Part shown: piece by piece, positions 1 through 64,000 of the stretch
Layout of the letters: each line of letters starts with the position of its first letter
How positions within the stretch are numbered: the first letter of the stretch is position 1
DNA from: Candidatus Magasanikbacteria bacterium GW2011_GWC2_37_14
GTDB taxonomy: Bacteria; Patescibacteriota; Patescibacteriia; Magasanikbacterales; UBA922
Direction: 5' to 3'
Assembly: GCA_000990355.1 (NCBI GenBank)
Contig: LBSX01000001.1
Coordinates: 3,392-67,391, forward strand
Length of the DNA stretch: 64,000 nucleotides
Notes under the pieces: model-generated
Database searches by the model: none
Told to the model about the DNA's origin: nothing
What the model saw: only the letters and a program-made list of their open reading frames with translations
Position numbers and translations under genes: made by a program

Positions 1-298
1 CATTTACTGCGTGACGAATTACTTTTGCTGGATCGCTTTCAAAAACCTTCTTCATTGGTGTGCGTTTTATACCACCAGCATGCATGGTATGATGATAATA
101 ATCTTTTTGTACCAATTTGCGACCAGTAAATTTTAATTTACTAGCATTTATTACCGTTACCGAAGCTCCAGCATCTATGTGAGGCACAAAACCTGGTTTG
201 ATTTTGCCACGCAAAGCCATAGCAATGGCAGTAGCCACTCGGCCACAAGCTTTGTCTGTAGCGTCAATTTCAATTTTTTGTCTTTTAATTTGATTCAT
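1..298 (-). CDS. rplM: 50S ribosomal protein L13, partial (3' end runs off the window)
   Basis: Manual minus-strand translation from the ATG at 296-298 gives MNQIKRQKIEIDATDKACGRVATAIAMALRGKIKPGFVPHIDAGASVTVINASKLKFTGRKLVQKDYYHHTMHAGGIKRT. The YYHHTxxxGG segment is the L13 signature. It is absent from the ORF track because it is truncated. Confidence 0.8.
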   Translation of the reverse strand, partial: MNQIKRQKIEIDATDKACGRVATAIAMALRGKIKPGFVPHIDAGASVTVINASKLKFTGRKLVQKDYYHHTMHAGGIKRTPMKKVFESDPAKVIRHAVN

Positions 299-300
299 AT

Positions 301-651
301 TTATACAAATTCAATCCGGGCTACCTCGGCCGCATCATTTGGTCTGCGAGCCATTTTAATAATTCTGGTATAACCACCCCGGCGGTCTTTATAATTAGGT
401 GCAACTTCGTTGAATAAACGGTTTACAGCTTTTTCAGTATATAAAAATTTTAAAACGTTTCTGCGAGCTGCTAAATCATTTTTGATAGCTTTGGTAACCA
501 AAGGTTCTACCACAGTGCGCAAAGCCTTGGCTTTGGCCAAAGTAGTTTTGATTGATCCATGCAAAATAAGACTCTCTGCTAATGAACGCATTAAAGCCTT
601 ACGTACTTGACTAACTCTTCCTAAGGTAATTTTTTTCTTTTTATGCCGCAT
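301..651 (-). CDS. rplQ: 50S ribosomal protein L17
   Basis: 116 aa, MRHKKKKITLGRVSQVRKALMRSLAESLILHGSIKTTLAKAKALR. Typical L17 N-terminus and position after rpoA. Confidence 0.9.
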   Translation of the reverse strand: MRHKKKKITLGRVSQVRKALMRSLAESLILHGSIKTTLAKAKALRTVVEPLVTKAIKNDLAARRNVLKFLYTEKAVNRLFNEVAPNYKDRRGGYTRIIKMARRPNDAAEVARIEFV

Positions 652-669
652 ATTTAATATTTATTTCTC

Positions 670-1524
670 TTACTTAGTGGCTTTTTTACTAACAGCTTTT
701 TTTTCTTTAACTTTCTTTTCTGCTTTTTTTTCTTTAACTTTCTTTTCAACTTTTTTTTCTTCATTGTCTACTTCTGTTTCTGTTTTTTCTTCGGTAACTT
801 CTACTAATTCTTCTTTTTTATTTTCTATACCAGTTTCAGCTACATCTAAGAGTAAAGCAAAATGATCCATTAAAATTCTAGTAGCTTGAGAAACAGCTTC
901 GTGAGGAGTAATTGTACCATTGGTTTCAATATTTAATGTTAATTTTTCGTAATCAGTCACATCTCCCACGCGAGTTAATTCTACGTTGTAACCAATATCG
1001 CGAATAGGGCTATACAAAGAATCAATTAATACTGTGCCCAAATCTAAACTTTTGGAACTTTTTTCTTCTACTGGTTTGTAACCACGGCCACTACCAACAA
1101 TAATTTCCAGGTCAATTTTTGCACTATCGGCAGTAACAGTAAACAATTTTAAATCTGGATTAACAATTTCTACATCGGAATTTTTGCCAAAATCTGCGGC
1201 AGTAACCACACCTTTGCCTTTTTTGTGCAAAGATAAAGTAACTGGTTCGGTAGAAAAAGAACGTACTGCCAATTGCTTTAAATTAAGAATCAAAGCGATC
1301 ATGTCTTCTTGAACACCCTCAATAGCAGAAAATTCATGGACTACGCCACTTACTTTTACAGCTTCCACAGCTGCCCCTGGCAAAGAAGACAACAAAACCC
1401 GACGCAAAGCATTGCCTAAGGTTGTGCCATATCCTTGATGACAAGGGGTAATAACAACTTTTCCAACGTTGACGTTGTCCCCTTCCACAAATTCCACGGT
1501 TGTTGGTAAAAGTATATCCTCCAT
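670..1524 (-). CDS. rpoA: DNA-directed RNA polymerase alpha subunit with N-terminal domain only; C-terminal K/E-rich repeat tail instead of alpha-CTD
   Basis: 284 aa. The alpha-NTD (MEDILLPTTVEFVEGDNV...GNALRRVLLSSLPGAAV) is present. The C-terminus is EEKKVEKKVKEKKAEKKVKEKKAVSKKATK, encoded by direct nucleotide repeats at 690-770. No helix-hairpin-helix alpha-CTD is seen. Confidence 0.85.
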   Translation of the reverse strand: MEDILLPTTVEFVEGDNVNVGKVVITPCHQGYGTTLGNALRRVLLSSLPGAAVEAVKVSGVVHEFSAIEGVQEDMIALILNLKQLAVRSFSTEPVTLSLHKKGKGVVTAADFGKNSDVEIVNPDLKLFTVTADSAKIDLEIIVGSGRGYKPVEEKSSKSLDLGTVLIDSLYSPIRDIGYNVELTRVGDVTDYEKLTLNIETNGTITPHEAVSQATRILMDHFALLLDVAETGIENKKEELVEVTEEKTETEVDNEEKKVEKKVKEKKAEKKVKEKKAVSKKATK

Positions 1525-1572
1525 ATAGAAAAGATAAATATTTAAATTAATTGCCTAAAAAGGCAAAAAAAA

Positions 1573-2196
1573 TTAACGAGTAGAATAATATTCAGTAATT
1601 AATTTAACATCAAAAACTTTTTCAAAATCAGTTTCGGCAGGTAAATTCAAAATTTTTCCTTGTTTTTTGGCAGCATCCAAAACTAACCAACTAGCCAATT
1701 CAACCTTACTCAAACGATCTTCCACGCCCTCAAAGATTTTCTTCTTAGTTTTGGTTTCGGCCAAAGTAACTTCGTCGCCGATTTTTAATAAGTGTGAAGG
1801 AATGTTGATTTTTTTGCCATTTACTTTAAACATGCCGTGATTTACAAATTGACGTGCCTGAGAACGAGTAACAGCAAAACCCAAACGATAAATAACATTG
1901 TCTAAGCGTAATTCTAATAATCGTTGTAAATTTAAACCAGAGTCACCCTTCATGGTTCTAGACAAGTCCACATAACGACGAAATTGTCTTTCACGTAAAC
2001 CATAAATAAGTTTGGCTTTTTGTTTTTCTAATAATTGTTTGCCATAACTAGAATTGGCACCTGGTCTTTTTTTAGGTCCATGTACACCTGGCATTTGGCT
2101 TAAACGACGAGCAACTTTGGTAGAATTGGTTTTTAAACCCAAATTCACCCCAAAACGGCGAGCAATTTTATTTTTTGGTCCAATATATTTAGGCAT
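1573..2196 (-). CDS. rpsD: 30S ribosomal protein S4
   Basis: 207 aa, MPKYIGPKNKIARRFGVNL...; S4 signature and operon position. Confidence 0.9.
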   Translation of the reverse strand: MPKYIGPKNKIARRFGVNLGLKTNSTKVARRLSQMPGVHGPKKRPGANSSYGKQLLEKQKAKLIYGLRERQFRRYVDLSRTMKGDSGLNLQRLLELRLDNVIYRLGFAVTRSQARQFVNHGMFKVNGKKINIPSHLLKIGDEVTLAETKTKKKIFEGVEDRLSKVELASWLVLDAAKKQGKILNLPAETDFEKVFDVKLITEYYSTR

Positions 2197-2199
2197 AGA

Positions 2200-2589
2200 T
2201 TATACACGACGTCTTTTTGGAGGACGGCAACCATTATGAGGAATAGGGGTAACGTCCTTTACGGACAAAACTTGAATTCCATTATTATTTAAAGCGCGAA
2301 TAGCTCCTTCGCGACCACCACCAATACCTTTTACAAAAACATGAACTTCTTTTATACCAGTAGGTGCAGTAGCATCGATAACCTTTTTTACTACCTGAGA
2401 AGCAGCATAAGGAGTAGCTTTTTTTGGTCCTTTAAAACCAACCATACCAGAAGAAGCCCAACCTAGTACATCGCCATTGGAATCAGTAATACTAACAATA
2501 GTATTGTTGAAAGTAGCCTGAATATAGGCTCGACCATGGCTTACTTGTTTTACAATCTTTTTCTTTTTTGAAACGGCAGCTTTTGCCAT
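2200..2589 (-). CDS. rpsK: 30S ribosomal protein S11
   Basis: 129 aa, ...[45 protein letters not shown]... Confidence 0.9.
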
Positions 2590-2616
2590 AAATCTACCAA
2601 CTTATAAAAAAATTAA

Positions 2617-3003
2617 TTAAGTTTTTTGAGCTGATGGTTTTTTACCAGAAGTGGCAAGATTACGTTTGTTGCCACGCACAGTACGACTGTTTGTTTTACT
2701 TCTTTGGCCACGCACTGGCAAATGTTTGGTGTGGCGTGAACCACGATAACTCTTGATATCTTTTAAACGTTTGATACTACTGGCAACTTCACGACGCAAG
2801 TCACCTTCGGTTTTGTATTGTTTTTCGACAATAGTTCGAATTTTGTCTTGTTCGGCATCGGTAAGATCTTTTACTCGAACAGTGTCTTTAATCTGGGCAG
2901 CAGACAAAATTTTCTTGGCAGAATTATCACCAATGCCATAAATATAAGTAAGAGCGATTAAAACTCTTTTTTCTTTTGGAATAGATACACCGGCTAAACG
3001 CAT
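2617..3003 (-). CDS. rpsM: 30S ribosomal protein S13
   Basis: 128 aa, [25 protein letters not shown]... Confidence 0.9.
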
Positions 3004-3014
3004 AAATATTATTA

Positions 3015-3152
3015 TTAAGCTGATTTTTTTCTCATTTTAGAACCCTGACGTTGTTTGTGACGAGGATTTTCGCAAATAACATAAATAGTGCCACTTCTAC
3101 GCACGGTTTTACACTTTGCACATCTTGGTTTTACAGAACCACTAACTTTCAT
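3015..3152 (-). CDS. rpmJ: 50S ribosomal protein L36
   Basis: The internal Met of the 82-aa track ORF gives [37 protein letters not shown] plus a short tail, which matches L36. The ATG maps to 3150-3152. Confidence 0.8.
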
Positions 3153-3289
3153 ATTTCGTATTATTTTAATTATAGAACTAAAAAATACCAACCACTGCCG
3201 CAATTTAAGCGCTCGCCTCAATGACATAACAGCCTTTTCAAGAGGACTTGAGCTACACTGCACTGGTTGATACTCCTTTATTTATAATT

Positions 3290-3505
3290 TTAGAAACGAT
3301 AATTGATTCGACCCTTGGTAAGGTCATAAGGTGTTAATTCCACCCGGACCTCATCTCCTACTCCCAAGCGAATGTGATTCATTCGCATTTTTCCCGAGAG
3401 ATGAGCAATTAGCTCATGGCCGTTTTCCAATTTAACGCGGAAAGTGCCGGCAGGTAATAATTCTTCAATTCTACCCCGCATTTCCACTACATCAATTTTT
3501 GACAT
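3290..3505 (-). CDS. infA: translation initiation factor IF-1
   Basis: 71 aa, [68 protein letters not shown]1-like IF-1. Confidence 0.9.
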
Positions 3506-3570
3506 GAAATTTTTATATCTGGCACTATTTTACACTAATAAATTAGGCTTGTCAAGAAGCCAATAGCACC

Positions 3571-5475
3571 TTAACTGTGAATAAGTATTGCTTTAATTCT
3601 ACGCACCCCAGCGCTGCATGCTTCTTCTTTGGTAATTTTAAAATGCCCCATCACACCAGTATTTTGTACATGGGGCCCACCACAAAATTCAATACTAAAA
3701 TCAGCAATTTTGTAAACTTTAACTACTTCACCATACTTACTTAAATCAAACGAACGCACAGTAACCAAATCTTTGGCTTGATCTTTTGGCAGTTCTTGCA
3801 TTTGCACGGTAATATTTTCCGCAATTTTTTGATTAACCAAATCTTCTACTACTTTAATTTGTTCAGCAGTTAATTTATCTGGCCAATTAAAATCAAAACG
3901 TAAACGCTCAGCAGTAATATTACTGCCCTTTTGTACAATATCAGCCCCCAACACTTGTCGTAAAGAAGCAAGCAAAAGATGTGTAGCGGTATGATATTTA
4001 GTAGATTGTTCCGAAGTGTCAGCTAGTCCCCCTTTGAATTTTTGTTCAGCACCAGCGCGTGAAAGTTGTTGGTGCTTAGTCATTTCTTCATTAAAAGAAT
4101 TTATATCAACCGTTAATTTATTTTCTGTTGCCAATTCAATGGTCATTTCCAAAGGGAAACCATATGATTGAAATAAATCAAAAGCTTCTTTACCAGAAAT
4201 AGTTTTACCAGCTTCACTACCTAACAAAATATATTGACTAAACATTTTAATCCCCTTTTCCAAAGTCTCTCTAAATTTTGTTTCTTCTTTTTCTAATTCA
4301 TTTAAAATAAAATCTTTTTTCTGTAACAATTCTGGATAAGCCTGGCTGTATTCATCAATATAAATTTTGGCAACCTCTACACAAAAATTATTATTAATTC
4401 CCAAATCTCGAGCATAACGCACCGAACGACGAATCAACCGCCGAGTAAAATAACCCTGGTCTCTGTTTGAGGGTACGGCTTGGTCACTAATCAAAAATGT
4501 TGCCGCCCGTAAATGATCCAAAATTACCCGAAAAGCATAAATAATTTTTTCGTTTTCATTATAACTATGTCCGGATAATTTTTCTAATAATTTAATTACA
4601 CTTGCAAACAAATCAATTTTAAACATGTCGGGATTATTATTCAAAGCTGCGGCCATTCTTTCTAATCCTCCACCAAAGTCAATATTTTTTTGTTTTAATT
4701 CTTCAAAACCCATGCGAGTTTTTTTGTATTGCATAAAAACATTGTTGCCAATTTCCATAAAACGGCCACAATCGCAATTTACATGACAAGGTTCACTACT
4801 CCATTTGGAATTTTCATGTAATTTTAATTCTGACCCAAAATCCCAAAACATTTCACTATCTGGTCCACCCGGTTCTCCGAGTGGCATATTTTCTGGCACC
4901 CCAGCCCTGCTCCACCAATTTTTCTTAGCATCATAATAAAAAATTCTACCATCCTGCATACCATCTCGTTCGGAATTTTCTACAATCTTGGCCTCAAGGC
5001 CAACAGTTTTAAATTTTGCTTTCCACAATTCTGCTGCTTTTTCGTCTCGTGAAATAGCAAAACTGTCTGCCCCACTAAAACAAGTAACATATAATTTATT
5101 TGGGTCTAGACCAATTTCTTTAATTAAAAATTCAAACATCCACTCAATCTGTTCTTTTTTAAAATAATCTCCCAAAGACCAATTACCAAGCATTTCAAAA
5201 AAAGTTGTATGACGATTATCACCCACATCATCAATGTCCTGACTACGAAATGATTTTTGTGAATCACAAATTCTTGTTCCCAAAGGATGACGCTCACCAA
5301 GTAAATATGGCACCATTGGTTGCATACCCGAACCAGTAAACAAGGTTGTAGGATCATTTTCGGGAATTAATGATGCCGAAGGAATAATTGTATGACCTTT
5401 GCCACCAAAAAAAGATCCACCTTTTGCGGAAAAAAATTCCAAATATTTTGTACGTAGTTCATGTGAAGTGATCAT
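3571..5475 (-). CDS. alaS: alanine--tRNA ligase, short form (634 aa)
   Basis: N-terminal class II core FFGGKGHTIIPSASLIPENDPTTLFTGSGM...TTFFEMLGNWSLGDYFK. Editing-domain H/C motifs are near the C-terminus. It lacks the long C-terminal extension of the canonical ~870-aa enzyme. Confidence 0.85.
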   Translation of the reverse strand: MITSHELRTKYLEFFSAKGGSFFGGKGHTIIPSASLIPENDPTTLFTGSGMQPMVPYLLGERHPLGTRICDSQKSFRSQDIDDVGDNRHTTFFEMLGNWSLGDYFKKEQIEWMFEFLIKEIGLDPNKLYVTCFSGADSFAISRDEKAAELWKAKFKTVGLEAKIVENSERDGMQDGRIFYYDAKKNWWSRAGVPENMPLGEPGGPDSEMFWDFGSELKLHENSKWSSEPCHVNCDCGRFMEIGNNVFMQYKKTRMGFEELKQKNIDFGGGLERMAAALNNNPDMFKIDLFASVIKLLEKLSGHSYNENEKIIYAFRVILDHLRAATFLISDQAVPSNRDQGYFTRRLIRRSVRYARDLGINNNFCVEVAKIYIDEYSQAYPELLQKKDFILNELEKEETKFRETLEKGIKMFSQYILLGSEAGKTISGKEAFDLFQSYGFPLEMTIELATENKLTVDINSFNEEMTKHQQLSRAGAEQKFKGGLADTSEQSTKYHTATHLLLASLRQVLGADIVQKGSNITAERLRFDFNWPDKLTAEQIKVVEDLVNQKIAENITVQMQELPKDQAKDLVTVRSFDLSKYGEVVKVYKIADFSIEFCGGPHVQNTGVMGHFKITKEEACSAGVRRIKAILIHS

Positions 5476-7016
5476 AGACCAATACTATTTATACTATTTA
5501 AAGCACGTTGTGCGCCTAAATTAAAATGAGACAAAGAAATCATTTGTGAATATAGACGATTGCGCTTGTGATTTAATTCAGCACTATACCAAGGGGCTAG
5601 AGTATGGATATTACTTTTGTCAATTATCCCAGGGTCAACTACCTCTTTCCGATTAACTTCTAACGGTTCTACTTTTTTTAAACCAATATATTGATTAAGT
5701 CTTACTATTTCAGGAATAGAATCGGCTGATAAACTAAACATTAGATAGCGCAAATCCATTTTTTTATTTTCTGTTAAAAAACGATCAATATTTTTCTTGG
5801 CAATTATTGCATCAACATTTAACGAAGCCACCAATGTAAAGACTACTAGACTGAGAATTAAACCACCATAAAAAAACTTTCTAAATGAATAATTAGTAAT
5901 AATCGCTAGTCCTAAAGTAAAATATACTACTCCAGCAAAATAAATAAACCATTCCACGTATAATCTTAAAGTGGTATAGCCATATTCCGCTTGATACAAA
6001 TTCATGCGTTTTAAGGCCGAAAGGGCAATGACAAAAATTTGTAAAATTAACAATAGTTTTAAGGCACTAACAAAATTGTTTTTTCCGTGATGAGCTGAGG
6101 AATGATAAAAAACCAAGAGCAAAATGGCCGAAAAAATCATTACCCAAACCAATTGAAAAAATCCACTGCGAGCATATTCGGCAAAAGTTAGACCATTACT
6201 GATTACAAAATCATGTGCGCCAAACAAATATTTAATTTGAATAAATACAAATATTGCAAACAAGATATTTACTGATAACAAAACTACCGAGGCAATCGTA
6301 AAAGAAATTTTTTGTCTAATTTTTATACCATCTTTGAGTGCATTTTCGTGACTGATCAAAGTATAGAAAAAAGCACTAGCTAAAAAAGTTAAAATTATGG
6401 TTCTAATTATTTGCGCTACAAGGTGAAAATCCAGATCAATATTTATCCGAAAGATTCTTTCTAAACCACTGCTAAATACTTTGTCCGCACCAGCAAACAA
6501 CAAAGTGAACAGTAAAAGTACTGGGGCCGCTACAATTAAACCCACAGCCACTTGTTTATAAATTTCACTATGTTTATCTTCTTTTTTCCAACTAAATAAA
6601 TCACCAAACACTAATCCCAAATTTTTTATTCCCACAAAAACATTTTTTACAACTGGAATATTTTTAAAATAAAAAACAAATTTACTTTCGTTGCGCACGG
6701 TTAAAACAATTGCAAAAAATATTACCAAAACAAAAATAACCAAGGGTAAAAAATATACTACCAAAGCATTATTATAAAGCATTAAATCAAATGCCAAAAT
6801 ATAAATAGGTACCAAAAGCCATAAAGCCCAACGATTATTTAAATGATTAGTATATTTGGTTAAAGACGCAAAACCTAAACCTAAAAAAACAATCATTAAA
6901 AACACTCCCATTCCCCAACTTTCTGACTGCACGACTAATTGTTCGAATAAAATCGCCGCTAGTAATGCCAAAGCAACGTAGGCAAGACGAATAAAACGTG
7001 GGTTTTTAATAGCCAT
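5472..7016 (-). CDS. hypothetical polytopic integral membrane protein
   Basis: 514 aa dominated by hydrophobic helices. The start overlaps alaS by 4 nt. No recognisable catalytic motif. Confidence 0.5.
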   Translation of the reverse strand: MAIKNPRFIRLAYVALALLAAILFEQLVVQSESWGMGVFLMIVFLGLGFASLTKYTNHLNNRWALWLLVPIYILAFDLMLYNNALVVYFLPLVIFVLVIFFAIVLTVRNESKFVFYFKNIPVVKNVFVGIKNLGLVFGDLFSWKKEDKHSEIYKQVAVGLIVAAPVLLLFTLLFAGADKVFSSGLERIFRINIDLDFHLVAQIIRTIILTFLASAFFYTLISHENALKDGIKIRQKISFTIASVVLLSVNILFAIFVFIQIKYLFGAHDFVISNGLTFAEYARSGFFQLVWVMIFSAILLLVFYHSSAHHGKNNFVSALKLLLILQIFVIALSALKRMNLYQAEYGYTTLRLYVEWFIYFAGVVYFTLGLAIITNYSFRKFFYGGLILSLVVFTLVASLNVDAIIAKKNIDRFLTENKKMDLRYLMFSLSADSIPEIVRLNQYIGLKKVEPLEVNRKEVVDPGIIDKSNIHTLAPWYSAELNHKRNRLYSQMISLSHFNLGAQRALNSINSIGL

Positions 7017-7095
7017 AACATTAAAATAAAATATTTATTATTTAATTACTCCCCCGCCCCAGCCTTCGCTAAAGCTACGGCCGGCAAGCACACAT

Positions 7096-8424
7096 TTACT
7101 TTATCACCCCACCTCCCAAACACTCGTTGTTCTTATAAAAAACTGCGAATTGACCAGGAGTGACGGCGCGTTGGGGGTGGGTGAAATGAACCAATAACCC
7201 CCCTCGCCCCCCTTTATTAAGTGGGGAAACGACACAGTCTTGCAACTGTTGGCGATGACGGAGACGTACTTTACATTTTAATGGCCCGCCTTCGCTAATG
7301 CTTCGTCGGGTAAATTCATTAATCCAATTAACATTATAAATAATAATCTCTTTTTTGTACAATAAAGGGTCATTTTCAAAACCAACAATTAATATATTTT
7401 TCTTGATATTTTTATCAATTACAAAATATGGCTGGGTGTCTGTCCTTCTCTTTCCAAGAGAAGGTGGTCGAAGGCCGGAAGAGTTTGCCGGAGTCTTGGC
7501 GGGCCTCGGCAACTCCCCCTGAACCCCCTCCCTGCCTGCCGGCAAGGCAGGTTGGTAAGAGAGGGACACCCCGATGCGTTCACCAATAGTATAAAAAGGT
7601 AAGCCAGTATGTTCACCAACTGCTCCCACTCCCCCTACCCCCTCTCGGGCAGAGGGGGACAATAAAATTTTCCCTTGTTTAGCTTTTACTTTATTTTTTA
7701 AAAAATCACGCATTGGTACTTCGCCAATAAAACAAATTCCCATACTTTCTTCTTTTTCGGCCGTTGGCAATTTAAATTTCTTGGCTAATTTTCTTACTTC
7801 GGGTTTGGTATATCCACCTATTGGAAATAAAACTTGGCATAATTGTTCTTGATTAAGTTGATGAAGAAAATATGTTTGATCTTTGTTGTCGTCTTTGGCT
7901 TGTAATAAAGAAATATTAGCCTGCCCTGGCGCAGCAAAGCGAAGCCGGGCATAATGACCAGTCGCGATTTTCTCAAATCCCATTTTCTTAGCTTTCTCCA
8001 ACCAAAAACCAAACTTTACAAATTTATTACATAAAATATCGGGGTTCGGAGTGCGACCAGTAGAATATTCTTTATACATGTAATCCAAAACAAATTTTTT
8101 GTACTCTTTAACAAAATCCCAGCGTATCAAAGGAATCCCCAAATGTGCGGCTACTCGCAAGGCGTCTTGATAATCTGGCACCCAACAGGGCTCCGCTACG
8201 CTGCGCCCTGTAAACTCTCCACTGCGCCCTGTAAACTCAGAACTCGAACCTGCCAGGCGCAATTCGGAAAATGGAGCCTGGTAATTTACCGCAAACATAC
8301 CAGTAACATCATAACCTTGTTCAACCAAAAGAGCAGCAGCAACTGATGAATCAACACCGCCACTCATTGCTACAAGTATCCTTCGACTTTGCTCAGGATG
8401 AATTTTTTCTTTTTTTACAGTCAT
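7096..8424 (-). CDS. mnmA: tRNA-specific 2-thiouridylase MnmA carrying two in-frame insertions
   Basis: PP-loop SGGVDSSVAA at the N-terminus. The C-terminus (...RLRHRQ...) is typical of MnmA. There is a ~75-aa GC-rich insertion at 7440-7660 and a tandem SEFTGRS-GEFTGRS insert at 8196-8240. Confidence 0.85.
   Translation of the reverse strand: MTVKKEKIHPEQSRRILVAMSGGVDSSVAAALLVEQGYDVTGMFAVNYQAPFSELRLAGSSSEFTGRSGEFTGRSVAEPCWVPDYQDALRVAAHLGIPLIRWDFVKEYKKFVLDYMYKEYSTGRTPNPDILCNKFVKFGFWLEKAKKMGFEKIATGHYARLRFAAPGQANISLLQAKDDNKDQTYFLHQLNQEQLCQVLFPIGGYTKPEVRKLAKKFKLPTAEKEESMGICFIGEVPMRDFLKNKVKAKQGKILLSPSAREGVGGVGAVGEHTGLPFYTIGERIGVSLSYQPALPAGREGVQGELPRPAKTPANSSGLRPPSLGKRRTDTQPYFVIDKNIKKNILIVGFENDPLLYKKEIIIYNVNWINEFTRRSISEGGPLKCKVRLRHRQQLQDCVVSPLNKGGRGGLLVHFTHPQRAVTPGQFAVFYKNNECLGGGVIK
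7440..7660. repeat. GC-rich palindrome-containing insertion inside mnmA (in-frame)
   Basis: Contains the hairpin cctgcctgccggcaaggcagg (compare cctgcctgccggtaggcagg at 49300-49320) and ccctctcgggcagagggg. Local GC is far above the surrounding gene. Confidence 0.6.
8196..8240. repeat. Tandem duplication of a ~21-bp unit (ctgcgccctgtaaactc) inside mnmA, in-frame
   Basis: The unit is seen twice, at 8201-8217 and 8222-8238, encoding SEFTGRS/GEFTGRS. Confidence 0.7.
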
Positions 8425-8426
8425 AA

Positions 8427-9698
8427 TTAATCCACGCGTTCAATATTGGCACCTAATAATTTTAAACGACTAACTAAATCTTCGTATCCACGTTCAATAA
8501 AATGAATATTGTTAATCTCAGTAGTATTGTCGGCAATCAAAGCGGCTAACACTAAAGATACACCCGCTCGAATATCGGTCGCTGTTACTTTGGCGCCACT
8601 AAATTTTATTTCACCTTTAATATTAGCTACTCGCTCGTCAACCACAATTTCGGCCCCCATACGATCTAATTCTGGTACTAACATAAAACGATTAGAAAAA
8701 ATTGTTTCATTTACTTCACTTGCTCCGGCAATTAAACTAAGAAGCACCATCATTTGCGGTTGCAAATCTGTGGGAAAACCAGGATGAACAGCTGTCTCTA
8801 TTTTTGTATTTTTTAATTCATTAATATTGCCTCTAACAGACAACAAATTTTCTTCTTGTGTAAATTTTACACCCATCTCTTCCAATTTAGCAATAAATCC
8901 AGGTAAATCTGACAAATTAACATTTTTTATTTTTACCTTCCCGCCAGTAATAAGAGACATAATAATATAAGTGCCAGCTTCTATTCTATCGGGCATAATT
9001 TCATATTCACAAGCCTGTAATTCTTTTACACCAATAATAATTATTTTATCACTACCTAAACCTTCAATTTTGGCCCCCATTTTAATTAAAAAATTTCCCA
9101 AGTCAACTATTTCTGGTTCTTTGGCTGCATTATTTATAATCGTCTGTCCACTAGCAAGGACTGCTGCCATCATAACATTTTCGGTAGCACCTACACTTGG
9201 AATTTTTAACTTAGTAACTTCTACATCTACTTCCGCACCAGTTAAGTTGTTACCATCCAAATTTACAAAACCATGCTCAGTGTTAACTTGCACGCCCATT
9301 TTTTCAAACGCTCGCAAATGTTGGTCTACAGCTCTAGCACCAAGCGCACAACCACCAGGCATAGCGACTTTGGCTCTTTTCTCTTTACCAATAAGAGGTC
9401 CGGTAATAGTAAAAGAAGCGCGCATTTCACTCACTAATTCATATGGCGCTTCTACCGAAGTAAGGCCATTATTAATTATTTTATAAGTATCATTATTTAA
9501 TTTTTCAACTTTTAAACCTAAATATTCCAAAAGTTTTACCATTGTAGAAACATCACTCAAATTTGGGACATTGTTTAAAATAAATTCACCCTTGGCTAAA
9601 ATTGTGGCACACATAATCGGCAATACCGCGTTTTTCGCTCCTTTTACACTAATTTCTCCAGCTAATTCTGCCCCGCCTTTAATTATAAATTTTGCCAT
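8427..9698 (-). CDS. murA: UDP-N-acetylglucosamine 1-carboxyvinyltransferase
   Basis: 423 aa, MAKFIIKGGAELAGEISVKGAKNAVLPIMCATILA...; MurA fold motifs. Confidence 0.9.
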   Translation of the reverse strand: MAKFIIKGGAELAGEISVKGAKNAVLPIMCATILAKGEFILNNVPNLSDVSTMVKLLEYLGLKVEKLNNDTYKIINNGLTSVEAPYELVSEMRASFTITGPLIGKEKRAKVAMPGGCALGARAVDQHLRAFEKMGVQVNTEHGFVNLDGNNLTGAEVDVEVTKLKIPSVGATENVMMAAVLASGQTIINNAAKEPEIVDLGNFLIKMGAKIEGLGSDKIIIIGVKELQACEYEIMPDRIEAGTYIIMSLITGGKVKIKNVNLSDLPGFIAKLEEMGVKFTQEENLLSVRGNINELKNTKIETAVHPGFPTDLQPQMMVLLSLIAGASEVNETIFSNRFMLVPELDRMGAEIVVDERVANIKGEIKFSGAKVTATDIRAGVSLVLAALIADNTTEINNIHFIERGYEDLVSRLKLLGANIERVD

Positions 9699-9763
9699 AA
9701 AAACTTGCTTTTATTAATAAAATACGCTATTATTCTATCGTAAAACTAGAGAAATAGCAAATT

Positions 9764-11083
9764 ATGACCTATTTACACACTTGGCTTACTAGACAAGTAC
9801 GAATTAGCATTATGCTTAGCTTATTTGCTATTTTTTTTATTGTTTCCCCTACTGTTTTAATGTATACCGCAGGCTACCGTTTTGACTGGGCCACCAAACA
9901 ATTAAAACAAACTGGGGTGATTAGTATAGATATTTTACCAAAAGACGCTCAGATTTATTTAAATAATGTATTACTTGAAGAAAGTTTACCGATTCGTTTA
10001 CCAAATTTGGCTCCTGGCACTTATACGGTAAGATTTTCCGCCAGTGGTTATCAAGACTGGCAAAAAGAAATCACTGTAGAAAGTAAAAAAACCAGTTACT
10101 TAAAAGATATTACTTTATTTAAACAAACTACTCCTACAAAAATTAGCGAAAATGATTTTTCTAATATTTATTTTTCTCATAATGCCGAATATGCTGTTAC
10201 CACACTTAATCCCAAAAATAAAAATGAATATAATTATCAACTTAATTTACTTAATTTAAAAAATAACAATAATCAAGAATTATTAAATATAGAAAGCAAT
10301 ACCCAACCAACAATTTCTTGGTCTACGGAATCCAATTTGGTTTTAATTTATACTTTTTTGAAAAATAAATATAATTTAAAAATTGTTAACCCCGACTATG
10401 CCAACGAAACTCAAAACTATGAATTTAATGAGCCTATAGAAAACTGGCAATGGTCTAATAATTCTGCGCTTTATATATACAGCAATGATGGCATTATAAT
10501 TTTGAACAACAATACTAGCCAAGAAATATACAATAACACCTCTAGTTTATGGTTTATAGATAGCGAAGAAAAACTTTGGACGATTAATAATAATGTTTTA
10601 AGAAAAAATAATTTGGCAGAAATAAATTTGGGTAATAATTTAGAAATTAAAAAAATCATCAACATTAATAAAGACCAAGTATTACTGCAATTGAATAATG
10701 AATTTTTAGCGATTGAATTAAATAATAAAGAATTGAAACACAATGTGCCCGCACAAAATATATATTTTAACACTGGGACCAATGAATGGTTGGTCTATTC
10801 ACCATGGGAATTGTGGTCTGTATATCAAAATGGAACAACAGCACTTTTAACCCGCACTAGCGAAAGCATGGGAGAGATTTTACCCTTAGATAATTTTGGT
10901 TTACTTCTTATTCATTCCAACAACAAATTACTGGGCTTTAATCCCGGCTATTATCTTACTCACGAATTATTAAAAGATGCTGAAATAAAAGAACTAGGAG
11001 TAAATTTAAATTTGGATTTAAGAAAAATTTTCTTCTCTGGCAAATTTGCCGATCAATCTGGCCTTTTTTCTTTGGAATACTAA
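9764..11083 (+). CDS. membrane-anchored PEGA-domain protein, Asn-rich
   Basis: N-terminal TM helix, then a PEGA-like beta domain (DILPKDAQIYLNNVLL...GTYTVRFSASGYQDWQKEITV), then long N-rich low-complexity beta-rich repeats. Confidence 0.5.
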   Translation: MTYLHTWLTRQVRISIMLSLFAIFFIVSPTVLMYTAGYRFDWATKQLKQTGVISIDILPKDAQIYLNNVLLEESLPIRLPNLAPGTYTVRFSASGYQDWQKEITVESKKTSYLKDITLFKQTTPTKISENDFSNIYFSHNAEYAVTTLNPKNKNEYNYQLNLLNLKNNNNQELLNIESNTQPTISWSTESNLVLIYTFLKNKYNLKIVNPDYANETQNYEFNEPIENWQWSNNSALYIYSNDGIIILNNNTSQEIYNNTSSLWFIDSEEKLWTINNNVLRKNNLAEINLGNNLEIKKIININKDQVLLQLNNEFLAIELNNKELKHNVPAQNIYFNTGTNEWLVYSPWELWSVYQNGTTALLTRTSESMGEILPLDNFGLLLIHSNNKLLGFNPGYYLTHELLKDAEIKELGVNLNLDLRKIFFSGKFADQSGLFSLEY

Positions 11084-11415
11084 GTTTTATTTTTTCTGGC
11101 GAAAATAGCAAATGCTAAAAAATAATTTTCTAGCCAGCTACTAGAAGCTAAATAATGACCACTTTGAAGAAAATTATCACAAATAACTTCACGTAAACGT
11201 AGAAGTTCATTTCTTTTATTATTTTGCCAACGCGAATCAGTAATACTTAAATCCAACAATTCCAAAGTTCTCTCCAAGGCCAACAAAGCTTCGGAGTTTT
11301 TATTCTTTGTTTGCCAAGCAGTCACTCTACCAAACTCACTACCCACATTTCCTAATTGCTCGGCCAAACTTAAATTTTGCCAACGTTCGGCAGTGTTTTG
11401 ATGCCACATAATCAA
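11080..11415 (-). CDS. hypothetical small protein (possible all-alpha NTP-pyrophosphohydrolase-like; uncertain)
   Basis: 111 aa. The 4-nt overlap with the upstream 115-aa gene suggests a two-gene operon. Confidence 0.4.
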   Translation of the reverse strand: MIMWHQNTAERWQNLSLAEQLGNVGSEFGRVTAWQTKNKNSEALLALERTLELLDLSITDSRWQNNKRNELLRLREVICDNFLQSGHYLASSSWLENYFLAFAIFARKNKT

Positions 11416-11759
11416 ACGATTAAACTTTGGATGATTTCTTTAATACTATTTTGTATTTCTTTGCTTTCTATATTCATAGAGCGATTATTTTGTGCCGGAC
11501 GAATATTTATTAAAGAATGAAATTCAATAAAATTTTCTGGACTTTGCTCTGGATAAATATTAAAACCCCACAAATTTGCTTGTACCGAACCATTGGCCAA
11601 AAGAATTTCTTCGGCATCGGCGTGCATTTCTCCACCCAAGGCAATTATTTTCCGCTCAATATCTGCCACACCTTTAACCATATCTCCAAAAGTTTCGCTG
11701 GCTAATTTTTTTATTTCGGCTAAATTTATTTTTTTATTTACAATAATAATATTTTGCAT
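11412..11759 (-). CDS. hypothetical small protein
   Basis: 115 aa, translationally coupled to the downstream 111-aa ORF. Confidence 0.4.
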   Translation of the reverse strand: MQNIIIVNKKINLAEIKKLASETFGDMVKGVADIERKIIALGGEMHADAEEILLANGSVQANLWGFNIYPEQSPENFIEFHSLINIRPAQNNRSMNIESKEIQNSIKEIIQSLIV

Positions 11760-11783
11760 ATATTACAATAATACACTATCCAC

Positions 11784-11812
11784 TTGACAAAAGCAAGAAA
11801 ATGTGCTATAAT
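11784..11812 (+). promoter_or_regulatory. Consensus sigma70 promoter: TTGACA-17 bp-TGcTATAAT
   Basis: TTGACA at 11784-11789, exactly 17 bp spacer, extended -10 TGCTATAAT ending at 11812. It points into GC-rich island 1. Confidence 0.6.
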
Positions 11813-11918
11813 ATTACGTTATTGCTAGAGTGGCGAATTTGGCTTAGTTAAGCTATTTTCATCCCAAGCAATATAGAGTGAACCTTACAATTTAGTTGAG
11901 TTTACAGTGTCATCAAGC

Positions 11919-11981
11919 GTCATTCCCGCGAAGGCGGGAATCTATATTTCATTGTAAGATCTCCGCCTGCGCGGAGATGAC
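11919..11981. repeat. Bipartite palindromic element (GTCATTCCCGCGAAGGCGGGAATC ... GATCTCCGCCTGCGCGGAGATGAC)
   Basis: Same architecture and near-identical arms to the copy at 58217-58278. It lies in the 5' leader of the GC-rich gene. Confidence 0.7.
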
Positions 11982-12123
11982 GCCAAACAAACGCACCAAA
12001 GGGTGTCTAAATTCTTATCTTTGTACAGGTAAGAACCTAGATGCCCTTTGGTCGAGGGGGCTTCATTCGCTCGGAAATCCCGAGCACGAAAATTTCGACC
12101 ACGAACCACCATGGGAGAGACAG

Positions 12124-12867
12124 ATGACGAAGGGATACCAGTACCCCTACCGCACGAAATTGTGGGACCCGATGAGCGTGCGCCTGATCGAAGTGCCAAC
12201 CGACGCGGTCGGCTGCGTCATTCGCGGCCGCCACGCCGAGCCGGTGCGCGTGGGCCCGGACCACGCGCGCTCCCTGACGCCCGATGGCATCGCCATGGCC
12301 ATGACGGTTCAGATCCAGTACAGGGCGCTCATCGGCTTCCTGGGGAAGCACTTCGCCGAGCCGGCCTACTGGGCGTCGAACGCGGTGCGCTCAATCGTGA
12401 GCACGGCCCTGGCCACCGGGGCCGAGGTGGTGGAGCAGGACTCCCTGCTCAACTTGACGATCTCTATCGCCAAGGCGCCTGACCCCGAGGGCTGCCACGC
12501 CAACTTCCACGAGCACTGCGTGGCCAAGGGCATCAAGCTGGGCGAGATGTTCCGCTGGGTCACGGAAGATCCGGCGCGCTTCGGCGACCAGCCCGTGGAA
12601 GAGGCGCTCGCCAAGTGCAACGCCTTCAACACCAAGCTGATCGCGACCAGCGGCAACGAGGGACGATTCAAGGTCACTTTCGACCACGAACCGGCCAACT
12701 CGCTGTGGGCGAGGAGGAACGGCGTCTCGTTGGACGATCTAGGCCTGGACGTGCTCCAGGCCTACATCATCTTCCTGGGTGGACCGCACGGACACGTCCT
12801 CAGTGTCCAGAAGTTCTACCCGGACACCACCGCGACCCTGCCGGTCGTCTCCGCCACCTCGCGCTGA
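12124..12867 (+). CDS. hypothetical protein encoded by a ~64% GC island (possible horizontally acquired cargo)
   Basis: 247 aa from the ATG at 12124, with GGGAGAG RBS-like sequence 5 nt upstream; MTKGYQYPYRTKLWDPMSVRLIEVPTD.... An upstream 28-codon ORF (12041-12127) ends in a TGA that overlaps this ATG. The track ORF begins further upstream at a TTG, and an ATG at 11977 is an alternative start. Confidence 0.5.
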   Translation: MTKGYQYPYRTKLWDPMSVRLIEVPTDAVGCVIRGRHAEPVRVGPDHARSLTPDGIAMAMTVQIQYRALIGFLGKHFAEPAYWASNAVRSIVSTALATGAEVVEQDSLLNLTISIAKAPDPEGCHANFHEHCVAKGIKLGEMFRWVTEDPARFGDQPVEEALAKCNAFNTKLIATSGNEGRFKVTFDHEPANSLWARRNGVSLDDLGLDVLQAYIIFLGGPHGHVLSVQKFYPDTTATLPVVSATSR

Positions 12868-13030
12868 TTCCCACCGCCACCTCTCACCTCTCTCGCCCCC
12901 TGCCACGTCGTCGTCAGACTTTACGTGGTCTCACGGGCACAACTCAACATCAAGGTTCGCTCTCAACCCCCGTGGTTCACACCCGGGGGAAGAGACTAAT
13001 TCAATCATTTATAAATGATTGAATTACTTC

Positions 13031-13069
13031 ACACAAAATCCACCAAAAAGGTGGATTTTGTGTTTTTGT
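13031..13069 (+). terminator. Rho-independent terminator (14-bp perfect stem plus T-tract)
   Basis: acacaaaatccacc-aaaaa-ggtggattttgtgt followed by tttt. Confidence 0.7.
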
Positions 13070-13074
13070 CTGAC

Positions 13075-13560
13075 CCCTCCTTACGAAGGAGGGGTGACTT
13101 CGACCTTCGCAGGTCGGAGACGGGGTGGTTAGAGTTTGTTAAGATATTTACAGGTGTTATAAATATCCTCAATAGTTTCATGTAGATATCTAAATACCTG
13201 TTCTGAAGTATATCTGTTTATGGTGAGTCCAAGTGATTTTAAATAATTTTCTTTTTTAATATCTTTTTCTTGCACTAGTTCATCTTCATGAGTACTACCA
13301 TCCACTTCTATAGCTAGTTTTAGTTGTTGACAATAGAAATCTACGACTACATTGCCAACCCCACATTGACGACGAAATTTATAACCTAATTGTCTATTTG
13401 ATAAGTGTTTCCACAAAACTGTTTCACTCTTGGTTGGCTGATTCCTTAAAATCTTTCTTAGTTTGGTTTTTGTTTTTTGATTGAAAATTTTTGTCATACT
13501 TAACCACCTCCCCCCGACTGCGACGTCGGGGTACTCCTCCTTCGTAAGGAGGAGTCAATG
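13075..13560. mobile_element. Candidate miniature mobile element: ~60-bp imperfect terminal inverted repeats flanking a DUF559 endonuclease gene
   Basis: Left arm, 13075-13135: cccctccttacgaaggaggggtgacttcgaccttcgcaggtcggagacggggtggtta. The reverse complement of the right arm, 13500-13560, is tgactcctccttacgaaggaggagtaccccgacgtcgcagtcggggggaggtggtta. Confidence 0.45.
13129..13497 (-). CDS. DUF559-family endonuclease-domain protein (Vsr/restriction-endonuclease-like fold)
   Basis: 122 aa with ETVLWKHLSNRQLGYKFRRQCGVGNVVVDFYCQQLKLAIEVDGSTHE, the characteristic DUF559 motif set. Confidence 0.7.
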   Translation of the reverse strand: MTKIFNQKTKTKLRKILRNQPTKSETVLWKHLSNRQLGYKFRRQCGVGNVVVDFYCQQLKLAIEVDGSTHEDELVQEKDIKKENYLKSLGLTINRYTSEQVFRYLHETIEDIYNTCKYLNKL

Positions 13561-13575
13561 AACAAATACGTAATT

Positions 13576-14165
13576 TTATTTAAATAAAATTTCTCTTTTC
13601 AACTCCCCCAACTCCTTGTACAACACTGTTTTCACACCCAACTTTTTTGCCTCGGCCATATTTATTAATTGATCATCAACCATCATTACTTCATTTGCTT
13701 TTACTTTATAACGATTAAAAAGATAAAGCATGGTAACCTTGCTCGCTTTAGGTAATTTTAATTCCCAAGTATTAATAATATTTTTGCCAAAAATTTTTTT
13801 TAATTCCGGAAAAATATTATTAATGTCTTTAAATTGTGGTCGGGTATTTTTGGATAATAGCAAAGTCTTAATCCCCCGCCTGCCATGCCGGCTTAAGGCA
13901 AAATTTGTTTATTCAAACCAAAAGTTGAATAATGAATTTGTTTTAATTCTTTGCCAGTAATTGATATGTTTAAAGCTTTGACCGCTTTTTCCCAAGCAGA
14001 CTTTTGACTTATCTTTCTTTCAGCAGCTTCATTAAAAAATCCATATATAATTTTATAAGCATGTTTCTCATTAATTTTAAATCTCTTGGCTACTTTTTTT
14101 GCAGTAAACGGATAACCACCAGTAATTACTACTCCGTAAGCATCAAAAATAATTAATTTGATCAT
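13576..14165 (-). pseudogene. HAD-superfamily hydrolase split into two ORFs (13893-14165 N-half, 13576-13863 C-half)
   Basis: The N-half has motif I (IIFDAYGV). The C-half has motif III/IV (MMVDDQLINMAEAKKLG). The halves are separated by a stop plus frameshift within a 29-nt GC-rich segment (cccccgcctgccatgccggc). The C-half starts at a TTG in the track. Confidence 0.4.
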
Positions 14166-14170
14166 AATTT

Positions 14171-14283
14171 GTCATCCTGAATTTACCTGCCTATCGGCAG
14201 ACAGGTTTCAGGATCTTTCATAAAATAATATTTATTTAGTAAGTTAGATTAAGGGATAGATGCTGAAACAAGTTCAGCATGAC
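14171..14283. repeat. Bipartite palindromic element, GTCATCCTGAA..TTCAGGATC / GATGCTGAA..TTCAGCATGAC type
   Basis: Near-identical copy at 17367-17479, diverged copies at 23457-23548 and 25056-25147. The 3' hairpin overlaps the stop and last codons (..KLSC*) of the adjacent paralog. Confidence 0.8.
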
Positions 14284-15842
14284 AGCTTTCTCACTATCCC
14301 ATGGCTTGCATCTACTTCTACCAAATCACCATCTTTTAAGACTTGAGTGGCCATTTTGGTGCCGACCACGCAAGGAATATAAAGCTCACGAGAAACAATA
14401 GCCGCATGGCAAATAATACCGCCTAAATCAGTAACAATGGCCACAGCTTTTTTTATAGCTGGCATAATATCTGGACTAGTGGCATAAGAAACCAAAACAT
14501 TCCCCTTCTCCATTTTGTTAATTTCTTTTGGTGAATTAATAATTTTTACAATACCACGCACTTTGCCCACGCTAGCACAATCACCCACAAGTTGATTTAC
14601 TTTTTCGGTCTTTTGCTTAATAAATTTTATTTGTTTAACAAAATCTTTGGCTTTTTTGCCTTCGTAAGTCACCCTAGTTTTAGTAGTGCTAAATTGAACT
14701 GCAAAAATTCTTTCATTTAAAATATGCTCATTTGGGCCTTTATTTTTTAACAAATTTTTTAATTCCCAAGAATATAATCTATTTATTTGGCTCATAGACA
14801 ACTGTTGTCGTCTAGCCACTTCTCGTAATAATTTTTGCAACACATAACAACTGTAATATTGAACATCTTTGCGATAAGATTTTGAATAAACAAAACGCTG
14901 GGCCAATTTAAACAATTCTTGAAATTCACTGCGAATTTCCAGATCTTTAATATAATTCTTTTGCGCTCGAATAATTTCTTGTTTTTTATTGGCAATTTTC
15001 TTTAATTCTTCTTCGGGATTTGTTTTTTGTTGCAATAAGCGAATAAGGGAATCTACAAAATAATCAATCCCCCACTCTGGCCCCATATACATAAAAGGCA
15101 ACCAACAATATTTTTCATAATGATTTTTTAAAGCTAACCAAGATTTTTTATCTACCAATTGCCAAGTACTTATTACTTTTTGTAAATCATTGCGAAGCAA
15201 AAAATTTACCAATTTTTTATTTTGTTTGATCTTTTGTAAAAGTTTTAACAAATCAATAGTTTCTTTTTGCGCAAAAGTTTCGGTTGTAGGAGTAGTGAGA
15301 ATACTAAAAACATCACCCACTGAGATTTTTAATTTATTTGCTTGAATTTTTTGCTTAAGATAATTATTTAAATGATTGGAAAATAAGTTTTTTTCAAAAT
15401 CTACTAATACTATTGGCCAACCAGCACACCAAGTATTGTGCAATCCCTTAAACCATTCTGCCCCGAGTTTGGCCAAATCCTTATCAGAAGTATTTTTTAA
15501 ATTTATTTTTTCCAATTTTTGTGAAAAAACAAAAAACTTGTGAGCATTGTTTAATGTTAATTCATCCGTCTTTATTCCCCATTCAGGATTACTAATAATT
15601 TTATTAAAAATCTCATTTGTACAAACACGTAAATCTTCCAAACGATAATAATACAAAAAATCGTCATTTTCAAAAATATCCAGAGTGTCACCCGGATTAG
15701 TTTTTAAATGATGAATACTCTTAAAATATTTATTCACCAAAATAGAATCAGCCAAACAAAAATGAAAAAATGGCGCCCGTGGTATGCGCTCTAAAAGAAA
15801 AAAACTAGGTGATTTTTTTGACATAAAATTAATTAGCTTCAC
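14274..15842 (-). CDS. PEP-utilising-enzyme mobile (phosphohistidine) domain protein, array paralog 1
   Basis: 522 aa. C-terminus GDCASVGKVRGIVKII...GNVLVSYATSPDIMPAIKKAVAIVTDLGGIICHAAIVSRELYIPCVVGT is the PEP-utiliser swivel His domain. N-terminal shared motifs: FSILTTP, KYCWLPFMYMGPEW, SKSYRKD. Confidence 0.75.
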   Translation of the reverse strand: MKLINFMSKKSPSFFLLERIPRAPFFHFCLADSILVNKYFKSIHHLKTNPGDTLDIFENDDFLYYYRLEDLRVCTNEIFNKIISNPEWGIKTDELTLNNAHKFFVFSQKLEKINLKNTSDKDLAKLGAEWFKGLHNTWCAGWPIVLVDFEKNLFSNHLNNYLKQKIQANKLKISVGDVFSILTTPTTETFAQKETIDLLKLLQKIKQNKKLVNFLLRNDLQKVISTWQLVDKKSWLALKNHYEKYCWLPFMYMGPEWGIDYFVDSLIRLLQQKTNPEEELKKIANKKQEIIRAQKNYIKDLEIRSEFQELFKLAQRFVYSKSYRKDVQYYSCYVLQKLLREVARRQQLSMSQINRLYSWELKNLLKNKGPNEHILNERIFAVQFSTTKTRVTYEGKKAKDFVKQIKFIKQKTEKVNQLVGDCASVGKVRGIVKIINSPKEINKMEKGNVLVSYATSPDIMPAIKKAVAIVTDLGGIICHAAIVSRELYIPCVVGTKMATQVLKDGDLVEVDASHGIVRKLSC

Positions 15843-17358
15843 TAATAATATTAACTAGACCCTTGTTTGCATCTACTTCTACTTCGTCTCCATCCTTTAA
15901 TATTTGCGTACCTATTTTGGTACCTATAACGCACGGGATATTTAACTCACGCGAAACAATAGCAGCGTGGCAAGTAATACCACCAACATCTGTAATAATT
16001 GCTTTGGAAATTTTCATTAGTGGCATCATGTTAGGATTGGTGGCATAGCTTACCAAAATATCATGAGCATAAAATTTTCCATAATCCTTTTGGTCTAACA
16101 CAACTTTTACCACACCTCTAACCTTGCCAGGACAAGCACATTCACCAATTAGTACTTTTAAATTTTTATCTATAACCAACTTTTCTAAATTATCCCTATA
16201 CTTTTGTGCTTCATCACCAGCAAATAATTTTACTTTTAAATTTTCACAAGCATAAACGGATAACTTTATTCTCTTATTAACCAAATTATAATCAACTTCT
16301 TTTTTGTTTAATAAGATTTCACTTAATTCTTCTATTGATAAGTAATGAGCTTGGTGAGCACTAAGATAATTTCTTTTACCTATTTCTGTAAGTAACAAAT
16401 GATAAGAATAGTTTCCGCAATATTCAACATCTTTTCTGATCGCTTTTGAAAATCCCAATTCCCTTATTAACCAAACAAGATGCATCTCATATTTATTTAA
16501 AAGCAATTCCTTTTCCCAAAATTTCTGAATTTTGCTAAAATCTTTTTGATTTTTTCTAATATCTACTTCTAAATCAAAAGGATCCTTACGAACTAGTTCT
16601 ATTGTTGATTGTATTATATCTTCTAAAGATAATAATGGCCCTTCAAAACCAAAACTTAACCATTTATATTTATCCCAATGCTTAAACAAGATTTCTTTTA
16701 ATCCAATGTAATTGTCTAAATCACGACTAATTTGGGAAAAATCATTTTTAAAAAATTCATCCCATTTTTTGTTCTTAACAATTTTTTTAGCAATTAATAA
16801 TAATTCATCACGTTCTTTTACTAAATAAGTTTTTTTATTATTAGTGGATAAAATTTGAAACAACTCCTCTGTACCTATTCCTAATTTTAGCTCATTTACT
16901 TTAGATTTTAACAACAGTTTTACTTTTTTGGATAAAAGTTGATGTTCATATTCAACAAACGAAATTAATACGCCCCAAGAAGCTAATTTTAAAAATAAAT
17001 CTCTAAAATCAATAATTAAATTATTTAAATTACCATCTGTTTGTTTATTTAAATCCAAATTAATTACTTTTTTAGAAAAATCATAAAATCTATCAAGAAA
17101 AATAGTTGTATTTTGTAAAACTTTCTGTGAATATACTTTATCTTCCAAATGACTCAAAATATACTTACCCGCTTTATGGTAATCTTGCCAATGTATACCT
17201 TGTGTCAATTCACCATTATTCCTTAGCTCTACGAAATGATCAACTGCCGCTGTGCGACCGCAGGTTTTAGCAAAAAATGCGCCTGTAGCTTGAATATGGT
17301 AGGCATATGGAAACAAATTGGCGTTATATTGTTGATTAAGTATTTTCCATTTACGCAT
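15829..17358 (-). CDS. PEP-utilising-enzyme His-domain protein, array paralog 2
   Basis: 509 aa; ...GECACPGKVRGVVKVV...GGITCHAAIVSRELNIPCVIGT. Overlaps paralog 1 by 14 nt. Confidence 0.75.
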   Translation of the reverse strand: MRKWKILNQQYNANLFPYAYHIQATGAFFAKTCGRTAAVDHFVELRNNGELTQGIHWQDYHKAGKYILSHLEDKVYSQKVLQNTTIFLDRFYDFSKKVINLDLNKQTDGNLNNLIIDFRDLFLKLASWGVLISFVEYEHQLLSKKVKLLLKSKVNELKLGIGTEELFQILSTNNKKTYLVKERDELLLIAKKIVKNKKWDEFFKNDFSQISRDLDNYIGLKEILFKHWDKYKWLSFGFEGPLLSLEDIIQSTIELVRKDPFDLEVDIRKNQKDFSKIQKFWEKELLLNKYEMHLVWLIRELGFSKAIRKDVEYCGNYSYHLLLTEIGKRNYLSAHQAHYLSIEELSEILLNKKEVDYNLVNKRIKLSVYACENLKVKLFAGDEAQKYRDNLEKLVIDKNLKVLIGECACPGKVRGVVKVVLDQKDYGKFYAHDILVSYATNPNMMPLMKISKAIITDVGGITCHAAIVSRELNIPCVIGTKIGTQILKDGDEVEVDANKGLVNIISEAN

Positions 17359-17366
17359 ATTATTTT

Positions 17367-17479
17367 GTCATCCTGAATTTACCTGCCTATCGGCAGACAG
17401 GTTTCAGGATCTTTCTTAAAATAATATTTATTTAGTAAGTTAGATTAAGGGATAGATGCTGAAACAAGTTCAGCATGAC
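17367..17479. repeat. Bipartite palindromic element (copy of 14171-14283)
   Basis: ~120 bp near-identical to 14165-14290, including the AT-rich spacer. Confidence 0.8.
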
Positions 17480-18960
17480 AGCTTTATTACATCTCCATTA
17501 TTACCATCAACTTTTACTAAATCATTATCTTTAAAAATCTTAGTCGCAACTTTTGAACCGACCACACAGGGTTTTTTCATCTCGCGTGCCACAATCGCTG
17601 CATGACAAGTAATGCCACCAATATCAGTGACAAAAGCACTGGCTTTTTTCATGGCTGGTAAAAAATCAGGTGAAGTTTGAACAGCTATTAAAATATCTCC
17701 CTCTGCTACTTTATCAATATCCTTGGCTGTTAAAACCACCTTGGCCTTGCCAGTTGCTTCACCAATATAGGCAACCATACCATGAACCGAAGTAGTATTA
17801 ATATTAAATTCCTCTTGGGCTACGTTTTCTGCCAAATATTTTTCAGCGGCTTTTCCCGTTAAATAAAAAAACTTTTTACCTGGTTCCTCTATACAAACAC
17901 AATGTTGTTTTCTTCCGGCAACTGGTAAATCCTGTATATCCAACTTACCAGCCAAAATATCCAAAAGTTCATACAAACTACAGCGATGTAAATTTACTTT
18001 GGAAATTTCTAATAGTTCTGCCGCCCTATCTAGTAATAAATCTAGGGCAAAAAACATCTTAAACTCGGTTTCAGTGCGGTATTGTTTGTTATACATCATA
18101 TCTCGCGCACCTTTAAACAAATTTTGCTCTACCTCACTCAACTGCAATTTTTCAACTAATTCCTCTTGTTTGACAGCAAATAACTCAAGTTCTTTTTCCG
18201 CCTCTGCCAAACGACTTTCAATATTGCCCATAGTCAAAATCTCTTTTACCTCTTCTACATAAAATTTTTCATCATGTGAGGGGCCAACATAGCCAAAATC
18301 AAACCAAATATATTTTTCTTTTAATTTTTTTATCCGAGGATCATTTACTGCCAAATCACTCTTACCTTGACGTGAGACAATTAAAGCCAATTCAAATAAA
18401 TCTAATTTTAAATCTCGGGCAAAAATATTTTTTATGGGAGTAATTAAAATACTAAAAGCCTCGTTGATATTTATATTTAACTTTAAATCCTCTACTTTTT
18501 TCTTAATAATATCTTTTAGTAAAGTGGAAAGTTTGTAATGACGCAAATCCGAAACTACGGCCACAAAACCCACTCCACACAAATCTTTGCCAGCCTGATA
18601 AAGTTTGCCAATATATTTGGCTAATTTAGCTTTGTTAAATTTTGTCAGATCTTCTTTCATTATTTTATCCGACAATTTAATCACTTTTTTACCTAAGCTT
18701 ATTTCCTCTTTTAAAACTTGAGTACTGTAATTTTTGTCATTTTTTAATTTTTCAATAATAATTTCTCCCATGGCCGTAAAATTTTCCAAATCTCCATACC
18801 AATTAGTACTAGTGTCTTCATGGTGTTCCAAAAAAGAATAGTCAAATTTTAAGGGGGCAGTATGAGGGAAACTGTATTTTTCATGAAAACCCCATTGATT
18901 AAGGCTTAGGGTCAATGGCGTAACTCCTTGTTCTTGATGTAAAATTTTAGATTTTTTCAT
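17470..18960 (-). CDS. PEP-utilising-enzyme His-domain protein, array paralog 3
   Basis: 496 aa; ...GEATGKAKVVLTAKDIDKVAEGDILIAVQTSPDFLPAMKKASAFVTDIGGITCHAAIVAREMKKPCVVGS. Confidence 0.75.
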   Translation of the reverse strand: MKKSKILHQEQGVTPLTLSLNQWGFHEKYSFPHTAPLKFDYSFLEHHEDTSTNWYGDLENFTAMGEIIIEKLKNDKNYSTQVLKEEISLGKKVIKLSDKIMKEDLTKFNKAKLAKYIGKLYQAGKDLCGVGFVAVVSDLRHYKLSTLLKDIIKKKVEDLKLNININEAFSILITPIKNIFARDLKLDLFELALIVSRQGKSDLAVNDPRIKKLKEKYIWFDFGYVGPSHDEKFYVEEVKEILTMGNIESRLAEAEKELELFAVKQEELVEKLQLSEVEQNLFKGARDMMYNKQYRTETEFKMFFALDLLLDRAAELLEISKVNLHRCSLYELLDILAGKLDIQDLPVAGRKQHCVCIEEPGKKFFYLTGKAAEKYLAENVAQEEFNINTTSVHGMVAYIGEATGKAKVVLTAKDIDKVAEGDILIAVQTSPDFLPAMKKASAFVTDIGGITCHAAIVAREMKKPCVVGSKVATKIFKDNDLVKVDGNNGDVIKLSC

Positions 18961-20432
18961 ATTTTTCTCACCACTCCCTTGTCGGCATCCACCTCTACCT
19001 CATCACCATCATGCAAAACATCGGTAGCAACTTTGGTGCCAATTATACAAGGAACTTTTAGTTCACGAGCCACTATTGCCGCATGACAAGTAATGCCACC
19101 CAAATCAGTAATAATCGCCGCAGCCTTTTTCATGGCTGGCACAATACTCGGGTTAGTCATATGCGAAACCAAAATATTACCTTCATGCATTTTTGCCATT
19201 TCCTGAATTTTATTAATAATTTTTACTCTGCCAGTTACTTTACCTTTAAAAGCAGGCTGACCGGTAAGTTCTTGACTATTTTTTTGAATATTTTTTTCTT
19301 CAAAAAATTTCATTTTTGCTCGTATTTTTTTGGCTTCTTCTCCAGAATAATAAACCGTTTGTCCACGATCGGCAATATGCAAACTATATTTCATTCGCTG
19401 GCTGGCCAATTGTGACAAATCTTCACCCTTGATTAACACTCTTTCAAAATCTGTATGTGCCAAAAATCTAACCTGCTCCATGGTTAAATAAGTACGTTTG
19501 GCAACTTCTTTAAATATTTTATCCATTGAATAATATCCAAAAAACTGGGCGTCTTTACTTAAAAGACGGGTATAAAAAGAATCTTGGACAATTTTAAAAA
19601 TCTTTTGGTGTGTGGGATGAATATTATAAGTAGCAAAAATTTCTTTTTGCTGTCTTAAGGTTTCTTGCATCTCTTTTTTTAGATTTTCCAAAAACTTTTT
19701 AGCGCCTTTGTCTTTCAACTTATTCAACTCTTCATTAAAATATGCTTTATCCAAAAATTTTCCTTGTAAACCATATTCCAACCATTCGTATTTTTTTGTA
19801 TGCTTACTCAAAGCAGTTTCTTGTTTACTATTTTCAAGCAAAACAATTTTGGCTAATTCTTCTTTTTCTTTGGTCCAGATACTTTTTTCTTTTGGCACAC
19901 AAAGAATTTGAAAAGCATCATTGGGTTCAAGCTTCACTTCATTTTTAACATCTTGATATTTTTCTTGTAAATAATCTTGTAAATATTTGCTAAGCAAATT
20001 ATAGGGTGTTTCCAAAAACCACATTGGTCCGCGCGGGTCATGCACCAAAATTTGCTTTTGTTCAAACTTATTTATCCAGGTTAACAAATCTTTATTAGTA
20101 GCTTTTTTAAGATTAAGTGTTTGTAGATGCTTACCAAAAACAAACATTTCTTTGGCATACTTTTCGGTTACTTTATGTAGCCCATCCCAACGTTTGGGAT
20201 TGGTAAACATCCAAGAAAAAACCTCTTTATTGGTAGCATCAAAATGTTCTTTGGTAACAAAAAGATTACAACTAGAATTAATATATTCTGCGCCTAAATA
20301 ACGGCCGGGAATAAAACCCCAACGTTTTGGTAAATTGGTGGTAAAACCTTCCCAAGTAGCAGTTACAAAAAGATAATTTGCATAATCTTCTTTTTCTATT
20401 AATTGCCATTCTTTGTTGTATGGTATTTGCAT
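18957..20432 (-). CDS. PEP-utilising-enzyme His-domain protein, array paralog 4
   Basis: 491 aa; ...GQPAFKGKVTGRVKII...GGITCHAAIVARELKVPCIIGT. Confidence 0.75.
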   Translation of the reverse strand: MQIPYNKEWQLIEKEDYANYLFVTATWEGFTTNLPKRWGFIPGRYLGAEYINSSCNLFVTKEHFDATNKEVFSWMFTNPKRWDGLHKVTEKYAKEMFVFGKHLQTLNLKKATNKDLLTWINKFEQKQILVHDPRGPMWFLETPYNLLSKYLQDYLQEKYQDVKNEVKLEPNDAFQILCVPKEKSIWTKEKEELAKIVLLENSKQETALSKHTKKYEWLEYGLQGKFLDKAYFNEELNKLKDKGAKKFLENLKKEMQETLRQQKEIFATYNIHPTHQKIFKIVQDSFYTRLLSKDAQFFGYYSMDKIFKEVAKRTYLTMEQVRFLAHTDFERVLIKGEDLSQLASQRMKYSLHIADRGQTVYYSGEEAKKIRAKMKFFEEKNIQKNSQELTGQPAFKGKVTGRVKIINKIQEMAKMHEGNILVSHMTNPSIVPAMKKAAAIITDLGGITCHAAIVARELKVPCIIGTKVATDVLHDGDEVEVDADKGVVRKI

Positions 20433-20437
20433 AATAA

Positions 20438-20558
20438 TCTCGAGCCACAGCGAGAGATCCCTTTTCTATGAGATTAACTCGCTATATTAAATTAGTTGTT
20501 TAGTTAAATCGAAAGGGATTCCTCACCCCGCATTTGCGGGGTTCGGAATTATGGTGAC
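20438..20558. repeat. ~115-bp palindromic element; an inverted copy is at 58596-58703
   Basis: The reverse complement of 58596-58703 aligns almost base for base (atctcgagccacagcgagagatccc...gggattcctcacc...ttcggaat). Its end supplies the last codons (PNPANAG*) of paralog 5. Confidence 0.8.
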
Positions 20559-22013
20559 AACCCCCTTACTCGCATCCACCTCTACTATATCACCATCCTT
20601 CAACACTTTAGTAGCAATTTTAGTGCCGATCACACAAGGAATGTTTAGTTCTCTTGCTATTATCGCAGCATGACAAGTGAGCCCACCTTCATCTGTAATT
20701 ACAGCTTTGGCTTTTTTCATAGCTGGCAAAAATTCTGGTTGTGTCATACAAGCCACTAAAATGTCTCCTTCCTGCATTTTTACCAATTCACTTTCTCCTC
20801 TACATACTTTCACAGTACCAGTGACTTTACCCACAGAAGCACAATTACCTTTAATTTCAGTAACATCTTCAATTTCTTTATTTTTATTTAATTTAGACCA
20901 GAATAATTCTGCGTCCTTGCCTACAAACACCTTTGGCTCTTCCTGCGGAAGAAAAACATATAGACTACTCTTTCGACGTTTTTCCAACTCTGGCACAATC
21001 TCAGGTAACTGTTCCAATTCTGCTGGAAGAATATAGTGTAAGTAACTTAAAGGAATTTTAAATTTACTAGCTATTTCTTTTAAAATTAATTCTAAATAAA
21101 TGATTGACTGGGTCATGTATTCCTTACGGCGATCGTGAATAATAAATAAGGTGTCCGCGATCTCCAGAAGGTCTAATAATTCCTGATTTTCAATTTTTTT
21201 CATCAATTTTTTCTTCTCTGCCAATTTTTTTGGTAAACTCTCAAAATCATTGATAAATTTTTCAAAATCTACACCTTTATTGAACGTCTCCTTTAGCTCG
21301 GATACAAAATCTTTACTATCCAAAAATTTAGATGAAGTATAACTATTTAATTTCCAATAATACTTTTTTTGATGATGAAGAATCTTTTTAGCAATTTTTC
21401 TATTCGACAAAATTCCATCCATATCCACATCTTGCAAACCTTTCTTTTTTATCTCACGTGCAATCAAACATAAATTGTAATGTTCCCTCGATACGAACGA
21501 ATGAATAACGGGGGTAGTTAATAATAGTAGATCATTTTGACCACTAAACAATTCCTTAACCAACGTTCTTATTTTTTCCTCTGTAGTTAAAGTAAAACCC
21601 TCCACAATATGTGAAACACTAAGAAGATATGCATATAATTCATTTGCTTTTCCCCAAGCAGTATAAAGTTCTTCTAGTGACGCTGTGGACCATTCCTTTT
21701 TACCTAAAATCTTAAACTGCTTTAATGTTTTTTTACAAATTTTTTCATCAGATTTTAGTAAATAAAATAAAAAATTCTTACTACTTTTAAAACGTTCTTG
21801 TAACTCATTATTAATCCTATGTAAATCATCCCAACCATACAAAAAATAACACACATCATTTGAAAAATACTCTATACAAACAGAATAGCCAAAATTTAAA
21901 AATTTTGGCATATCTCTAACCATTGACCAAGCCGGGCCATGAAGTAGAGCAGGCACACCATTGAATCCCTGAAAATACCAACTTTTTTCAGTTAAATAAT
22001 TAATTTCTTTCAT
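20523..22013 (-). CDS. PEP-utilising-enzyme His-domain protein, array paralog 5
   Basis: 496 aa; ...GNCASVGKVTGTVKV...GGLTCHAAIIARELNIPCVIGT. The C-terminal tail is encoded by the repeat element. Confidence 0.75.
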   Translation of the reverse strand: MKEINYLTEKSWYFQGFNGVPALLHGPAWSMVRDMPKFLNFGYSVCIEYFSNDVCYFLYGWDDLHRINNELQERFKSSKNFLFYLLKSDEKICKKTLKQFKILGKKEWSTASLEELYTAWGKANELYAYLLSVSHIVEGFTLTTEEKIRTLVKELFSGQNDLLLLTTPVIHSFVSREHYNLCLIAREIKKKGLQDVDMDGILSNRKIAKKILHHQKKYYWKLNSYTSSKFLDSKDFVSELKETFNKGVDFEKFINDFESLPKKLAEKKKLMKKIENQELLDLLEIADTLFIIHDRRKEYMTQSIIYLELILKEIASKFKIPLSYLHYILPAELEQLPEIVPELEKRRKSSLYVFLPQEEPKVFVGKDAELFWSKLNKNKEIEDVTEIKGNCASVGKVTGTVKVCRGESELVKMQEGDILVACMTQPEFLPAMKKAKAVITDEGGLTCHAAIIARELNIPCVIGTKIATKVLKDGDIVEVDASKGVVTIIPNPANAG

Positions 22014-22024
22014 AAATAAATTTG

Positions 22025-23461
22025 TTAAATAACCCTTTTTATTATACCATTAAATGCATCCACCTCAACCACATCGCCATCATGTAAAAACTTAGTAGCA
22101 AATTCTGTACCAACCACACAAGGTATTTGTAACTCTCGCGCTACAATGGCTGCATGGCATAACATTCCCCCTTGATTAGTTACGATTGCTTTAGCTTTGC
22201 GAATCGCTGGTAAATAATCTGGATCAGTCATAGGACAAACTAAAATTTCTCCTTCTTCCATTTTATCAACTTCATCCATAGAATGTAAAATATTTACCAC
22301 TCCAGTTTCTTTTCCCTGCCAAATTGGTGTGCCTTGTAAAAATTCTATGGCCGGGACTTCCTTCTCAACAACTTGTAACAAGCTCTCGGCTTCCGAGCCA
22401 GAACAATGTAATACCTCTCGTTTGGAGCCCAAGACACAATAACTTTTGATTCTTCGATTCAATTCATCTACATCGGGTGATTGTCCATTCATTAACAACT
22501 TTTTTAACTCGCCAATGGTTAACATAAAGAGCTGATTATAAGACAAACCGTGTTCAGCGGCAATTTTTTTAAAAAAATTACGCTGGTGGGCACCGGCTAT
22601 AGAAATTACATCCCAATTTTCCTCTTTCAAGTCAGCTAAATCGCGCACAATATCCAAAAATTTCCAAGCTTCGGGGTATTTAATTTTTAAATCTTCTAAG
22701 ATTGTTTCTGCTTCTTGATGCTGTAACTCTTTTTTCTGAATTAATAATTTCAATTTTTCTTCTGGCTTTTCTTTACTCAACTTTTCTATTTCCTGGCGGT
22801 AATATTCTGCATTAAATGGCTCCGTCCACCAACATAGAGAATTAGTCCAGCCATAATCCGTCGCATGTTTTTTAAAATCTTCTGCAACATCCCCACCAGC
22901 TTTTAATTTTATGGCAATGTTTAATAAATTAATTTCTCCTAAAATTATTGGGAAGTCTTTTTTAGGCAAGGCCGCCTTGGCTACTAGCTCCGCTTGGCTT
23001 ATTTCTCTTCCAGCTAAATTAAATTTTTGTGGCAAATCCAAAAAAATTTCTTGCAAAGCTCCATCAGCTAACATAATACCAAGCCAATAACGGGTATGAT
23101 TAAAACTGGTAAGTAAATAATCTTCAATCTTCTCCCAAACCAAACTCGTTAATTGTATTCCTAAAAGTTTATCTCTGGAAGCATAAATTAATTTTTGATA
23201 ATCTTTTCTAAACTGCACAGAATCATTTTTTAAAATTTCTTTTACCTCCTGCACTCCCTCTCGATAATCTTCTTCCAAAATAAATTGACCATGACCTAAA
23301 ACTAAATAATATTTTGGTACATATGGCACAGTAATTTTAAAATCTCCATCAACAGCGTTGCGCGACATTCCATCTTCAAACATGCCAGTATGTTTCCATC
23401 GGCCAAACAAATGCCATTTATTATTTTTGATTATTTCTGTTTGATTCATATTATCTGTCAT
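22025..23461 (-). CDS. PEP-utilising-enzyme His-domain protein, array paralog 6
   Basis: 478 aa; ...GTPIWQGKETGVVNIL...GGMLCHAAIVARELQIPCVVGT. Confidence 0.75.
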   Translation of the reverse strand: MTDNMNQTEIIKNNKWHLFGRWKHTGMFEDGMSRNAVDGDFKITVPYVPKYYLVLGHGQFILEEDYREGVQEVKEILKNDSVQFRKDYQKLIYASRDKLLGIQLTSLVWEKIEDYLLTSFNHTRYWLGIMLADGALQEIFLDLPQKFNLAGREISQAELVAKAALPKKDFPIILGEINLLNIAIKLKAGGDVAEDFKKHATDYGWTNSLCWWTEPFNAEYYRQEIEKLSKEKPEEKLKLLIQKKELQHQEAETILEDLKIKYPEAWKFLDIVRDLADLKEENWDVISIAGAHQRNFFKKIAAEHGLSYNQLFMLTIGELKKLLMNGQSPDVDELNRRIKSYCVLGSKREVLHCSGSEAESLLQVVEKEVPAIEFLQGTPIWQGKETGVVNILHSMDEVDKMEEGEILVCPMTDPDYLPAIRKAKAIVTNQGGMLCHAAIVARELQIPCVVGTEFATKFLHDGDVVEVDAFNGIIKRVI

Positions 23462-23548
23462 CCTGAATTTATTTCAGGATCTTTTTTAAGTATTTTTTAT
23501 TTAATAAATCTAGATAACGAAAAGATGCTGAAACGAGTTCAGCATGAC
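23457..23548. repeat. Bipartite palindromic element (GTCATCCTGAA..TTCAGGATC / GATGCTGAAACGAGTTCAGCATGAC)
   Basis: Same two-hairpin architecture as 14171-14283. Confidence 0.7.
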
Positions 23549-25047
23549 AGCTTTCTGACAATCCCCGCCTCTAGATCCACCTCCACCCGATCACCATCCT
23601 TAAAAACTTGTAATAAATGTTTAACACCAATTAAACAAGGTTTATTGAGTTCACGAGAAACAATAGCTGCGTGACAAGTAAGCCCACCAGTTTGCGTAAC
23701 AATTGCCGCCGAACGACGCATGGCTGGCACATGGTCCGGTGTAGTATTACTAGAAAGTAGTATATCACCAGCCTCTACTTTGTTTATATCTTGATTAGAC
23801 ATGACGATTTTAACAATTCCTTGCACTTGTTTCACTCCTCCACCACAAGCAACTGTACCAGCAAATTCAGTTAGTTCCAAATCTACTTCTTCTACTTCTA
23901 CATTATCCTTCATCCATTGTTTGGCTTCTTCTCCTACCAAAATTTTATCACTGTCTTTTTCGGAAATAAGTAAAGCATAATTTAAACGCTGATTTAAAAT
24001 ATCGGCCTTGGGCAAAGGCAATTCATTTTTTAAATAAGCTTGTAATTCCGAAACTGCACACATTCCAAATTGACGAATAGAATAACTTTCTTTTTTGGCA
24101 AAAACAGCCAATAACTTATTTATAGTAAAACAAGCTAGTGCCATAAGATTCGCTCGATAAGCTTTGGTATAACCAAAATCCTGAGCAATAGTGACAAAAT
24201 ATTTTTCATCTTCGCTAAAACCCAATTGCTCCATTATTTTTGTTTGTTTTTGTAATAATTCTTGAAAATTATTTTTAATAATTTTTAACTGTTCACTAGG
24301 TTTAAGATTTTGTGACAAAATATGACTTATTTCTTCTTTAGCATTATTAATGTTATATTCTGGCCCTTTGTAGCCATAAAACACCCAACCATATTTTTCT
24401 ATTGCTTGTAAAATTATTTTTTTGCCATCGTCTGATAAATTATCTAACTTTTCTCCTTGTTCAAATAGCCAATCAGCTATTAAATATAATTCAACTTTTA
24501 AATCTTCGGTCCAAGTTGTGTTTCTCGGAGTAGTAAGAATAGACAAACATTCATTTGCCGACATTTCTACAACAGACAAATTTTTGTTTCTAATTATTTC
24601 GGCAATTTTATTACTCATTCCCCCACCACCTAATTCCACAAACGGCCCTACCATGCCACTGGTACAAATAGTACTAAATAATTCTAAAATTTTTAAAATA
24701 CTCTCTTTAATTTTTTCCTCGGTCATTTGTCCACTTTTAAATTCACCAAGTGTTTCATTACAAAGCAAATACAAACTTTGGCCATTTTTTAACAAATGAT
24801 CTTTTACTTGCTCGGCAAACTGGTGATCATTATTAATTTTTTGCCATAAATAATCACCAAAATCAAACCAACTTTCTTTTTCGGCAATGGCATTCATTAC
24901 TTCACCTTCTACTTGATAAACGAAAGTTTTTAAAATACGACCAGTTAACCTTTCTAAATCCTTATGAAAAAAACCACGAATAATTGGGTGTAAACCTAAA
25001 ATATTACAATTTGGTTCGGTGTTTACTATACAATATTGTTTGATCAT
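23539..25047 (-). CDS. PEP-utilising-enzyme His-domain protein, array paralog 7
   Basis: 502 aa; ...GTVACGGGVKQVQGIVKIV...GGLTCHAAIVSRELNKPCLIGV. Confidence 0.75.
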   Translation of the reverse strand: MIKQYCIVNTEPNCNILGLHPIIRGFFHKDLERLTGRILKTFVYQVEGEVMNAIAEKESWFDFGDYLWQKINNDHQFAEQVKDHLLKNGQSLYLLCNETLGEFKSGQMTEEKIKESILKILELFSTICTSGMVGPFVELGGGGMSNKIAEIIRNKNLSVVEMSANECLSILTTPRNTTWTEDLKVELYLIADWLFEQGEKLDNLSDDGKKIILQAIEKYGWVFYGYKGPEYNINNAKEEISHILSQNLKPSEQLKIIKNNFQELLQKQTKIMEQLGFSEDEKYFVTIAQDFGYTKAYRANLMALACFTINKLLAVFAKKESYSIRQFGMCAVSELQAYLKNELPLPKADILNQRLNYALLISEKDSDKILVGEEAKQWMKDNVEVEEVDLELTEFAGTVACGGGVKQVQGIVKIVMSNQDINKVEAGDILLSSNTTPDHVPAMRRSAAIVTQTGGLTCHAAIVSRELNKPCLIGVKHLLQVFKDGDRVEVDLEAGIVRKLSC

Positions 25048-25055
25048 AAACGTTT

Positions 25056-25147
25056 GTCATCCTGAACTTGTTTCAGGATCTTTAATAAAATAATATTTAT
25101 CTAGAAAATAATCTAACGAAAAGATGCTGAAATAAATTCAGCATGAC
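25056..25147. repeat. Bipartite palindromic element (GTCATCCTGAACTTGTTTCAGGATC / GATGCTGAAATAAATTCAGCATGAC)
   Basis: Same family as 14171-14283. Confidence 0.7.
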
Positions 25148-26586
25148 AGCTTAATCACTGTCCCACTCGTCGCATCCACTTCCACTGTATCTCCATCTTT
25201 TAAAACATAAGTAGCACTCTTGGTGCCAATTATGCAAGGAATGTGCAATTCCCGCGCCACAATGGCCGCATGACAAGTAAGACCACCTTGGTTGGTAACA
25301 AAGGCACTGGCTTTTTTCATAATTGGTAAAAGAGATGGATCAGTAACAATCGATACTAAAATGTCACCTTCACTAAATTTATTCATTTCTTCGGCTCGAT
25401 TTACAATTGATACTTTTCCAATTACCTTGCCTGGATAACCACACTCCCCTTTTAATTCATTAACTTGTTCAAGTTTTGGTAAAACTTTTTTTGCTGGCTC
25501 CACACACTTAACAGCCGCTTCGCCAGTTAACAAATAAATTTTTTCACCATCAAAATATCTTACTGAGTAATTTCCTAGTTCATTGATAAAATCATGTTCA
25601 AAACATCCTTTTTCCAACATTTCAATTAATAATGGCATTGTTATATTGTATATTTGTGCCAAAGAAAAATAATTATCTTTGGCTATTCTTTTTAAAATTG
25701 GTTGTATAGCTTCGTAACTAGAAAAAAGTGCATCCATGCGATAGGTTTTCATGAATAATAATTCTTCCATTTGTCTAAACAAAATAATTTCTGGTTCAGA
25801 AAAATTTAATTTATTAATCCAAAATTCTTTATCAACTAATAATTGCTGATCTTTTTCTAAAACTTCGGCTAATTTTTCCGCTCTACCTTCTTTTAACAAA
25901 CCTTTAGCCACCTCGGTAAAATATTCCAAACTTAAATTTGGACCAGTCCAACCAAAAGTAATCCAGCTAAACTTTTGCCAATGTTTGGTAATTTCTGTTT
26001 GATTATTATTTTCACTTACAATTTTTAGCATTTCTCGCTCTTCTTTTTGGGCTGCCGATAATTCCCGTGGTGTAGACAAAACTTGAAAGACTTTAATTAA
26101 TTCTTCACCTATTAAACCTTTTTCTTTTAAGATGTTTTTTAAATAATCCGATAATAAAGAATTTTCTAATTCCAAAACATTAGTAATTTGTCCCAAGGTC
26201 CAAACTGTAAAATGTTTTTCTTGGTATTTTTTAAACCAACCAACAATTTCTTCTTCACTTAGTGTCCCTACTTCTAACTTTTTTAATTCACTAGACAATA
26301 GATTTAATTCATCTGCAGCTTTTCTTAAATCTGCAGAAACACTAGCCAATTTATTTGGTTCTTGTATAACTTCGGCTAACCAACGTTTACCAATTTCTGT
26401 CCATTCAGAACGAGAAAACATTATTCTTTGAACATTTTTTTCCTGTTCCACAATCATTTGGCTTATCCCATAACCCAGTCTTTCTTTAATAGTAAAAGCC
26501 AAACCATCTACATATGCAGAATGAAACCAAAAAATATCATACCACTCACCAAACAAAAACCAATCTTTTACAGTTATTTTTTTCAT
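25138..26586 (-). CDS. PEP-utilising-enzyme His-domain protein, array paralog 8
   Basis: 482 aa; ...GECGYPGKVIGKVSIV...GGLTCHAAIVARELHIPCIIGT. Confidence 0.75.
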   Translation of the reverse strand: MKKITVKDWFLFGEWYDIFWFHSAYVDGLAFTIKERLGYGISQMIVEQEKNVQRIMFSRSEWTEIGKRWLAEVIQEPNKLASVSADLRKAADELNLLSSELKKLEVGTLSEEEIVGWFKKYQEKHFTVWTLGQITNVLELENSLLSDYLKNILKEKGLIGEELIKVFQVLSTPRELSAAQKEEREMLKIVSENNNQTEITKHWQKFSWITFGWTGPNLSLEYFTEVAKGLLKEGRAEKLAEVLEKDQQLLVDKEFWINKLNFSEPEIILFRQMEELLFMKTYRMDALFSSYEAIQPILKRIAKDNYFSLAQIYNITMPLLIEMLEKGCFEHDFINELGNYSVRYFDGEKIYLLTGEAAVKCVEPAKKVLPKLEQVNELKGECGYPGKVIGKVSIVNRAEEMNKFSEGDILVSIVTDPSLLPIMKKASAFVTNQGGLTCHAAIVARELHIPCIIGTKSATYVLKDGDTVEVDATSGTVIKLSC

Positions 26587-28028
26587 AATTTCTTAATTAT
26601 ACCATTAGTTGCGTCTACCTCAATTTGATCACCGTCTTTTAAAATCTTATCTGCTTGGGGTACGCCGACCACACAAGGAATTTTTAACTCACGGGCAACA
26701 ATGGCCGTGTGACAAGTAAGGCCGCCTGACTCAGAAACCATAGCAGCCGCCTTTTTCATTGCCGGCACCAAATTAGGGTTGGTATTGTGCGCCACTAAAA
26801 TATCACCTTCATTCATTTTAGACACCTGTTCTGGCAAGTTGATTATCTTAACTGTACCACGAACTTTTCCCGGACAAGCACAAGTGCCAAAAAGTTCGTT
26901 GCTTTCTTTTACTTTAATTTTTTCAAATTTAATTTTGCTCATGAATTCTTTATAAGCTTGACCTGTATACATTACATATTTTTTACCATCACAATACGCT
27001 GCACACTCTTTTAAGCGTTGGTTTAATTCATTTTCATCATATTGATGTTTTAATAATGCTGGGGCAATTTCCCAATGATTCATTGCCCTCACTTGATCGA
27101 GCGACAAACCTAACCTCTTGCCGATTTCTTTAAAAATAAAACTATAACAATACATACCATGATACAACGCCATTTTACGATATTCTTTAATATGTACCAT
27201 TTGCTGTGCAAGCTTAATAAGATCTAGTTGATACTGGTTAAATTTTAATAATTTTAAAAGGTTATTTTGCTCCTGCAACATCTGACGACGATCGGTGATA
27301 ATTTTTTTAAGTAATACTTCTCGTTTTTCACCCAACTCCTCTAACGATTGCCAACGCTCCAAATAGTCTTTTTTAGTATATGCTGGACCTTTAAATTGAT
27401 AAGGTAACCAACAATATTTTTTACAATGTTTATCAAGTTCTTCGATATTTTTTAAACGTAAAAAAGCCATTTCTTCTTTGGTTACAATACTCTGCTGCCG
27501 CGGCGTGGAAAGTGTGCTAAACACAATTGCTGGTATCAAATTTAACTTTTTTTGCTTAATTTGTTCACTAATCATTTTTAAAATTCCTTTACTTACCCGC
27601 TCTTTTTCACAATCTGCATGCCAAGAAACAGATGGACCAATACCATGAGAATAATAATGAAATTTATATGACAAAAGAAAAACTTTAATTAAATCTTTGG
27701 CTGATAATTTTTTTAAATTATATTTTAATTGTCTGTCTGAAGCTTTAAAAAATTCAGTAGACCATTTTTCTACTTTAAGAATAATTTTTAATGCCCAATC
27801 AGGGTTGGCCAACATTTTTTTAGCCAAAAAATCTGCTTCAGCATCAAATTCTTTCCGCAGATAGCACATTCTAGAAAAATCACCCTGGTACCAAGTAAAA
27901 TAATGTTTAACTTTGCCGCCCAAACCAAATTTGGGCCACAGCTTAAAGGAGCCTGTCATTGTTACACCCATTACAAATGGGGTATTCTGGGTAATTTCAG
28001 CAATTACACACCAAGAATTTTTTTTCAT
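26583..28028 (-). CDS. PEP-utilising-enzyme His-domain protein, array paralog 9
   Basis: 481 aa; ...GTCACPGKVRGTVKII...GGLTCHTAIVARELKIPCVVGV. Confidence 0.75.
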   Translation of the reverse strand: MKKNSWCVIAEITQNTPFVMGVTMTGSFKLWPKFGLGGKVKHYFTWYQGDFSRMCYLRKEFDAEADFLAKKMLANPDWALKIILKVEKWSTEFFKASDRQLKYNLKKLSAKDLIKVFLLSYKFHYYSHGIGPSVSWHADCEKERVSKGILKMISEQIKQKKLNLIPAIVFSTLSTPRQQSIVTKEEMAFLRLKNIEELDKHCKKYCWLPYQFKGPAYTKKDYLERWQSLEELGEKREVLLKKIITDRRQMLQEQNNLLKLLKFNQYQLDLIKLAQQMVHIKEYRKMALYHGMYCYSFIFKEIGKRLGLSLDQVRAMNHWEIAPALLKHQYDENELNQRLKECAAYCDGKKYVMYTGQAYKEFMSKIKFEKIKVKESNELFGTCACPGKVRGTVKIINLPEQVSKMNEGDILVAHNTNPNLVPAMKKAAAMVSESGGLTCHTAIVARELKIPCVVGVPQADKILKDGDQIEVDATNGIIKKL

Positions 28029-29107
28029 ATTTTTTTTATTATACCATTAATGGCATCCACTTCTACCATATCGCCATCTTTTAAAACTTTAGTGGAAATT
28101 TTGGTTCCAGTGATACAAGGGATATTTAATTCACGCGCCACAATTGCTGCATGACAAGTAATACCACCTTCGTCAGTAATAATTGCCTTAGCTTTTTTCA
28201 TAATCGGGATAAAAAAAGGATTTGTCATAACCGTCACAAGGACATTTCCTTCCTTAAAATTAATAATTTCATCATTTTTTAAAATAATATTGACAATTCC
28301 TTTTATTGAGGTTGATCCGGTACAAGAAACCACCCCTCTAATTTCTTGATTGATAAATTGATTAACAGGTGCGGAAAAATAAAAATCTTGTTTTTCAAAA
28401 AAAACTTCTTTTGAAATATTAGTATATACTTTATCACCTAAAAAAATATAACCTGTAGAACGATTCTCTAATTCCTCTTTATTGGGTACATAATTATTAT
28501 CATCAAGCATTTTTTGAATTTCTGTAAAAGTTACAAAAGAAGCATATTTATTTTCCAGTTTTCTTTGCGATAATAAAATTCTAGCCACTGCTCGCCAATA
28601 CTGTACCAATTCTTGAATGGCACCTTCTGATTTTACTCTAGCATTTATCAGGCGTTCTAAAATATCATTTGCTTCTTTAGGATATTTTTCTTTAAGCTGT
28701 GGGGCCCACTGTGCCTGTGGCAATAAATAACTTACTGTATACCAAGGGTACATTTCTCTAGAGAGTTGTTTTATTTTTTCAAATACTGCTCTGTTTGCAA
28801 AATCTTTATTTTTATTAATCTTCCCCATTAATTCACGTATTTGTTTGACCAGTAGAATATAATGATTAATTTTATTTTCACTGAAAAAACCATTTTTAGG
28901 ATCGGTATTTACTACCGCTTTAAAAAAGGCTTTGGCTTCATCAACTACTCTATAAGTTTCCAACAATCGTCCATTAAAATAATATAACTGACTAGGAATG
29001 CCTATTCCAAAAACCTCCATGAGCCTTGGATTCATTTGTCCTGACCACCACTCTGCCCAAGCCAATGTATAATCGCGAGTCCAAGCTAAAAAAATTTCTT
29101 TTTTCAT
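28025..29107 (-). CDS. PEP-utilising-enzyme His-domain protein, array paralog 10 (short N-domain, 360 aa)
   Basis: ...GSTSIKGIVNIIL...GGITCHAAIVARELNIPCITGT. The N-terminal region is ~120 aa shorter than its siblings. Confidence 0.7.
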   Translation of the reverse strand: MKKEIFLAWTRDYTLAWAEWWSGQMNPRLMEVFGIGIPSQLYYFNGRLLETYRVVDEAKAFFKAVVNTDPKNGFFSENKINHYILLVKQIRELMGKINKNKDFANRAVFEKIKQLSREMYPWYTVSYLLPQAQWAPQLKEKYPKEANDILERLINARVKSEGAIQELVQYWRAVARILLSQRKLENKYASFVTFTEIQKMLDDNNYVPNKEELENRSTGYIFLGDKVYTNISKEVFFEKQDFYFSAPVNQFINQEIRGVVSCTGSTSIKGIVNIILKNDEIINFKEGNVLVTVMTNPFFIPIMKKAKAIITDEGGITCHAAIVARELNIPCITGTKISTKVLKDGDMVEVDAINGIIKKI

Positions 29108-30561
29108 AATTTTCTAATTATACCATTAATTATATCTACTTCCACTATGTCACCGTCTTTAAATACTTTGGTGCCAATTTTTGTACCTACCAAACAAGGA
29201 ATGCCAAGCTCACGAGAAACAATGGCTGCATGAGACAATAATCCCCCTTCGTCCGTAACAATGGCTCCTGCGCGCTCCATAGCGGGCACTAACGTGGGAT
29301 TGGTAGCTGGTGCAATCAAAATATCGCCTTTGTTTACTTTTTTAGCGTCGGCATCGCAAAGCACCAACTTTACTATTCCTGTGATCACTCCAGGCGAAGC
29401 ACCTTGACCACTTAACTCGATAATATTTTCATACTTTTCTATTTTCAATTCTTGTTTTTTATATTCTTCAAGTTTTTTACCAGAAAGCACAATAACTTTA
29501 TTACCTTCTAAAATAATTGCACTTTCAATTACTCGTTCATTTAATTTTTCTAAAGATAAAATTAATTCTCCACGATTTAAACTGTCTAAAATTTCTACAC
29601 CCCGCATTTCAATCAATTGTTTGTATGACATTCCTAAACGTCTGGCAATTTCATTAAACAATGGTTTTAAATTTACAACTGTAAAAGTAAAAACCTCGTC
29701 TACCAAACTATAAGCTGAAGCTTGAGCGCGAGCCGATTCAATATACTTAAGAATATTTTCTGGTAAATCTAATTCATTAATAAGCAATTCTCGCTTACTT
29801 AAATCATTTTCTAATTGTTTTATTTTTTGTAGTTCATTTTCAACACCATTATTCAATACTTCTTTAATTCTTTCTAAAATAATATCTTTATTATACAATT
29901 CACCGCGAAAATAATACTGCCCTAAATAAGCAAATTTACATAAATGTGTACTCACTAAATTTTCTAATTCTTGATTATAACCATTATCTTCTACAAACTT
30001 CGCTAAATTTAATAAAAAAAATTTTTCTTGCCTTGTTTCTGAAGAATCTTCTAATTGTAGTAAGATATTAAAATCTTCGTTTTGTTTATTAATATTTGGT
30101 TCTTTTTTAGCAATCTCGGCAAAAATTAAATCCGGTAAAAATTTATTAGTAATAATGGCGTTGTAAGCAAAAGCCCACATTTTACGAGTACAAGCTAAAT
30201 ATTCGGAAAAATTTATAAACAACACTTCTGTTTCTTGTTCAGACCAATTAAGATCTTTTATTTGTAAAACAAAATCTTTTAATTGCTTAATGCGTCTTTT
30301 ATATTCATTGGCGTATTCTAGCAAAGCACCAGGATTAGCAAGTTCTTTTTTACGAAAAAAATCACAAAAATCTGCTAAATTCTCTGAACCAAACCAACGA
30401 GCCCCAGCTAATTGCCGAAAGTTTTGAGGCTTAAATTCGGGCTTATTAAAGTCTAAACCTAAAAATGCCATAAATCCCTCCATAGCAGTGTCAATCAAAA
30501 GCAAGGCATGATTTTCGCCTCTACGAGTAATTTCCTCCCAAATTAGCTTACTTTCGGCCAT
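29104..30561 (-). CDS. PEP-utilising-enzyme His-domain protein, array paralog 11 (variant GGLLSHAAIVSREL)
   Basis: 485 aa; ...GQGASPGVITGIVKLV...GGLLSHAAIVSRELGIPCLVGT. Confidence 0.7.
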   Translation of the reverse strand: MAESKLIWEEITRRGENHALLLIDTAMEGFMAFLGLDFNKPEFKPQNFRQLAGARWFGSENLADFCDFFRKKELANPGALLEYANEYKRRIKQLKDFVLQIKDLNWSEQETEVLFINFSEYLACTRKMWAFAYNAIITNKFLPDLIFAEIAKKEPNINKQNEDFNILLQLEDSSETRQEKFFLLNLAKFVEDNGYNQELENLVSTHLCKFAYLGQYYFRGELYNKDIILERIKEVLNNGVENELQKIKQLENDLSKRELLINELDLPENILKYIESARAQASAYSLVDEVFTFTVVNLKPLFNEIARRLGMSYKQLIEMRGVEILDSLNRGELILSLEKLNERVIESAIILEGNKVIVLSGKKLEEYKKQELKIEKYENIIELSGQGASPGVITGIVKLVLCDADAKKVNKGDILIAPATNPTLVPAMERAGAIVTDEGGLLSHAAIVSRELGIPCLVGTKIGTKVFKDGDIVEVDIINGIIRKL

Positions 30562-30637
30562 ATATAGCTATTTTAGCCAAATAATCTATAAAAATCAAGA
30601 GAAAAACAAAAACAGTCTATTTCTTCAACAGACTGTT

Positions 30638-32356
30638 TTATTTCTCCAAATCACTCCACATACTCTCATCATCTTCTTTTGGTTTGTCGCTAGCAAAAAA
30701 TGGTTGATTCGTATTCGGCACAGAAACTGCTCCACCAGAAGCTTTCTTTTTATGACGCTTACGTTTTTTCTTTTTAAAAGGTTCACTAGTTAAATTAGTC
30801 TGAGTATTTGTTACAACAACATTATTTATGATTGGCTTATTAAAAACTGGAGATTCTGCTATTTTTATTGGTTCTTCCTTGGGTAATAACTTTGATAAAG
30901 ACAATGTTTCTTCTGGTTCACTAACAGGCACTGCTAATTTTTTAATTAATTCACTAGGAGAAATTTTTGATTCATCTACCACTACCACTGGCTCTTTATG
31001 CTCCAATTCTAATTCTTCACCATCTTCATTTTCCTCTACTTCCATACCACTCCAACGTAAAATCTTTTCTTCAATAACTTCGCGCGGTTTACCATAACGT
31101 TCACGAGAAACTCTAACTATTTTTTCGGCACTATCAGTTGGCTGGCCGATTGGTGGCATGGTAATGGCAGAAAAGGGTTGCGAAGCCACACCATCAATCA
31201 TTAATTTCATAATGATGTGAAATTTAGGCAAATTTAAAATTTCTTCTGGCAAATAGGTTGGCATGTATTCTTTTTCAAAATATTCTGCATCTGGTCCACC
31301 AATTCTAAAAGTAATCATGGTACCGACGTTACCAAAAACAGCATCCGACACCAGTTCGTCTAATTGGGCTACATATTGATGTGCCATAATTAAACTTAAA
31401 CGATATTTACGAGCTTCGGACAAAATATTGGCAAAACTTGGTGTAGCAAAATTTTGAAATTCGTCTACATACAAAAAGAAATCCTGACGTTCTGCTTCTG
31501 GAGTGTCTACTCGTTCCATAGCCGAAAGCTGGATTTTGGTAATAAGCATTCCACCCAAAAGACGTGAATTATCTTCGCCAATTCTACCTTTTGAAAGATT
31601 GATAATAAAAATTTTCTTTTCATCCATTATTTTACGAACATCTATGGTAGATTTGACCTGAGCTACCATATTGCGAATAACACTGGCCGATAAAAACTGG
31701 CCGATTTTATTTTGTACAGCGGCCACAGCTTCGGTAGCATATTTTTCACTATAACTGGCAAATTCCTGTTCCCAAAAAGATTTAATTACTGGGTCTTTAA
31801 CTGATTTAACTACTCTTGCTCGATACTTTTTATCGGACAACATGCGATTGATACCCAGCAATGTAGAACCCGGATGTTCTAAAAGCGCCAAAATAGTATT
31901 GTTTAAAATGTACTCCATGCGAGGACTCCAAACATCGGGCCAAATCTTTTTAAAAGCTGCCATAAGACCAGCAGCTACCAAGTGCTTTTGTTCTTCAAAT
32001 TGGACTTCTAGAATATTGAAACCAATTGGATAGTTAGTATCAGCAGGATTAAAATAAATTACATCATTAATCCGATTGGCAGGAATATAATTAATAATTT
32101 TTTCGGCAAAATCTCCGTGAGGATCCACTACGCCCACACCATGACCAGCATAAATATCATGAAGCACCATATTTTCCATCATCGTAGTTTTGCCCATGCC
32201 TGTTTTACCAATTACATACATGTGACGCCGGCGGTCATCTAGTTTAATACCAAAACGACGCAATTGGTTGCGATAGGCAGTTTGAGCAAAAAAACAAATA
32301 TCTTCTTTTTCCTTTGGGACAACTACACCCTTGGTTGTAAGATGTTGAAGAGGCAC
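30638..32356 (-). CDS. VirD4/TraG/TrwB-like (FtsK-HerA superfamily) P-loop ATPase with K-rich disordered C-terminal tail
   Basis: Walker A at VIGKTGMGKTTMM, Walker-B-like FFLYVDEFQNF. C-terminal ~120 aa are acidic then lysine-rich (KKKKRKRHKKK). The track start is a GTG. It sits 76 bp upstream, in transcription order, of the 11-gene array. Confidence 0.5.
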   Translation of the reverse strand: MPLQHLTTKGVVVPKEKEDICFFAQTAYRNQLRRFGIKLDDRRRHMYVIGKTGMGKTTMMENMVLHDIYAGHGVGVVDPHGDFAEKIINYIPANRINDVIYFNPADTNYPIGFNILEVQFEEQKHLVAAGLMAAFKKIWPDVWSPRMEYILNNTILALLEHPGSTLLGINRMLSDKKYRARVVKSVKDPVIKSFWEQEFASYSEKYATEAVAAVQNKIGQFLSASVIRNMVAQVKSTIDVRKIMDEKKIFIINLSKGRIGEDNSRLLGGMLITKIQLSAMERVDTPEAERQDFFLYVDEFQNFATPSFANILSEARKYRLSLIMAHQYVAQLDELVSDAVFGNVGTMITFRIGGPDAEYFEKEYMPTYLPEEILNLPKFHIIMKLMIDGVASQPFSAITMPPIGQPTDSAEKIVRVSRERYGKPREVIEEKILRWSGMEVEENEDGEELELEHKEPVVVVDESKISPSELIKKLAVPVSEPEETLSLSKLLPKEEPIKIAESPVFNKPIINNVVVTNTQTNLTSEPFKKKKRKRHKKKASGGAVSVPNTNQPFFASDKPKEDDESMWSDLEK

Positions 32357-32362
32357 AGTGAA

Positions 32363-32404
32363 GTTAAAAGTTTATAAAGTTAAAAGTTTATAAAGTTAAA
32401 AAGA
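32363..32404. repeat. Tandem direct repeat (gttaaaagtttataaa x2 plus partial) in the upstream region of the ATPase/array locus
   Basis: aagttaaaagtttataaagttaaaagtttataaagttaaaaag, immediately 5' (minus-strand sense) of the ATPase start. Confidence 0.5.
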
Positions 32405-32471
32405 TCTTTGAAACTTTAAGAACTTCGGACTAGTTTAATTATAACACAAAAATATACAAATCACTAGATTT

Positions 32472-33656
32472 TTAGCCAAACATTAGCCAACTGGGTTTAA
32501 AGATAAGTAACAAACCCAAAAGCAACATTAATATTCCCCCAATTAAAGCTGAGTACTTGCCATATTTACCACCAACAACTTTGGACTTTAGGGTTACCAT
32601 GGCAATCACAAAAACAATCATGTCATCTAGCATATAAAAAACAATGTAGCCAACCATATAAAGATACTTTTGCCACATTGGTAAACCACTTAAAGCCAAT
32701 ACTTGGGTATAAACTGCAGGGAAACCAGCAGAACAAGCTAATTCTACAAGATTTACCGAAAAACCAAGAAGTAAAATACCAACAATTGACCATAACAAAC
32801 TTTTACGATAAACAATCGCCTTAATTTTTTCAAAAGTTTTTTTGGTATCTTTTAAATCCGAGACTTTACAAGCCAAAGCTTCGGCTTTTCTGTTTAACCA
32901 CCATTCACGCAAATTAATTCCACCAGCACCAATTGCCACCAAACCAATGACAATTCTAATGGTAGCAATCATGCCTAAAAACAACAAAAGCTGAAGCCAA
33001 GCGGCCATAAAAACAAAATAAACTGCACCAGAAGCCACAATAAATAGCGATCCCAAAAGCCACATTCTTTTTCTATTTTCCATGCCCAAGAGTAATGTTA
33101 TTAAAAATAACAATGCCCACATAGCGCAAGGATTAAAGCCATCTAACAAACCAATAATCACTGTTAAAAGTGGCAAAGAAAAAGTTTTAGGATTGATTTC
33201 TCCTAAAATAGGGATATTGATTTTATTAGTATTAATTGTTTCTGTAGTTTTAGTCTGTATTAACCCTTTAGTTTGTAATTTTTGTTCAATAATCTGGATT
33301 ATTTCTTTCCCAGTAGTTTTGTCTGTACCATATCCAGAAACTGGTGTGCCATCGATAAAAGCAACGGGAACCGAACCTACAGCGGTAAAATATTTATTAC
33401 CATACTCTTCAAATAATTTAGCATTCTTTTCACCACTTACTTCATATAAATGAAAATCTAAATATTGTCCATAAAGCGGAAAAACCTTTTCATTCAAAAA
33501 TTTTATTTCTGCTTGACAATGAGTACAAGTTTCCAAATGAAATAAAGTATATTCAACTTTATTGACAGAATTTGTGGTTTGGGCCAATACAAAATTTGGT
33601 AAAACCATTAAGCCCAACAAAAATGTTATTATAAAAATATAAAATAGTTTTCTCAT
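32472..33656 (-). CDS. Thioredoxin-like (CxxC) periplasmic domain fused to a CcdA/DsbD-family transmembrane thiol-disulfide transporter
   Basis: Signal/TM segment, then CTHC in a Trx-like segment, then a polytopic domain with conserved Cys pairs in TM (NPCAMWAL, VELACSAGFP), typical of CcdA/DsbD. Confidence 0.5.
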   Translation of the reverse strand: MRKLFYIFIITFLLGLMVLPNFVLAQTTNSVNKVEYTLFHLETCTHCQAEIKFLNEKVFPLYGQYLDFHLYEVSGEKNAKLFEEYGNKYFTAVGSVPVAFIDGTPVSGYGTDKTTGKEIIQIIEQKLQTKGLIQTKTTETINTNKINIPILGEINPKTFSLPLLTVIIGLLDGFNPCAMWALLFLITLLLGMENRKRMWLLGSLFIVASGAVYFVFMAAWLQLLLFLGMIATIRIVIGLVAIGAGGINLREWWLNRKAEALACKVSDLKDTKKTFEKIKAIVYRKSLLWSIVGILLLGFSVNLVELACSAGFPAVYTQVLALSGLPMWQKYLYMVGYIVFYMLDDMIVFVIAMVTLKSKVVGGKYGKYSALIGGILMLLLGLLLIFKPSWLMFG

Positions 33657-33744
33657 ACTAATATAGTATATATTAATTATTTATGCATGTCAAACAATAA
33701 TATGTTATAATAGTATAGTTAAATTTTAAACATTTGTCCACTAT

Positions 33745-34326
33745 ATGAAATTTGAACTACCTAAACTTTCCTACGCTTTTGAAGCGCTGGAACCACACTT
33801 AGACGCCCAAACTGTAGAAATTCACTACACCAAGCATCATCAAACATATTTAAACAATTTTCAAGCTATAGTAGATAAATATACAGAATTGGCAGAAATG
33901 ACTGCCGAAGAAATTTTGACTAATTTAGAAAAATTAAAAGTTGACGACGCTGATTGGACCAAATTGAAAAATATGGGTGGTGGCTTTGTAAACCATAATC
34001 TTTACTGGTCCAACTTGGGACCAAGAAAAGAAGTAGACGAAAACCTAGTCAATAAAATTACGACTGAATTTGGTTCAATAGAAAAATTTAAAGAAGATTT
34101 TACTAATTTGGCTACTTCTCTCTTTGGTTCCGGCTGGGTATGGTTGGTAGAAGAACCAAATGGAAAACTGAATATTTATCAGCTTCCTAATCAAGACTCC
34201 CCTCTTACTCTTGGCCACAAACCAATTTTGGCCTTAGATATTTGGGAACACGCCTATTACCTTAAATACCAAAACAAACGCGCTGATTATATAAATGCTT
34301 GGTGGCAAGCAGTGAAGATCATATAG
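33745..34326 (+). CDS. sodA: Fe/Mn superoxide dismutase
   Basis: 193 aa, MKFELPKLSYAFEALEPHLDAQTVEIHYTKHHQTYLNN...DIWEHAYYLKYQN; canonical SOD metal ligands. Confidence 0.9.
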   Translation: MKFELPKLSYAFEALEPHLDAQTVEIHYTKHHQTYLNNFQAIVDKYTELAEMTAEEILTNLEKLKVDDADWTKLKNMGGGFVNHNLYWSNLGPRKEVDENLVNKITTEFGSIEKFKEDFTNLATSLFGSGWVWLVEEPNGKLNIYQLPNQDSPLTLGHKPILALDIWEHAYYLKYQNKRADYINAWWQAVKII

Positions 34327-34353
34327 CAAATAACAAATAGCATATATCATATT

Positions 34354-34384
34354 AAAAAGTTCGACCATTGGCCGAACTTTTTTG
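34354..34384. terminator. Bidirectional hairpin terminator between sodA and rpoD
   Basis: aaaaagttcgacc-attg-gccgaactttttt. Confidence 0.6.
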
Positions 34385-34416
34385 TTTCATGTTATCTGAG
34401 TTAATGCTTCATGAAA

Positions 34417-35745
34417 CTAGTAATCTCTTAATTTTCCAGCAATTCCAAAAGTTTGAATTTTTTCTAGAGCTTTGGCCTCTATTTGGCGAATACGTTCACG
34501 AGTAACATCAAATTCTTTGCCCACTTCTTCCAAAGTATGAGTAACACCATCGGTAAGACCAAAACGCATTTCTAGAATTTTTTGTTCACGAGGCGACAAA
34601 TCTTTTAAAGCTTCACGAATATAATCTTTTAATAACTCCCGACCAGCCGCTTGCGAAGGACTTACTGATTTAATGTCTTCTATAAAATCAGATAAGGAAG
34701 AATCATCGTCATCATCGTCATCGCCTACTGAAGTTTCGAGTGATACAGTATCCTGGGAAATTTTGATAATGTGCTTAATTTTTTCTACTTCTTCACCCAT
34801 TTCGGCAGCTAACTCTTCTGGAGTTGGATCACGACCTAAATCTTGAAGTAAACGACGTTCTACTTGTTGAAAACGGTTGATAGTTTCTACCATGTGCACT
34901 GGAATGCGAATAGTACGCGATTGATCTGCCAAAGCTCGAGTAATGGCCTGACGAATCCACCAAGTAGCATAGGTAGAAAATTTATAACCTTTACGATGAT
35001 CAAACTTTTTTACAGCGCGAAATAAACCAATATTACCTTCTTGGATTAAATCTAACAAAGATAATTGTTTGCCAACAAATTTTTTGGCAATAGATACAAC
35101 CAAGCGCAAGTTCGCTTCAATTAATTTTTTATCGGCTTCTTTGTCGCCTCTTTCTTTACGTTTGGCCAAAGACACTTCTTCTTCGGCAGTAAGTAAAGGA
35201 ATTTTACCAATTTCACGCAAATACATTTGTATAGAATCCTGAGAAATTGCACCAAAATCAAATTCTGCGCCTTCTTTTACATCAGGTTGTTCGCCCTGAA
35301 ATTCTTGTAATATTTCTCGGCGTTCGTGACGCTGTCCCAAAAGACCCTCTTTCATTTCTACTATTCCTACACCATTTTTATCCAAAATAATTTGGAAAGA
35401 TTCATAAATATCTAAATAATGCTCTAATCGCGGAAAAAGAGACAAAACTTCTATTTCTGTAACAAAACCACGACTTCGTCCTTTATCTAGCAAATGCCAA
35501 ATTTCTTCTTCATTTGGTGGCAAAACAATTTCTTGTACAACAGAAATAATTACCTTTTTTTTGATAGGTAACTTTCTTTTTTTATTAATTAATTTTTTGA
35601 CCAACTTCTTTTTACCAACCCTTTTTAATGACTTAAGGGCAACTTTTTTATGGGCTTTCGCCTTTTTAGCAATCTTGCGGACTGCTTTAATTTTTTTGAC
35701 AGATTTTTTGACTGTCTTTTGAATTTTTTTAACTTTCTTTTTCAT
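34417..35745 (-). CDS. rpoD: RNA polymerase sigma-70 factor with lysine-rich N-terminal extension
   Basis: Regions 2-4 are conserved (...[34 protein letters not shown]...). The N-terminal ~70 aa are almost pure K/V/A ([24 protein letters not shown]...) instead of an acidic region 1.1. Confidence 0.9.
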
Positions 35746-35777
35746 GACTGAAAGTTAATAAATAATTATTTAACAAA

Positions 35778-37595
35778 TTAATTGCCCAGTTCAACAAACT
35801 CTGCTGAAAGGGTTTTCATTTTCTCTTGCTCATTATTTTTTTGGGCTAATTCAATTTCTTTTTGCAATTCCCGACGACGTTTTTTAATCCATTCTTCGTG
35901 CACCATTTCACTAATATTTTCTAATTCTTTTTTAGCAGTATTTTCTGTAACTTCGGCAAACTCCCATTCTCCTTGTAATAACAAAATATCCAACAAATTA
36001 TCCTTTGAATCTGTTGTAACAACTTCATTTACATTATAACTGTTTTTTACGATTTCGTAAAGAGCACTATAGGCTGTAGCTAATAAAATTTTCTGAATCC
36101 CAGAATTAACTTCATTTTTTAAAATTGGAAAACGTAATAACAAACTAAGTAAACGCTCTACTAATAATTCAAATTTACCCTTATTTTGAGGAGCTAAAAC
36201 CTGTGGAATAGAGGCTAGGGATTGTCCGCTAGTAACACCTGGTTTTTTATTAGTATTAGTTTTAATTTGTGCCAAATCCTCTCTTAAAACCGAAACATCA
36301 ACTCCCAATTTATCACCAAGGATTTTTAACCAATGATCACGTTCTACTGCATAAGGAATTAAAGCAATCTCTCCTAAATATTCGTTAACCACTAATTGTT
36401 TTTGGCGAGGTTCAAAAATATCACGACCACGTAAAACTTTTTCCAAATACCAATCCATTACATTTTGTGCCTGTTCTACAGCTTTAAACCAAACTTCTGG
36501 ACTCTTTTTTAAACATTCATCTGGATCTTTTCCAGCACCATCGGGAATACGGATAACCTTTACACTAAGTCCTTCGGCCAAAGCAATACTAATTCCTCTT
36601 TTGGCAGCATTTTGCCCAGCTTCATCTGCATCAAAAGCCATATTTATTACACTAGCATAGCGTTTTAATAATTTAACTTGTTCTTCGGTTAAAGCTGTGC
36701 CCGATGAGGCCACAACATTTTTCATACCTGCTTGATGACAAGCAATCACATCCATTTGCCCTTCAACCATGACAATTAAATTTTTTGCTTTTATTGTCTG
36801 TTTGGCTTTGTTTAAGCCAAAGATTACTCGTGATTTGTCATAAACACCGGTTTGTGGAGTATTTACATATTTACCTGGCGTAAAATTTTCCTTGCCCGGC
36901 GTAGCCTTAGCGGAGTCGGGTTTTTCTACCAAAATTCTACCAGTAAAACCCACGACTTCATCATGTACATTCCAAATTGGAAACATTATTCGTCCTCGAA
37001 AACGATCATAAAATCCCCTGCCTGTTTGTTCATCAGCACCTTCACGTTTAATGGTAATACCAGCAGCAACCAAATCATCAATCGCAAAACCCTTTTTTAA
37101 TAAATATTGGGTAAGCAAATCCCATTGTTCGGGAATAAACCCAATTTGCCATTCTTCTATGGTTTCTATTTTTAAACCTCTATTTAATAAATAATCCATA
37201 GCCAATTTGGCTGTGGGCATTTTGAGCAAAAAATTATGAAAAAATCTAGCAGTTTCACTGTTAATATTTTTTATACGATTTTTTTGACTAGAATCTGCTT
37301 CATTTTTATAAGAAGAAGTAAGTGTCACACCAGCTTTATCGGCCAAATATTTTAAAGATTCTTTAAATTCCATGCCCTCTATTTCTTGAATAAAACTAAA
37401 AATATCTCCACCCTTGGCACAACCAAAACAATGCCAACTACCACGTTCGGAACTGACCATAAAAGAAGGGCTTTTTTCATGATGAAAAGGACAAAGCCCT
37501 TTTTTGTTGGTTCCTGCTGGTTTTAGCTGTACATATTCCCCCACTAGCTCTGCAACATCAATCTTATTTTTGATTAATTGTACCTCGTCCGACAT
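35778..37595 (-). CDS. dnaG: DNA primase
   Basis: Zinc-ribbon CPFHHEKSPSFMVSSERGSWHCFGCAKGGD; TOPRIM region (MVEGQMDVIACHQAG). Confidence 0.9.
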   Translation of the reverse strand: MSDEVQLIKNKIDVAELVGEYVQLKPAGTNKKGLCPFHHEKSPSFMVSSERGSWHCFGCAKGGDIFSFIQEIEGMEFKESLKYLADKAGVTLTSSYKNEADSSQKNRIKNINSETARFFHNFLLKMPTAKLAMDYLLNRGLKIETIEEWQIGFIPEQWDLLTQYLLKKGFAIDDLVAAGITIKREGADEQTGRGFYDRFRGRIMFPIWNVHDEVVGFTGRILVEKPDSAKATPGKENFTPGKYVNTPQTGVYDKSRVIFGLNKAKQTIKAKNLIVMVEGQMDVIACHQAGMKNVVASSGTALTEEQVKLLKRYASVINMAFDADEAGQNAAKRGISIALAEGLSVKVIRIPDGAGKDPDECLKKSPEVWFKAVEQAQNVMDWYLEKVLRGRDIFEPRQKQLVVNEYLGEIALIPYAVERDHWLKILGDKLGVDVSVLREDLAQIKTNTNKKPGVTSGQSLASIPQVLAPQNKGKFELLVERLLSLLLRFPILKNEVNSGIQKILLATAYSALYEIVKNSYNVNEVVTTDSKDNLLDILLLQGEWEFAEVTENTAKKELENISEMVHEEWIKKRRRELQKEIELAQKNNEQEKMKTLSAEFVELGN

Positions 37596-37753
37596 AATAT
37601 CAATTTTACTTGCCCGGTCGTAGCTTTAGCGAAGACGGGTCTTTTATTTGTTGTACTTCATCCGACATATCTCTTATAGACTATACTATTTGCCATAATT
37701 TGGCAAGCATTGTAAAATACTCACATCTCTATTTATAGTGAGTTTACCGAACT

Positions 37754-38464
37754 ATGAAAATTTCCTTTATTATACCCGCTTACAACGAAGAAAAATATAT
37801 TGGTAAATGTTTGGAAAGTATTATAAAACATGGTCCACCTGACGCAGAAATTATTGTTATTAATAATAATTCCACTGATCAGACAACTGGAATTGTAAAT
37901 TCTTTTCCCAGAGTAAAATTATTATTTGAACCAACTAGGGGTACTACTCATACTCGCCAAAAAGGCCTAGAAAATGCTAGTGGAGAATTAGTTGCCTTTA
38001 TTGATGCTGACTGTCGTCTTACACCAGAATGGATGAACATTGTGGCAAAAAAATTTACAGAAAATAAAAAATTAGTTTGTCTTAGTGGACCTTATTTTTT
38101 TTATGATAATACTAAAATAAAAAATTTTCTAATTGCTCGTCCTTATAATTATTTAGCCAGTTTATCAAACAAACTTACAAATTCAGTTATTTATGGTGGT
38201 AATACGATTATTAAAAAAGAAATAATTAATAAAATTGGTGGCTGGGATAAAAGCATTAACTTTTATGGTGATGATGTAATACTCGCAAAAAAAATATCTA
38301 CCTTGGGAAAAATAGATTTTGATTTAAAATTTTTTGTGCATTCTTCTTCTCGCCGATTTAATCACGAAGGTATTCCCACTATGATTCTTAAATACTTTAT
38401 AAATTTTATTTGGGTAAGACTTTTTAATAAACCTTATCATCAGACTTATTTGAATCATCGTTAA
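37754..38464 (+). CDS. glycosyltransferase family 2
   Basis: ISFIIPAYNEEKYIGKCLESI... and DAD motif (FIDADC). Confidence 0.7.
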   Translation: MKISFIIPAYNEEKYIGKCLESIIKHGPPDAEIIVINNNSTDQTTGIVNSFPRVKLLFEPTRGTTHTRQKGLENASGELVAFIDADCRLTPEWMNIVAKKFTENKKLVCLSGPYFFYDNTKIKNFLIARPYNYLASLSNKLTNSVIYGGNTIIKKEIINKIGGWDKSINFYGDDVILAKKISTLGKIDFDLKFFVHSSSRRFNHEGIPTMILKYFINFIWVRLFNKPYHQTYLNHR

Positions 38465-38496
38465 AAAATAACTTCATAAAATATGAGGTTATTTTT

Positions 38497-39939
38497 TTAA
38501 GCAAAAGGTAAATTGTCGTCGTAATTTATATGTCCAGCATCGGTGGTATAACCAATTTTTGGAGATTTTCCTTCTTCGATTTTTTTTGTTCTATTTTCTC
38601 CACTAGCCCAAACTGGATTTAAAAGCGATTCGACTGGTAAGCCTGTTGGAGGTTCTGATTGTTTGGCAGCCGCTTTTTGCAATAACGGAGTTTTTACATG
38701 CGACATTGGAAAATGCCAAAGTGTGGCTAATTCCATTATATTTAAAACATAAGGATTGGAACCAGCTTTGATTTTTCTTTTTTTGTAAGCTTTCATTAAT
38801 AAATTTTTACGATAATTAATAATACTTTTGGCAAAAAATGAGGTAGCGGCTGTTTTGTAAACTGCAGCCAAAGAATTAGCGTTGGGAATGTTGAATTGGG
38901 AAACCGCACCCATAAGAGCATGAACCCCACGTTCTTTTCTAAATACTTCTTTACGAGCTACATAGAGCCCACGCATTTTGGTTTTAAAACCAGTTTTTTG
39001 AATTTTATTTTCCATGCCCTCAATTAATTTGCCCTGCCCTGGGGATAATTCCTTTTTCTCTTCTTTTTCGTGTTCTTCTGCTTCTCCACCTTCGCGACCA
39101 AAAACTTGATCGCCAATAAATTCCAATGTTTTTAAAGTTGCGTCTGGTAATTTATCCAAAGCGCCAGACAAACCTCCGCCATGAGCATGCCCAACACCAG
39201 CAATTTCTTCAATTTTTTCTATAACTTCTTCTTTCCAATGATTGGAAATGGGCTCGACAATTATTTGAAACCACATTTGTTCACCAGAATTTAAACGAGC
39301 AAAACTTTCCAAAAAAGTACCCATGGGATCTTTTAAAACAGTATCCTTGGAAATTTTATGTTCAAATTCCTCGTAAGTACGTATAGGATATGCCCAATTT
39401 TCTGTGGGTCCAAAATCCGCAGCCCACATTTCGTATTCTTCGTTGGGAAATACATCCGGCAAATTTTTTACATAATCCTCTACTTCAACAATTTCGGCAT
39501 CAGGGTATTGGGCGTAAACTGCAGTTTCTACCAAATCACGGAATGTTTTTTCGGTACGTACCAAAAATTGAATATAACCTTCAATACTAATAACCTCAAA
39601 ACTAAACCACTGTTGTTTAAAACCATGCCAATACTTTTCGGTAATATCCACATGATTAAAAGCTCCGGAAATTTGACTGAACATTTGCTCTACTGCCATT
39701 GGCGTTTGGATATTTAAGGCTGGGATATCTATGGCCAAGACTTGCCATTCCCAATTATGGGTAAATTTTTCTTGACGATAATTTACCCATAGAAGTATTC
39801 CCGCATTGATAACGAAATAACCAAGAATAACCCAGCCACCAATTATAAATAAATCAAAAATTACTTTTGCTGGTGCTTGAGCAAAAAAGATAGACAAAAA
39901 ATTAAAATCCCAATTAACTGAATAAAAACCAAGATCCAT
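38497..39939 (-). CDS. hypothetical membrane-anchored protein
   Basis: 480 aa with N-terminal TM segments; no recognisable motif. Confidence 0.4.
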   Translation of the reverse strand: MDLGFYSVNWDFNFLSIFFAQAPAKVIFDLFIIGGWVILGYFVINAGILLWVNYRQEKFTHNWEWQVLAIDIPALNIQTPMAVEQMFSQISGAFNHVDITEKYWHGFKQQWFSFEVISIEGYIQFLVRTEKTFRDLVETAVYAQYPDAEIVEVEDYVKNLPDVFPNEEYEMWAADFGPTENWAYPIRTYEEFEHKISKDTVLKDPMGTFLESFARLNSGEQMWFQIIVEPISNHWKEEVIEKIEEIAGVGHAHGGGLSGALDKLPDATLKTLEFIGDQVFGREGGEAEEHEKEEKKELSPGQGKLIEGMENKIQKTGFKTKMRGLYVARKEVFRKERGVHALMGAVSQFNIPNANSLAAVYKTAATSFFAKSIINYRKNLLMKAYKKRKIKAGSNPYVLNIMELATLWHFPMSHVKTPLLQKAAAKQSEPPTGLPVESLLNPVWASGENRTKKIEEGKSPKIGYTTDAGHINYDDNLPFA

Positions 39940-39966
39940 AGTTTAGTAAGTTCACTACAAGTTAAT

Positions 39967-40140
39967 TTAATGATGCCCGCCAGCATCTACAAACTTAAAC
40001 ATGGCTACATAAATAATTATCAAGCCAAGAGCTGTCCACCACCAACCAACTTTTCCAGAAAAATACCCAGAAATATATGCCAAAAATGTAACCAAAGTAG
40101 CAGCCGAAGCTATTAAATGTCTTAAAATAGAATCTGTCAT
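39967..40140 (-). CDS. small hypothetical membrane protein (57 aa), below the ORF-track cutoff
   Basis: Manual translation: MTDSILRHLIASAATLVTFLAYISGYFSGKVGWWWTALGLIIIYVAMFKFVDAGGHH. Two predicted TM helices. Confidence 0.3.
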   Translation of the reverse strand: MTDSILRHLIASAATLVTFLAYISGYFSGKVGWWWTALGLIIIYVAMFKFVDAGGHH

Positions 40141-40148
40141 AATGTTTT

Positions 40149-40235
40149 GTCATTCCTGCACCCGTCTACACGAGTGTAAACTCCAGCAGAAAATTAGTTA
40201 TTTATTATATGGATCCCCGCCTTCGCGAGGATGAC
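40149..40235. repeat. Bipartite palindromic element (GTCATTCCTGCACCC... / GGATCCCCGCCTTCGCGAGGATGAC)
   Basis: GTCAT...ATGAC termini. The right arm closely matches the arms at 58217-58278 and 11919-11981. Confidence 0.65.
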
Positions 40236-40295
40236 AATGAGTAGTATACCACAAAAAATAAGCCCTGGAAACCAGGGCTTATTAATTTTTATTTT

Positions 40296-41219
40296 TTAGC
40301 GACTGCGACGATCAAATCTAAACCATTCTACCAAGAGTGGCGAAGCCACAAAAATTGAAGAATAAGCACCTAAGAAAATACCTACAAGCAAAGCTAGAGT
40401 AAAGTTTTTAATAGTTTCACCACCAATAAAATATAATACTGCCAATGTAAGTAAAGTGGTTAAAGTAGTATTAATTGAACGAGCAAAAGTTTGATTTATA
40501 GCTACATTTACAGTATCAGGAAAATTTTCCGCACTATGACGAATTAAATTTTCACGAATACGGTCAAAAACTACAATCGTATCATTTACTGAATAACCCA
40601 AAATTGTTAACAAGGCCACTACAAATGGTATGTCCACTTCTATACCGGCAAAATGACCCAAAAAAGCAAAAACACCAGCGGTAATTGTAACGTCATGAAA
40701 TAAAGCTACAACAGCTACTAATCCATACTTCCATGAAGCTACTGGACGAGAAACTTTTCTAAATGAATAAGCAATATACAAAATAATACCCACAACTACT
40801 ACAAACAATGCATAAAGTGAACGAGACTTTAATTCTTTACTTACTGCAGGACCAATAGTTTCAAAACGTACTTCTAAGACTTTGTTATTATCTTTTTCAA
40901 AATCAGTGCGTATTTTATTTAATACTTTGGTATGATCAGCATCACTTAAAAATGGCATTTTTACAATTAACCCTTTTTCATTGGTTTCTTGTACAGAAAT
41001 ACTACCCAAAGACAAACTTTCAATACTAGCTTTAACTTCGGTAACTACTGGTACATTTTCTGTAAAACGTGTTTCTAACAATGAGCCACCTTTGAAATCA
41101 TTACCAGTTTTTAAGCCAAAAACCAAAAGAGCAACCACACTTACCACAAACAAGGCTCCGGACAAAGCCAAATTAATATAACGATGTTTAATAATATTTA
41201 CCATATAATTATTGATCAA
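40296..41219 (-). CDS. secF: protein translocase subunit SecF
   Basis: 307 aa; 6-TM SecF topology and motifs. Overlaps secD by 11 nt. Confidence 0.85.
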   Translation of the reverse strand: MINNYMVNIIKHRYINLALSGALFVVSVVALLVFGLKTGNDFKGGSLLETRFTENVPVVTEVKASIESLSLGSISVQETNEKGLIVKMPFLSDADHTKVLNKIRTDFEKDNNKVLEVRFETIGPAVSKELKSRSLYALFVVVVGIILYIAYSFRKVSRPVASWKYGLVAVVALFHDVTITAGVFAFLGHFAGIEVDIPFVVALLTILGYSVNDTIVVFDRIRENLIRHSAENFPDTVNVAINQTFARSINTTLTTLLTLAVLYFIGGETIKNFTLALLVGIFLGAYSSIFVASPLLVEWFRFDRRSR

Positions 41220-43254
41220 TTTTCTTAGAGCCTAAAAATAAACGATTACCAAATTCACCAAACCAAGGAATAATAAAACGCACCAAAGTTCGAGAAACAG
41301 TAATAGCTGTAAACATGCTTGTTAACACGCCAATAGTCAAGGTAACCGCGAAACCTTGGACAAAACTAGATCCAAACCAAATTAAAATTACACAGGTAAT
41401 AAGTGTAGAAATGTTACTATCACGTATAGAAGGCCAGGCGCGTAAAAATCCTTCTTCGGCTGCTGCTTTTAGACTCTTACCGCTACGCAATTCTTCTTTC
41501 ATGCGTTCAAAAATTAAAACATTTGCATCTACCGCCATACCAATAGACATAATAAAACCAGCAATACCAGACAATGTAAGTGTGGCCCCAATTAATTTGG
41601 TTACTGCCAAAACAAGCATGGCATATAATGATAAAGCAAAAACTGACAAAAGCCCTGGCAAACGATAATAAATAATCATGAAAATTGCTACCAAAATTAT
41701 ACCAACTAAACCAGCTTTTAAACTTTTGTCTAAGGATTCACTGCCTAAACTAGCACCAATAGTTTGTTGGGAAATTAATTCTACTGGTACAGGCAAAGCC
41801 CCAGCATTAAGTCGTTGGGATAACAATTTAGCTTCTTGTAAATCAAAAGCACCAGTAATCACTGCTTGACCATCGCGAATTGGAGTGTTTACAGTAGGCA
41901 CAGAAATTGCCACACCATCCAAAAATATTGCTACTGGTTTACCAACATTACGTTCGGTAACATCTTTAAACAATTCTTTGCCTTCGTCATTAAATTGTAA
42001 GGACACTTGAACCTCTCCAGTATTTTGATCAGTAACAACTTCGGAACGTTTTAATTGTTTACCCGAAAGACCGGTGCTTTTCCATTGATCTTGTGGAGGA
42101 ATAATATCGACCTCGGTCTTAGTTTTAATTAACACACGATAAAGTTCATATTCCTTACTTTGACGTTCATTAACTTTGTAAATTACATGATAACCAAATT
42201 CTGTTTCTACTGGTCCAATAATTTCACCTACTTTGGCTTTAAAAACAGCTTCACCAAATGCCGGAACCATTACCTCTTTGGTAAAATAACCCAAATCACC
42301 ACCAATAACTTTGGAACCAGGATCACTAGAATTTTGTTTAGCTAAATCAGCAAAATTTTGAGCATTAGCTTGGTTATACAATTCTTGTGCTTTTTTAAAA
42401 GCCTCTTCTTTACTATATATTGGATTTTCACAATTTTTGGCTCCTAAATAACAAATTAAAATATGGCTAGCTTGTACTTCGGTTACCCCATTTTGTTCTT
42501 TACCTCTTTTTAAAACATTATAGCCAACCAAAGATTCAATTGGCTCTTTGCTAATGGTATTTTCTAAATTTTTACTAGCCCATTCATATAAAGCACTATC
42601 AGGATTATTTTTTGCTACAAAACCCAAATAGCCACCATTATTTTTACTAGTTGTATCTTCGGAATAATCAGTAACCACTTTTGCAAAATCTGTGCCAGCT
42701 TTAATCTTGTTCAAAGCTTCGGTAGCTTTAACTTTAGCATTTTTGTTATAAGTTTCTAACTCCTTTTTTTCTTCGGCAGTTAAAGTACGAGCTGGTTCAT
42801 TATTTTGTTCTTTAAACTCCAAAATTGGTGTACCACCAATCATTTGAATAGCTTTTTTAACATCATTAATACCTGGTAATTCCACCATTACTCGATAATT
42901 TTCACCCACTTTGGTAGTTTGCACAACTGGTTCTGATACTCCCAAGCCATTTACCCGACGTTCAATTACATCACGTACACCTTCTACAGCTGTAGATCTT
43001 TCGGCCTGAGCAATATTTGCCACATCGGCTTGGTACAACAAATGAGCACCACCTTGTAAATCCAAGCCTAAATTAAAACCTTTTTCCGGAACTTTTGGCA
43101 AACCCAGGGCAGTTTTGGTATTTACCCAATTTACACCTTTATTAAAATAGGCGGGAAAGTCAAAAACACCACTTATAAAAAAGAGAGCAATAATTCCCAC
43201 TATACCCCAACGAATTTTAGCTCGTAGGTTTGTTTTGTTTTGTTTAATAACCAT
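41209..43254 (-). CDS. secD: protein translocase subunit SecD with an embedded parvulin (PpiC-type) PPIase domain
   Basis: 681 aa. SecD N-terminal TM plus periplasmic domain and a C-terminal 6-TM bundle. Inside the periplasmic region (aa ~253-358, nt ~42180-42500) is GVTEVQASHILICYLGAKN...GGDLGYFTKEVMVPAFGEAVF...GPVETEFGYHVIYKV, the PpiC/parvulin rotamase signature. Confidence 0.8.
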   Translation of the reverse strand: MVIKQNKTNLRAKIRWGIVGIIALFFISGVFDFPAYFNKGVNWVNTKTALGLPKVPEKGFNLGLDLQGGAHLLYQADVANIAQAERSTAVEGVRDVIERRVNGLGVSEPVVQTTKVGENYRVMVELPGINDVKKAIQMIGGTPILEFKEQNNEPARTLTAEEKKELETYNKNAKVKATEALNKIKAGTDFAKVVTDYSEDTTSKNNGGYLGFVAKNNPDSALYEWASKNLENTISKEPIESLVGYNVLKRGKEQNGVTEVQASHILICYLGAKNCENPIYSKEEAFKKAQELYNQANAQNFADLAKQNSSDPGSKVIGGDLGYFTKEVMVPAFGEAVFKAKVGEIIGPVETEFGYHVIYKVNERQSKEYELYRVLIKTKTEVDIIPPQDQWKSTGLSGKQLKRSEVVTDQNTGEVQVSLQFNDEGKELFKDVTERNVGKPVAIFLDGVAISVPTVNTPIRDGQAVITGAFDLQEAKLLSQRLNAGALPVPVELISQQTIGASLGSESLDKSLKAGLVGIILVAIFMIIYYRLPGLLSVFALSLYAMLVLAVTKLIGATLTLSGIAGFIMSIGMAVDANVLIFERMKEELRSGKSLKAAAEEGFLRAWPSIRDSNISTLITCVILIWFGSSFVQGFAVTLTIGVLTSMFTAITVSRTLVRFIIPWFGEFGNRLFLGSKKIDQ

Positions 43255-43364
43255 AAATAAAAATAGCTAATAAGTAATGGGCCTATTTTATATTAACTTG
43301 GCTTTTCCGTCAAGTGATTTAGTCACAAGAAAAAACCGGCATTTAGCCGGTCTTTTCATTTATT

Positions 43365-44324
43365 CTATCTAACGGGGATTGCTTTGAGATCATTTGTTAC
43401 TGGCTTATACAATTCCGGATCAATGGTGCGACTAAAACAAACTCGGCCAGATACGTGAATCCAGTTTTGTGAATAAGCACTATCGTAAGGCTGGGTATAA
43501 AAATTAGGCGCCGCGGCAATACCATAATCTTTATCGGCTGTGGCAAAGTTAGCACAAAGTTCAAAAGCTAAAGCACTAATAATATTGTATTCATAATCAA
43601 CTTTTGTGTTTGGATCAGTAGGAATAAGCAACCCAGAAATACTATCATTTAAATCAACTAGTTTGACTGGTAATTTTTGTTTTTTGGTCCAATAATCTAC
43701 AATTTGATTTTGTAAAATTTGTAAATCATTGATTCTTTTTTCATCAAAACGACGATTACGTTGTGCACCTGGAGTACCCACAATAAAAAAACCAATAATA
43801 ATACTAGCTAAAACAACTACCGAAACAACTACAGTTAAAATTAAAGGAATTTTTGATAGTGATTCTTTGCGTTTTAAATCCCAGAGGTAATAGGCAAAAA
43901 CCGCAACGGCTACCAAGAGTACAACCAAAACTTTTAGGAAAAAACGCAGGCTTAATTCACCATTCAAAAAATTATAAACAAAAATCATTAAGTCAACAAT
44001 AATAGTAATTGCTGAAATAAACAAAGTAAAATACGTAAGCCACTTGCGTAATTTTAAATCTCGTTTTTCGGGAGTAATTTTTAAATCCTTTTCTAAAAAC
44101 CAGGTAGTTAACAAATAAGCAGGCACAGCTACAAAAAGAATTGAACTGGACCAGCGCACGCCATCGGAAATACCGCTAAAATAATAATTTAGGGCATCTG
44201 GGAACTTGGCATTGATGTAATTTACGTAAAGGGTAATAAAACCAATGACACTTAAATAAAACGTAACAATATTAAACAAATGCAAAAACACATCTTTGGG
44301 TGTGCTTTTTAAATGATTTTCCAT
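43365..44324 (-). CDS. hypothetical integral membrane protein
   Basis: 319 aa, 5-6 N-terminal TM helices then a soluble C-domain. Confidence 0.4.
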   Translation of the reverse strand: MENHLKSTPKDVFLHLFNIVTFYLSVIGFITLYVNYINAKFPDALNYYFSGISDGVRWSSSILFVAVPAYLLTTWFLEKDLKITPEKRDLKLRKWLTYFTLFISAITIIVDLMIFVYNFLNGELSLRFFLKVLVVLLVAVAVFAYYLWDLKRKESLSKIPLILTVVVSVVVLASIIIGFFIVGTPGAQRNRRFDEKRINDLQILQNQIVDYWTKKQKLPVKLVDLNDSISGLLIPTDPNTKVDYEYNIISALAFELCANFATADKDYGIAAAPNFYTQPYDSAYSQNWIHVSGRVCFSRTIDPELYKPVTNDLKAIPVR

Positions 44325-44385
44325 ATTCCTTAAGTTTAATAATTAAGATATTTATTATAGCATCTAACTGTGTAGATTACAAAAA

Positions 44386-44560
44386 ACAAAAAACCGCCTT
44401 TTCTCCTTGCTCAAATTATTATTTTTAATAAGCTGAATAGGGTGGCGGTTTTTGTCACCCATTTTTGCTTGGGTGCGCCCGGAAGTGGGCGAAGGTGCGA
44501 GAGGTGGGCGCTGCTAAACAGCGAAAGGCGACGACGAATCCAGGAAGGTGCGGAAGGTAG
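44386..44560. repeat. GC-rich ~170-bp repeat, copy A (inverted relative to copy B at 49095-49268)
   Basis: The reverse complement of 49150-49266 matches 44386-44500 almost exactly (ggtggcggtttttgtcacccatttttgcttgggtgcgcccggaagtgggcg, plus the hairpin aaaaaccgcc...ggcggttttt). Similarity then decays over the next ~70 bp. Confidence 0.75.
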
Positions 44561-44878
44561 CACAATGAACTTCTCGTTCACGTCTGGTGATCCGAGAACG
44601 CTTCAGAAAATCGGCCAGCTCCACAGCAACCTGTGTAAGTGGCACTTCCGCCGCAAAGGCCCGAACGTTGACACGAAGGGGGAAAGCATCGATCAGGACA
44701 CCAGGGGCACTCTTGCCATCTGGTTCGGCGTGCTTGAAGTTCACTCGGTACTTCATCACTCACTCCATGTCCTAGTTGTTGAGCACAAGTCCCACAACAT
44801 AATGCCAGAAAAAAACAAAAAAGTCAAGGATAAAAAAATGACCCTACCATATAATAGGGCCATTTTAAATTATTAAAA

Positions 44879-45331
44879 TTATTTTTTGAGTAAATCAGCC
44901 GGTAAAACCCATTTACTAATTGTCATAGCATTACAGGCCTGAGCTTGGTAACCTGCTTCTTCGGCAGAAATTGGCTGTCCGCCATAATTATATGACCAGG
45001 CAATACTTTCAGAAACAGTACCTGGAGTAGCTTGGCAACCACCCAAGTCTGAGTAAGGACAGCCATCTAGAGAAAATTTTCCTTCTTCGCAAGACAATCT
45101 CATACGATCTTCTGTAAATATTTCACCAATAAAATCAAAACAAGTACTTTTACTTTCAATCATATTACAACTACCACGTACTTTACTTTCGGTTTTGGTT
45201 TCTAATAGTGGCAAAACATCATTTTCATAATTAATTTCTTGGTCTTTTGGCACTTCGCTACAACCTCCACCAACCAACAATACTGCCATGACACTTGTTA
45301 ATAGAATTTTATAATTATTCAAAATTTTCAT
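44879..45331 (-). CDS. Cys-rich putative lipoprotein
   Basis: Signal peptide plus lipobox-like LVGGGC; 8 further Cys. Confidence 0.5.
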   Translation of the reverse strand: MKILNNYKILLTSVMAVLLVGGGCSEVPKDQEINYENDVLPLLETKTESKVRGSCNMIESKSTCFDFIGEIFTEDRMRLSCEEGKFSLDGCPYSDLGGCQATPGTVSESIAWSYNYGGQPISAEEAGYQAQACNAMTISKWVLPADLLKK

Positions 45332-45354
45332 AATATTATAATAATATTTAATTA

Positions 45355-45888
45355 TTACTCCTCAATAATTTCTACTTCGTTTATTATTACCGGTTCTACA
45401 GGTGTAGAAGCTTCACCCATTAAACTATAAGTAACCGGAGAAGTAGCAATTACATCAACTATTTCTAGGCCATTTACGACTTTGCCAAAGATTGTATAAT
45501 TTGGTGGCAAAGGTACATCGGCATGCATAATAAAAAATTGACTGCCATTGGTATGAGCGCCGGCATTGGCCATTGCCAAAACTCCTCGTTCGTAGGTGCC
45601 AGAAAATTTTTCATCTTTAAATTTGTAACCCGGGCCACCAGCACCAGTGCCACTAGGATCACCACCTTGAATCATAAAACCATCAATTACACGGTGAAAA
45701 ATTACTTGATTATAGAAATCAGTACTAGCTAAATATACAAAATTATTTACCGTAACAGGCACAGCTTCGTGATTTAGTTCTGCTAAAATTTCGCCTTTGC
45801 TAGTTTTTATTTTGGCTTTATATTTTTTACCACTACTTAAAACCGAATGTTTTTCTGGATGAAAATCTGCTATTTTTTCTTTTTTCAT
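45355..45888 (-). CDS. ppiB: peptidyl-prolyl cis-trans isomerase, cyclophilin type
   Basis: 177 aa; FHRVIDGFMIQGGDPSGTGAGGPGYKFKDE and HTNGSQFFI motifs. Confidence 0.85.
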   Translation of the reverse strand: MKKEKIADFHPEKHSVLSSGKKYKAKIKTSKGEILAELNHEAVPVTVNNFVYLASTDFYNQVIFHRVIDGFMIQGGDPSGTGAGGPGYKFKDEKFSGTYERGVLAMANAGAHTNGSQFFIMHADVPLPPNYTIFGKVVNGLEIVDVIATSPVTYSLMGEASTPVEPVIINEVEIIEE

Positions 45889-45900
45889 AAAAATTAATTA

Positions 45901-48804
45901 TTAAGCGCCATGACACTTTTTGTATTTTTTTCCACTCCCACAAGGACAAGGATCATTTCTGCCAATTTTTTCTCCGGTTTCTTCGTTCCGAGGTTTACTC
46001 TCTGTTTGTCCACTAGCCAATTCTACCGAATCACTACCTTTTAAAACCATTTTTTCCGAAGCCATAATTGACGGTGCCAACTGAATACCCAAACCAATTT
46101 TGAAAAATGAATATACTACTTCTTTTTGAATTCCACTAAGCAATTCATTAAACATTTGATAGGTTTCTTTTTTGTATTCTACCAGTGGATCACGTTGGCC
46201 ATAACCACGGAGTCCTATACCAGTACGCAAATAATCAATCGCTACCAAGTGATCTACCCAAAAACTATCTATGGAACGAAGCAAAATATTTTTTTCTAAT
46301 TCATGCATCGCACGCTCTCCTTCTTCTGACGTTCCAAAATTAGACATTACCTTTTCTTTAAAAACCTCATATTCTTTTTCGGCCTTATTCATTAAAAACT
46401 TTACAATTTCATCACGCACCACCACGTCTTCTAATTTGGAATTGCCATTTTTGGTTAAGTGTAACAAGGTCTCACGTTCTTCGTTGGTAAAAGAAAAAAT
46501 AGTATGCATGGTTTCGTAAATTTCTTTGAGATCCCATTCATTTTTGTCGGGTAAATTGGTATGAAAAGAAACGACAAAATTTATTTCTTCGGCAATTAAA
46601 TCCATGATTGTTTCTTGTAAACTAAGATATTTCTTATCAAAGTCATGAGAATTTTCGTCTTTAATAACTTCTTCTTGATTTACTTTAAAATTTGCAGCTA
46701 AATTTAAAATCTGACGTCGTTTTTTGTAAATTACATCGCGATGTTTGTTTAAGACATCATCATATTCCAACAAATGTTTACGAGAATCAAAATGAAAACC
46801 TTCAACTTTCTTTTGTGCGCCTTCCAACATGCGAGTAATCATGCGTTGTTCAATTGGCATGTCTTCGGGCACTTTTAATGTGGTCATGACACTCTTAATT
46901 CGGTCGCCAGCAAAAATTCGCATTAAGTCATCTTCGGTAGACACAAAAAATTGGGTTTCACCAGGATCACCTTGACGAGCACTACGACCACGAAGTTGAT
47001 TATCAATACGACGTGCTTCGTGGCGTTCGGTACCAAGCACAAACAAACCACCAGCTTGGCAAACAATCTCTGCCTCTTCTTTATTTATTGGGTTGCCACC
47101 AAGCTTAATGTCTACACCACGACCAGCCATATTAGTGGCCAAGGTAATTGCGCCTGGTCTACCTGCTTGGGCAATAATTTCCGCTTCACGTTCGTGATTT
47201 TTGGCATTTAAAATTTCATGTTTAATGCCTTCTACTGTTAAGTAAGCACTTAATTCTTCATTTTTTTCTACCGAAATAGTACCAATCAACATTGGCTGAT
47301 TTTTGGCTCGACATTCTTTGATTTTTTCAATGATTGCTTTGTTTTTGGCGCGTTCATGACGATAAATACGATCGGGATGATCAACTCGTTGATCACCCTT
47401 GTTGGTAGGAATAGTAATAACATCCAAATTATATATTTTACCAAATTCTTCTTTTTCGGTTTCGGCCGTACCAGTCATACCCGATAACTTGCGGTACATG
47501 CGAAATAAATTTTGGAAAGTAATTGTGGCCAAAGTTTGACTTTCGCGTTGGATTTTAACATTTTCTTTGGCTTCAATAGCTTGATGAAGTCCTTCGGAAT
47601 AACGACGGCCTGGCATTTTGCGTCCCGTAAATTCGTCGATAATAATAATTTCACCGTTATCGACAATATAATCACGATCACGTTTGAATAATACTTCGGC
47701 TTTTAAAGCTTGTTCGATATGATGGACTAATTTTATACCACCTTCTTCGTAAATATTGGCCACATTTAACCATTTTTCAAATTTGGCAATGCCTTGTTCG
47801 GTAAGAGTGGCCGAACGCATTTTTTCGTCCAAATTATAATCTCCCAAATCGTCGGGATTAACTGGAGTATTGTCGTTTTTACTAAGCATGCCAAAACCAG
47901 TGGTATCTTTTACAGTTTTATCTTCTTTTAATTGACGAACTAATTTGGCAAATTGATAATACTGATCTGTGGCTTCTTCGGCTGGGGCAGAAATAATTAG
48001 CGGAGTACGAGCTTCATCAATTAGAATAGAATCTACTTCGTCGACAATTGCATAATGCATTTCATCACCAGGGCGCATTACCATTTCTTCCAAACTCTGT
48101 ACCATGTTGTCGCGCAAATAATCAAAACCAAATTCATTGTTGGTACCATAAGTAATATCACAACGATAAGTTTCTTGGCGTGAACAAGGAACAAGAAATT
48201 CATCTTCAATTTTAAAACTTTCTATTTCACTTTCTTTTTCTAATTCTTCAACTTTGCGGATTTCCTCCCCTTGGAAAGGGGAGGTTGGGAGGGGTTGATT
48301 TTTATTAGCATTATATTTATACGACACGCGCATGTTTTGAATAATACCCACACTCATGCCCAAAAAATCATAAATTTTACTCATCCATACAGCATCGCGT
48401 TTGGCCAAATAATCATTGACAGTTACTACATGCACACCTTTGCCTTCCAAAGCATTTAAATAAACCGGCAAAGTGGCTACCAAAGTTTTACCTTCACCAG
48501 TACGCATTTCGGCAATACTACCTTTGTGCAACATGGTGCCACCAATAAGTTGTACATCGTAGTGACGCATACCTAAAACACGGTGTGCAGTTTCGCGCAC
48601 CGTAGCAAAAGCTTCTGGTAAAATATCATCCAATGTTTCGCCTTTAACCAGACGTTCTTTAAATTCAATAGTTTTGTGTTTTAGTTCATCATCAGTTAAT
48701 TTTTGCCAAGCAGGTTCTAAACTATTAACTTTTTCAACAATCGGCTGAACTGCACGAACAAATTTTTTACTAGGATCGCCAAATATTTTTTCAAGAAATT
48801 GCAT
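45901..48804 (-). CDS. secA: preprotein translocase ATPase SecA (with an in-frame hairpin insert near the N-terminus)
   Basis: 967 aa; DEAD-like motor motifs. C-terminal zinc finger CPCGSGKKYKKCHG. The insert at 48258-48300 (cccctcccaacctcccctttccaaggggagg) encodes ..SPFQGEEIRK.. Confidence 0.9.
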   Translation of the reverse strand: MQFLEKIFGDPSKKFVRAVQPIVEKVNSLEPAWQKLTDDELKHKTIEFKERLVKGETLDDILPEAFATVRETAHRVLGMRHYDVQLIGGTMLHKGSIAEMRTGEGKTLVATLPVYLNALEGKGVHVVTVNDYLAKRDAVWMSKIYDFLGMSVGIIQNMRVSYKYNANKNQPLPTSPFQGEEIRKVEELEKESEIESFKIEDEFLVPCSRQETYRCDITYGTNNEFGFDYLRDNMVQSLEEMVMRPGDEMHYAIVDEVDSILIDEARTPLIISAPAEEATDQYYQFAKLVRQLKEDKTVKDTTGFGMLSKNDNTPVNPDDLGDYNLDEKMRSATLTEQGIAKFEKWLNVANIYEEGGIKLVHHIEQALKAEVLFKRDRDYIVDNGEIIIIDEFTGRKMPGRRYSEGLHQAIEAKENVKIQRESQTLATITFQNLFRMYRKLSGMTGTAETEKEEFGKIYNLDVITIPTNKGDQRVDHPDRIYRHERAKNKAIIEKIKECRAKNQPMLIGTISVEKNEELSAYLTVEGIKHEILNAKNHEREAEIIAQAGRPGAITLATNMAGRGVDIKLGGNPINKEEAEIVCQAGGLFVLGTERHEARRIDNQLRGRSARQGDPGETQFFVSTEDDLMRIFAGDRIKSVMTTLKVPEDMPIEQRMITRMLEGAQKKVEGFHFDSRKHLLEYDDVLNKHRDVIYKKRRQILNLAANFKVNQEEVIKDENSHDFDKKYLSLQETIMDLIAEEINFVVSFHTNLPDKNEWDLKEIYETMHTIFSFTNEERETLLHLTKNGNSKLEDVVVRDEIVKFLMNKAEKEYEVFKEKVMSNFGTSEEGERAMHELEKNILLRSIDSFWVDHLVAIDYLRTGIGLRGYGQRDPLVEYKKETYQMFNELLSGIQKEVVYSFFKIGLGIQLAPSIMASEKMVLKGSDSVELASGQTESKPRNEETGEKIGRNDPCPCGSGKKYKKCHGA

Positions 48805-48817
48805 AAAATAATAATAT

Positions 48818-48845
48818 TCCCCTCCCCCTTGTAGGGGGAGGAAAA
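48818..48845. repeat. GC hairpin ttcccctccccc-ttgta-gggggaggaaa in the secA 5' UTR
   Basis: Perfect 10-bp G/C stem 14 nt upstream of the secA ATG. It sequesters a GGAGG that could serve as the SD. Related hairpins are at 48258-48300, 49264-49300 and 49350-49380. Confidence 0.6.
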
Positions 48846-48939
48846 TTTAAAAGTCCATCAAATTATATCAAAGAGCAGGACTTTTGTCTACCCCTTGACC
48901 CTTCAAATCAGGGTCAAGCCTGAGTACACAGCCGAAGGC

Positions 48940-48968
48940 TTGACAAAAGGGCTAAAATATGCTATAAT
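48940..48968 (+). promoter_or_regulatory. Consensus sigma70 promoter TTGACA-17-TGcTATAAT, near-identical to the one at 11784
   Basis: cTTGACAaaagggctaaaatatgcTATAATtg versus cTTGACAaaagcaagaaaatgtgcTATAATat; 25 of 31 positions identical. It points into GC-rich repeat copy B. Confidence 0.55.
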
Positions 48969-48998
48969 TGTGGCATAAAACTGCCCTAGAGGCATTTG

Positions 48999-49136
48999 AT
49001 GATCTATTGCGCCGTGTTCCTAACCGAAAACAACGAACTAACCCTCAACCCTACTGGAACCAACTGGGAGGCGGTAGGCATCGCCACCATAGGATACGAG
49101 GGCCTCACGCGCTTCATCGCCTTCGGCCAGGGCTAA
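48999..49136 (+). CDS. candidate small ORF (45 aa) in the GC-rich transcript downstream of the 48940 promoter
   Basis: AGAGG 6 nt upstream of the ATG; MIYCAVFLTENNELTLNPTGTNWEAVGIATIGYEGLTRFIAFGQG. Speculative; it could equally be non-coding. Confidence 0.25.
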   Translation: MIYCAVFLTENNELTLNPTGTNWEAVGIATIGYEGLTRFIAFGQG

Positions 49137-49268
49137 TCAGCCCAGCCTCGCTCCTTCCCCCGCCCACTTCCGGGCACACCCAAGCAAAAATGGGTGACAA
49201 AAAACCGCCACCCTGCTCAGTTTATTAAATCTAATAATTTGAACAAGGAGAAGAGGCGGTTTTTTGTT
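49095..49268. repeat. GC-rich ~170-bp repeat, copy B; ends in the hairpin aaaaaaccgcc..(45 nt)..ggcggtttttt
   Basis: See copy A. The terminal inverted repeat plus T-tract looks like a terminator for the 48940-promoted transcript. Confidence 0.75.
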
Positions 49269-49380
49269 TGTTTCCCTCCCCTACAAGGGGAGGGTTAGCC
49301 TGCCTGCCGGTAGGCAGGGGTGGGGTCTGGCAAACAGCGAAACCTCCTCCTCGCCTCCCCCTTATAGGGGGAGGAAAATT
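49264..49380. repeat. Cluster of three GC hairpins (ccctcccctacaaggggaggg; cctgcctgccggtaggcagg; cctcccccttatagggggagg) downstream of hpf
   Basis: Perfect palindromes directly readable. Likely terminator(s) for hpf on the minus strand. Confidence 0.65.
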
Positions 49381-49381
49381 G

Positions 49382-49726
49382 TTATCCCTGATATTCTTTT
49401 TCACCACGCAAAACTTTTTTATCTTTGGCGCGCATTTTTTCTTTCATTTTTTCTAGTTCTACTTTTAAATGATCTTTTACTTTGTCAATCGCTTTGTACA
49501 AATCTGGTTCTTCTTTTACCACACGCAATAATTTTCCAGGTACTGCCAAATTTACTTCGGCATAAAAAATATCGCCTTTTTGATGATGATGCGAAGTCAT
49601 GCCCACATCAATATCCGCACTTTGAATATTGTCAAAAAATTTTTCTAAAGTACTAATTTTTTCTTCGGCATAATTTTTTATAGCTTCAGTTAATTCAATG
49701 TTTGTACCTTTAATATTTATATTCAT
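49382..49726 (-). CDS. hpf: ribosome hibernation promoting factor (RaiA/YfiA family)
   Basis: 114 aa; MNINIKGTNIELTEAIKNYAEEKISTLEKFF...IFYAEVNLAVPG. Confidence 0.8.
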   Translation of the reverse strand: MNINIKGTNIELTEAIKNYAEEKISTLEKFFDNIQSADIDVGMTSHHHQKGDIFYAEVNLAVPGKLLRVVKEEPDLYKAIDKVKDHLKVELEKMKEKMRAKDKKVLRGEKEYQG

Positions 49727-49736
49727 AAATTTTATT

Positions 49737-50675
49737 TTAATTAATTATTTCCACTTCGGGAATTAATTCAACCCCAAATTTATTATATACTTTTTCCTTT
49801 AGAGTTTCAATTAAAGTCAAGATGTCTGTTTGGGTGGCATTCTTATAATTAATAATAAAATTACCATGCTCATCGGAGATCTTGGCGCCACCTACAGCAA
49901 AGCCTTTCATGTCTAATTGTTCTACTAGCCAACCAATTGGTACTTTTTTACGCTCCACAAATATTTCGGGCAATGCTTTTAAATCTCCTGGCCACTTGGC
50001 AATGTCTATATTTTGAAAAAAACTTCCGGCCGATGGATATGCTGGGTAGCGCCCACTGCGCTGTTTTAAATATCCAGTCATGGCAGTCATAATAGTTTGT
50101 TTTTCTGCCGGTACCAATTTAAAATAAGCTTTTAAAATTACTCCCCCTTTATTTTTTATACAACTGTCGCGATAAGAAAATTTCAATTCTTCTTTGGTCA
50201 TTTCAATTACTTCTCCATCTTGCCACATTTCTATCTTTTCCAAACAATTGGCAGCTTCTCGGCCCATAGCACCAGCATTACCGCGCACGGCTCCACCAAC
50301 TGTTCCCGGAATCCCTACGCCCCATTCCAAACCCGATAAACTATTTTTTGAGGCTTCAACAACAATTTTTGATAATAAAACCCCAGCCTCGGCCATAATA
50401 ATATTATTTTCCGTAATTAATTTTCTAGTTCTTACTTTAATTACCACTCCTTTAAAACCCTGATCATTAAAAAGCATGTTACTACCACCACCCAAAATAA
50501 AATAATCAATTCCAGCGCCATTTACAAAATTCAAAAGCTCAATTAATTTTTGATTATCGATAATTTCTATAAAAAAATCCGCCGGCCCGCCAATTTTAAA
50601 AGTGGTGTGCTTGGCCAGCGACTCATTTATTTTTACATGACCAAATTCCTTTAATTGTTTGTATAATTCCTGCAT
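49737..50675 (-). CDS. murB: UDP-N-acetylenolpyruvoylglucosamine reductase
   Basis: 312 aa; FAD-binding KHTTFKIGGPADFFIEI..ILGGGSNMLF and the C-terminal MurB domain. Confidence 0.85.
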   Translation of the reverse strand: MQELYKQLKEFGHVKINESLAKHTTFKIGGPADFFIEIIDNQKLIELLNFVNGAGIDYFILGGGSNMLFNDQGFKGVVIKVRTRKLITENNIIMAEAGVLLSKIVVEASKNSLSGLEWGVGIPGTVGGAVRGNAGAMGREAANCLEKIEMWQDGEVIEMTKEELKFSYRDSCIKNKGGVILKAYFKLVPAEKQTIMTAMTGYLKQRSGRYPAYPSAGSFFQNIDIAKWPGDLKALPEIFVERKKVPIGWLVEQLDMKGFAVGGAKISDEHGNFIINYKNATQTDILTLIETLKEKVYNKFGVELIPEVEIIN

Positions 50676-50716
50676 AATTGATTTTTTTCTGGATTTTTAA
50701 TATAATTACCCTCGTT

Positions 50717-52663
50717 ATGTTGAACTTAACAGACAACCCAACTATCTACGTAACCCGCGATATTGAACGCGCACTCGGAATTCCGGTTAACACCAAGGGT
50801 TATTTTATTATCTCAAATTATTCCGACTTTGCCAAGAGTTATAAAAAAAATAGAAATATACTTTTGATTAAAGCAAAGCCCCGTACCGACCGAGGGTCTG
50901 GTACTGGGGAAAAAGAACAATTAGATACATGGGAGTTGTTGCAAAATAAAAAAGTAAAAAAGTTTATTGGCACACTGTCATCCCGAGCACACCCCGCAAA
51001 TGCGGGGGAAGCCGAGGGATCCCTTAAACAAAGTAAAAGGGATTCCTCCACGGGAGCCTGCCCCGAGCGGACTAGCCGAGGGGGTCGGAATGACACACAC
51101 GCCAAAATCCTAGTTTTTAAAAACACTCTACAAATAGAAAAAACCTGTGCCGAAAACGGTTGGGAATTATTAAATCCACCAGCAAAAATTTCCAATGCAG
51201 TAGAAGAAAAAATTTCGCAAATTACTTGGCTTGGACCATTAAAAAAATATTTACCCAAATACCAAGTTTTAAAATGCAAAGATATTGATCTAGAAAAAGA
51301 ATCGCAGAGGAATTATTTTTCCGAAGTGAGGACCAAGCAGAGCGAACCCGCAACGAGGGAAAATAATTCCTCGAAATTCTTTAAACCATTTATCTTACAA
51401 TTTAATCGTTCACATACTGGTAACGGAACATTTTTAATTACTAATGAACAACAATTAGTGGAATTGCAACAAAAATTTCCTGAACGAGAAGTACGAATTG
51501 CCGAATATATTCCCGGTCCGCTTTTTACCAACAATAATGTGGTAACCAAAAATGCTATTTTGCTTGGCAACCTAAATTATCAAATCACTGGTCTTAAACC
51601 TTTTACAGATTTATCTCTTTCTACCATTGGTAATGATTGGGCTCTGCCACACAAAATTTTGAACAAAAAACAAATTGCCGAGTACAATAAAATTGCCAAT
51701 GAGGTTGGTTTACGCTTGCAAAAAGCAGGATGGTGCGGACTTTTTGGGATTGATGTAGTACAAAACGAACATACTAAAAAATTATACTTACTAGAAATTA
51801 ATTGTCGACAGCCCGCAAGTACGACTTATGAATCACAGTTGCAACTCTCTGTCATCCCGAGCGAAGTAAAACGAAGTCGAGGGATCCCTTACACAACAAC
51901 CAAGGGATTCCTCCACTCGTCGCGAGACTCGGTCGGAATGACAGATGAGGTTACTACTTTTGAAGCACATTTACTTTCGTTAACAAATTTTGATTTAAAA
52001 AACAAAAAATTAATAAAAATAAATAATGGTGCACAAATAATTCAACGCGTTACGCAACACACGCCGGTAATTAATATTCCGAAAATTACCAAAAAACAAT
52101 TCTTTAATTACTTTGTTTACAACAACAGCAAAGACAATGCCGACTTGCTTCGTTTACAAACCACTGTTGGCATAATGAAAGAACACAACATATTAAATGA
52201 TTATGGAAGAATTCTGCAATACTTTGTAATTGGCGCGAAAGATGGCAAACCCTGGTGTGCTGACCGAGCGGCGGGAATAATTATTAAGGACAATAAAATC
52301 TTAGTAATAAAAAGGAATAAATATGGTGAAGAATTTTATATTTTTCCCGGAGGAACTGTGGAAAAAGGAGAAAAACTAAAAGAAACAGCAATTAGAGAAA
52401 TAAAAGAAGAAACCAATTTAACCTGTACTCTACAAAAAACAAAGCCACTATTTTACGAAGATAAAATTGATGGCAAAAAAATCTATCACTATTTTATCGA
52501 TAAATGTACTGGAACTGCTAAAATCAAAAGCAATTCCGAAGAATTTATCCGTAACAAAGAAGGCAATACTTATGAATTGGTCTGGATTGATTTGTTAGAA
52601 TTAAAAAATATTGAATTACACCCAATTGAAATTAAAAAAGAATTATTAAAAAAATATGTCTAG
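50717..52663 (+). CDS. ATP-grasp-domain protein fused to a C-terminal NUDIX hydrolase domain; carries two in-frame palindromic-element insertions
   Basis: Central ATP-grasp motifs (..EVRIAEYIPG.., GWCGLFGIDVVQNEHTKKLYLLEINCRQ). C-terminal Nudix box GGTVEKGEKLKETAIREIKEETNL. The start is chosen at the internal Met (MLNLTDNP); the track start at 50678 abuts murB. Confidence 0.6.
   Translation: MLNLTDNPTIYVTRDIERALGIPVNTKGYFIISNYSDFAKSYKKNRNILLIKAKPRTDRGSGTGEKEQLDTWELLQNKKVKKFIGTLSSRAHPANAGEAEGSLKQSKRDSSTGACPERTSRGGRNDTHAKILVFKNTLQIEKTCAENGWELLNPPAKISNAVEEKISQITWLGPLKKYLPKYQVLKCKDIDLEKESQRNYFSEVRTKQSEPATRENNSSKFFKPFILQFNRSHTGNGTFLITNEQQLVELQQKFPEREVRIAEYIPGPLFTNNNVVTKNAILLGNLNYQITGLKPFTDLSLSTIGNDWALPHKILNKKQIAEYNKIANEVGLRLQKAGWCGLFGIDVVQNEHTKKLYLLEINCRQPASTTYESQLQLSVIPSEVKRSRGIPYTTTKGFLHSSRDSVGMTDEVTTFEAHLLSLTNFDLKNKKLIKINNGAQIIQRVTQHTPVINIPKITKKQFFNYFVYNNSKDNADLLRLQTTVGIMKEHNILNDYGRILQYFVIGAKDGKPWCADRAAGIIIKDNKILVIKRNKYGEEFYIFPGGTVEKGEKLKETAIREIKEETNLTCTLQKTKPLFYEDKIDGKKIYHYFIDKCTGTAKIKSNSEEFIRNKEGNTYELVWIDLLELKNIELHPIEIKKELLKKYV
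50987..51094. repeat. Bipartite palindromic element (GTCATCCCGAGC..GAGGGATCCC / GGGATTCCTCC..GGTCGGAATGAC) in-frame in the ATP-grasp/NUDIX gene
   Basis: Encodes ..SSRAHPANAGEAEGSLKQSKRDSSTGACPERTSRGGRNDTH.. . The core ccccgcaaatgcgggg recurs at 20527-20541. Confidence 0.8.
51851..51942. repeat. Bipartite palindromic element, second in-frame copy in the same gene
   Basis: GTCATCCCGAGCGAAG..CGAGGGATCCC / GGGATTCCTCCACTCGTCGCGAGACTCGGTCGGAATGAC, encoding ..SVIPSEVKRSRGIPYTTTKGFLHSSRDSVGMTDE.. Confidence 0.8.
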
Positions 52664-53390
52664 TTTGTCTACTCAAGCTCTGGAAGTTATTCAAAATTAT
52701 CTTCACCTCCCCTTTCCTGGGCATAATATTTCTTGCCCTTATTTTAACAACCGCCGGGCCCGACTTCGTGGAGGTTTGCGGGCATTAATTGGCAAAGGTA
52801 GTCCCGCAGATATTGTGGAAGAAGCAACCATAATTTCCTTGCGTGAAAAAATTAATTTAAACAAAATAACTGACGAAGAATTAAAAAAGTTTTTAATTGA
52901 TAAAAAAATTGGCATTGATTGTTCGGGCTTGGTTTACCACATTCTTGATGCCGAAATGAAAGCACAAGGCAAAGGATCTTTACAAAAAATTCTTAAACGT
53001 CCGTGGTTTAAAAATCCCATTAGAAAATTATTAGTAAAATTACGACCAATTGAAAATACTGGTGTGGGAACTTTTAATCATGAAATAAACAGCATGGAAA
53101 TAAATTTAAAAGACCTTGCTCCAGGTGATTTGATTATTATTATGGGTGCTGGGGTAAAACAGGATTATAACCACATATTACTCATAAATCAGATAGCAGA
53201 TAACAAAATTCAATATACTCACTCGTTTCAGTATCCAAATGATGGCCTTTATAATCATGGTGTACGACAAGAAACAATCACTATTACCGATCCTAACAAA
53301 TCTTTGTTAGACCAAACCTGGTCCGAACCGCAAATGCAGGATTACGCGAAAAAAGCCAAGGAATGTAAAATTGCAAGACTTAGGACATAA
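52656..53390 (+). CDS. hypothetical protein with NlpC/P60-like Cys motif (IGIDCSGLVYHIL)
   Basis: 244 aa. A DCSGLV active-site-like motif and later His residues; weak call. Confidence 0.35.
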   Translation: MSSLSTQALEVIQNYLHLPFPGHNISCPYFNNRRARLRGGLRALIGKGSPADIVEEATIISLREKINLNKITDEELKKFLIDKKIGIDCSGLVYHILDAEMKAQGKGSLQKILKRPWFKNPIRKLLVKLRPIENTGVGTFNHEINSMEINLKDLAPGDLIIIMGAGVKQDYNHILLINQIADNKIQYTHSFQYPNDGLYNHGVRQETITITDPNKSLLDQTWSEPQMQDYAKKAKECKIARLRT

Positions 53391-53402
53391 GATTTATGAC
53401 AT

Positions 53403-53433
53403 AAAACCCTGTACCGTTCTGGTACAGGGTTTT
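53403..53433 (+). terminator. Rho-independent terminator
   Basis: aaaaccctgtacc-gttct-ggtacagggtttt: perfect 13-bp stem plus T-run. Confidence 0.7.
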
Positions 53434-53563
53434 AATATTTTCAAGACCCAATCTTAATTAACAAATAATTACTAATTAAGATTGCTGGGGCCTTGAACGA
53501 CCACCAGCCAGAGGCGGGTTGGTCGAGGGATAAGAAAGAACGGAGGGAAGGAACAGACGCTAT

Positions 53564-54157
53564 CTAGCCGCTGGTGGGCCAGAGGCGCTTGTTGGTGGCG
53601 ATGGCCATGTCGTAATTGGCGGTGATCTGGAAGACCTTGTGGGCCATGAGCTTCTGGAAATGCAATCTCATGGTGGCATGACCACCCACTTCCAAGAACA
53701 GGGTGTAGTCGGTCGGGTCGCAGAGGACAGTGACCGACTTGTGGTTCTTGGCCCCAGCGCGCAACATGGCGGGGCCACCGATGTCGATGTTCTCGACCAG
53801 TTCGTCGCGCGTGACGTCGGGGTTGGCCGCCACCAGCTCGAAAGGGTAGAGGTTCACGACAACCAGATCGATACCCTGGATGCCGTGCTTCTCCAGGAAG
53901 TTCAGGTGTACCCGGTTGTCGCGCTTGTAGAGGATGCCCGCATGGATCTGCGGGCAGAGGGTTTTTACCCTACCATCCAGACCCTCGGGGAAGCCCGTGA
54001 CCTCGGCCACGTCGGTGACCGCGATGTCCTGCTCACGCAGGAACTTGGCGGTACCGCCCGTACTGAGGATCTCCCAGCCGAAGTCCACCAAGGCCTTGGC
54101 CAGTTCCACTACACCGGTCTTGTCGAACACACTGATCAACGCTCGGGGCATGGGCAC
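53564..54157 (-). CDS. Stand-alone PurH N-terminal (MGS-like / IMP cyclohydrolase) domain protein, encoded on a ~62% GC island
   Basis: 197 aa; ALISVFDKTGVVELAKALVDFGWEILSTGGTAKFL...GRVKTLCPQIHAGIL...VVNLYPF...DIGGPAMLRAGAKNHKSVTV. This aligns motif by motif with the IMPCH domain of PurH, but the ~390-aa AICAR transformylase domain is absent. There is a perfect AGGAGGTG SD 5 nt upstream. Confidence 0.7.
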   Translation of the reverse strand: MPMPRALISVFDKTGVVELAKALVDFGWEILSTGGTAKFLREQDIAVTDVAEVTGFPEGLDGRVKTLCPQIHAGILYKRDNRVHLNFLEKHGIQGIDLVVVNLYPFELVAANPDVTRDELVENIDIGGPAMLRAGAKNHKSVTVLCDPTDYTLFLEVGGHATMRLHFQKLMAHKVFQITANYDMAIATNKRLWPTSG

Positions 54158-54288
54158 CTCCTGATTACTGGCTAAACCGGAAAGACGTTAATTTCAATTT
54201 AACACAAATAATGCAAATTAGCAAGAGTGTGATGTTTCGATACAAAAACTTGATTTTTTATTGATTTTTTGCTAAGCTATACGGGCTT

Positions 54289-55410
54289 ATGAATGTACCG
54301 CTAGAGACAATCAACGAGCTTAAAACTGCCATTAGCTTTGGTATTTTTTCGTGTATTATTGCTTTTCTTTGGGCACCTGCCTTAACCAAAATTTTATACA
54401 AATTTAAACTTACTCGCCAAGCCGAATACGACGCTACCATGGGCGTGACTAGTAAGGCTGGCACCCCAATTATGGGCGGGCTCTTGGTAATTATTACCGT
54501 AGCTTTAATTACCATTTTATTTAACTGGGAAAGAAAATTTACTTGGGTGCCAATTGGCGTAATGTTGCTTTCTGCGCTCTTGGGTGGCATTGATGATGTA
54601 ATGCACATTTACGGCCACGAAAGACGCAACCGCAAGTTAAAACAAATTTTTACGCTTATTCGTGTTCATTCTGATCGGAAATACCGTGTTTGGCTAGTTA
54701 TTACTTTACCTTGGTCAATTTTTAAACGCTTGGCTTTGATTTTGGGTTCTCATCCTGGCAAAGGCGTACATGTTCACGAAAAATTATTATTACAATTTGC
54801 CGCCGGCGGGATTACTGCTTGGTGGGTTTATTTCAAATTAGGCGAACACTGGCAATTAATTAGTGTGCCTTTTGATGGACTTGTAAATATTGGTTTTTGG
54901 ATAATTCCTTTAATTATTTTTTTTGTAATGTTTACTGCCAATGCCGTAAATGTAGCCGATGGTATGGATGGCTTGGCCGGCGGATCACTTATTCTTACTT
55001 TTTCCACGCTTACAATTTTAAGCTGGCTTACCGGGTATCAAGAAATTACTCTTTTAAATGCTACTGCGTCGGGCGCTTTAATTACTTATACTTATTTCAA
55101 TGTTAAACCCGCACGCTTTCAAATGGGCGATGTTGGTTCACTAGGTTTGGGTGCGCTCTTGGCAATTAATACGATTGTCATGAACAAAATGCTCTTACTC
55201 CCCTTTTTGGCTTTTATTTTTTACGTAGAATTATTTAGCGTAATTATTCAAATTATTGGTCGCTATACTTTGGGCCGAAGAATTTTTAAAATGGCGCCAC
55301 TACACCATCATTTTGAATTAAAAGGTTGGAGTGAAGAAAAAACTGTAATGCGTTTTTGGATTGCTCATGGCGCCATGGTGCTTTTGGGATTGTGGATTGC
55401 TTTGTACTAA
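54289..55410 (+). CDS. mraY: phospho-N-acetylmuramoyl-pentapeptide transferase, with a ~60-aa insertion
   Basis: NAVNVADGMDGLAGG, PLHHHFELKGW. An extra segment (HERRNRKLKQIFTLIRVHSDRKYRVW...GKGVHVHEKLLLQ) lies between conserved blocks. Confidence 0.85.
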   Translation: MNVPLETINELKTAISFGIFSCIIAFLWAPALTKILYKFKLTRQAEYDATMGVTSKAGTPIMGGLLVIITVALITILFNWERKFTWVPIGVMLLSALLGGIDDVMHIYGHERRNRKLKQIFTLIRVHSDRKYRVWLVITLPWSIFKRLALILGSHPGKGVHVHEKLLLQFAAGGITAWWVYFKLGEHWQLISVPFDGLVNIGFWIIPLIIFFVMFTANAVNVADGMDGLAGGSLILTFSTLTILSWLTGYQEITLLNATASGALITYTYFNVKPARFQMGDVGSLGLGALLAINTIVMNKMLLLPFLAFIFYVELFSVIIQIIGRYTLGRRIFKMAPLHHHFELKGWSEEKTVMRFWIAHGAMVLLGLWIALY

Positions 55411-55529
55411 TGATCAATAATCAATTTTCAATTTACAATAAATAACCAATTTCCAATTACCAAACACACTTGAAAATTGGTTTATTGAAAATTTACTGAA
55501 AATTGTAAATTGATAATTGAAAATTATTT
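55411..55529. promoter_or_regulatory. AT-rich intergenic region with long inverted repeats (caattttcaatttacaat / attgtaaattgataattgaaaatt; ccaatttccaatt / gaaaattggt)
   Basis: Two nested inverted repeat pairs are directly readable. Candidate operator/attenuator between mraY and the next gene. Confidence 0.4.
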
Positions 55530-56321
55530 ATGTATCTAAACTGGAACGCACTTACAATTGATGTATTTTCAGATAATAAAATCAACTCTCTTTACAACGA
55601 GGGTTATCTTTTTACCCGCACAGGCAAAGGTGATATGTACCAGACGCGAAGTATTCGCATTGATTTAAGTAAGTTTGAATTGAGTAGTGAAAATAAACGA
55701 GTGTTGAAAAAGACTGAGGACATAGGATTTAAAGTATATGATATTCCATACGAAAAATATGATTGGTCAATTGGCAAAATGGCCAAGGATTTTTATGAAA
55801 CAAGGTTTGGTAGAGGAACGCCTGCACTGAACCGAGCCAAAGGCTCTGGTTTAGTGTTTTCGGCAAATAAAATAAAAGAATTATTAACAACTAAACATAA
55901 TTTTAATAAGTTATTTGTTTACAGTCTGTCATTGCGAGAAGCCCCCGAGGGCGACGAAGCAATCCCCAGTAAGAATGGGATTGCCACGCCCTCCACTTCG
56001 TTACGGGCTCGCAATGACAGTGTCGGCTACGTAATCTGTCACGAAACAAACGAACTACTTCACTACTCTTACCCATTTTATAACTTAGATCTTAAATCCT
56101 ATGTCTTAAGTCCTAACACGGGCATGGGTATGATGCTCCAAGCAATTATCTACGCTCAAAAACAAGGCAAAAAATATGTTTATCTAGGTTCTGCCAAAGA
56201 CGCCAAAGCGAAATACAAATTACAATTTGCAGGACTAGAATGGTTTGATGGAAAAACTTGGCAAACAGATTTGGAAGAATTGAAACAGCAAATTATGCAA
56301 AATAAGCAACAAGCAGATTAA
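55530..56321 (+). CDS. aminoacyl-tRNA-dependent transferase-like protein (ATE/Bpt C-terminal motif; FemXAB-like peptidoglycan branch transferase also possible)
   Basis: C-terminal YVYLGSAKDAKAKYKLQFAGLEWFDG resembles the ATE_C/Bpt YLGY..KM.YK..F.P.E motif. It lies between mraY and murC. Contains an in-frame palindromic element. Confidence 0.35.
   Translation: MYLNWNALTIDVFSDNKINSLYNEGYLFTRTGKGDMYQTRSIRIDLSKFELSSENKRVLKKTEDIGFKVYDIPYEKYDWSIGKMAKDFYETRFGRGTPALNRAKGSGLVFSANKIKELLTTKHNFNKLFVYSLSLREAPEGDEAIPSKNGIATPSTSLRARNDSVGYVICHETNELLHYSYPFYNLDLKSYVLSPNTGMGMMLQAIIYAQKQGKKYVYLGSAKDAKAKYKLQFAGLEWFDGKTWQTDLEELKQQIMQNKQQAD
55928..56018. repeat. Bipartite palindromic element (GTCATTGCGAG..GCAATCCCC / GGGATTGCC..CTCGCAATGAC), in-frame
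   Basis: Encodes ..SLREAPEGDEAIPSKNGIATPSTSLRARNDS.. Confidence 0.8.
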
Positions 56322-56328
56322 GTATTTT

Positions 56329-56706
56329 ATGACAGTAATAAAAACTTTTAAAGAATTACTAGTCTGGCAAAAATCACATCAGCTAACTTTAATAATTTAT
56401 AAAATAACCAATGATTATCCAAAATACGAAATATTTGCTTTAACAAGTCAAACAAGACGAGCTTCCTCCTCAATACCTGCAAACATAGTTGAAGGTTTTA
56501 GAAGACAAAGTCTAAAAGATAGCATAAACTTTTACAATACTGCTGATGCTTCTCTAGAAGAATTAAAATATCATTTACTACTAGCAAAAGACTTAAATTA
56601 TATTAGTATTGAACGATATAACTACGTTCTTGAAAAAGCAGAAGAAGTTGGCAAATTACTTACTGGATGGTTACAAAGTCAAAGAAAATTTTTAAATACT
56701 AAATAA
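56329..56706 (+). CDS. four-helix-bundle protein (23S rRNA intervening-sequence protein family)
   Basis: 125 aa; ELLVWQKSHQLTLIIYKIT..FPKYEIFALTSQTRRASSSIPANIVEGFRRQS matches the family signature. Confidence 0.7.
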   Translation: MTVIKTFKELLVWQKSHQLTLIIYKITNDYPKYEIFALTSQTRRASSSIPANIVEGFRRQSLKDSINFYNTADASLEELKYHLLLAKDLNYISIERYNYVLEKAEEVGKLLTGWLQSQRKFLNTK

Positions 56707-56712
56707 TCTGAT

Positions 56713-57075
56713 ATGGAGTCATTTGAAGAATTTTTAAAAAGAAAAGGAAACAAATTAATAAAAATGAAAGATATTAGCCGAAAAGGATATTATTATTTTC
56801 AAAGAGAAGCTTTAACATACATGCAACAGTTTAATCTCAAAGAAAAATATTATATTCTTGAGAGATTAAAAATTGTTAAAATGGAAGGTGAAATTACTAA
56901 CAAAAATAATAAAATTGGTAATGTCGAATATCGTATAGGTTATTATATTATAGGAAAAATAAGAAAAGCAAAAGACCGCTGGATTTGGGGACAATTTTGT
57001 CCAATGATTCCATCTAGTGATTTCACAAAATTAATTAAAAAAGCAAAAAAAGAAAAGACTATAATCAATACTTAA
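56713..57075 (+). CDS. hypothetical protein
   Basis: 120 aa, K-rich, no motif recognised. Confidence 0.35.
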   Translation: MESFEEFLKRKGNKLIKMKDISRKGYYYFQREALTYMQQFNLKEKYYILERLKIVKMEGEITNKNNKIGNVEYRIGYYIIGKIRKAKDRWIWGQFCPMIPSSDFTKLIKKAKKEKTIINT

Positions 57076-57108
57076 TCTGCTTATTCTGCTTACAAACTTA
57101 TTCTACTT

Positions 57109-58617
57109 ATGAGAATCCATTTCATCGGTATCTGTGGTGTGGCTATGTCGGCCTTGGCAATAGCTTTTAAAAAAGCTGGACACGAAAAACTGCCTGATGG
57201 CAGTCTCGTGCCATGCTTTGAGGTATCGGGGAGTGATGTGGGATTTTTTCCACCGGTTTCTACAAATTTGGAAAAACATAATATAAAATTTTATCCTGGC
57301 TGGCATCCAGAAAAAATGGGAACGCCTGATTTAGTGGTAGTTGGCAATGTCGCTAGTTCCACCAATCCCGAATGGCAATACGTGCAAGAAAAAAAATTAA
57401 ATTACAAATCTTACCCAGAAGCAATTGAAGAATTTTTTATTAAAGAAAATTCCATTGTTTGTGCTGGTACTTATGGTAAAACCACTACTTCGGCGTTGTT
57501 GGCTTTTGTTTTAAGTGAATGCGGATACAACCCAAGTTATATGTTTGGCGGGATTGCTGTGGATGAGGGGTTTGACAGTGCCAGCTTAGGAAATGAGCCA
57601 CGTAAAGTTCAGACTTCGTCTGAACCACGTGGCGGTTACTCCGTAACCGAAGGGGATGAGTACAAGAGCGCACGCTGGGACAATGGAGCAAAATTTTTTC
57701 ATTATCACCCCACTCACCTACTCTTAACTGCCATACAGTGGGATCATGCTGATGTTTATCCAACAGAAGAAAGTTATTTTGAGGCATTTGAAAAATTAGT
57801 TAAGTCTGTTCCAGAAAATGGATTGCTTGTAATGAGTGAACAGATATCAGATAGCAAATATCAGATAGCAAATAGCATACGATATGGTCAATCCGAAAAA
57901 AATGATTACGTATATTTTGACATCCACCAAACAAAAGACGGAATTAAATTTCAAATTAAACATAATGCTATTTGTTATTTGTTATCTGCCAATATGTTCG
58001 GTTCTTACAACGCCGAAAACATAACTGGAGTATTCGCATTGGCAAATGAGATCGGTTTAGAACCAGAAAAAATTATTTCTGCAATAAATAAATTTAAAGG
58101 CTTAAAAAGAAGATTGGAAAAACGTTATGAAAATAAAATAACAATTTTTGATGATATTGCTCATTCACCTGCCAAAGCAAATAGTGTTTTACAAACTTTA
58201 GCCAAAATATATAAGCGTCATCCCCGCGAAGGCGGGGATCTTACGGAGATTCAAGATTCCCGCCTTCGCGGGAATGACGAACCAAAACTATTTTGTGTTT
58301 TTGAACCAAACACTGGAAACCGTCAAGCACAATCTGCGCCAAGCTATAGCAATGCTTTCAAAGATGCCGATGAAGTTATTATTCCCAAACTTACTAAATT
58401 AAAAACTTCCGAAGAATTAAAACATTGGGAAGGAAAAGAATTAGCCGAGATTATCTCCCAAATCCATAACAACGTAAAATATCTTGAAAATGATAATGAA
58501 TTAATAAATTATTTAATTAATAATACAAGCGAAGGCGATGTGATTGTTTTTTGTGGCAGTCACGGCTTTCGTGGCATGATTGATGAATTAATTTTGTCAT
58601 TCCGAACCCACAGGTGA
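57109..58617 (+). CDS. murC: Mur ligase family protein (UDP-N-acetylmuramate--L-alanine ligase MurC / Mpl-like) with in-frame palindromic inserts
   Basis: IHFIGICGVAMSALA..GSD Rossmann start and P-loop CAGTYGKTTTSALLAFVL. In-frame inserts at 57590-57640 (palindrome gccacgtaaagttcagac/gtctgaaccacgtggc) and 58217-58278. The C-terminus (..ILSFRTHR*) is supplied by the element at 58596. Confidence 0.75.
   Translation: MRIHFIGICGVAMSALAIAFKKAGHEKLPDGSLVPCFEVSGSDVGFFPPVSTNLEKHNIKFYPGWHPEKMGTPDLVVVGNVASSTNPEWQYVQEKKLNYKSYPEAIEEFFIKENSIVCAGTYGKTTTSALLAFVLSECGYNPSYMFGGIAVDEGFDSASLGNEPRKVQTSSEPRGGYSVTEGDEYKSARWDNGAKFFHYHPTHLLLTAIQWDHADVYPTEESYFEAFEKLVKSVPENGLLVMSEQISDSKYQIANSIRYGQSEKNDYVYFDIHQTKDGIKFQIKHNAICYLLSANMFGSYNAENITGVFALANEIGLEPEKIISAINKFKGLKRRLEKRYENKITIFDDIAHSPAKANSVLQTLAKIYKRHPREGGDLTEIQDSRLRGNDEPKLFCVFEPNTGNRQAQSAPSYSNAFKDADEVIIPKLTKLKTSEELKHWEGKELAEIISQIHNNVKYLENDNELINYLINNTSEGDVIVFCGSHGFRGMIDELILSFRTHR
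58217..58278. repeat. Bipartite palindromic element (CATCCCCGCGAAGGCGGGGATC / GATTCCCGCCTTCGCGGGAATGAC) in-frame in murC-like
   Basis: Encodes ..HPREGGDLTEIQDSRLRGNDE..; sibling of 11919-11981. Confidence 0.8.
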
Positions 58618-58703
58618 GGAATCCCTTTCAATTTAACTAAACAACTAATTTAATATAGCGAGTTTATTCCACAGAAAAGGGATCTCTCGCTGTGGCTCGA
58701 GAT
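58596..58703. repeat. ~110-bp palindromic element, inverted copy of 20438-20558
   Basis: Reverse-complement alignment to 20438-20558 is near-perfect. Its first 24 nt provide the stop and last codons of murC-like. Confidence 0.8.
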
Positions 58704-58707
58704 TTTT

Positions 58708-59259
58708 ATGAAAATACCTAAACAAGCAAAAAAAGTTTTTGATGGTGTTGTTTTTGATGTTTATCAATGGCCTCAAGAATTATTTGATAAATCAATCGCC
58801 ACTTATGAAATGCTTAAGCGAAAAAACACAGTGGAAATTATTCCTATAATGGATGATAAAATTTGTCTTATTTATGAAGAACAACCAACTTTACCAGTTG
58901 CTTATAGTGTAGTTGGTGGACAGCAAGATTTTGATGAAACACCATTAGATTGTGCTAAACGAGAATTATTAGAAGAAACTGGTTTAGCTTCTAATGATTG
59001 GGAATTAATTAAGGAATTTGACCCTTACAATAAAATTGAATGGACAATTTCACGCTTTATTGCTCGAAATTGCCAAAAAGTTGCTGAACAAAATTTGGAT
59101 CCAGGCGAAAAAATAGAGTTAAGACCAGTTGCTTTTGATGAATTTATGAAAATCATGGTTAGTGATAGATTTCGTTCCCAAGATGTAACTGCTGATATTT
59201 TGAAAATGATTCATTTTGGAAAATTTGAAGAATTTAAAAATAAATTATTTAAAAAGTAG
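58708..59259 (+). CDS. NUDIX hydrolase (ADP-ribose pyrophosphatase-like)
   Basis: Nudix box GGQQDFDETPLDCAKRELLEETGL. Confidence 0.7.
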   Translation: MKIPKQAKKVFDGVVFDVYQWPQELFDKSIATYEMLKRKNTVEIIPIMDDKICLIYEEQPTLPVAYSVVGGQQDFDETPLDCAKRELLEETGLASNDWELIKEFDPYNKIEWTISRFIARNCQKVAEQNLDPGEKIELRPVAFDEFMKIMVSDRFRSQDVTADILKMIHFGKFEEFKNKLFKK

Positions 59260-59283
59260 AGACGCAAAATTTTGCGTCTCTAC
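59256..59283. terminator. Bidirectional hairpin terminator gtagagacgcaaa-at-tttgcgtctctac
   Basis: Perfect 13-bp stem overlapping the NUDIX stop codon. Confidence 0.7.
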
Positions 59284-59328
59284 TCTACAACTTTATTAAC
59301 TTTAAAAACTTTATAACTTTACAAACTA

Positions 59329-59493
59329 TCACTTCCCTTCATCCACCACCTCGGCTACAACATTTTCACCCTCAATTGCCGAAATCAACAAAGAAATTCC
59401 ACAAACATTACATTCAATTACCTGACCAACTGCCAAATCAGTATAAGAAGACAAATCTACTTCATTTTTACATTCTGGACAAATTAACTTCAT
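59329..59493 (-). CDS. small zinc-ribbon protein, LysW/amino-group-carrier-like (tentative)
   Basis: From the internal Met: MKLICPECKNEVDLSSYTDLAVGQVIECNVCGISLLISAIEGENVVAEVVDEGK, i.e. CPEC..CNVCG ribbon plus an acidic C-tail. The track ORF starts further upstream. Confidence 0.4.
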   Translation of the reverse strand: MKLICPECKNEVDLSSYTDLAVGQVIECNVCGISLLISAIEGENVVAEVVDEGK

Positions 59494-59539
59494 ATTGCTA
59501 AGATTAATAATATTAAACTTCAATAATTGTAACACAGTT

Positions 59540-60523
59540 ATGAAAACTATTCAACAGTCCTACCCCGAACTAGCACAAGCACTTGACACAACTGAGGTAT
59601 ATTTAAAACGCGAAGACCAACACAAATATGGCTCACACAAAGGACGTTCAATTCCCTTAATGATCAAAAAATATTCTAAAGAAGGACCACACACTGCCAC
59701 GATTGGTGGGCCATTTTCTGATTTTGTAATTTCTTCTTCGGGAAATGCCGCTTTGGCAGCCATTCATGCTATTCAAGCTCATAATCGCAATAACGATAAT
59801 AAACTCACTTTAAAAATTTTTATCGGAGAAAATATTAATGCGGAAAAATTAAAATTATTAATTAATTTAATTGAAGATCCTAACATCACTTTAACTCAGG
59901 TAGAAAATCCCAAACAAACTGCTTTTTTGGTAGATAAGGAAGGACAAGCAAAAAATCTTCGCCAATCAACCGATGAATTGGCTTTGGAAGGTTACACAGA
60001 ACTTGCTGAAGAATTAAATAAAATTCCCAATTTACAAGCAGTATTTATTCCTACTTCAAGTGGCACTACAGCCGAAGGTTTGGGTTTGGCTTTTGCTAAA
60101 CTTAATTACCAAGCACAAATCCACATTGTACAAACCACTGCTTGTCATCCGATAGTGGATGTCATTGCGAGGACTCCGCACACTACGGAGGACGAAGCAA
60201 TCCCAGTGGATATTGATGAAACAAAGGGATTGCCACGCCCCGCTCGAGCGGGGCTCGCAATGACAGCCACTTCACTCGCCGATGCAATTGTCGACCAAGT
60301 TGGTCACAGAAAAGAAAAAGTTACAGATATAATTAAAAATTCCAAAGGCGCTGGCTGGATTGGCACGGACGATGAAATTTTGAATGCAATTGAACTACTA
60401 AAAAATACTTGTAAAATAAAAATTTCTCCAAATTCAGCATTAGCAATTGTCGGATTAAAAAAAGCCATTGCTAATGGCTTTAAATTCTCTGGACCAGTGG
60501 TTTGTTTAATTACGGGGCAATAA
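59540..60523 (+). CDS. PLP-dependent enzyme of the tryptophan-synthase-beta fold (TrpB-like LKREDQHKYGSHK motif) with an in-frame palindromic insert
   Basis: VYLKREDQHKYGSHKGRS resembles the TrpB PLP-lysine motif LKREDLNHTGSHK. Glycine-rich loop later. Start taken at MKTIQQSYPELAQ. Confidence 0.55.
   Translation: MKTIQQSYPELAQALDTTEVYLKREDQHKYGSHKGRSIPLMIKKYSKEGPHTATIGGPFSDFVISSSGNAALAAIHAIQAHNRNNDNKLTLKIFIGENINAEKLKLLINLIEDPNITLTQVENPKQTAFLVDKEGQAKNLRQSTDELALEGYTELAEELNKIPNLQAVFIPTSSGTTAEGLGLAFAKLNYQAQIHIVQTTACHPIVDVIARTPHTTEDEAIPVDIDETKGLPRPARAGLAMTATSLADAIVDQVGHRKEKVTDIIKNSKGAGWIGTDDEILNAIELLKNTCKIKISPNSALAIVGLKKAIANGFKFSGPVVCLITGQ
60161..60264. repeat. Bipartite palindromic element (GTCATTGCGAGGACTCCGC..GCAATCCC / GGGATTGCCACGCCCCGCTCGAGCGGGGCTCGCAATGAC), in-frame
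   Basis: Encodes ..VIARTPHTTEDEAIPVDIDETKGLPRPARAGLAMTAT.. . A partial GTCATCC half-site lies just upstream at 60144. Confidence 0.8.
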
Positions 60524-61202
60524 TAATACTAACAATATTTCCTGGATCGTCCTTGGTTCCATTACCACCTTTGGTTGTATAATACTGGTCTACTAATTGT
60601 AAGCCAGTTTTTTTAAATAAATTTGCCAATTCTTCCAAACTAAATCCATGATAATACCTTTCACCTAAAATTTCTCTTTGTGAATTTCTCCAAGTAACCA
60701 AATAGTCGCCAGCTGAAATCTCTTTAAACTTTCCTTTTTCAATTAATTTCTGAGCACTTTTAGAATACATATTCCAATTTGTCATTAAAATATAACTACC
60801 TGACTTTACCACTCGCCTCATTTCTTGCAATGATTTTATTCTTGATTTCTCATCTGGCAAATGATGAAAAGTAGCAATACAATAAACAACATCAAACTCA
60901 TTATCTTTAAAAGGTAAAGTTGTCATTTCGCCAATTCTGAAATCTATATTAGGAAATTTTTCTTTGGCAATTTTTATTTGTTCTTCGCTCTGATCCAGCC
61001 CAATATACTCTAAGCCTTGAAAATCTTGAAAAAGATGATATAATCTGCCTGATCCACAACCAAGGTCAAGAACTTTAAAACCATCTTTAGTATACTTTTT
61101 TAAAGGTTTTAAATCATCCCAAATAAACTTACGTGTTTCGGCAAATAGCCGGGCAATTTTATTATAAGTGTCTTTGTTTAATTGAACCAAATCTTTGGAC
61201 AT
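60510..61202 (-). CDS. class I SAM-dependent methyltransferase
   Basis: Motif I VLDLGCGSGRL and a post-I acidic residue; 230 aa. Confidence 0.75.
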   Translation of the reverse strand: MSKDLVQLNKDTYNKIARLFAETRKFIWDDLKPLKKYTKDGFKVLDLGCGSGRLYHLFQDFQGLEYIGLDQSEEQIKIAKEKFPNIDFRIGEMTTLPFKDNEFDVVYCIATFHHLPDEKSRIKSLQEMRRVVKSGSYILMTNWNMYSKSAQKLIEKGKFKEISAGDYLVTWRNSQREILGERYYHGFSLEELANLFKKTGLQLVDQYYTTKGGNGTKDDPGNIVSIIIAP

Positions 61203-61214
61203 AAATACTTTTTT

Positions 61215-62987
61215 ATGGAAGGACTAGAAGAAATTTTACTAAAAATTATCCTGCAAAACCCCGCAAATGGCGAGGTGTTTTATAATTTACTCCGTAAAGA
61301 AACCAATAAATTAAAAACTTCTATTCCTCCCAAACGCGAGTTGATTATAGCTTATCAAAAATTAATAAAAAATAAAAGGGCTGTACCCAACAAGCATTTT
61401 GAATTTTTGCTACGCAAAGCGCAAATTCGCACTCTTTCGGGGGTAGCAGTTATTACTTCCCTAGTTAAACCCTATAATTGCCCGGGAAACTGCGTATATT
61501 GCCCTAGCGAGGCCAGAATGCCCAAAAGTTATCTTGCAAGCGAACCAGCCGCTGCCCGCGCTCTAGGGCTTAAATTTAACCCCTATGAGCAAATGCGCCA
61601 GAGGATCTTGATGCTGGAACAAAATGGCCATCCAACCGACAAAATTGAGTATATTATCAAAGGTGGTTCTTGGAATGCCTATCCATTAAAATATCAGTAT
61701 TGGTTTATTTTGGAATCGTTTAGAGCGTGTAACGAATTGTCATCGCGAACCCTACGAAGTAAAGGGTGTGGCGATCCCAAGGATTCACAAAAAAAGACTG
61801 GGATTGCTTCATCTCGCTCGAGCGAGACTCGCAATGACAGCTTGGAACAATTACGCCAGCAATTAAAAATCGAACAACGAAAAAACGAAACTTCCAAACA
61901 CCGAATTATTGGCTTAACTTTGGAAACACGACCTGACTGTGTAACACCAACCACCATTGTCCACATGCGAGAACAAGGTTGCACCAGAATTGAGCTTGGA
62001 CTACAAGCACCAGATGATAAAATTTTAAAATTAGTTGATCGCGGACACACAGTACAACAATTTAAAGATGCAATGCTGCTGCTCCGTCAAGCTGGTTTTA
62101 AAGTTGATCTACATTTTATGCCCGACTTACCCGGCACCACTGCCAAGCATGATGTAGAAATGTATAAATTATTATTTTCTGACCCGGGCCTTAAACCAGA
62201 CATGGTAAAAATTTATCCCTGTACAGTAATTAAATCTGCTCCACTTTATAAATGGTACAAAGCTGGTAAATACAAACCCTATTCTGAGCATAAACTTTTT
62301 GAAGCTTTAATTGCCATGAAATTAGCTACTCCACGCTATTGTCGTATTTCACGACTAATTCGTGATATTCCAGAAAATGAAATAAGTGGTGGAAATATTA
62401 TTACCAATTTGCGACAACATTTGGCAACAGAAATGAAAAATCGAGGATTAAAATGCCAGTGTCTTCGTTGTCGAGAAATAGGACATCAACAAGACTTAAG
62501 ACTTAAGACTGAAGACTTAAGACTATTTACAGACAAATATGAAACCACTGGTGGTACAGAATATTTCCTTTCTTATGAAGATAAAAATAGACAAGTGGTG
62601 TTTGCTTTTTTACGTCTTAGACTTCCCACTGTCATTGCGAGCCCTGCCCGAGCAGGGCGTGGCAATCCCAATGTTTTAAATACTTCCATGGGGATTGCTT
62701 CGTCGCCCTCGGGGGCTTCTCGCAATGACACCGCCTTTATCCGCGAACTCCATACTTATGGACAACTAATGACATTAAAACATGAACACATCAAAGCATT
62801 AAAACAAAAAAATGATGTACAACATACAGGTTTTGGGAAAAAGTTAGTATTAGAAGCCGAAAAAATTGCCAAGAAAAATCATTATCAAAAACTCTCAATT
62901 ATTTCTGGAGTTGGAGTACGGGGATATTACCGCAAACTTGGTTATAAATTAGAAAAAACTTATATGACTAAAAAAATCTCCACATAG
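61215..62987 (+). CDS. elp3: Elp3-family radical-SAM/GNAT tRNA uridine(34) acetyltransferase homolog, with two in-frame palindromic inserts and a short tandem repeat
   Basis: Radical-SAM cysteine cluster ..YNCPGNCVYCP... The central ELP3 block ETRPD..GCTRIELG.Q is present. C-terminal GNAT (..QHTGFGKKLVLEAEKIAKK..). Start taken at MEGLEEIL. Confidence 0.7.
   Translation: MEGLEEILLKIILQNPANGEVFYNLLRKETNKLKTSIPPKRELIIAYQKLIKNKRAVPNKHFEFLLRKAQIRTLSGVAVITSLVKPYNCPGNCVYCPSEARMPKSYLASEPAAARALGLKFNPYEQMRQRILMLEQNGHPTDKIEYIIKGGSWNAYPLKYQYWFILESFRACNELSSRTLRSKGCGDPKDSQKKTGIASSRSSETRNDSLEQLRQQLKIEQRKNETSKHRIIGLTLETRPDCVTPTTIVHMREQGCTRIELGLQAPDDKILKLVDRGHTVQQFKDAMLLLRQAGFKVDLHFMPDLPGTTAKHDVEMYKLLFSDPGLKPDMVKIYPCTVIKSAPLYKWYKAGKYKPYSEHKLFEALIAMKLATPRYCRISRLIRDIPENEISGGNIITNLRQHLATEMKNRGLKCQCLRCREIGHQQDLRLKTEDLRLFTDKYETTGGTEYFLSYEDKNRQVVFAFLRLRLPTVIASPARAGRGNPNVLNTSMGIASSPSGASRNDTAFIRELHTYGQLMTLKHEHIKALKQKNDVQHTGFGKKLVLEAEKIAKKNHYQKLSIISGVGVRGYYRKLGYKLEKTYMTKKIST
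61800..61838. repeat. Half-copy of palindromic element (GGGATTGCTTCATCTCGCTCGAGCGAGACTCGCAATGAC), in-frame in elp3
   Basis: Encodes ..TGIASSRSSETRNDS.. Confidence 0.75.
62631..62739. repeat. Bipartite palindromic element (GTCATTGCGAGCCCTGCCCGAGCAGGGCGTGGCAATCCC / GGGATTGCTTCGTCGCCCTCGGGGGCTTCTCGCAATGAC), in-frame in elp3
   Basis: Encodes ..TVIASPARAGRGNPNVLNTSMGIASSPSGASRNDTAF.. . The tandem repeat gacttaagacttaagactgaagacttaagact at 62494-62526 is also in-frame (DLRLKTEDLRL). Confidence 0.8.
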
Positions 62988-63001
62988 TGTGGAGATTTTT
63001 T
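62971..63001 (+). terminator. Rho-independent terminator overlapping the elp3 stop
   Basis: aaaaaatctccaca-tag-tgtggagatttttt. Confidence 0.7.
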
Positions 63002-63037
63002 ATCTGTGTGATCTTTTGTAAATCTGTGTAATCAATG

Positions 63038-63388
63038 CTAAGTCTTTTTAAACTTTACCGAGAATATTGGTTCGTAAACATTATCATATTCATCTTTTAC
63101 TTCTACAGTCTCCCCTTTCATCAATTTAGTCATGGCAATGTCGGAAAGAATTTCCATATCTGATTCCAAATCAATTTTCAAATCATCCAGCTTGGTAAAA
63201 TCACTGGCAAAATCCCCTTTTACGGTCGCCTCAATTTGTTTTTTGCGGGCCCTCATGGTGTTTAATTTTTCTCCTAACTCCAAATATTCTTGTGAAGCTC
63301 GTAGGGCATCCTTGTAAGCACCTCGCAAATCTTTTTGTTGTTTTTTAATTACTTGAATTCGTCCCCAAATTTCTTGAATGTCTTGCAT
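63038..63388 (-). CDS. hypothetical coiled-coil protein
   Basis: 116 aa, charged heptad-like sequence. Confidence 0.4.
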   Translation of the reverse strand: MQDIQEIWGRIQVIKKQQKDLRGAYKDALRASQEYLELGEKLNTMRARKKQIEATVKGDFASDFTKLDDLKIDLESDMEILSDIAMTKLMKGETVEVKDEYDNVYEPIFSVKFKKT

Positions 63389-63421
63389 AATTATTTTCTT
63401 TAAAATTTAAGTGGCAGTATT

Positions 63422-64000
63422 TTACCATTTTACATTTAAAACCACAATACCCACTACCATTAAAATCAAGGCCATTAATTTTAAAAGCAAATTTTTCTTA
63501 TCCCATTCTTCTTTAATATATTTTGGTGCCAAGAGAGTAAGTAAAATTGCTAGTACAAAAACCATAATTGACTGTGCACCTTCTAATACATTAATAAGAG
63601 AAATATGCCCCTGGCTAATTGCCTTAATATTCAAAAATACTCCAGTGCGACTAAGCAAAGCAATAATTACTAAAAGCAACAATACTTGCCAAGTATAACT
63701 TTTCTTTTCCAGAGCAAATTGCCTGCGAAACTTTTTGAAAAAGAAAAATAGTCCGGCTAGAACTGGCAAAATAAATAATTGATAACCAGCCATTTGCAAG
63801 GCAACTACACCATGCTTTGTTACATAACGTGTTACTACATCACAACCAACAAAAAAGAGCGTACTAATTAACATCAACCAAAAACCACTGGTTAATTTAA
63901 TTTTTTCTTTCTGTATATTTAAATGTAACCCAGCCAAAATACTACCAACTAACAAAATAAACAAAGCCACTAACTGTTTTGGCTCCAAAACTTCACCCAA
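63422..64000 (-). CDS. EamA/DMT-like membrane transporter, partial (N-terminus beyond window end)
   Basis: Open frame to the window edge with multiple TM helices. Confidence 0.4.
   Translation of the reverse strand: MGEVLEPKQLVALFILLVGSILAGLHLNIQKEKIKLTSGFWLMLISTLFFVGCDVVTRYVTKHGVVALQMAGYQLFILPVLAGLFFFFKKFRRQFALEKKSYTWQVLLLLVIIALLSRTGVFLNIKAISQGHISLINVLEGAQSIMVFVLAILLTLLAPKYIKEEWDKKNLLLKLMALILMVVGIVVLNVKW

What the first reader, a model, noticed from the sequence alone, without database searches (positions are those of the whole stretch)
14274..30561. 16-kb tandem array of 11 hyper-diverged paralogs sharing a PEP-utiliser phosphohistidine domain but lacking any ATP-grasp domain
Eleven consecutive co-directional genes, several with 4-14 nt overlaps, encode 360-520-aa proteins. 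Their last ~110 aa are highly conserved: G-x-(C/G)A-x-x-G-K-V-x-G-x-V-K-I/V, then G(D/N)ILV..T.P...PAMKKA.A(I/F)VTD.GG(I/L)TCHAAIV(A/S)REL.IPC(V/I)VG(T/S). This is the swivel phosphohistidine domain of PEP synthase, PPDK and rifampin phosphotransferase, with the catalytic His in (T/C)H. The preceding ~350 aa are only 15-30% identical among copies but keep the ordered motifs (F/L)xILTTP, KYxWLxxGxxGP and (S/T)KxYRKD. No Walker/ATP-grasp signature of the PPDK_N type is visible. From the published domain layout of rifampin phosphotransferase (ATP-grasp domain, all-alpha rifampin-binding domain, C-terminal His domain), these proteins look like stand-alone substrate-binding plus His-domain modules. 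Strong N-terminal diversification alongside purifying selection on the catalytic domain is the classic signature of substrate or target diversification. That would fit xenobiotic or antibiotic phosphorylation, or a target-variable defence or interaction system. One paralog has SH in place of CH and one has a truncated N-domain. I do not know of a described system with this organisation.
Basis: partly seen in the sequence, partly recalled or inferred. Interest (0 to 1): 0.88.

Follow-up and report, generated by a model that had tools for sequence, protein, structure and literature searches.

The report
Split dikinase acceptor-module array in CPR
Eleven neighbouring genes in a tiny groundwater bacterium (Candidatus Magasanikbacteria) each encode the "substrate-binding plus phosphate-carrying" half of a rifampin-phosphotransferase-like kinase, while the single ATP-binding half sits elsewhere in the genome; such one-ATP-module, many-acceptor kinase batteries are widespread in ultra-small bacteria and archaea, and I found no description of them.

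Summary
Eleven co-directional minus-strand genes (14274-30561) all end in a PF00391 swivel phosphohistidine domain (E 1e-23 to 1e-28). None has an ATP-grasp (PF01326) domain. N-domains are 11-28% identical between paralogs; His domains are 41-61%.

This split layout is already described: two-component small-molecule dikinases PpsAB, CreHI, HpeHI and PasAB. New here:
- An 11:1 ratio of acceptor genes to ATP-grasp gene, with the ATP-grasp gene unlinked (KKQ27280.1, same MAG).
- His and ATP-grasp parts resembling PEP synthase.
- Restriction mainly to CPR bacteria and DPANN archaea.
- Related genomes with arrays of 2-13 modules plus one ATP-grasp gene, or one ORF fusing an ATP-grasp domain to up to 8 modules.

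The paralogs are old subfamilies under purifying selection (omega 0.04-0.08, measured for one paralog), not an arms-race system. There are no defence or phage links. Recurrent neighbours are phosphohydrolases.

Most likely function: one ATP-grasp protein charges the His of each module, and each module phosphorylates a different small molecule. The substrates are unknown.

The parts
14274..15824 (-). Paralog 1 (516 aa from ATG 15824; the ORF caller's GTG start at 15842 gives 522 aa). Long-form acceptor module: RIF-BD-like N-domain plus swivel His domain (GGIICH).
   Evidence: PF00391 E 3.8e-23; KKQ28176.1; orthologues in L003 and L005 with N-domain 46-51% identical.
15829..17358 (-). Paralog 2 (509 aa), long-form module, GGITCH.
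   Evidence: PF00391 E 8.2e-23; alignment A1.
17470..18960 (-). Paralog 3 (496 aa), long-form module, ends in KLSC.
   Evidence: PF00391 E 2.3e-26.
18957..20432 (-). Paralog 4 (491 aa, KKQ28179.1), long-form module; this is the one modelled.
20523..22013 (-). Paralog 5 (496 aa), long-form module, GGLTCH.
   Evidence: PF00391 E 8.3e-28.
22025..23461 (-). Paralog 6 (478 aa), long-form module with the most divergent N-domain, GGMLCH.
   Evidence: PF00391 E 1.3e-27; one 41%-identical relative found in JGI metagenomes.
23539..25047 (-). Paralog 7 (502 aa), long-form module, ends in KLSC.
   Evidence: PF00391 E 7.2e-23.
25138..26586 (-). Paralog 8 (482 aa), long-form module, ends in KLSC.
   Evidence: PF00391 E 1.6e-26; orthologue in L003 with N-domain 44% identical.
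26583..28028 (-). Paralog 9 (481 aa), long-form module, GGLTCHT.
   Evidence: PF00391 E 2.8e-27.
28025..29107 (-). Paralog 10 (360 aa). Member of a conserved short-form subfamily: reduced helical N-domain plus swivel His domain.
29104..30561 (-). Paralog 11 (485 aa), long-form module with GGLLSH; lacks the basic residue at the position aligned to RPH Arg666.
   Evidence: PF00391 E 1.6e-23; alignment A1.
13576..14165 (-). HAD-superfamily hydrolase immediately downstream of the array. In this assembly it is split into two frames (13893-14165 and 13576-13863). It is intact (196 aa) in the related strain L168.
   Evidence: HAD motif I (IFDAYGVV) visible in the translation. HAD-like ORFs recur in or next to arrays in 8 loci. 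L168 copy is 83% identical in DNA and intact. The ENA assembly diverges at 13895.
14174..14280 (-). Double-hairpin 3'/intergenic element, copy 1 (after paralog 1). Hairpin 1 overlaps the KLSC stop codon; hairpin 2 precedes the next start codon.
17370..17476 (-). Double-hairpin element, copy 2 (after paralog 3).
   Evidence: 82% identical 300-nt repeat with copy 1.
23460..23545 (-). Double-hairpin element, copy 3 (after paralog 7).
25059..25144 (-). Double-hairpin element, copy 4 (after paralog 8).
30570..30639 (-). Boundary upstream of the array: a 13-bp-stem terminator-like hairpin (30609-30639) after the VirD4-like gene, and a promoter-like site (30570-30598) before paralog 11.
   Evidence: consensus scan only.

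Best explanation
The array encodes eleven 'H-type' (acceptor) components of a split ATP-dependent small-molecule dikinase of the rifampin-phosphotransferase / phenylphosphate-synthase kind. Each protein is a RIF-binding-domain-like, mostly helical substrate domain followed by a swivel phosphohistidine domain. The ATP-grasp ('I-type') component is a separate 330-aa PPDK_N-only protein (KKQ27280.1). It is encoded once, on another contig of the same MAG, Candidatus Magasanikbacteria GW2011_GWC2_37_14. Proposed mechanism (inferred by homology, not shown): the shared ATP-grasp protein binds ATP and phosphorylates the catalytic His (GGxT(C/S)H) of whichever module docks on it, releasing AMP and Pi. 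The swivel domain then returns to its own N-domain and passes the phosphoryl group to the small molecule bound there. A conserved basic/polar set probably forms the site: H211, K214, R292/K293 of the Y-R-K-D motif, E309, R313 and R346 in paralog-4 numbering. The eleven N-domains are ancient subfamilies, and the one paralog tested is under strong purifying selection. They therefore most likely specify eleven different acceptors, making a kinase battery with one energy-coupling subunit. The recurrent HAD, histidine-phosphatase-like, HD and acylphosphatase neighbours suggest that the phosphorylated products are later processed or dephosphorylated. The substrates are unknown.
Against: There is no biochemical evidence. 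No ATP-grasp gene lies in the 64-kb window, and the slot it occupies in relatives is rearranged here, so coupling in this genome relies on an unlinked gene. RPH Glu667 is not conserved. The Arg666-aligned position is K/R in only 9 of 11 paralogs, and the alignment register is uncertain by about one helical turn. The swivel domain is PEP-synthase-like: Thr at position -2 in 8 of 11 paralogs, and best PDB hits are PEP synthases (E 7e-46). Characterised two-component dikinases have Met there, so a different donor or a regulatory phosphorylation cannot be excluded. NCBIfam scores are far below every family cutoff. The dN/dS estimate rests on one paralog and one strain pair, and in that strain the gene is split by a ~124-nt insertion.
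Confidence: 0.66

Rival explanations
1. Phosphorelay or regulatory proteins. The swivel domains act as phosphocarriers, as in PTS enzyme I to HPr or the PEP-synthase regulatory circuit, and the helical N-domains bind macromolecular partners rather than small molecules. The array would then be a signalling or regulatory set.
For: The swivel domain is PEP-synthase/EI-like and keeps the Thr that is a regulatory phosphosite in PEP synthase. Stand-alone ~104-120-aa His-domain proteins are encoded next to the ATP-grasp gene in several loci (L003, L055, L042, L063), which hints at carrier-type phosphotransfer. No substrate is known.
Against: The N-domain fold matches only the RPH small-molecule-binding domain. 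All characterised relatives with this architecture phosphorylate small molecules. Neighbours are small-molecule phosphohydrolases and PTA rather than regulators.
Confidence: 0.12
2. Antibiotic or xenobiotic inactivation battery. Each module is an RPH-like resistance kinase that phosphorylates a different antibiotic produced by hosts or neighbours. This is a special case of the best explanation with a defined substrate class.
For: The closest solved structure is the rifampin resistance kinase. RPH belongs to a wide family of small-molecule dikinases, some of which act on antibiotics (PMC12167813).
Against: NCBIfam RPH models score 43-73 bits against cutoffs of 999-1700, and only over the C-terminal part. 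Orthologous subfamilies are conserved across CPR classes and into DPANN under strong purifying selection, in a housekeeping context. That pattern fits core metabolism better than accessory resistance. Phosphatase neighbours would undo an inactivation.
Confidence: 0.12
3. Target-variable anti-phage defence or interaction system, with a diversifying N-domain on a conserved catalytic domain.
For: Tandem paralogy with a conserved catalytic domain and divergent N-domains. Array size differs between close strains.
Against: PADLOC gives no hit for four of the five paralogs scanned and only one marginal match for paralog 11 (Cas85f, E 1.4e-4). The N-domain is absent from 2.9 million viral contigs, where only generic His domains matched. 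Omega is 0.04-0.08 in the N-domain. Each of the four paralogs checked (1, 4, 8 and the short paralog 10) has conserved orthologues. There is no nuclease, toxin or sensor partner.
Confidence: 0.03
4. Ordinary PEP synthase / PPDK paralogs with divergent but complete ATP-grasp domains.
For: Public annotation calls them 'Phosphoenolpyruvate synthase/pyruvate phosphate dikinase'. The His domain is closest to PEP synthase.
Against: No PF01326 or PF02896 hit at E<=1. The N-domain is almost all alpha-helical and superposes on RPH together with the swivel domain, rather than being an alpha/beta ATP-grasp fold. The proteins are 360-520 aa, against ~790 aa for PEP synthase.
Confidence: 0.01

Closest known systems
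Two-component small-molecule dikinases: HpeHI (Rhodococcus), CreHI (Corynebacterium), PpsAB phenylphosphate synthase (Thauera/Aromatoleum), PasAB (Desulfatiglans)
   Same: The same split. One protein carries a RIF-BD-like substrate domain plus a C-terminal swivel domain with the catalytic His. A separate ~35-40-kDa ATP-grasp protein supplies the phosphate from ATP (PMC12167813, PMC7500099). The window proteins have that domain order and fold, and the genome has a separate PPDK_N-only protein.
   Different: Known systems are 1:1 gene pairs in aromatic-catabolism clusters, with H components of ~600-640 aa and Met at position -2 of the His. Here there are 11 H genes (360-516 aa) to one unlinked ATP-grasp gene, and the swivel motif is PEP-synthase-like GGxT(C/S)H. 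No carboxylase or aromatic pathway is nearby. NCBIfam PRK08296-type models align only over the last ~110 aa. The hosts are CPR/DPANN with minimal metabolism.
Rifampin phosphotransferase RPH (PDB 5FBS/5FBT/5FBU, 5HV1-3; NCBIfam NF041857)
   Different: RPH is a single 865-aa chain with a fused N-terminal ATP-grasp domain. Identity is ~15-17%, scores are far below the family cutoff, and Glu667 is not conserved.
PEP synthase (PpsA; PDB 8A8E, 9DAE, 2OLS)
   Same: The swivel His domain is most similar to that of PEP synthase (E 7e-46; GGxT(C/S)HAAIV(A/S)RE motif). The stand-alone partner is a complete PPDK_N domain (E 1.4e-96).
   Different: There is no PEP/pyruvate-binding TIM-barrel domain. The ATP-grasp domain is a separate protein. 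The acceptor domain is RPH-like.
PigC/RedH/HapC prodiginine ligases and other RPH-family enzymes
   Same: They belong to the same superfamily of ATP-grasp plus swivel His enzymes that activate an oxygen on a small molecule. NCBIfam PigC/RedH models match the C-terminal region.
   Different: They are fused, single-chain ~880-aa enzymes encoded in biosynthetic clusters.

Membership tests
PEP synthase / pyruvate phosphate dikinase | N-terminal ATP-grasp nucleotide-binding domain (PF01326) in the same chain | tested here: not met
   No PF01326 hit at E<=1 in any of the 11 proteins. A custom PPDK_N HMM and tblastn are negative over the whole window.
PEP synthase / pyruvate phosphate dikinase | C-terminal PEP/pyruvate-binding TIM barrel (PF02896) | tested here: not met
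   The proteins end at the swivel domain and have no PF02896 hit.
PEP synthase / pyruvate phosphate dikinase | Swivel phosphohistidine domain with the GGxT(S/C)H motif | tested here: met
   PF00391 E 1e-23 to 1e-28. His is invariant, and Thr at -2 is present in 8 of 11. Best PDB hits are PEP synthases.
Rifampin phosphotransferase (RPH, NF041857 / NF000283) | Whole-protein score above the curated cutoff | tested here: not met
   39-73 bits against cutoffs of 999 and 1700.
Rifampin phosphotransferase (RPH, NF041857 / NF000283) | Three-domain single chain: ATP-grasp, RIF-BD, swivel | tested here: not met
   The ATP-grasp domain is absent from the chain.
Rifampin phosphotransferase (RPH, NF041857 / NF000283) | RIF-BD-type substrate-binding fold next to the swivel domain | tested here: met
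Rifampin phosphotransferase (RPH, NF041857 / NF000283) | Catalytic Arg666-Glu667 (and Lys670) in the substrate domain | tested here: inconclusive
   The aligned segment carries a conserved Y-R-K-D motif. K/R occupies the Arg666-aligned column in 9 of 11 paralogs, and the Lys670-aligned K is 79% conserved family-wide. Glu667 is not conserved, and the register is uncertain.
Two-component small-molecule dikinases (HpeHI/CreHI/PpsAB) | H component = RIF-BD-like domain plus C-terminal swivel domain with catalytic His, without an ATP-grasp domain | tested here: met
   definition from PMC12167813.
Two-component small-molecule dikinases (HpeHI/CreHI/PpsAB) | A separate ATP-grasp (I) component encoded in the genome | tested here: met
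   KKQ27280.1 / P0177, 330 aa, PF01326 only (E 1.4e-96), same MAG name as window protein P0245. Composition and a shared repeat support the same genome. It is adjacent to the arrays in at least 17 related loci.
Two-component small-molecule dikinases (HpeHI/CreHI/PpsAB) | 1:1 adjacent H-I gene pair within a catabolic cluster | tested here: not met
   The ratio is 11 H to 1 I, and the I gene is unlinked. The context is housekeeping genes, with no carboxylase.
Two-component small-molecule dikinases (HpeHI/CreHI/PpsAB) | Met at position -2 of the catalytic His (reported for RPH, HpeH, CreH and PpsA) | tested here: not met
   The position is Thr in 8 of 11 and Ile or Leu in 3 of 11; literature feature.
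Two-component small-molecule dikinases (HpeHI/CreHI/PpsAB) | ATP-dependent phosphorylation of a small molecule that requires both components; H alone catalyses phosphate exchange | not testable with these tools
   This needs biochemistry.
Known anti-phage defence systems (PADLOC) | Match to a defence-system protein model | tested here: not met
   Of the five paralogs scanned, four had no hit and one had a marginal Cas85f hit at E 1.4e-4.

The most novel reading that the evidence does not exclude
CPR bacteria and DPANN archaea share a previously undescribed modular 'one ATP-grasp, many acceptors' dikinase battery. It takes the form of arrays of up to 13 genes, or single polyproteins with up to 8 modules. 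It lets these ultra-small episymbionts phosphorylate a whole panel of distinct, probably host- or environment-derived, small molecules using one energy-coupling subunit. If so, it would be a lifestyle-linked salvage or detoxification organ that takes up about 1.5% of a ~1-Mb genome and has been exchanged between the two domains.
Probability: 0.4. Interest if true: 0.8.

Novelty: new variant of a known kind. Interest (0 to 1): 0.62.

Why it matters
CPR and DPANN organisms make up a large share of microbial diversity. They have tiny genomes, and most of their conserved lineage-specific genes have no assigned role. Here a ~1-Mb-class genome spends 16 kb on eleven anciently diverged kinase modules. 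The one paralog that could be tested is under strong purifying selection. The same system recurs across both radiations, as shown by the N-domain profile search (4,904 representative clusters), sometimes fused into giant polyproteins. That points to an important and experimentally tractable activity. The proteins are soluble and model with high confidence, the partner is identified, and assays exist for HpeHI and PpsAB. Identifying the acceptors would show which metabolites these symbionts capture, activate or neutralise. It would also provide a natural library of ATP-dependent small-molecule phosphotransferases with varied specificities, and it would correct the widespread mis-annotation of these genes as 'PEP synthase' or 'phenylphosphate synthase'.

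Tried and rejected
- Rfam (gathering thresholds over the whole window; E<=1 over 10900-14400) and tRNA scans found nothing.
- PADLOC: no defence assignment for the paralogs.
- Viral-contig scan: only generic swivel domains, many in giant-virus bins, and no N-domain.
- tblastn for PPDK_N in the window: negative.
- Walking the contig beyond the window failed. The look-up of the last window protein was not on record, probably because of its start codon.
- The metagenome scan with paralog 6 returned only one 41%-identical locus.
- dN/dS among paralogs, or against ~50-60%-identical orthologues, was rejected as meaningless because synonymous sites are saturated. A ~87-90%-identical strain (L168) was used instead, which gives only one paralog and one pair.
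- The high-GC island ORF (11896-12867) gave no Pfam, PHROG or phage hit.
- I considered that the GC island was an assembly chimera. I rejected that as the sole explanation because L168 has a GC-rich island in the same place.
- I considered the VirD4-like gene as part of the system. I rejected it because it is not a conserved neighbour elsewhere and is separated from the array by a strong hairpin.
- Literature searches for a CPR/Patescibacteria description of these arrays found nothing. One DPANN paper merely lists 'phenylphosphate synthase' genes without a pathway.

Full report
OBSERVATION

The window is a ~35% GC chromosome segment of Candidatus Magasanikbacteria bacterium GW2011_GWC2_37_14 (Patescibacteria/CPR). 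Its proteins include KKQ28176.1, KKQ28179.1 and KKQ28187.1 (locus tag US42_C0001G0038). Eleven consecutive minus-strand ORFs occupy 14274-30561.

All eleven carry PF00391 at the C-terminus, with E 6e-23 to 8e-28. None has PF01326, PF02896 or any other significant domain. Pairwise identity averages 18% (11-28%) in the N-part and 52% (41-61%) in the His part.

Three details need correction:
- The 14-nt overlap is a start-codon artefact; the annotated start of paralog 1 is ATG 15824.
- The 360-aa copy is not truncated (see 'The paralogs are old' below).
- SH is a normal variant of the catalytic motif.

WHAT THE PROTEINS ARE

NCBIfam finds only partial matches, far below every cutoff. Several of them extend ~140-270 aa upstream of the His domain into the RPH/PRK06241-type models. 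A profile of the eleven paralogs aligns to rifampin phosphotransferase (5FBS) over profile 249-493 / RPH 616-866. A deeper 73-sequence profile aligns over 238-489 / RPH 610-866.

The swivel domain itself is most like that of true PEP synthase (8A8E, E 7e-46), including the GGxT(C/S)H motif.

THE ORGANISATION IS KNOWN IN PRINCIPLE

Dexter et al. 2025 (PMC12167813) define a subfamily of two-component small-molecule dikinases. HpeI, CreI and PpsB are stand-alone ATP-grasp proteins. HpeH, CreH and PpsA carry the RIF-BD-like and swivel domains. Three biochemical points come from that paper:
- Both components are needed for ATP-dependent phosphorylation.
- HpeH alone moves phosphate between substrates.
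- The His mutant is inactive.

PasAB, which acts on aniline, is another example (PMC7500099). In RPH, Arg666 and Glu667 (with Lys670) of the substrate domain are required for the second transfer (PMC4844700). The family's Y-R-K-D motif falls on exactly that helix in the HMM alignment.

Across 347 long-form members the conserved N-domain positions are a polar/basic set: H211, K214-Y-x-W217, R292/K293, E309, R313 and R346. RPH Glu667 is not conserved, and the alignment register is uncertain by about one helical turn.

THE ATP-GRASP PARTNER

The window contains no PPDK_N coding potential. Related loci do:
- L001 has six modules plus a 321-aa PPDK_N gene, a HAD hydrolase and an acylphosphatase.
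- L003/L004 have ~10 modules, then a 104-aa stand-alone His domain and a 332-aa PPDK_N gene.

I surveyed 83 fetched loci with custom HMMs. Arrays of 2-13 modules are common, and a single stand-alone ATP-grasp gene (282-357 aa) lies at one end in at least 17 loci.

Several genomes fuse the whole system into one ORF: an N-terminal ATP-grasp domain followed by 2-8 modules, each with its own catalytic His. Examples are L043 (3761 aa, 8 modules), L062 and L073 (4 modules each), L074 (3) and L046 (2). This is Rosetta-stone evidence that one ATP-grasp domain serves many modules.

Stand-alone PPDK_N proteins are abundant and 66-79% identical among the best 120 hits, those that carry a source name being Patescibacteria and many of them Magasanikbacteria. 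One of them, P0177 (KKQ27280.1, 330 aa, PF01326 E 1.4e-96), is annotated from the same MAG as the window. Three lines of evidence tie its locus L086 to the window's genome:
- GC content is 0.352 in both.
- Tetranucleotide usage correlates at r = 0.994, as high as within-window comparisons.
- The two share a double-hairpin repeat found in no other fetched genome.

The partner therefore exists in this genome but is unlinked.

Synteny explains why. In relatives the order is array, PPDK_N, zf_Tbcl_2, MnmA, AlaRS, ribosomal proteins, RpoA (L003 together with L084). The window has the same housekeeping run at 670-8424. The slot downstream of its array (11.1-14.3 kb) instead holds a frame-split HAD gene, a DUF559 ORF, a 62-71% GC island and a DUF5674 gene pair. 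An independent ENA assembly is identical to the window down to 13895 and then diverges.

THE PARALOGS ARE OLD, NOT HYPER-EVOLVING

- Paralog 4 has more than 60 full-length relatives at 45-61% identity in other Patescibacteria.
- Paralogs 1, 4 and 8 have orthologues whose N-domains are 44-57% identical, against 25-29% to the best sibling in the window.
- The short paralog has ~357-368-aa orthologues at 53-70% identity, including one labelled Woesearchaeota, and a wider 30-40% family in CPR and DPANN.
- Its model (pLDDT 95.7) aligns to RPH over only 176 residues. It is therefore a reduced-N-domain subfamily.

Against an 87-90%-identical strain (L168), paralog 4 gives dS 0.6-0.9. Omega is 0.04 and 0.08 for the two halves of the N-domain and 0.065 for the His part. 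This is a single paralog and a single strain pair.

In the same strain the paralog-4 orthologue is followed directly by the HAD gene. Paralogs 3, 2 and 1 are absent there, so array size varies between close relatives.

A profile built from the N-domains alone finds 4,904 representative clusters at E<=1e-3 and 741 at E<=1e-30 among 1.84 billion. Most are 480-520 aa, with multi-module proteins of up to 2,309 aa.

DISTRIBUTION AND CONTEXT

The loci fetched from GTDB species genomes come overwhelmingly from Patescibacteria and from DPANN archaea (Micrarchaeota, Woesearchaeota, Nanoarchaeota). A few records carry other labels, and several of those are probably placeholder names.

A DPANN metagenomics paper lists such genes as 'phenylphosphate synthase' and notes that the downstream carboxylase is missing (PMC8091004). 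I found no description of the arrays themselves.

Recurrent neighbours across 42 array-bearing loci are:
- the ATP-grasp gene;
- a ~200-aa HAD hydrolase (8 loci, including this window);
- histidine-phosphatase-like proteins, one of which sits directly upstream of this genome's ATP-grasp gene;
- HD-domain proteins;
- an acylphosphatase;
- PTA_PTB and hexapeptide transferases (in DPANN);
- DUF5674.

PADLOC and viral-contig searches give no defence or phage link. The rest of the window is housekeeping: RpoA, AlaRS, MnmA, MurA, RpoD, DnaG, SecDF, SecA, MurB and a Mur ligase.

CIS ELEMENTS

Paralogs 1, 3, 7 and 8 end in KLSC, followed by a conserved ~85-107-nt element with two hairpins. The first hairpin overlaps the stop codon. 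The second ends in TTCAGGATGACA, just before the next gene's start. These elements divide the array into five blocks: P11-P10-P9-P8, then P7, then P6-P5, then P4-P3, then P2-P1. A 13-bp-stem hairpin separates the upstream VirD4-like gene from the array. These are consensus-level signals only.

MECHANISM AND VERDICT

Shown:
- the domain architecture and fold;
- homology to RPH;
- a separate ATP-grasp gene in the same MAG;
- its adjacency or fusion to the modules in relatives;
- purifying selection (one paralog);
- the distribution.

Inferred:
- the shared ATP-grasp protein charges each module's His from ATP;
- each module phosphorylates its own small-molecule acceptor;
- the neighbouring phosphohydrolases act downstream.

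Unknown:
- the substrates;
- whether the PEP-synthase-like Thr is regulatory;
- whether the stand-alone His-domain proteins take part.

This is a new variant of a known enzyme kind. It is not a new principle, but it is unusual in its stoichiometry and modularity and in its restriction mainly to the two ultra-small-cell radiations.

Noticed in passing
window 12050-13000 (ORF 11896-12867 +): A ~1-kb island of 62-71% GC in a 35% GC genome, spanned by a 323-aa ORF with no Pfam, PHROG, phage or Rfam match. The related strain L168 has a GC-rich island (61-67%) at the same place, with conserved flanks (~86% identity) but an unalignable centre and no shared reading frame. It could be horizontally acquired DNA, a variable cassette or an unrecognised structured RNA.
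   Followed up: partly
window 13576-14165 (-), breakpoint at 13895: The HAD hydrolase gene downstream of the array is split into two frames in this assembly. An independent ENA assembly is identical to the window up to 13895, then diverges and ends. The gene is intact in strain L168. This is probably an assembly or strain junction rather than a real pseudogene.
   Followed up: partly
window 14174-14280, 17370-17476, 23460-23545, 25059-25144; also L086:13547-13596: A genome-specific double-hairpin (REP-like) element: ATGCTGAA-N5-TTCAGCAT and ATCCTGAA-N5/25-TTCAGGAT. The first hairpin supplies the 'SC-stop' end of four paralogs. The second contains an AGGA just before the next start codon. All four copies in the 64-kb window lie inside the array.
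   Followed up: partly
window 20412-20527 and 58613-58730: A 118-nt intergenic repeat (91.5% identical). One copy lies between paralogs 5 and 4, the other downstream of the Mur-ligase gene.
   Followed up: no
L043:6380-17665; L061, L062, L073, L074, L046: Giant single ORFs that fuse one ATP-grasp domain to 2-8 acceptor modules (up to 3761 aa) in Woesearchaeota, Nanoarchaeota and Patescibacteria: polyprotein versions of the array.
   Followed up: partly
L003:19844-20158; also L055, L042, L063, L012: Stand-alone ~100-120-aa swivel His-domain proteins, often encoded next to the stand-alone ATP-grasp gene. They could be free phosphocarriers.
   Followed up: no
L168 (GCA_964523225.1 CAZFXT010000045.1) against window 13585-20438: In a strain 83-90% identical in DNA, the paralog-4 orthologue is followed directly by the HAD gene, so paralogs 3-1 are missing. 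The orthologue itself is split by a ~124-nt insertion. Array content is therefore fluid between close relatives.
   Followed up: partly
window 41209-43254 (-): The SecD homologue carries a PpiC-type peptidyl-prolyl isomerase (Rotamase) domain at residues ~248-359, inserted between the SecD P1 N-terminal and P1-head subdomains. This is an unusual translocon-chaperone fusion.
   Followed up: no
window 30638-32356 (-): A TrwB/VirD4/TraD-type coupling-protein-like ATPase (HerA/DUF87-like) with a long low-complexity, lysine-rich C-terminal tail sits immediately upstream of the array. No other conjugation genes were recognised among the window ORFs that I scanned. It is not a conserved neighbour of the arrays elsewhere.
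   Followed up: partly
window 11080-11759 (-): A DUF5674 gene and a 111-aa partner ORF. The same pair recurs next to dikinase arrays in three other loci (L012, L041, L058).
   Followed up: partly
window 13129-13497 (-): A DUF559 (Vsr-like endonuclease fold) ORF lies between the HAD gene and the GC island. It is absent from the corresponding place in strain L168 and may mark a mobile insertion.
   Followed up: no

Follow-up and report, generated by a model that had tools for sequence, protein, structure and literature searches.

The gene at positions 30638..32356 encodes a soluble VirD4/TrwB-type ATPase that lacks a transmembrane domain, and the array of 11 His-domain paralogs that follows it on the same strand most likely consists of unrelated neighbours placed in a variable slot of a housekeeping synteny block. 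In the reading that we favour (probability about 0.6), this separate, anchorless ATPase would be a membrane motor recruited by a protein of the PF26449 family and would have no relation to the array. Within an orphan coupling-protein-like family that is already known, the protein is an unremarkable member, and its pairing with PF26449 is the sole interesting lead that emerged from the window, by which we mean the whole 64-kb stretch of DNA that was analysed. The features of the gene are the following:

30638..32356, minus strand: coding sequence of the coupling-protein-like (T4CP, VirD4/TrwB-type) P-loop ATPase, 572 aa, GTG start (open reading frame and translation)
32183..32209, minus strand: Walker A motif, GKTGMGKTT, residues 50–58, most residues invariant in a 25-sequence alignment
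31448..31471, minus strand: Walker B motif, YVDEFQNF, residues 296–303, every residue invariant in the same alignment
30641..31048, minus strand: disordered C-terminal tail, residues 437–572 (composition and pLDDT)

The GTG-initiated reading frame, both Walker motifs and the acidic-then-polylysine tail that had been described in the initial annotation were all found at these positions. An in-frame stop lies 5 codons upstream of the GTG, and the start is credible because the homologs begin at the same place, with the sequence MPxxxL or a GTG-encoded VPxxxL (L007, L008, L011 and L013). GenBank lists the same protein (100% identity) as hypothetical, from Candidatus Magasanikbacteria GW2011_GWC2. 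Its tail runs from an acidic stretch (18 D/E versus 7 K/R in residues 437–500) through a polybasic run to an acidic, tryptophan-containing end, with 14 K/R in residues 501–572, including KKKKRKRHKKK at 528–538 (nt 30743–30775). The pLDDT of the AlphaFold2 model falls below 50 across nearly the whole tail (segments 437–486 and 490–572), which fits with disorder. The tails of the homologs are variable in sequence, with recurring K/R runs and a near-terminal P-D/G-x-h-h-x-F-(D/E) motif.

The profile searches support the coupling-type class proposed earlier, and the protein is a genuine VirD4/TrwB-type ATPase. The three Pfam families suggested in the initial annotation for this comparison all exceeded their cut-offs, namely TrwB_AAD_bind (50.6 bits, cut-off 20.5), whose match spans residues 41–351, TraG-D_C (28.4 bits, cut-off 22) and DUF87, the HerA central domain (32.9 bits). 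T4SS-DNA_transf was also matched (34 bits, cut-off 20.1), and both this family and TrwB_AAD_bind score higher than DUF87. The closest match among solved structures is TrwB (E = 4e-5 with the sequence and 4.8e-6 with a profile), followed by DotL. A grouping with housekeeping FtsK/SpoIIIE, which had been named as the outcome that would speak against this class, was not seen: FtsK_SpoIIIE gave no Pfam match at E ≤ 0.01, and FtsK/SpoIIIE chains did not appear among the solved-structure matches at E ≤ 1, nor with the profile. The NCBIfam equivalog models reached 43–45 bits, far under their cut-offs of 250–366. In the structural model an all-helical insertion (residues 121–245, with only moderate pLDDT of 60–83) is placed between the two Walker motifs and is covered by the TrwB_AAD_bind match. 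By analogy with TrwB, VirD4 and TraD, the ATPase, with its nucleotide-binding domain, predicted helical insertion and charged tail, would most likely assemble into a ring that works at the membrane as a motor driven by NTP.

No TM-like or hydrophobic segment was found in the ATPase, nor in its counterparts across 86 homologous loci. We infer that the membrane is reached through a separately encoded protein and not through a domain of the ATPase itself, and a conserved candidate for this role lies about 6.1 kb upstream in this genome:

38497..39939, minus strand: probable partner gene, PF26449 family, 480 aa; N-terminal membrane anchor, followed by a cytoplasmic domain that is modelled as VirB4-like

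The family assignment comes from precomputed Pfam annotation, and the TM-like segments are located at residues 14–53. A profile built from the upstream neighbours of the ATPase gene in other classes matches the product of this gene with E = 1.3e-128. In all 45 informative loci outside Magasanikbacteria the gene immediately ahead of the ATPase, in the same orientation, is that for PF26449, at a distance of 180 nt or less in 44 of the 45 and usually of 10 nt or less. Several Magasanikbacteria relatives lack a PF26449 gene in the 10 kb upstream of the ATPase; this, together with the 6-kb separation seen here, indicates that the linkage is dispensable. As judged from these comparisons, the PF26449 membrane protein is the probable conserved partner of the ATPase. 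No protein long enough to be a fusion of the two was present among the best 150 of 1,791 representative homologs.

The fold of the partner was modelled with a pLDDT of 71, and all 12 Foldseek matches at E ≤ 1e-3 are TrwK/VirB4 structures, although this VirB4-like fold comes from a single model with low TM-scores of about 0.3. The profile search of solved structures gave no match in support of this likeness at the sequence level, and nothing meaningful came out of Pfam and NCBIfam searches at relaxed E-values with 33 homologs and the protein itself. A literature search for DUF8128 / PF26449 returned no papers. The immediate upstream neighbour of the ATPase, mem394 (32472–33656), was considered as the membrane anchor and rejected, as it is absent outside Magasanikbacteria. 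It contains a CxxC motif, and its polytopic arrangement resembles, by inspection only, that of thiol-disulfide membrane proteins.

More than 8000 homologs of the ATPase came up in the searches; of 599 candidate stretches in species-representative genomes, 546 were confirmed. Within the class, the identity of the ATPase core (74–81%) is on a par with that of RpoD (71–81%), compared with 53–62% for DnaG and 48–65% for AlaRS. These comparisons indicate a vertically inherited chromosomal family, carried by nearly all Patescibacteria, whose core matches RpoD in conservation. The gene sits here in a conserved block with the order orf480-dnaG-rpoD-SOD-mem394-ATPase-[variable]-mnmA-alaS, and its recurrent neighbours in relatives are secDF, a sigma-region-4/HARE-HTH gene and PF26449. 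As read from this synteny, the proximity to dnaG and rpoD arose by an insertion particular to this class, and the ATPase gene ancestrally lay next to that of a membrane protein beside secDF. No type IV secretion or secretion-channel genes are present in the window, where the Pfam search of the main open reading frames gave only housekeeping or uncharacterised genes.

The ATPase shares with TrwB (R388), VirD4, TraD and Cag-beta the Walker A and B motifs and the TrwB_AAD_bind domain over residues 41–351, but it has no counterpart of their two N-terminal transmembrane helices. The tails of these canonical coupling proteins are mostly acidic, whereas that of the ATPase is polybasic. In analogy with TraD and DotL, the tail could act as a docking element and engage a substrate or an adaptor through its polybasic run and the aromatic/acidic motif near its end. 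Coupling proteins lacking a TMD that pair with a membrane protein are a recognised subfamily, exemplified by TraJ of pIP501 and its small membrane partner TraI (PMC7434980). Like TraJ, the ATPase combines a VirD4/TrwB-type domain and a helical insertion, here predicted, with the lack of an N-terminal TMD and a presumed separate membrane anchor. Unlike TraJ, it is encoded by a chromosomal, near-universal gene that is highly conserved across the phylum and not plasmid-borne, without a relaxase or secretion-system genes nearby, and its presumed partner is not small like TraI but measures about 440–480 aa and carries a VirB4-like cytoplasmic domain. The model of this partner matches TrwK/VirB4 structures only. 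Quinonero-Coronel et al. 2025 (PMC12102498) describe TrsD of pGO1 as standing alone and as a remote relative of the N-terminal part of VirB4. PF26449 differs from VirB4, TrwK and TrsD in that no sequence similarity was detected, in having its own N-terminal membrane anchor and in pairing with a VirD4-like instead of a VirB4-like ATPase. The same study reports abundant VirD4-type homologs in Patescibacteria (5,713 in 2,918 genomes), just 148 of the 5,713 being near virB4, and suggests exaptation. The ATPase family very probably corresponds to these homologs; the sections of the paper that were consulted make no mention of the absent transmembrane domain, of PF26449 as a partner, of the secDF surroundings or of conservation at the level of RpoD.

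The initial annotation had linked the ATPase to the array, proposing that the two are co-transcribed and that a coupling protein brings the 11 His-domain paralogs, as its cargo or effectors, to a secretion machine, with the ATPase as an unrelated neighbour as its alternative. If true, the first proposal would describe a new effector system, but the evidence points away from it and we regard it as very improbable; the alternative is the better reading. As had been stated, the first paralog (29104..30561) follows the ATPase on the same strand after a gap of 76 nt, yet two predicted signals that contradict co-transcription are found within this gap:

30599..30639, minus strand: intrinsic-terminator-like hairpin with a 13-bp stem, a 5-nt loop and a U-rich tract, beginning at the ATPase stop codon (consensus scan)
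30570..30598, minus strand: promoter-like site of the first paralog, TTGATT-17-TAAAAT (consensus match alone)

The hairpin folds with -29.5 kcal/mol (z = -5.2), a value equalled by none of 200 shuffles, and its sequence is identical in the relative L167. The -10 element of the promoter-like site ends 8 nt ahead of the ATG, and L010 has a comparable hairpin and promoter. With this predicted terminator and promoter, the ATPase is most likely an intact gene transcribed separately from the array. In favour of a link, the ATPase-then-array order recurs in 9 of the 32 other Magasanikbacteria-type loci, each from another lineage and always downstream and co-oriented. The array-bearing loci are scattered over the Magasanikbacteria tree of the ATPase, the order is kept in L001 and L029 despite a different upstream synteny, and the first paralog begins only 12 and 9 nt past the ATPase stop in L018 and L102, respectively; because of these three observations a lineage-specific link is possible. 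Nevertheless, the adjacency is missing at the other 23 Magasanikbacteria loci and at all 47 loci of other Patescibacteria classes, so that it is largely not conserved in relatives, and the reciprocal count places the ATPase at just 1 of 35 informative array loci. A housekeeping Carb_kinase gene intervenes between ATPase and array in 6 loci. The paralogs, which are of the PEP-utilizer type, retain the catalytic GGxTCHAAIV motif, carry no N-terminal signal and resemble enzymes of the cytoplasm, and genes for a secretion channel are absent from the window. Their commonest neighbour is a stand-alone PPDK_N ATP-grasp protein, which would be their own partner, although tblastn detected no PPDK_N homolog in the window. 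The question of the array is thereby redirected towards phosphotransfer, since by appearance it is a split PPDK/PEP-synthase-type system in which a single ATP-grasp protein is accompanied by numerous His-domain proteins.

Two other readings concern the ATPase itself. A HerA/FtsK-like DNA translocase serving chromosome handling or repair, with no role in secretion, would account for the DUF87 match, for a polybasic tail that could conceivably bind DNA and for the position of the gene beside dnaG and rpoD in Magasanikbacteria. The HerA-NurA complex is also the top Foldseek match of the ATPase model (2.5e-9), followed by Cag-beta, TrwB, DotL and HerA at about 1e-8. However, this model is weak (mean pLDDT 58, TM-scores of 0.33–0.45 against TrwB) and its matches are tied, so structure does not separate a coupling protein from HerA. 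What weighs against the translocase is that coupling-protein profiles outscore DUF87, that FtsK_SpoIIIE finds no match and that only 49 residues precede Walker A, which speaks against an N-terminal barrel domain like that of HerA. Neither was a NurA-like gene seen among the neighbours, and the dnaG-rpoD context appears derived and class-specific, the ancestral neighbour being a membrane protein by secDF. We therefore consider this role decidedly unlikely. Somewhat less unlikely, though still improbable, is a role in the type IV secretion system that is essential to Patescibacteria and encoded elsewhere in the genome: the ATPase would be the coupling protein that is missing there and would feed this system with protein or DNA. 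The set of coupling-protein domains in the ATPase agrees with such a role, as does the predicted VirB4-like fold of the partner, and no coupling protein is recognisable in the type IV secretion cluster of Saccharibacteria (PMC10633639). Coupling-protein genes are, moreover, often away from virB4, according to PMC12102498. Against this, the same paper gives a coupling-protein homolog of S. epibionticum, a possible member of this ATPase family, as not essential while the secretion system is essential. Conservation equal to that of RpoD is unusual among coupling proteins, and the conserved neighbours are secDF and the sigma-region-4/HARE-HTH gene instead of secretion-system genes.

The preferred reading, an anchorless motor recruited by PF26449, leaves a well-conserved Patescibacteria ATPase family with a putative role in translocation. 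Patescibacteria rely on envelope machines for living on host cells. A tentative extension, to which we give less than even odds, is that PF26449 and the ATPase make up a single motor of two genes, which would be ancestral to Patescibacteria, lie next to secDF and be conserved at the level of RpoD, and in which PF26449 would be an anchor resembling VirB3 and the N-terminal part of VirB4. This motor might act as the missing coupling ATPase of the essential type IV secretion system or as an envelope translocase in its own right with ties to the epibiotic lifestyle, and the pair would have been split in Magasanikbacteria by the dnaG-rpoD-SOD insertion. The near-universal pairing of the ATPase with a VirB4-like membrane protein gives genetic work in cultivable Saccharibacteria a concrete target of two genes.

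A closer look at the 5' leader of the ATPase gene showed the repeat reported in the initial annotation and a promoter-like region upstream of it:

32361..32401, no strand assigned: perfect tandem repeat with a period of 16 bp, 2.6 copies, 100% identity (TRF score 82)
32438..32479, minus strand: ATPase promoter-like region, TTGGCT-17-TATATT, with an overlapping extended -10 element TGTGTTATAAT (consensus scan and sequence reading)

Each 16-bp unit contains the palindrome TTTATAAA. The repeat is beyond chance, because the window contains no other perfect tandem of period 10–30 with at least 2.5 copies and none arose in 30 first-order Markov simulations. It is absent from the two closest relatives (93% and 88% identity), and tandem repeats are not enriched in ATPase leaders (10/33 versus 179/482 other leaders, p = 0.83), so a conserved regulatory repeat was rejected; the comparison points to a strain-specific duplication. 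Rfam at gathering thresholds and ARAGORN found nothing in the whole window, and thus offer no RNA element to explain the repeat or the GC-rich region. As for the promoter-like region, TGnTATAAT-like elements precede the ATPase gene in most Magasanikbacteria relatives.

The gene heading the array of PEP-utilizer paralogs encodes a protein that matches, at 100% identity, a hypothetical protein in GenBank from bin GW2011_GWC2 of Candidatus Magasanikbacteria, and the GTG start, the Walker motifs and the acidic-then-polylysine tail described in the initial annotation were all found. The elements considered here are the following:

30638-32356 (-), ATPase open reading frame, 572 aa, GTG start
ATPase residues 50-58, Walker A, GKTGMGKTT
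ATPase residues 296-303, Walker B, YVDEFQNF
32361-32401, 16-bp tandem repeat, 2.6 perfect copies
32438-32448, extended -10 promoter-like element TGTGTTATAAT
14274-30561 (-), paralog array of 11 genes, downstream of the ATPase
~11918-11982, 13070-13130, 13500-13555 and 14170-14215, G+C-rich hairpin elements

An in-frame stop five codons before it makes the start codon credible, as do the starts of homologs, which coincide with it ('MPxxxL', or 'VPxxxL' encoded with GTG). In an alignment of 25 sequences, all of Walker B and most of Walker A are invariant. The last 136 residues begin acidic (18 D/E against 7 K/R in residues 437-500) and turn basic, with the run KKKKRKRHKKK at residues 528-538; this tail is predicted to be disordered in the AlphaFold2 model, and many homologs carry a near-terminal 'PDxhhxF(D/E)' motif in theirs.

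Judged from its sequence, the ATPase belongs with the type IV coupling proteins, as proposed, with the qualifier that the transmembrane domain is missing. Four Pfam families matched above their curated cut-offs, namely TrwB_AAD_bind (50.6 bits), T4SS-DNA_transf (34), DUF87 (32.9) and TraG-D_C (28.4), and the TraD and VirD4-like NCBIfam models gave sub-threshold matches only. Among solved structures TrwB ranked top by sequence (4e-5 with the single sequence, 4.8e-6 with a profile) and DotL second; neither search matched an FtsK/SpoIIIE chain. The structural model is mediocre (mean pLDDT 58, core 60-83) and shows a RecA-like core into which an all-helical segment is inserted (residues 121-245); Foldseek gave similar significance for Cag-beta, TrwB, DotL and HerA, so that structure alone cannot tell a coupling protein from HerA. 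No transmembrane segment was found in the ATPase, and only 49 residues precede Walker A, as in all 86 homologous loci examined. This architecture matches that of the 'T4CP lacking TMD', a recognised subfamily in which a separate membrane protein is the partner (PMC7434980).

Database searching yielded more than 8000 homologs, many of them called 'type IV secretion system DNA-binding domain-containing protein', and 546 of 599 candidate stretches from species-representative genomes were confirmed as relatives, the best 80 of which share 57-81% identity across many Patescibacteria classes. Identity of the ATPase core over the same genome pairs is 74-81%, to be compared with 71-81% for RpoD, 53-62% for DnaG, 48-65% for AlaRS and 42-59% for MnmA. 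The genes of the window are all housekeeping or uncharacterised (alaS, mnmA, an EPSP_synthase-family gene, dnaG, rpoD, SOD, secDF, secA, murB, Mur-ligase genes), and Pfam scans of its main ORFs found no VirB4, VirB6 or relaxase. The ATPase is a core chromosomal gene and not a mobile-element gene. This picture agrees with Quinonero-Coronel et al. (PMC12102498), who counted 5,713 VirD4-type homologs across 2,918 Patescibacteria genomes, with just 148 near virB4, described the S. epibionticum homolog as non-essential and raised exaptation. The ATPase is a member of an already noticed family without assigned function.

Co-transcription and a functional link with the 11 His-domain proteins, taken as possible cargo or effectors, had also been proposed. 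Behind diversified N-terminal parts, all 11 share a PEP-utilizers swivel domain at the C-terminus, with GGxTCHAAIV as the catalytic His motif. That they form a functional unit with the ATPase as its cargo is very improbable, and the proposed link is probably wrong, with four lines of evidence against such a unit. The 76-nt gap between the ATPase and the first paralog holds a predicted terminator-like hairpin, whose 13-bp stem begins at the ATPase stop codon, with a U-run behind it (-29.5 kcal/mol, z = -5.2, equalled in 0 of 200 shuffles), and 3' of it a predicted promoter-like site; the gap is identical in L167, a relative with a 93% identical ATPase, and the corresponding gap of the homologous locus L010 has a hairpin and promoter of its own. 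Conservation of the adjacency is limited: members of the array family lie downstream of the ATPase, invariably on the same strand, in 9 of 32 other informative Magasanikbacteria-type loci and in none of 47 loci from other classes, and in six of the nine a Carb_kinase gene (NAD(P)H-hydrate dehydratase) intervenes.

The array, moreover, occupies the variable slot of a synteny block common to Magasanikbacteria (orf480-dnaG-rpoD-SOD-mem394-ATPase-[variable slot]-mnmA-(DUF4153)-alaS), and array-bearing loci are scattered on a neighbour-joining ATPase tree, the simplest reading being an old placement in the class with repeated loss afterwards. Seen from the array's side, 2.5 kb or more of sequence upstream of the first member is present in 35 of 80 metagenome loci with the paralog family; the ATPase is there in just one of the 35 (L102), the commonest array neighbour being a PPDK_N protein. 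The paralogs also lack an N-terminal hydrophobic signal, which speaks against cargo. Some residual support for a unit comes from L018 and L102, where only 12 and 9 nt separate the ATPase stop from the first paralog start, and from L001 and L029, which retain the ATPase-array order despite differing upstream synteny.

The arrays themselves look like a split PPDK/PEP-synthase-type system, in which many proteins with variable N-domains and a His swivel sit next to one PPDK_N. The latter, a stand-alone ATP-grasp protein of ~311-360 aa (Pfam 3e-96), lies beside many array loci and is the expected phosphoryl donor of a swivel His domain. The view draws on the window array and on L088, L091, L094, L095, L100, L101, L103, L108, L117, L143, L145, L149, L157 and others; no PPDK_N homolog was found within the 64-kb window. 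In L008 and L012 a PPDK_N gene lies downstream of the ATPase and paralogs are not detectable. The short paralog at 28025-29107 (-), 360 aa, is not a truncated copy; many arrays contain orthologous forms of ~350-365 aa (e.g. L007, L010, L036, L102, L117, L157), and two array subfamilies, long and short, are therefore recognised. Four of the 11 paralogs (14274, 17470, 23539, 25138) end in the tetrapeptide KLSC, and the others in KKI, KKL or RKL directly behind the swivel domain.

What remains of interest is the pairing of the ATPase with a PF26449 protein. Clustering of ATPase neighbours over 81 loci placed one family immediately 5' of the ATPase, on the same strand, in 45 of 45 informative non-Magasanikbacteria loci, with a gap of at most 180 nt in 44 and mostly of ≤10 nt or an overlap; further 5' lie a Sigma70_r4/HARE-HTH gene and secD/secF. 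The profile of this family matched a window ORF (38497-39939, -, 480 aa; orf480 of the synteny block) with E = 1.3e-128, which carries a precomputed assignment to Pfam family PF26449 and has TM-like segments at residues 14-53. Magasanikbacteria keep the two genes 5-9 kb apart, the pair having been separated by the inserted dnaG-rpoD-SOD-mem394, and several relatives in this group have no PF26449 gene within 10 kb of the ATPase. PF26449 has ~1,800 representative homologs, the best 150 of which include no fusion to the ATPase. Its AlphaFold2 model (pLDDT 71, pTM 0.65) matched only TrwK/VirB4 of R388 at E <= 1e-3 (12 matches from E = 3.7e-5, probability 0.99-1.00). Since TM-scores are low (~0.3) and Pfam, NCBIfam and solved-structure profile searches gave no sequence support, the VirB4-like fold, probably of the N-terminal part, is treated as putative.

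The ATPase thus offers a VirD4/TrwB-type nucleotide-binding domain with intact catalytic motifs, extreme conservation and no membrane domain, and a membrane-protein gene tightly abuts its own near-universally in other classes. By analogy with pIP501, where TraJ is thought to use TraI, an ATPase ring might assemble at the membrane upon the PF26449 protein, and the disordered tail could bind an adaptor or substrate as those of TraD and DotL do. A coupling protein is not recognisable in the Patescibacteria type IV secretion cluster (PMC10633639); the ATPase may serve that system or act alone.

The 16-bp tandem repeat noted before the ATPase is real and sits between the extended -10 element and the GTG. 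It is the sole one of its kind in the window (0 in 30 Markov simulations), and each unit contains the palindrome TTTATAAA, which is also -10 box-like. An identical repeat occurs only in L169, a contig of the same strain; it is absent from L167 and L168 (ATPases 93% and 88% identical), and leaders of ATPase homologs show no tandem-repeat enrichment. A recent slippage duplication is most likely its origin, with no conserved function indicated. Upstream of the first paralog (30562-30598, -) and of the ATPase in L167 (1-60), an extended -10 (TGnTATAAT-like) ends only ~8 nt before the start codon, with no visible Shine-Dalgarno sequence, which points to mRNAs that are leaderless or nearly so in this lineage.

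Between L167 (1763-1967) and the window (30350-30640), DNA identity is 100% over the terminator, the gap and at least the first 120 nt of the first paralog; the ATPase proteins, by contrast, are 93% identical, suggesting a recombination boundary close to the 3' end of the gene. At the distal end of the array, an ORF of ~274 aa (12043-12867, +) is visibly high in G+C (48% in bin 12001-14000, in a ~34% G+C genome), gave no Pfam, Rfam or tRNA match and adjoins a DUF559 endonuclease-like gene (13129-13497); this ORF may be foreign or stem from a chimeric assembly. Short G+C-rich hairpin-forming elements in the intergenic DNA there (e.g. gtcattcccgcgaaggcgggaatc, cctccttacgaaggagg) resemble REP-like repeats, and L168 has a similar one after the ATPase stop.

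Directly upstream of the ATPase, the mem394 gene (32472-33656, -), conserved at this place in Magasanikbacteria only, encodes 394 aa with a signal-like N-terminus, a CTHC motif and six TM-like segments including an NPC motif; it has no Pfam match and on reading resembles a thioredoxin-fold or DsbD/CcdA-like thiol-disulfide membrane protein. SecD (41209-43254, -) bears a PPIC-type (parvulin) peptidyl-prolyl isomerase domain inserted between the P1 subdomains, an architecture shared by a distant Patescibacteria relative (L039, 5406-7454).

Follow-up and report, generated by a model that had tools for sequence, protein, structure and literature searches.

How proteins leaving SecYEG are handed over to folding factors is still being worked out, and recent work favours physical coupling, with PpiD/YfgM at SecY, SurA on SecDF and a dome of foldases on the Sec machinery of Mycoplasma. 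A secD gene in a 64,000-nucleotide stretch of DNA from Candidatus Magasanikbacteria GW2011_GWC2_37_14 (the window) raises the question of whether translocation motor and foldase can also be parts of one polypeptide. A preliminary description of the window had proposed that a single parvulin-type prolyl isomerase (PPIase) domain of ~105 residues lies within the periplasmic head of this SecD. Here, we asked whether the fusion is genuine, what the insert contains, where it sits and what it might do. The features are listed in Table 1.

Table 1 Features of the secD locus, in window coordinates.
Feature	Position	Strand	Basis and remarks
secD ORF, 681 aa + stop	41209..43254	-	ORF list, Pfam, NCBIfam; carries the ~220-aa double-parvulin insert
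TM1, ~residues 14-36	43147..43215	-	Hydrophobic WGIVGIIALFFISGVF; AF2 helix 10-32; aligned SecDF topology
P1 base, N-terminal part, residues 55-152	42799..43092	-	PF07549, PF21760; aligns to T. thermophilus SecDF 27-126
D1 core, residues 158-250, alpha1-beta4 without the N-terminal beta1	42505..42783	-	Rotamase E 5e-14; AF2 pLDDT >90
D2, residues 259-362, canonical-order parvulin PPIase domain	42169..42480	-	Rotamase_3; BLASTP to human Pin1; conservation; Foldseek
beta1' strand, residues 367-380, KEYELYRVLIKTKT	42115..42156	-	Homology to single-insert strand; re-permutation test; AF2
P1 head and return to base, residues 381-490	41785..42114	-	PF22599 393-489 (profile 18-114); T. thermophilus SecDF from 142
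SecD TM2-TM6, RND-type membrane domain, residues 491-665	41260..41784	-	PF02355 491-660; alignment to 3aqp
secF, 307 aa	40296..41219	-	TIGR00966 289 bits, cutoff 160; ORF coordinates
Promoter-like TTGACG-17-TAAAAT	43285..43313	-	Consensus match only; ~30 nt upstream of secD start
Terminator-like hairpin, 12-bp stem + T-run	40257..40283	-	Consensus match only; 13 nt past secF stop

The fusion is carried by an otherwise ordinary SecD

The protein is 100% identical to the one on record for Candidatus Magasanikbacteria GW2011_GWC2_37_14 and scored 402 bits with the NCBIfam secD model TIGR01129 (cutoff 244), the insert splitting the match in two. It has the layout of a SecD: an N-terminal TM helix, the GG motif, P1 base and head in the periplasmic loop, and a five-helix RND-type domain. 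In a Pfam scan of the whole ORF, PF07549 (residues 58-77) and SecD_1st PF21760 (91-151) matched on the N-terminal side of the parvulin match, and SecDF_P1_head PF22599 (393-489) and SecD_SecF_C PF02355 (491-660) on its C-terminal side. The AF2 model has helices at residues 10-32 and 505-664, and TM1 puts the chain up to about residue 505 outside the cytoplasm. The N-terminal part of the P1 base contains the GG motif and has PILEFKE as its last strand. Canonical SecD and SecDF proteins (T. thermophilus 3AQP/5YHF, D. radiodurans 5XAN) share the GG motif, P1 base and head, the RND-type domain with its Asp, and an adjacent secF (phmmer E 1e-75, Foldseek E 1.6e-20); unlike them, the window SecD has ~218 residues, comprising two parvulin domains, in place of ~15.

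As the preliminary description had stated, the TM core and SecF follow normally. secF comes directly after secD, overlapping the secD stop by 11 nt, and the two genes probably form one operon. Asp576 of SecD, which is invariant, aligns with T. thermophilus Asp340, the membrane Asp of the proton pathway. In SecF, GYSVNDTIVV and NQTFARS match T. thermophilus D637 and R671 (numbering from the alignment, by eye), and the IND and NQTxxR motifs are kept. Judging from these alignments, the motor residues of SecDF are intact.

The source genome was assembled from a metagenome, and this was the sole reason to consider that a chimeric assembly or a frameshift had joined a prsA-like gene to secD. We regard such an artefact as hardly credible. 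The gene is one uninterrupted frame, and the identical protein is present on 6 contigs. The best 120 90%-identity clusters, drawn from many independent assemblies and projects, all have the same set of Rotamase and SecD Pfam matches; they are 62-87% identical to the query and 658-716 aa long, nearly all 673-689 aa. Moreover, 40 of 80 species-representative genomes share the insertion site. The domain scores lie far beyond chance, and because the identical protein is on record and the best 120 clusters are alike, an assembly artefact does not account for the fusion. A join of two genes by sequencing error, which the preliminary description had named as a way for its claim to fail, is likewise refuted, since the insert is bounded at either end by SecD sequence and hundreds of independent assemblies show the same architecture. 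The SecD-parvulin fusion is genuine, and a large uncultured lineage has conserved it.

When D1 and D2, the two parvulin domains of the insert, were used as phmmer queries against all six-frame ORFs of the window, secD alone was found and no other parvulin. In 80 related loci, too, no further parvulin ORF lay within 6 kb of secD. A cyclophilin gene (45355-45888) lies beside secA. We considered it as part of a foldase-Sec cluster and judged its position coincidental, since it lacks a signal peptide and the related loci yielded no cyclophilin homologue. Rfam and ARAGORN searches returned nothing on the window or on two GC-rich stretches.

D2 is a complete parvulin domain that looks active

The preliminary description had read residues ~253-358 as a complete parvulin domain, and this reading was borne out. 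The corresponding DNA (42181-42498, minus strand) encodes EQNGVTEVQASHILICYLGAKNCENPIYSKEEAF...GPVETEFGYHVI. In the whole-ORF scan, Rotamase_3 PF13616 matched residues 248-359 in two stretches (E 1.5e-42), and its score of 145 bits against a cutoff of 22.5 removes the concern that the segment might fail to score as a rotamase; Rotamase PF00639 also matched (E 4.3e-36). Scanned alone, D2 gave a Rotamase_3 match over profile positions 15-113 (E 3.8e-29, 102 bits, cutoff 22.5). BLASTP alignment with human Pin1 paired the catalytic residues H264, D311, T351 and H356 with H59, C113, S154 and H157, so the tetrad is intact, and paired L321, M329 and F333 with L122, M130 and F134 of the Leu-Met-Phe proline pocket. 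The predicted D2 model shows the four-stranded sheet and four helices of the parvulin fold at pLDDT >90. In Foldseek comparisons it resembled PrsA (2jzv, 6xd8; TMt 0.84-0.85, rmsd 2.3-2.5 A, 36-38% identity), the SurA P2 domain (4g2p; TMt 0.83) and Pin1 (TMt 0.78-0.80).

The tetrad and the pocket residues are kept in 40-44 of 44 close relatives, with D311, T351, M329 and F333 conserved in at least 40, and 301 of 308 double-type inserts, from two deep CPR branches, have His at both 264 and 356. D2 also has an invariant CX6C motif (C268, C275). Among relatives, D2 averaged 66% identity, the SecD core 73-74% and D1 51%; by this measure D2 is under purifying selection, its conservation coming close to that of the SecD core. 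In some relatives the D2 motifs are weakened, GGDLG for example being replaced in several distant sequences. On the strength of its motifs, D2 is a complete parvulin domain whose catalytic tetrad is intact and which looks active.

D1 is a degenerate and circularly permuted parvulin

The proposal of one ~105-aa parvulin insert held for D2 and fell short of the insert as a whole, which is ~220 aa long and includes a second, degenerate parvulin (~158-250) that is the outer of the two and permuted. Scanned alone, D1 matched Rotamase with E 5e-14 and 53 bits (cutoff 21.7), over profile positions 9-95 only, the N-terminal beta1 being absent. Its order departs from the canonical beta1-alpha1-3-beta2-alpha4-beta3-beta4 in that beta1 comes after beta4 and after D2. 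The catalytic tetrad is incomplete: D1 keeps Asp200 and Ser241, the second-His position is Asn246 (42/44 relatives), and the first-His position is Arg373 on the displaced strand (38/44 relatives). Both histidines are gone in 284 of the 308 double-type inserts. D1 is thus homologous to parvulins and is predicted, from these substitutions, to be catalytically dead rather than an enzyme.

The displaced strand, beta1', is homologous to an EV+ASHILIK strand that follows beta4 in SecDs with a single insert, which read ...FGYHIIKK-loop-EVKASHILIKT-head. When the tail strand of these single-insert forms was moved to the front, the Pfam match grew from profile positions 8/10-97 to 1-97, a gain of ~6 bits. 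The same re-permutation of the window's own D1 did not extend the match (53.8 to 53.9 bits). Because the test worked on the single-insert forms and gave no gain on D1 itself, the permutation of D1 is supported by way of its homology to those forms. In the AF2 model, a continuous strand (354-377) spans into beta1'. From homology and model, D1 is a circular permutant of a parvulin, with D2 sitting in its beta4/beta1' hairpin.

The insert lies in the connector between P1 base and head

In the alignment with T. thermophilus SecDF, ~218-220 aa replace ~15 residues between positions 126 and 142. The preliminary description was right to place the insert within periplasmic P1, with SecD segments on both sides. 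Its assignment to the head has to be amended: the site is the connector from P1 base to head, right behind the LEFK (LEFR/K) strand and outside the head body. Alignment and models give the chain order TM1, P1 base, D1 core, D2, beta1' of D1, P1 head and TM2-6, and place D2 inside D1, which is itself placed between the base and head of P1.

An AF2 model of the insert alone had a pLDDT of 93, a pTM of 0.73 and continuous strands; the full-length model, with a pTM of only 0.39, shows the same strands. Two long ones, residues 244-267 and 354-377, traverse both parvulin domains. We infer that they pair as a ribbon, which would make the module one stiff unit. The conserved histidines of D2 lie on beta1 and beta4, and the degenerate positions of D1 on beta4 and beta1'. 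The nested topology is accordingly a prediction, drawn from modelling and from this logic of conservation; the two domains may alternatively be two sequentially permuted parvulin units.

The fusion is widespread among Patescibacteria

Of the 150 best 50%-identity representatives, 99 were SecD-parvulin fusions, in which the number of modules was one, two or possibly three. Among the matches listed, they occur only in Patescibacteria (Magasanik-, Uhr-, Buchanan-, Komeili-, Kerfeld- and Peregrinibacteria), and 118 of 120 Peregrinibacteria-type SecDF sequences have the fusion architecture, which is found in two CPR classes and in relatives as distant as 33-39% identity. The 80 species representatives include 27 double and 13 single inserts. 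All catalytic motifs are kept in 11 of the 13 single-insert representatives; the motifs are degenerate in several single-insert and distant double-insert relatives. Module number is 0, 1, 2 or ~3 among close relatives. One Magasanikbacteria representative (L029) has lost D2 and kept the dead D1 alone, and a few members of the clade are without any insert; catalysis is therefore not indispensable. In evolution, one active permuted parvulin would have been inserted first, followed by tandem duplication of the parvulin unit and decay of the outer copy.

Relation to known foldases at the translocon

We know of no solved structure of a SecD with a foldase domain. A literature search that covered subscription journals thinly found no paper on a SecD-parvulin fusion or on a circularly permuted parvulin.

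PrsA is the membrane-anchored extracytoplasmic foldase of monoderm bacteria. Like D2, the PrsA proteins of B. subtilis and B. anthracis (4WO7, 6VJ4, 6XD8) have the parvulin His/Asp/Ser-Thr/His site and act at the outer face of the cytoplasmic membrane. Unlike PrsA, the window SecD has no SurA-like N- or C-terminal chaperone domain and no lipobox, its anchor being SecD itself, and it has two parvulin domains, one of them permuted. The NCBIfam PrsA models gave 85-92 bits against cutoffs of 343-361; the SurA model gave 92 bits against 394, aligning residues 171-367 to SurA 193-387 (E 3e-26). The whole-ORF Pfam scan found no SurA-N or trigger-factor-like N- or C-terminal chaperone domain at E <= 0.01. 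These families have their own export signal or anchor (the PrsA lipobox, the SurA signal peptide, the single TM of PpiD), and none is present in the window's parvulins, which are internal (residues 158-380). The window SecD is not a member of the PrsA, SurA or PpiD family, although its parvulin part probably works like one.

The preliminary description had suggested that the fusion might make up for a missing SurA or PrsA. An outer membrane is generally considered absent from this lineage, which makes SurA the wrong comparator and PrsA or PpiD a better one: SurA serves outer-membrane proteins, which these bacteria probably do not have. SurA (E. coli, 1M5Y) likewise has tandem parvulins, the first inactive and the second active; the window SecD differs in having neither the N- nor the C-terminal core of SurA. 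A SurA-like geometry of the tandem was ruled out (rmsd 13 A, TMq 0.38). AlphaFold models set the P1 and P2 parvulin domains of SurA against the SecDF P1 head (PMC9987972), and the window SecD would have this modelled contact made covalent.

E. coli PpiD/YfgM at SecYEG offers a membrane-tethered parvulin-domain protein that acts at the translocon and promotes translocation (PMC9643414). The parvulin domain of PpiD, like D1, is catalytically inactive. PpiD, however, is a single-pass protein in its own right, and its large chaperone domain contacts SecY, whereas the window parvulins belong to the SecD chain and one of the two looks active. A further parallel is M. pneumoniae, in which SecYEG-SecDF is in an obligate complex with PPIC lipoproteins that resemble PrsA (bioRxiv 10.1101/2025.04.25.650208). 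In that dome (Mdp436/444/489), as proposed here, Sec is physically coupled to PPIC foldases in a genome-reduced bacterium without an outer membrane, and the coupling is obligate; only one PPIC domain has catalytic residues, and the first His of Mdp444 is replaced by Arg, the same substitution as on beta1' (same source). In contrast to the window SecD, the Mycoplasma coupling is non-covalent and relies on large lipoproteins, which together make up a chamber; the two bacteria belong to unrelated lineages, and their architectures are not the same.

A translocon-tethered foldase is the likely function

We consider it likely, from sequence, models and these analogues, that the window encodes a lineage-specific SecD whose connector between P1 base and head holds a rigid double-parvulin module, serving as a translocon-tethered foldase or chaperone. 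SecDF would work as the usual proton-driven device, its P1 head capturing and pulling the chain that emerges from SecYEG, and the attached module would take over the unfolded chain at the exit. D2 would catalyse prolyl cis/trans isomerisation. D1, like SurA P1 or the parvulin domain of PpiD, would offer a scaffold or holdase surface without catalysis. A chain that folds on the outside would also be hindered from sliding back. Tasks that are performed in trans by PrsA, by PpiD/YfgM, by the contacts of SurA with SecDF and by the Mdp dome of Mycoplasma would thereby be performed in cis by the fusion, an arrangement that would fit a small-genome organism of this envelope type. The published non-covalent analogues make a foldase at the translocon exit plausible. 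Counting against it, the insert adjoins the hinge and is away from the tip of the P1 head, and in SurA and PrsA a parvulin domain can have intact motifs and yet not be needed for chaperone activity.

Several other readings were weighed. The module could be a non-catalytic binding or holdase extension of the P1 head that provides more capture surface or a docking site for partners, with PPIase chemistry irrelevant. The loss of both D1 histidines in nearly all double-type inserts, the retention of dead D1 alone in L029 and the degenerate motifs of several relatives point this way, and SurA and PrsA still work as chaperones when their PPIase activity is lost, just as the PpiD and SurA P1 domains are inactive. 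Because the tetrad and proline pocket of D2 are near-invariant across two deep CPR branches, however, a non-catalytic role, free of selection on the active site, is hard to square with the data, and most single-insert representatives keep every catalytic motif; we think this reading unlikely. That the module regulates SecD mechanics, as a stiff hinge arm that tunes, gates or limits the swing of the head from F-form to I-form, or anchors SecDF to the wall or S-layer, is improbable. It would suit an insertion exactly at the first base-to-head connector, a module predicted to be rigid (pTM 0.73) and the keeping of dead D1 even where D2 is lost, but it leaves the conserved catalytic residues of D2 without purpose. 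A finely tuned mechanical element is disfavoured because module number varies from 0 to ~3 among close relatives, and the whole-ORF Pfam scan detected no wall-binding domain in SecD.

A neutral passenger, merely tolerated in a permissive surface loop of SecD, seems very improbable to us. The site does accept other sequence: plain SecDs vary in spacing there from 7 to 68 aa, and three other SecDs (L045, L076, L074) carry unrelated low-complexity inserts of 113-153 aa. Against this stand the identity of D2 among relatives (66%, against 73% for the SecD core), the persistence of the architecture at 33-39% identity in two CPR classes, and the invariant active-site residues.

The tethered-foldase reading has a bolder form, which we put forward tentatively and hold to be doubtful. 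The protein might be a self-contained translocation-and-folding SecD, with the first natural circularly permuted parvulin and an active parvulin nested in it, forming a stiff arm on the proton-driven P1 hinge that hands the chain to the prolyl isomerase at each power stroke and replaces a free PrsA-type foldase. If true, the fusion would amount to Rosetta-stone evidence for a direct working partnership, in bacteria as a whole, between parvulin chaperones and the P1 head of SecDF.

A natural covalent fusion, conserved in at least 99 50%-identity protein clusters, provides independent evolutionary evidence for a parvulin foldase beside the SecDF P1 head. It also supplies, instead of a transient complex, one compact chain on which the hand-off can be studied structurally and biochemically. 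As a further example of domains nested within domains within domains, with circular permutation, it informs the evolution of inserts, and it bears on envelope biogenesis in uncultured, genome-reduced Patescibacteria. Since public annotation says only "SecD" or "SecD/SecF", the foldase content of these proteins is invisible to annotation-based surveys. A related observation concerns organism labels: in a neighbour-joining tree of the SecD core, loci labelled "uncultured Gammaproteobacteria", "Binatia" and "Lysobacteraceae" nest among named Patescibacteria, and we therefore doubt such labels.

An intact SecD carries a parvulin insert

The preliminary description had read a parvulin domain at residues ~253-358 of SecD, with a normal transmembrane core and SecF after it. 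Translation of window positions 42181-42498 on the reverse strand yields the same peptide, and the Rotamase families are flanked on both sides by SecD Pfam domains, with the membrane domain and an overlapping secF following as had been described. The protein scores 402 bits against the SecD equivalog domain TIGR01129 (NCBIfam cutoff 244). The membrane aspartate of the proton pathway is retained and invariant (SecD D576, equivalent to T. thermophilus D340), and SecF, read against T. thermophilus numbering, has the IND and NQTxxR motifs. On every sequence criterion tested the protein is a SecD, and on the same basis the SecDF motor is shown to be intact. In phmmer alignments to PDB sequences, residues 55-158 match T. 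thermophilus SecDF 27-126, ending just past the LEFR strand, and residues 377-660 match 142-424; ~218 residues therefore stand in place of ~15. The insert occupies the first connector from the base of the extracytoplasmic P1 domain to its mobile head, and the match to the Pfam head model does not begin until profile position 18.

Coordinates of SecD domains and other features in the window
Feature	Position	Strand	Basis or remark
secD ORF	41209..43254	-	uninterrupted, 681 aa; contains 42180-42500, the stretch first described as parvulin
Sec_GG	SecD residues 58-77		Pfam
SecD_1st	SecD residues 91-151		Pfam
Rotamase_3 and Rotamase	SecD residues 248-359		Pfam, E 1.5e-42 and 4.3e-36, two stretches
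SecDF_P1_head	SecD residues 393-489		Pfam
SecD_SecF_C	SecD residues 491-660		Pfam
CX6C motif (C268, C275)	42430-42453	-	D2 beta1-alpha1 loop
secF ORF	40296..41219		NCBIfam 289 bits vs 160; downstream of secD, overlapping it
Promoter-like site	~30 nt upstream of secD		consensus match only
Terminator-like hairpin, 12-bp	13 nt past secF		consensus match only
480-aa protein	38497-39939	-	directly 3' of secF
GC island, 1 kb	~12000-13000		62-71% GC vs about 33% for the genome
DUF559/Vsr-like endonuclease gene	13129-13497		adjoins GC island
Tandem paralogue array	14274-30561	-	eleven consecutive ORFs of 478-522 aa and one of 360 aa
TrwB/TraG-like ATPase	30638-32356	-	type IV secretion coupling protein
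Raised-GC segment, ~400 nt	44440-44835		promoter-like and terminator-like ends
Cyclophilin-type PPIase (PF00160)	45355-45888	-	no signal peptide; immediately 3' of secA
secA	45901-48804		

The window protein matches, at 100% identity, the SecD of Candidatus Magasanikbacteria bacterium GW2011_GWC2_37_14 (candidate phyla radiation, Patescibacteria). The Rotamase and SecD Pfam set is common to all 120 best 90%-identity clusters, which are 62-87% identical, 658-716 aa long (mostly 673-689 aa) and drawn from NCBI, JGI, ENA and Logan assemblies. SecD sequence on both flanks of the insert, together with the 120 like clusters across assemblies, rules out a chimeric or frameshifted ORF and also disposes of the earlier concern that two genes had been joined by error; we put the chance that the fusion is an artefact at close to nil.

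The 480-aa protein encoded directly 3' of secF is hydrophobic in an N-terminal segment and matches no Pfam family. Most related loci in Patescibacteria, whether or not their SecD has the parvulin insert, encode a homologue at the equivalent place 3' of secF, and the protein may be a conserved partner of the secDF cluster.

The insert holds one constrained and one decayed parvulin domain

The strong rotamase match bore out the parvulin assignment but not the single domain first proposed: the insert holds two, an outer D1 (core residues 158-250) and an inner D2 (259-362). Residues 146-256 alone match Rotamase with E 5e-14 over profile positions 9-95 only, while residues 257-379 alone cover almost the entire Rotamase_3 profile (E 3.8e-29). 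The NCBIfam SurA model spans both domains (residues 171-367 against SurA 193-387), and in Foldseek searches with the predicted model single domains match SurA P2, PrsA and Pin1 at TMt 0.78-0.85. In a BLASTP alignment with human Pin1, numbered in agreement with its known catalytic residues, D2 residues H264, D311, L321, M329, F333, T351 and H356 correspond to H59, C113, L122, M130, F134, S154 and H157, respectively, and these positions are kept in 40-44 of 44 relatives. In D1 the second-histidine position is Asn246, as in 42 of the 44. Relative to the window protein, identity averages 66% in D2, 51% in D1 and 73-74% in the base, head and membrane domain of SecD, placing the constraint on D2 near that on the motor. 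The CX6C motif is present in 44/44 close relatives and gone from many distant double-insert homologues; C268 and C275 may form an extracytoplasmic disulfide. By score, predicted fold and active site D2 is a parvulin; D1 is a parvulin homologue that departs from the family in catalytic residues and strand order. D2 is thus shown to have a complete, strongly constrained active site, and D1 to be a decayed parvulin, permuted on the evidence given next.

D2 is predicted to be nested within a circularly permuted D1

With the P1 region as query we searched 1.84 billion representatives clustered at 50% identity and dissected the matches by domain. Proteins with a single parvulin unit (module) run in the order LEFKE, alpha1, SEDPGSKxxGGDLGxF, MVPEF, TxFGYHIIKK, loop, EV+ASHILIKT and head, so that the canonical beta1 strand with the first catalytic histidine comes after beta4. 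Moving this tail strand to the front of two such proteins extended the Pfam Rotamase match from profile positions 8-97 and 10-96 to 1-97 and 1-96, a gain of ~6 bits. The window tail at residues 367-380 (KEYELYRVLIKTKT...DIIPPQDQW) aligns with the single-module tail strand and has Arg373 instead of histidine. The same rearrangement of the window's own D1 brought no Pfam gain, and its permutation is therefore inferred from homology.

AlphaFold2 models of the full-length protein (pLDDT 78, pTM 0.39, insert about 90) and of the insert only (pLDDT 93, pTM 0.73) both contain one long strand at 244-267, comprising D1 beta4, linker and D2 beta1, and a second at 354-377, comprising D2 beta4, linker and the displaced D1 strand beta1'. 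The two strands could pair as a ribbon that traverses both domains, and the models predict a rigid extracytoplasmic module. They support the nesting of D2 inside a circularly permuted D1, and the conservation pattern agrees: positions 264 and 356 are both His in 301 of 308 double-type inserts, and 284 of the 308 have no His at either 246 or 373, with a gappy alignment at 373 in divergent sequences. This is the pattern expected if intact half-sites pair together and decayed half-sites pair together. A Foldseek search of the PDB with the two-domain unit found no match (best TMq 0.39; SurA rmsd 13 A).

Modules vary in number among Patescibacteria

SecD-parvulin fusions make up 99 of the best 150 50%-identity representatives. 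Their inserts fall into classes of ~120-170, 217-263 and 334-344 aa, and a single insert has 396 aa; one and two modules account for the first two classes, and probably three for the longer inserts. A second search, with a distant 1075-aa representative as query, found the same insert in fused SecDF of Peregrinibacteria and Gracilibacteria, with Rotamase Pfam domains in 118 of the 120 best matches.

Scanning GTDB species representatives with one pattern (LGLDL.GG..) gave, among the matches listed, a biased sample of 80 loci, which we sorted by insert type with our own domain HMMs. Two modules were found in 27 (named lineages: Magasanikbacteria, Uhrbacteria, Parcubacteria-group, Peribacteria), one in 13 (named: Buchanan-, Komeili- and Kerfeldbacteria, and one Magasanikbacteria) and none in 40 (named: Saccharibacteria, Microgenomates, Nealson-, Portnoy- and Niyogibacteria, Chloroflexi, Elusimicrobia, Proteobacteria, Cyanobacteria and others). 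In L045, L074 and L076, all from this last group, unrelated inserts of 113-153 aa occupy the same SecD site. In a rough neighbor-joining tree built from the SecD core after excision of the insert, all parvulin-bearing SecDs lie in one Patescibacteria clade, the Peribacteria one excepted; zero-, one- and two-module forms are intermixed within it, implying repeated gain and loss. All catalytic motifs are kept in 11 of 13 single-module species representatives. A Magasanikbacteria MAG (L029; JACOYB010000007.1, ORF 5782-7587) nests among two-module relatives; it has lost D2, with a Ser/Thr-rich loop in its place, and kept the dead, permuted D1.

In the core-SecD tree, SecDs from many TPA metagenome bins with the labels "uncultured Gammaproteobacteria", "Candidatus Binatia" or "Lysobacteraceae" (including L002, L004, L005, L009, L011, L013, L014 and L025) nest among named Patescibacteria; the probable cause is mislabelling of the organism or mis-binning of the contigs. 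Outside the window, six stand-alone proteins of 363-414 aa (P0239, P0243, P0248, P0255, P0256, P0270) have three tandem canonical parvulin domains and a signal peptide or lipobox-like N-terminus. Their domains share with D2 an extended SHILI.Y.GA...TR.KEEA beta1-alpha1 region; these proteins are free multi-parvulin relatives of the inserted module.

A proposed covalent foldase at the translocon

Patescibacteria are generally regarded as having a Gram-positive-like envelope that lacks an outer membrane, so the functional comparator is PrsA or PpiD rather than SurA. The window SecD falls outside all three families (NCBIfam scores far under cutoffs), Pfam detects no SurA-N-type chaperone domain in it, and its parvulin part, unlike PrsA, SurA and PpiD, has no export signal of its own. 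We found no free PrsA-type foldase within the 64-kb window or the 6-kb flanks of the 80 loci. In Mycoplasma pneumoniae, SecYEG-SecDF and PrsA-like PPIC lipoproteins make up an obligate complex in which a single PPIC domain is active and Arg is found at the position of the first His (bioRxiv 10.1101/2025.04.25.650208). For SurA, which binds the holo-translocon, AlphaFold models put both parvulin domains on the P1 head of SecDF (PMC9987972); PpiD/YfgM is located at SecYEG (PMC9643414). What separate proteins do in these systems, the window SecD would do as a covalent version, and the fusion lends them Rosetta-stone-type support. SecD and parvulin are each well known as components; neither a SecD-parvulin fusion nor a circularly permuted parvulin is described in the full-text literature searched, which covered few subscription-journal papers. 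Public records label these proteins only SecD, SecF or SecD/SecF fusion.

According to the established model of SecDF, built on the structures from T. thermophilus and D. radiodurans, the chain that leaves SecYEG is caught by the P1 head. On the most likely reading, the head would here too take up the emerging chain and the hinge-attached module would then receive it; D2, judging by its active site, would isomerise prolyl bonds, D1 could serve as scaffold or holdase surface, and folding outside would prevent back-sliding. The main rival to this catalytic role is a purely non-catalytic binding surface, for which speak the dead D1, the absence of D2 from L029 and the weakened motifs of some relatives; the near-invariant D2 site argues against it, and we consider it unlikely. 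A mechanical or regulatory function at the hinge seems quite improbable, and a neutral passenger in a permissive loop more improbable still.

Other features of the window

The cyclophilin beside secA has no homologue in related loci (phmmer), and its position is therefore treated as coincidental. The raised-GC segment lies between a DUF5671 gene and a lipoprotein-like gene; it has only implausible ORFs on both strands, nothing above noise in Rfam and a folding z-score of -1.25, which is not significant. The GC island gave no Pfam or Rfam match and no tRNA; its ORF of roughly 250-320 aa resembles high-GC coding sequence. Possible origins of the island are foreign DNA, a mobile element or an assembly chimera. 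Two ORFs of the paralogue array were scanned and have only a C-terminal PEP-utilizers mobile domain (PF00391), with ~400 Pfam-negative N-terminal residues; the TrwB/TraG-like ATPase gene adjoins this array.
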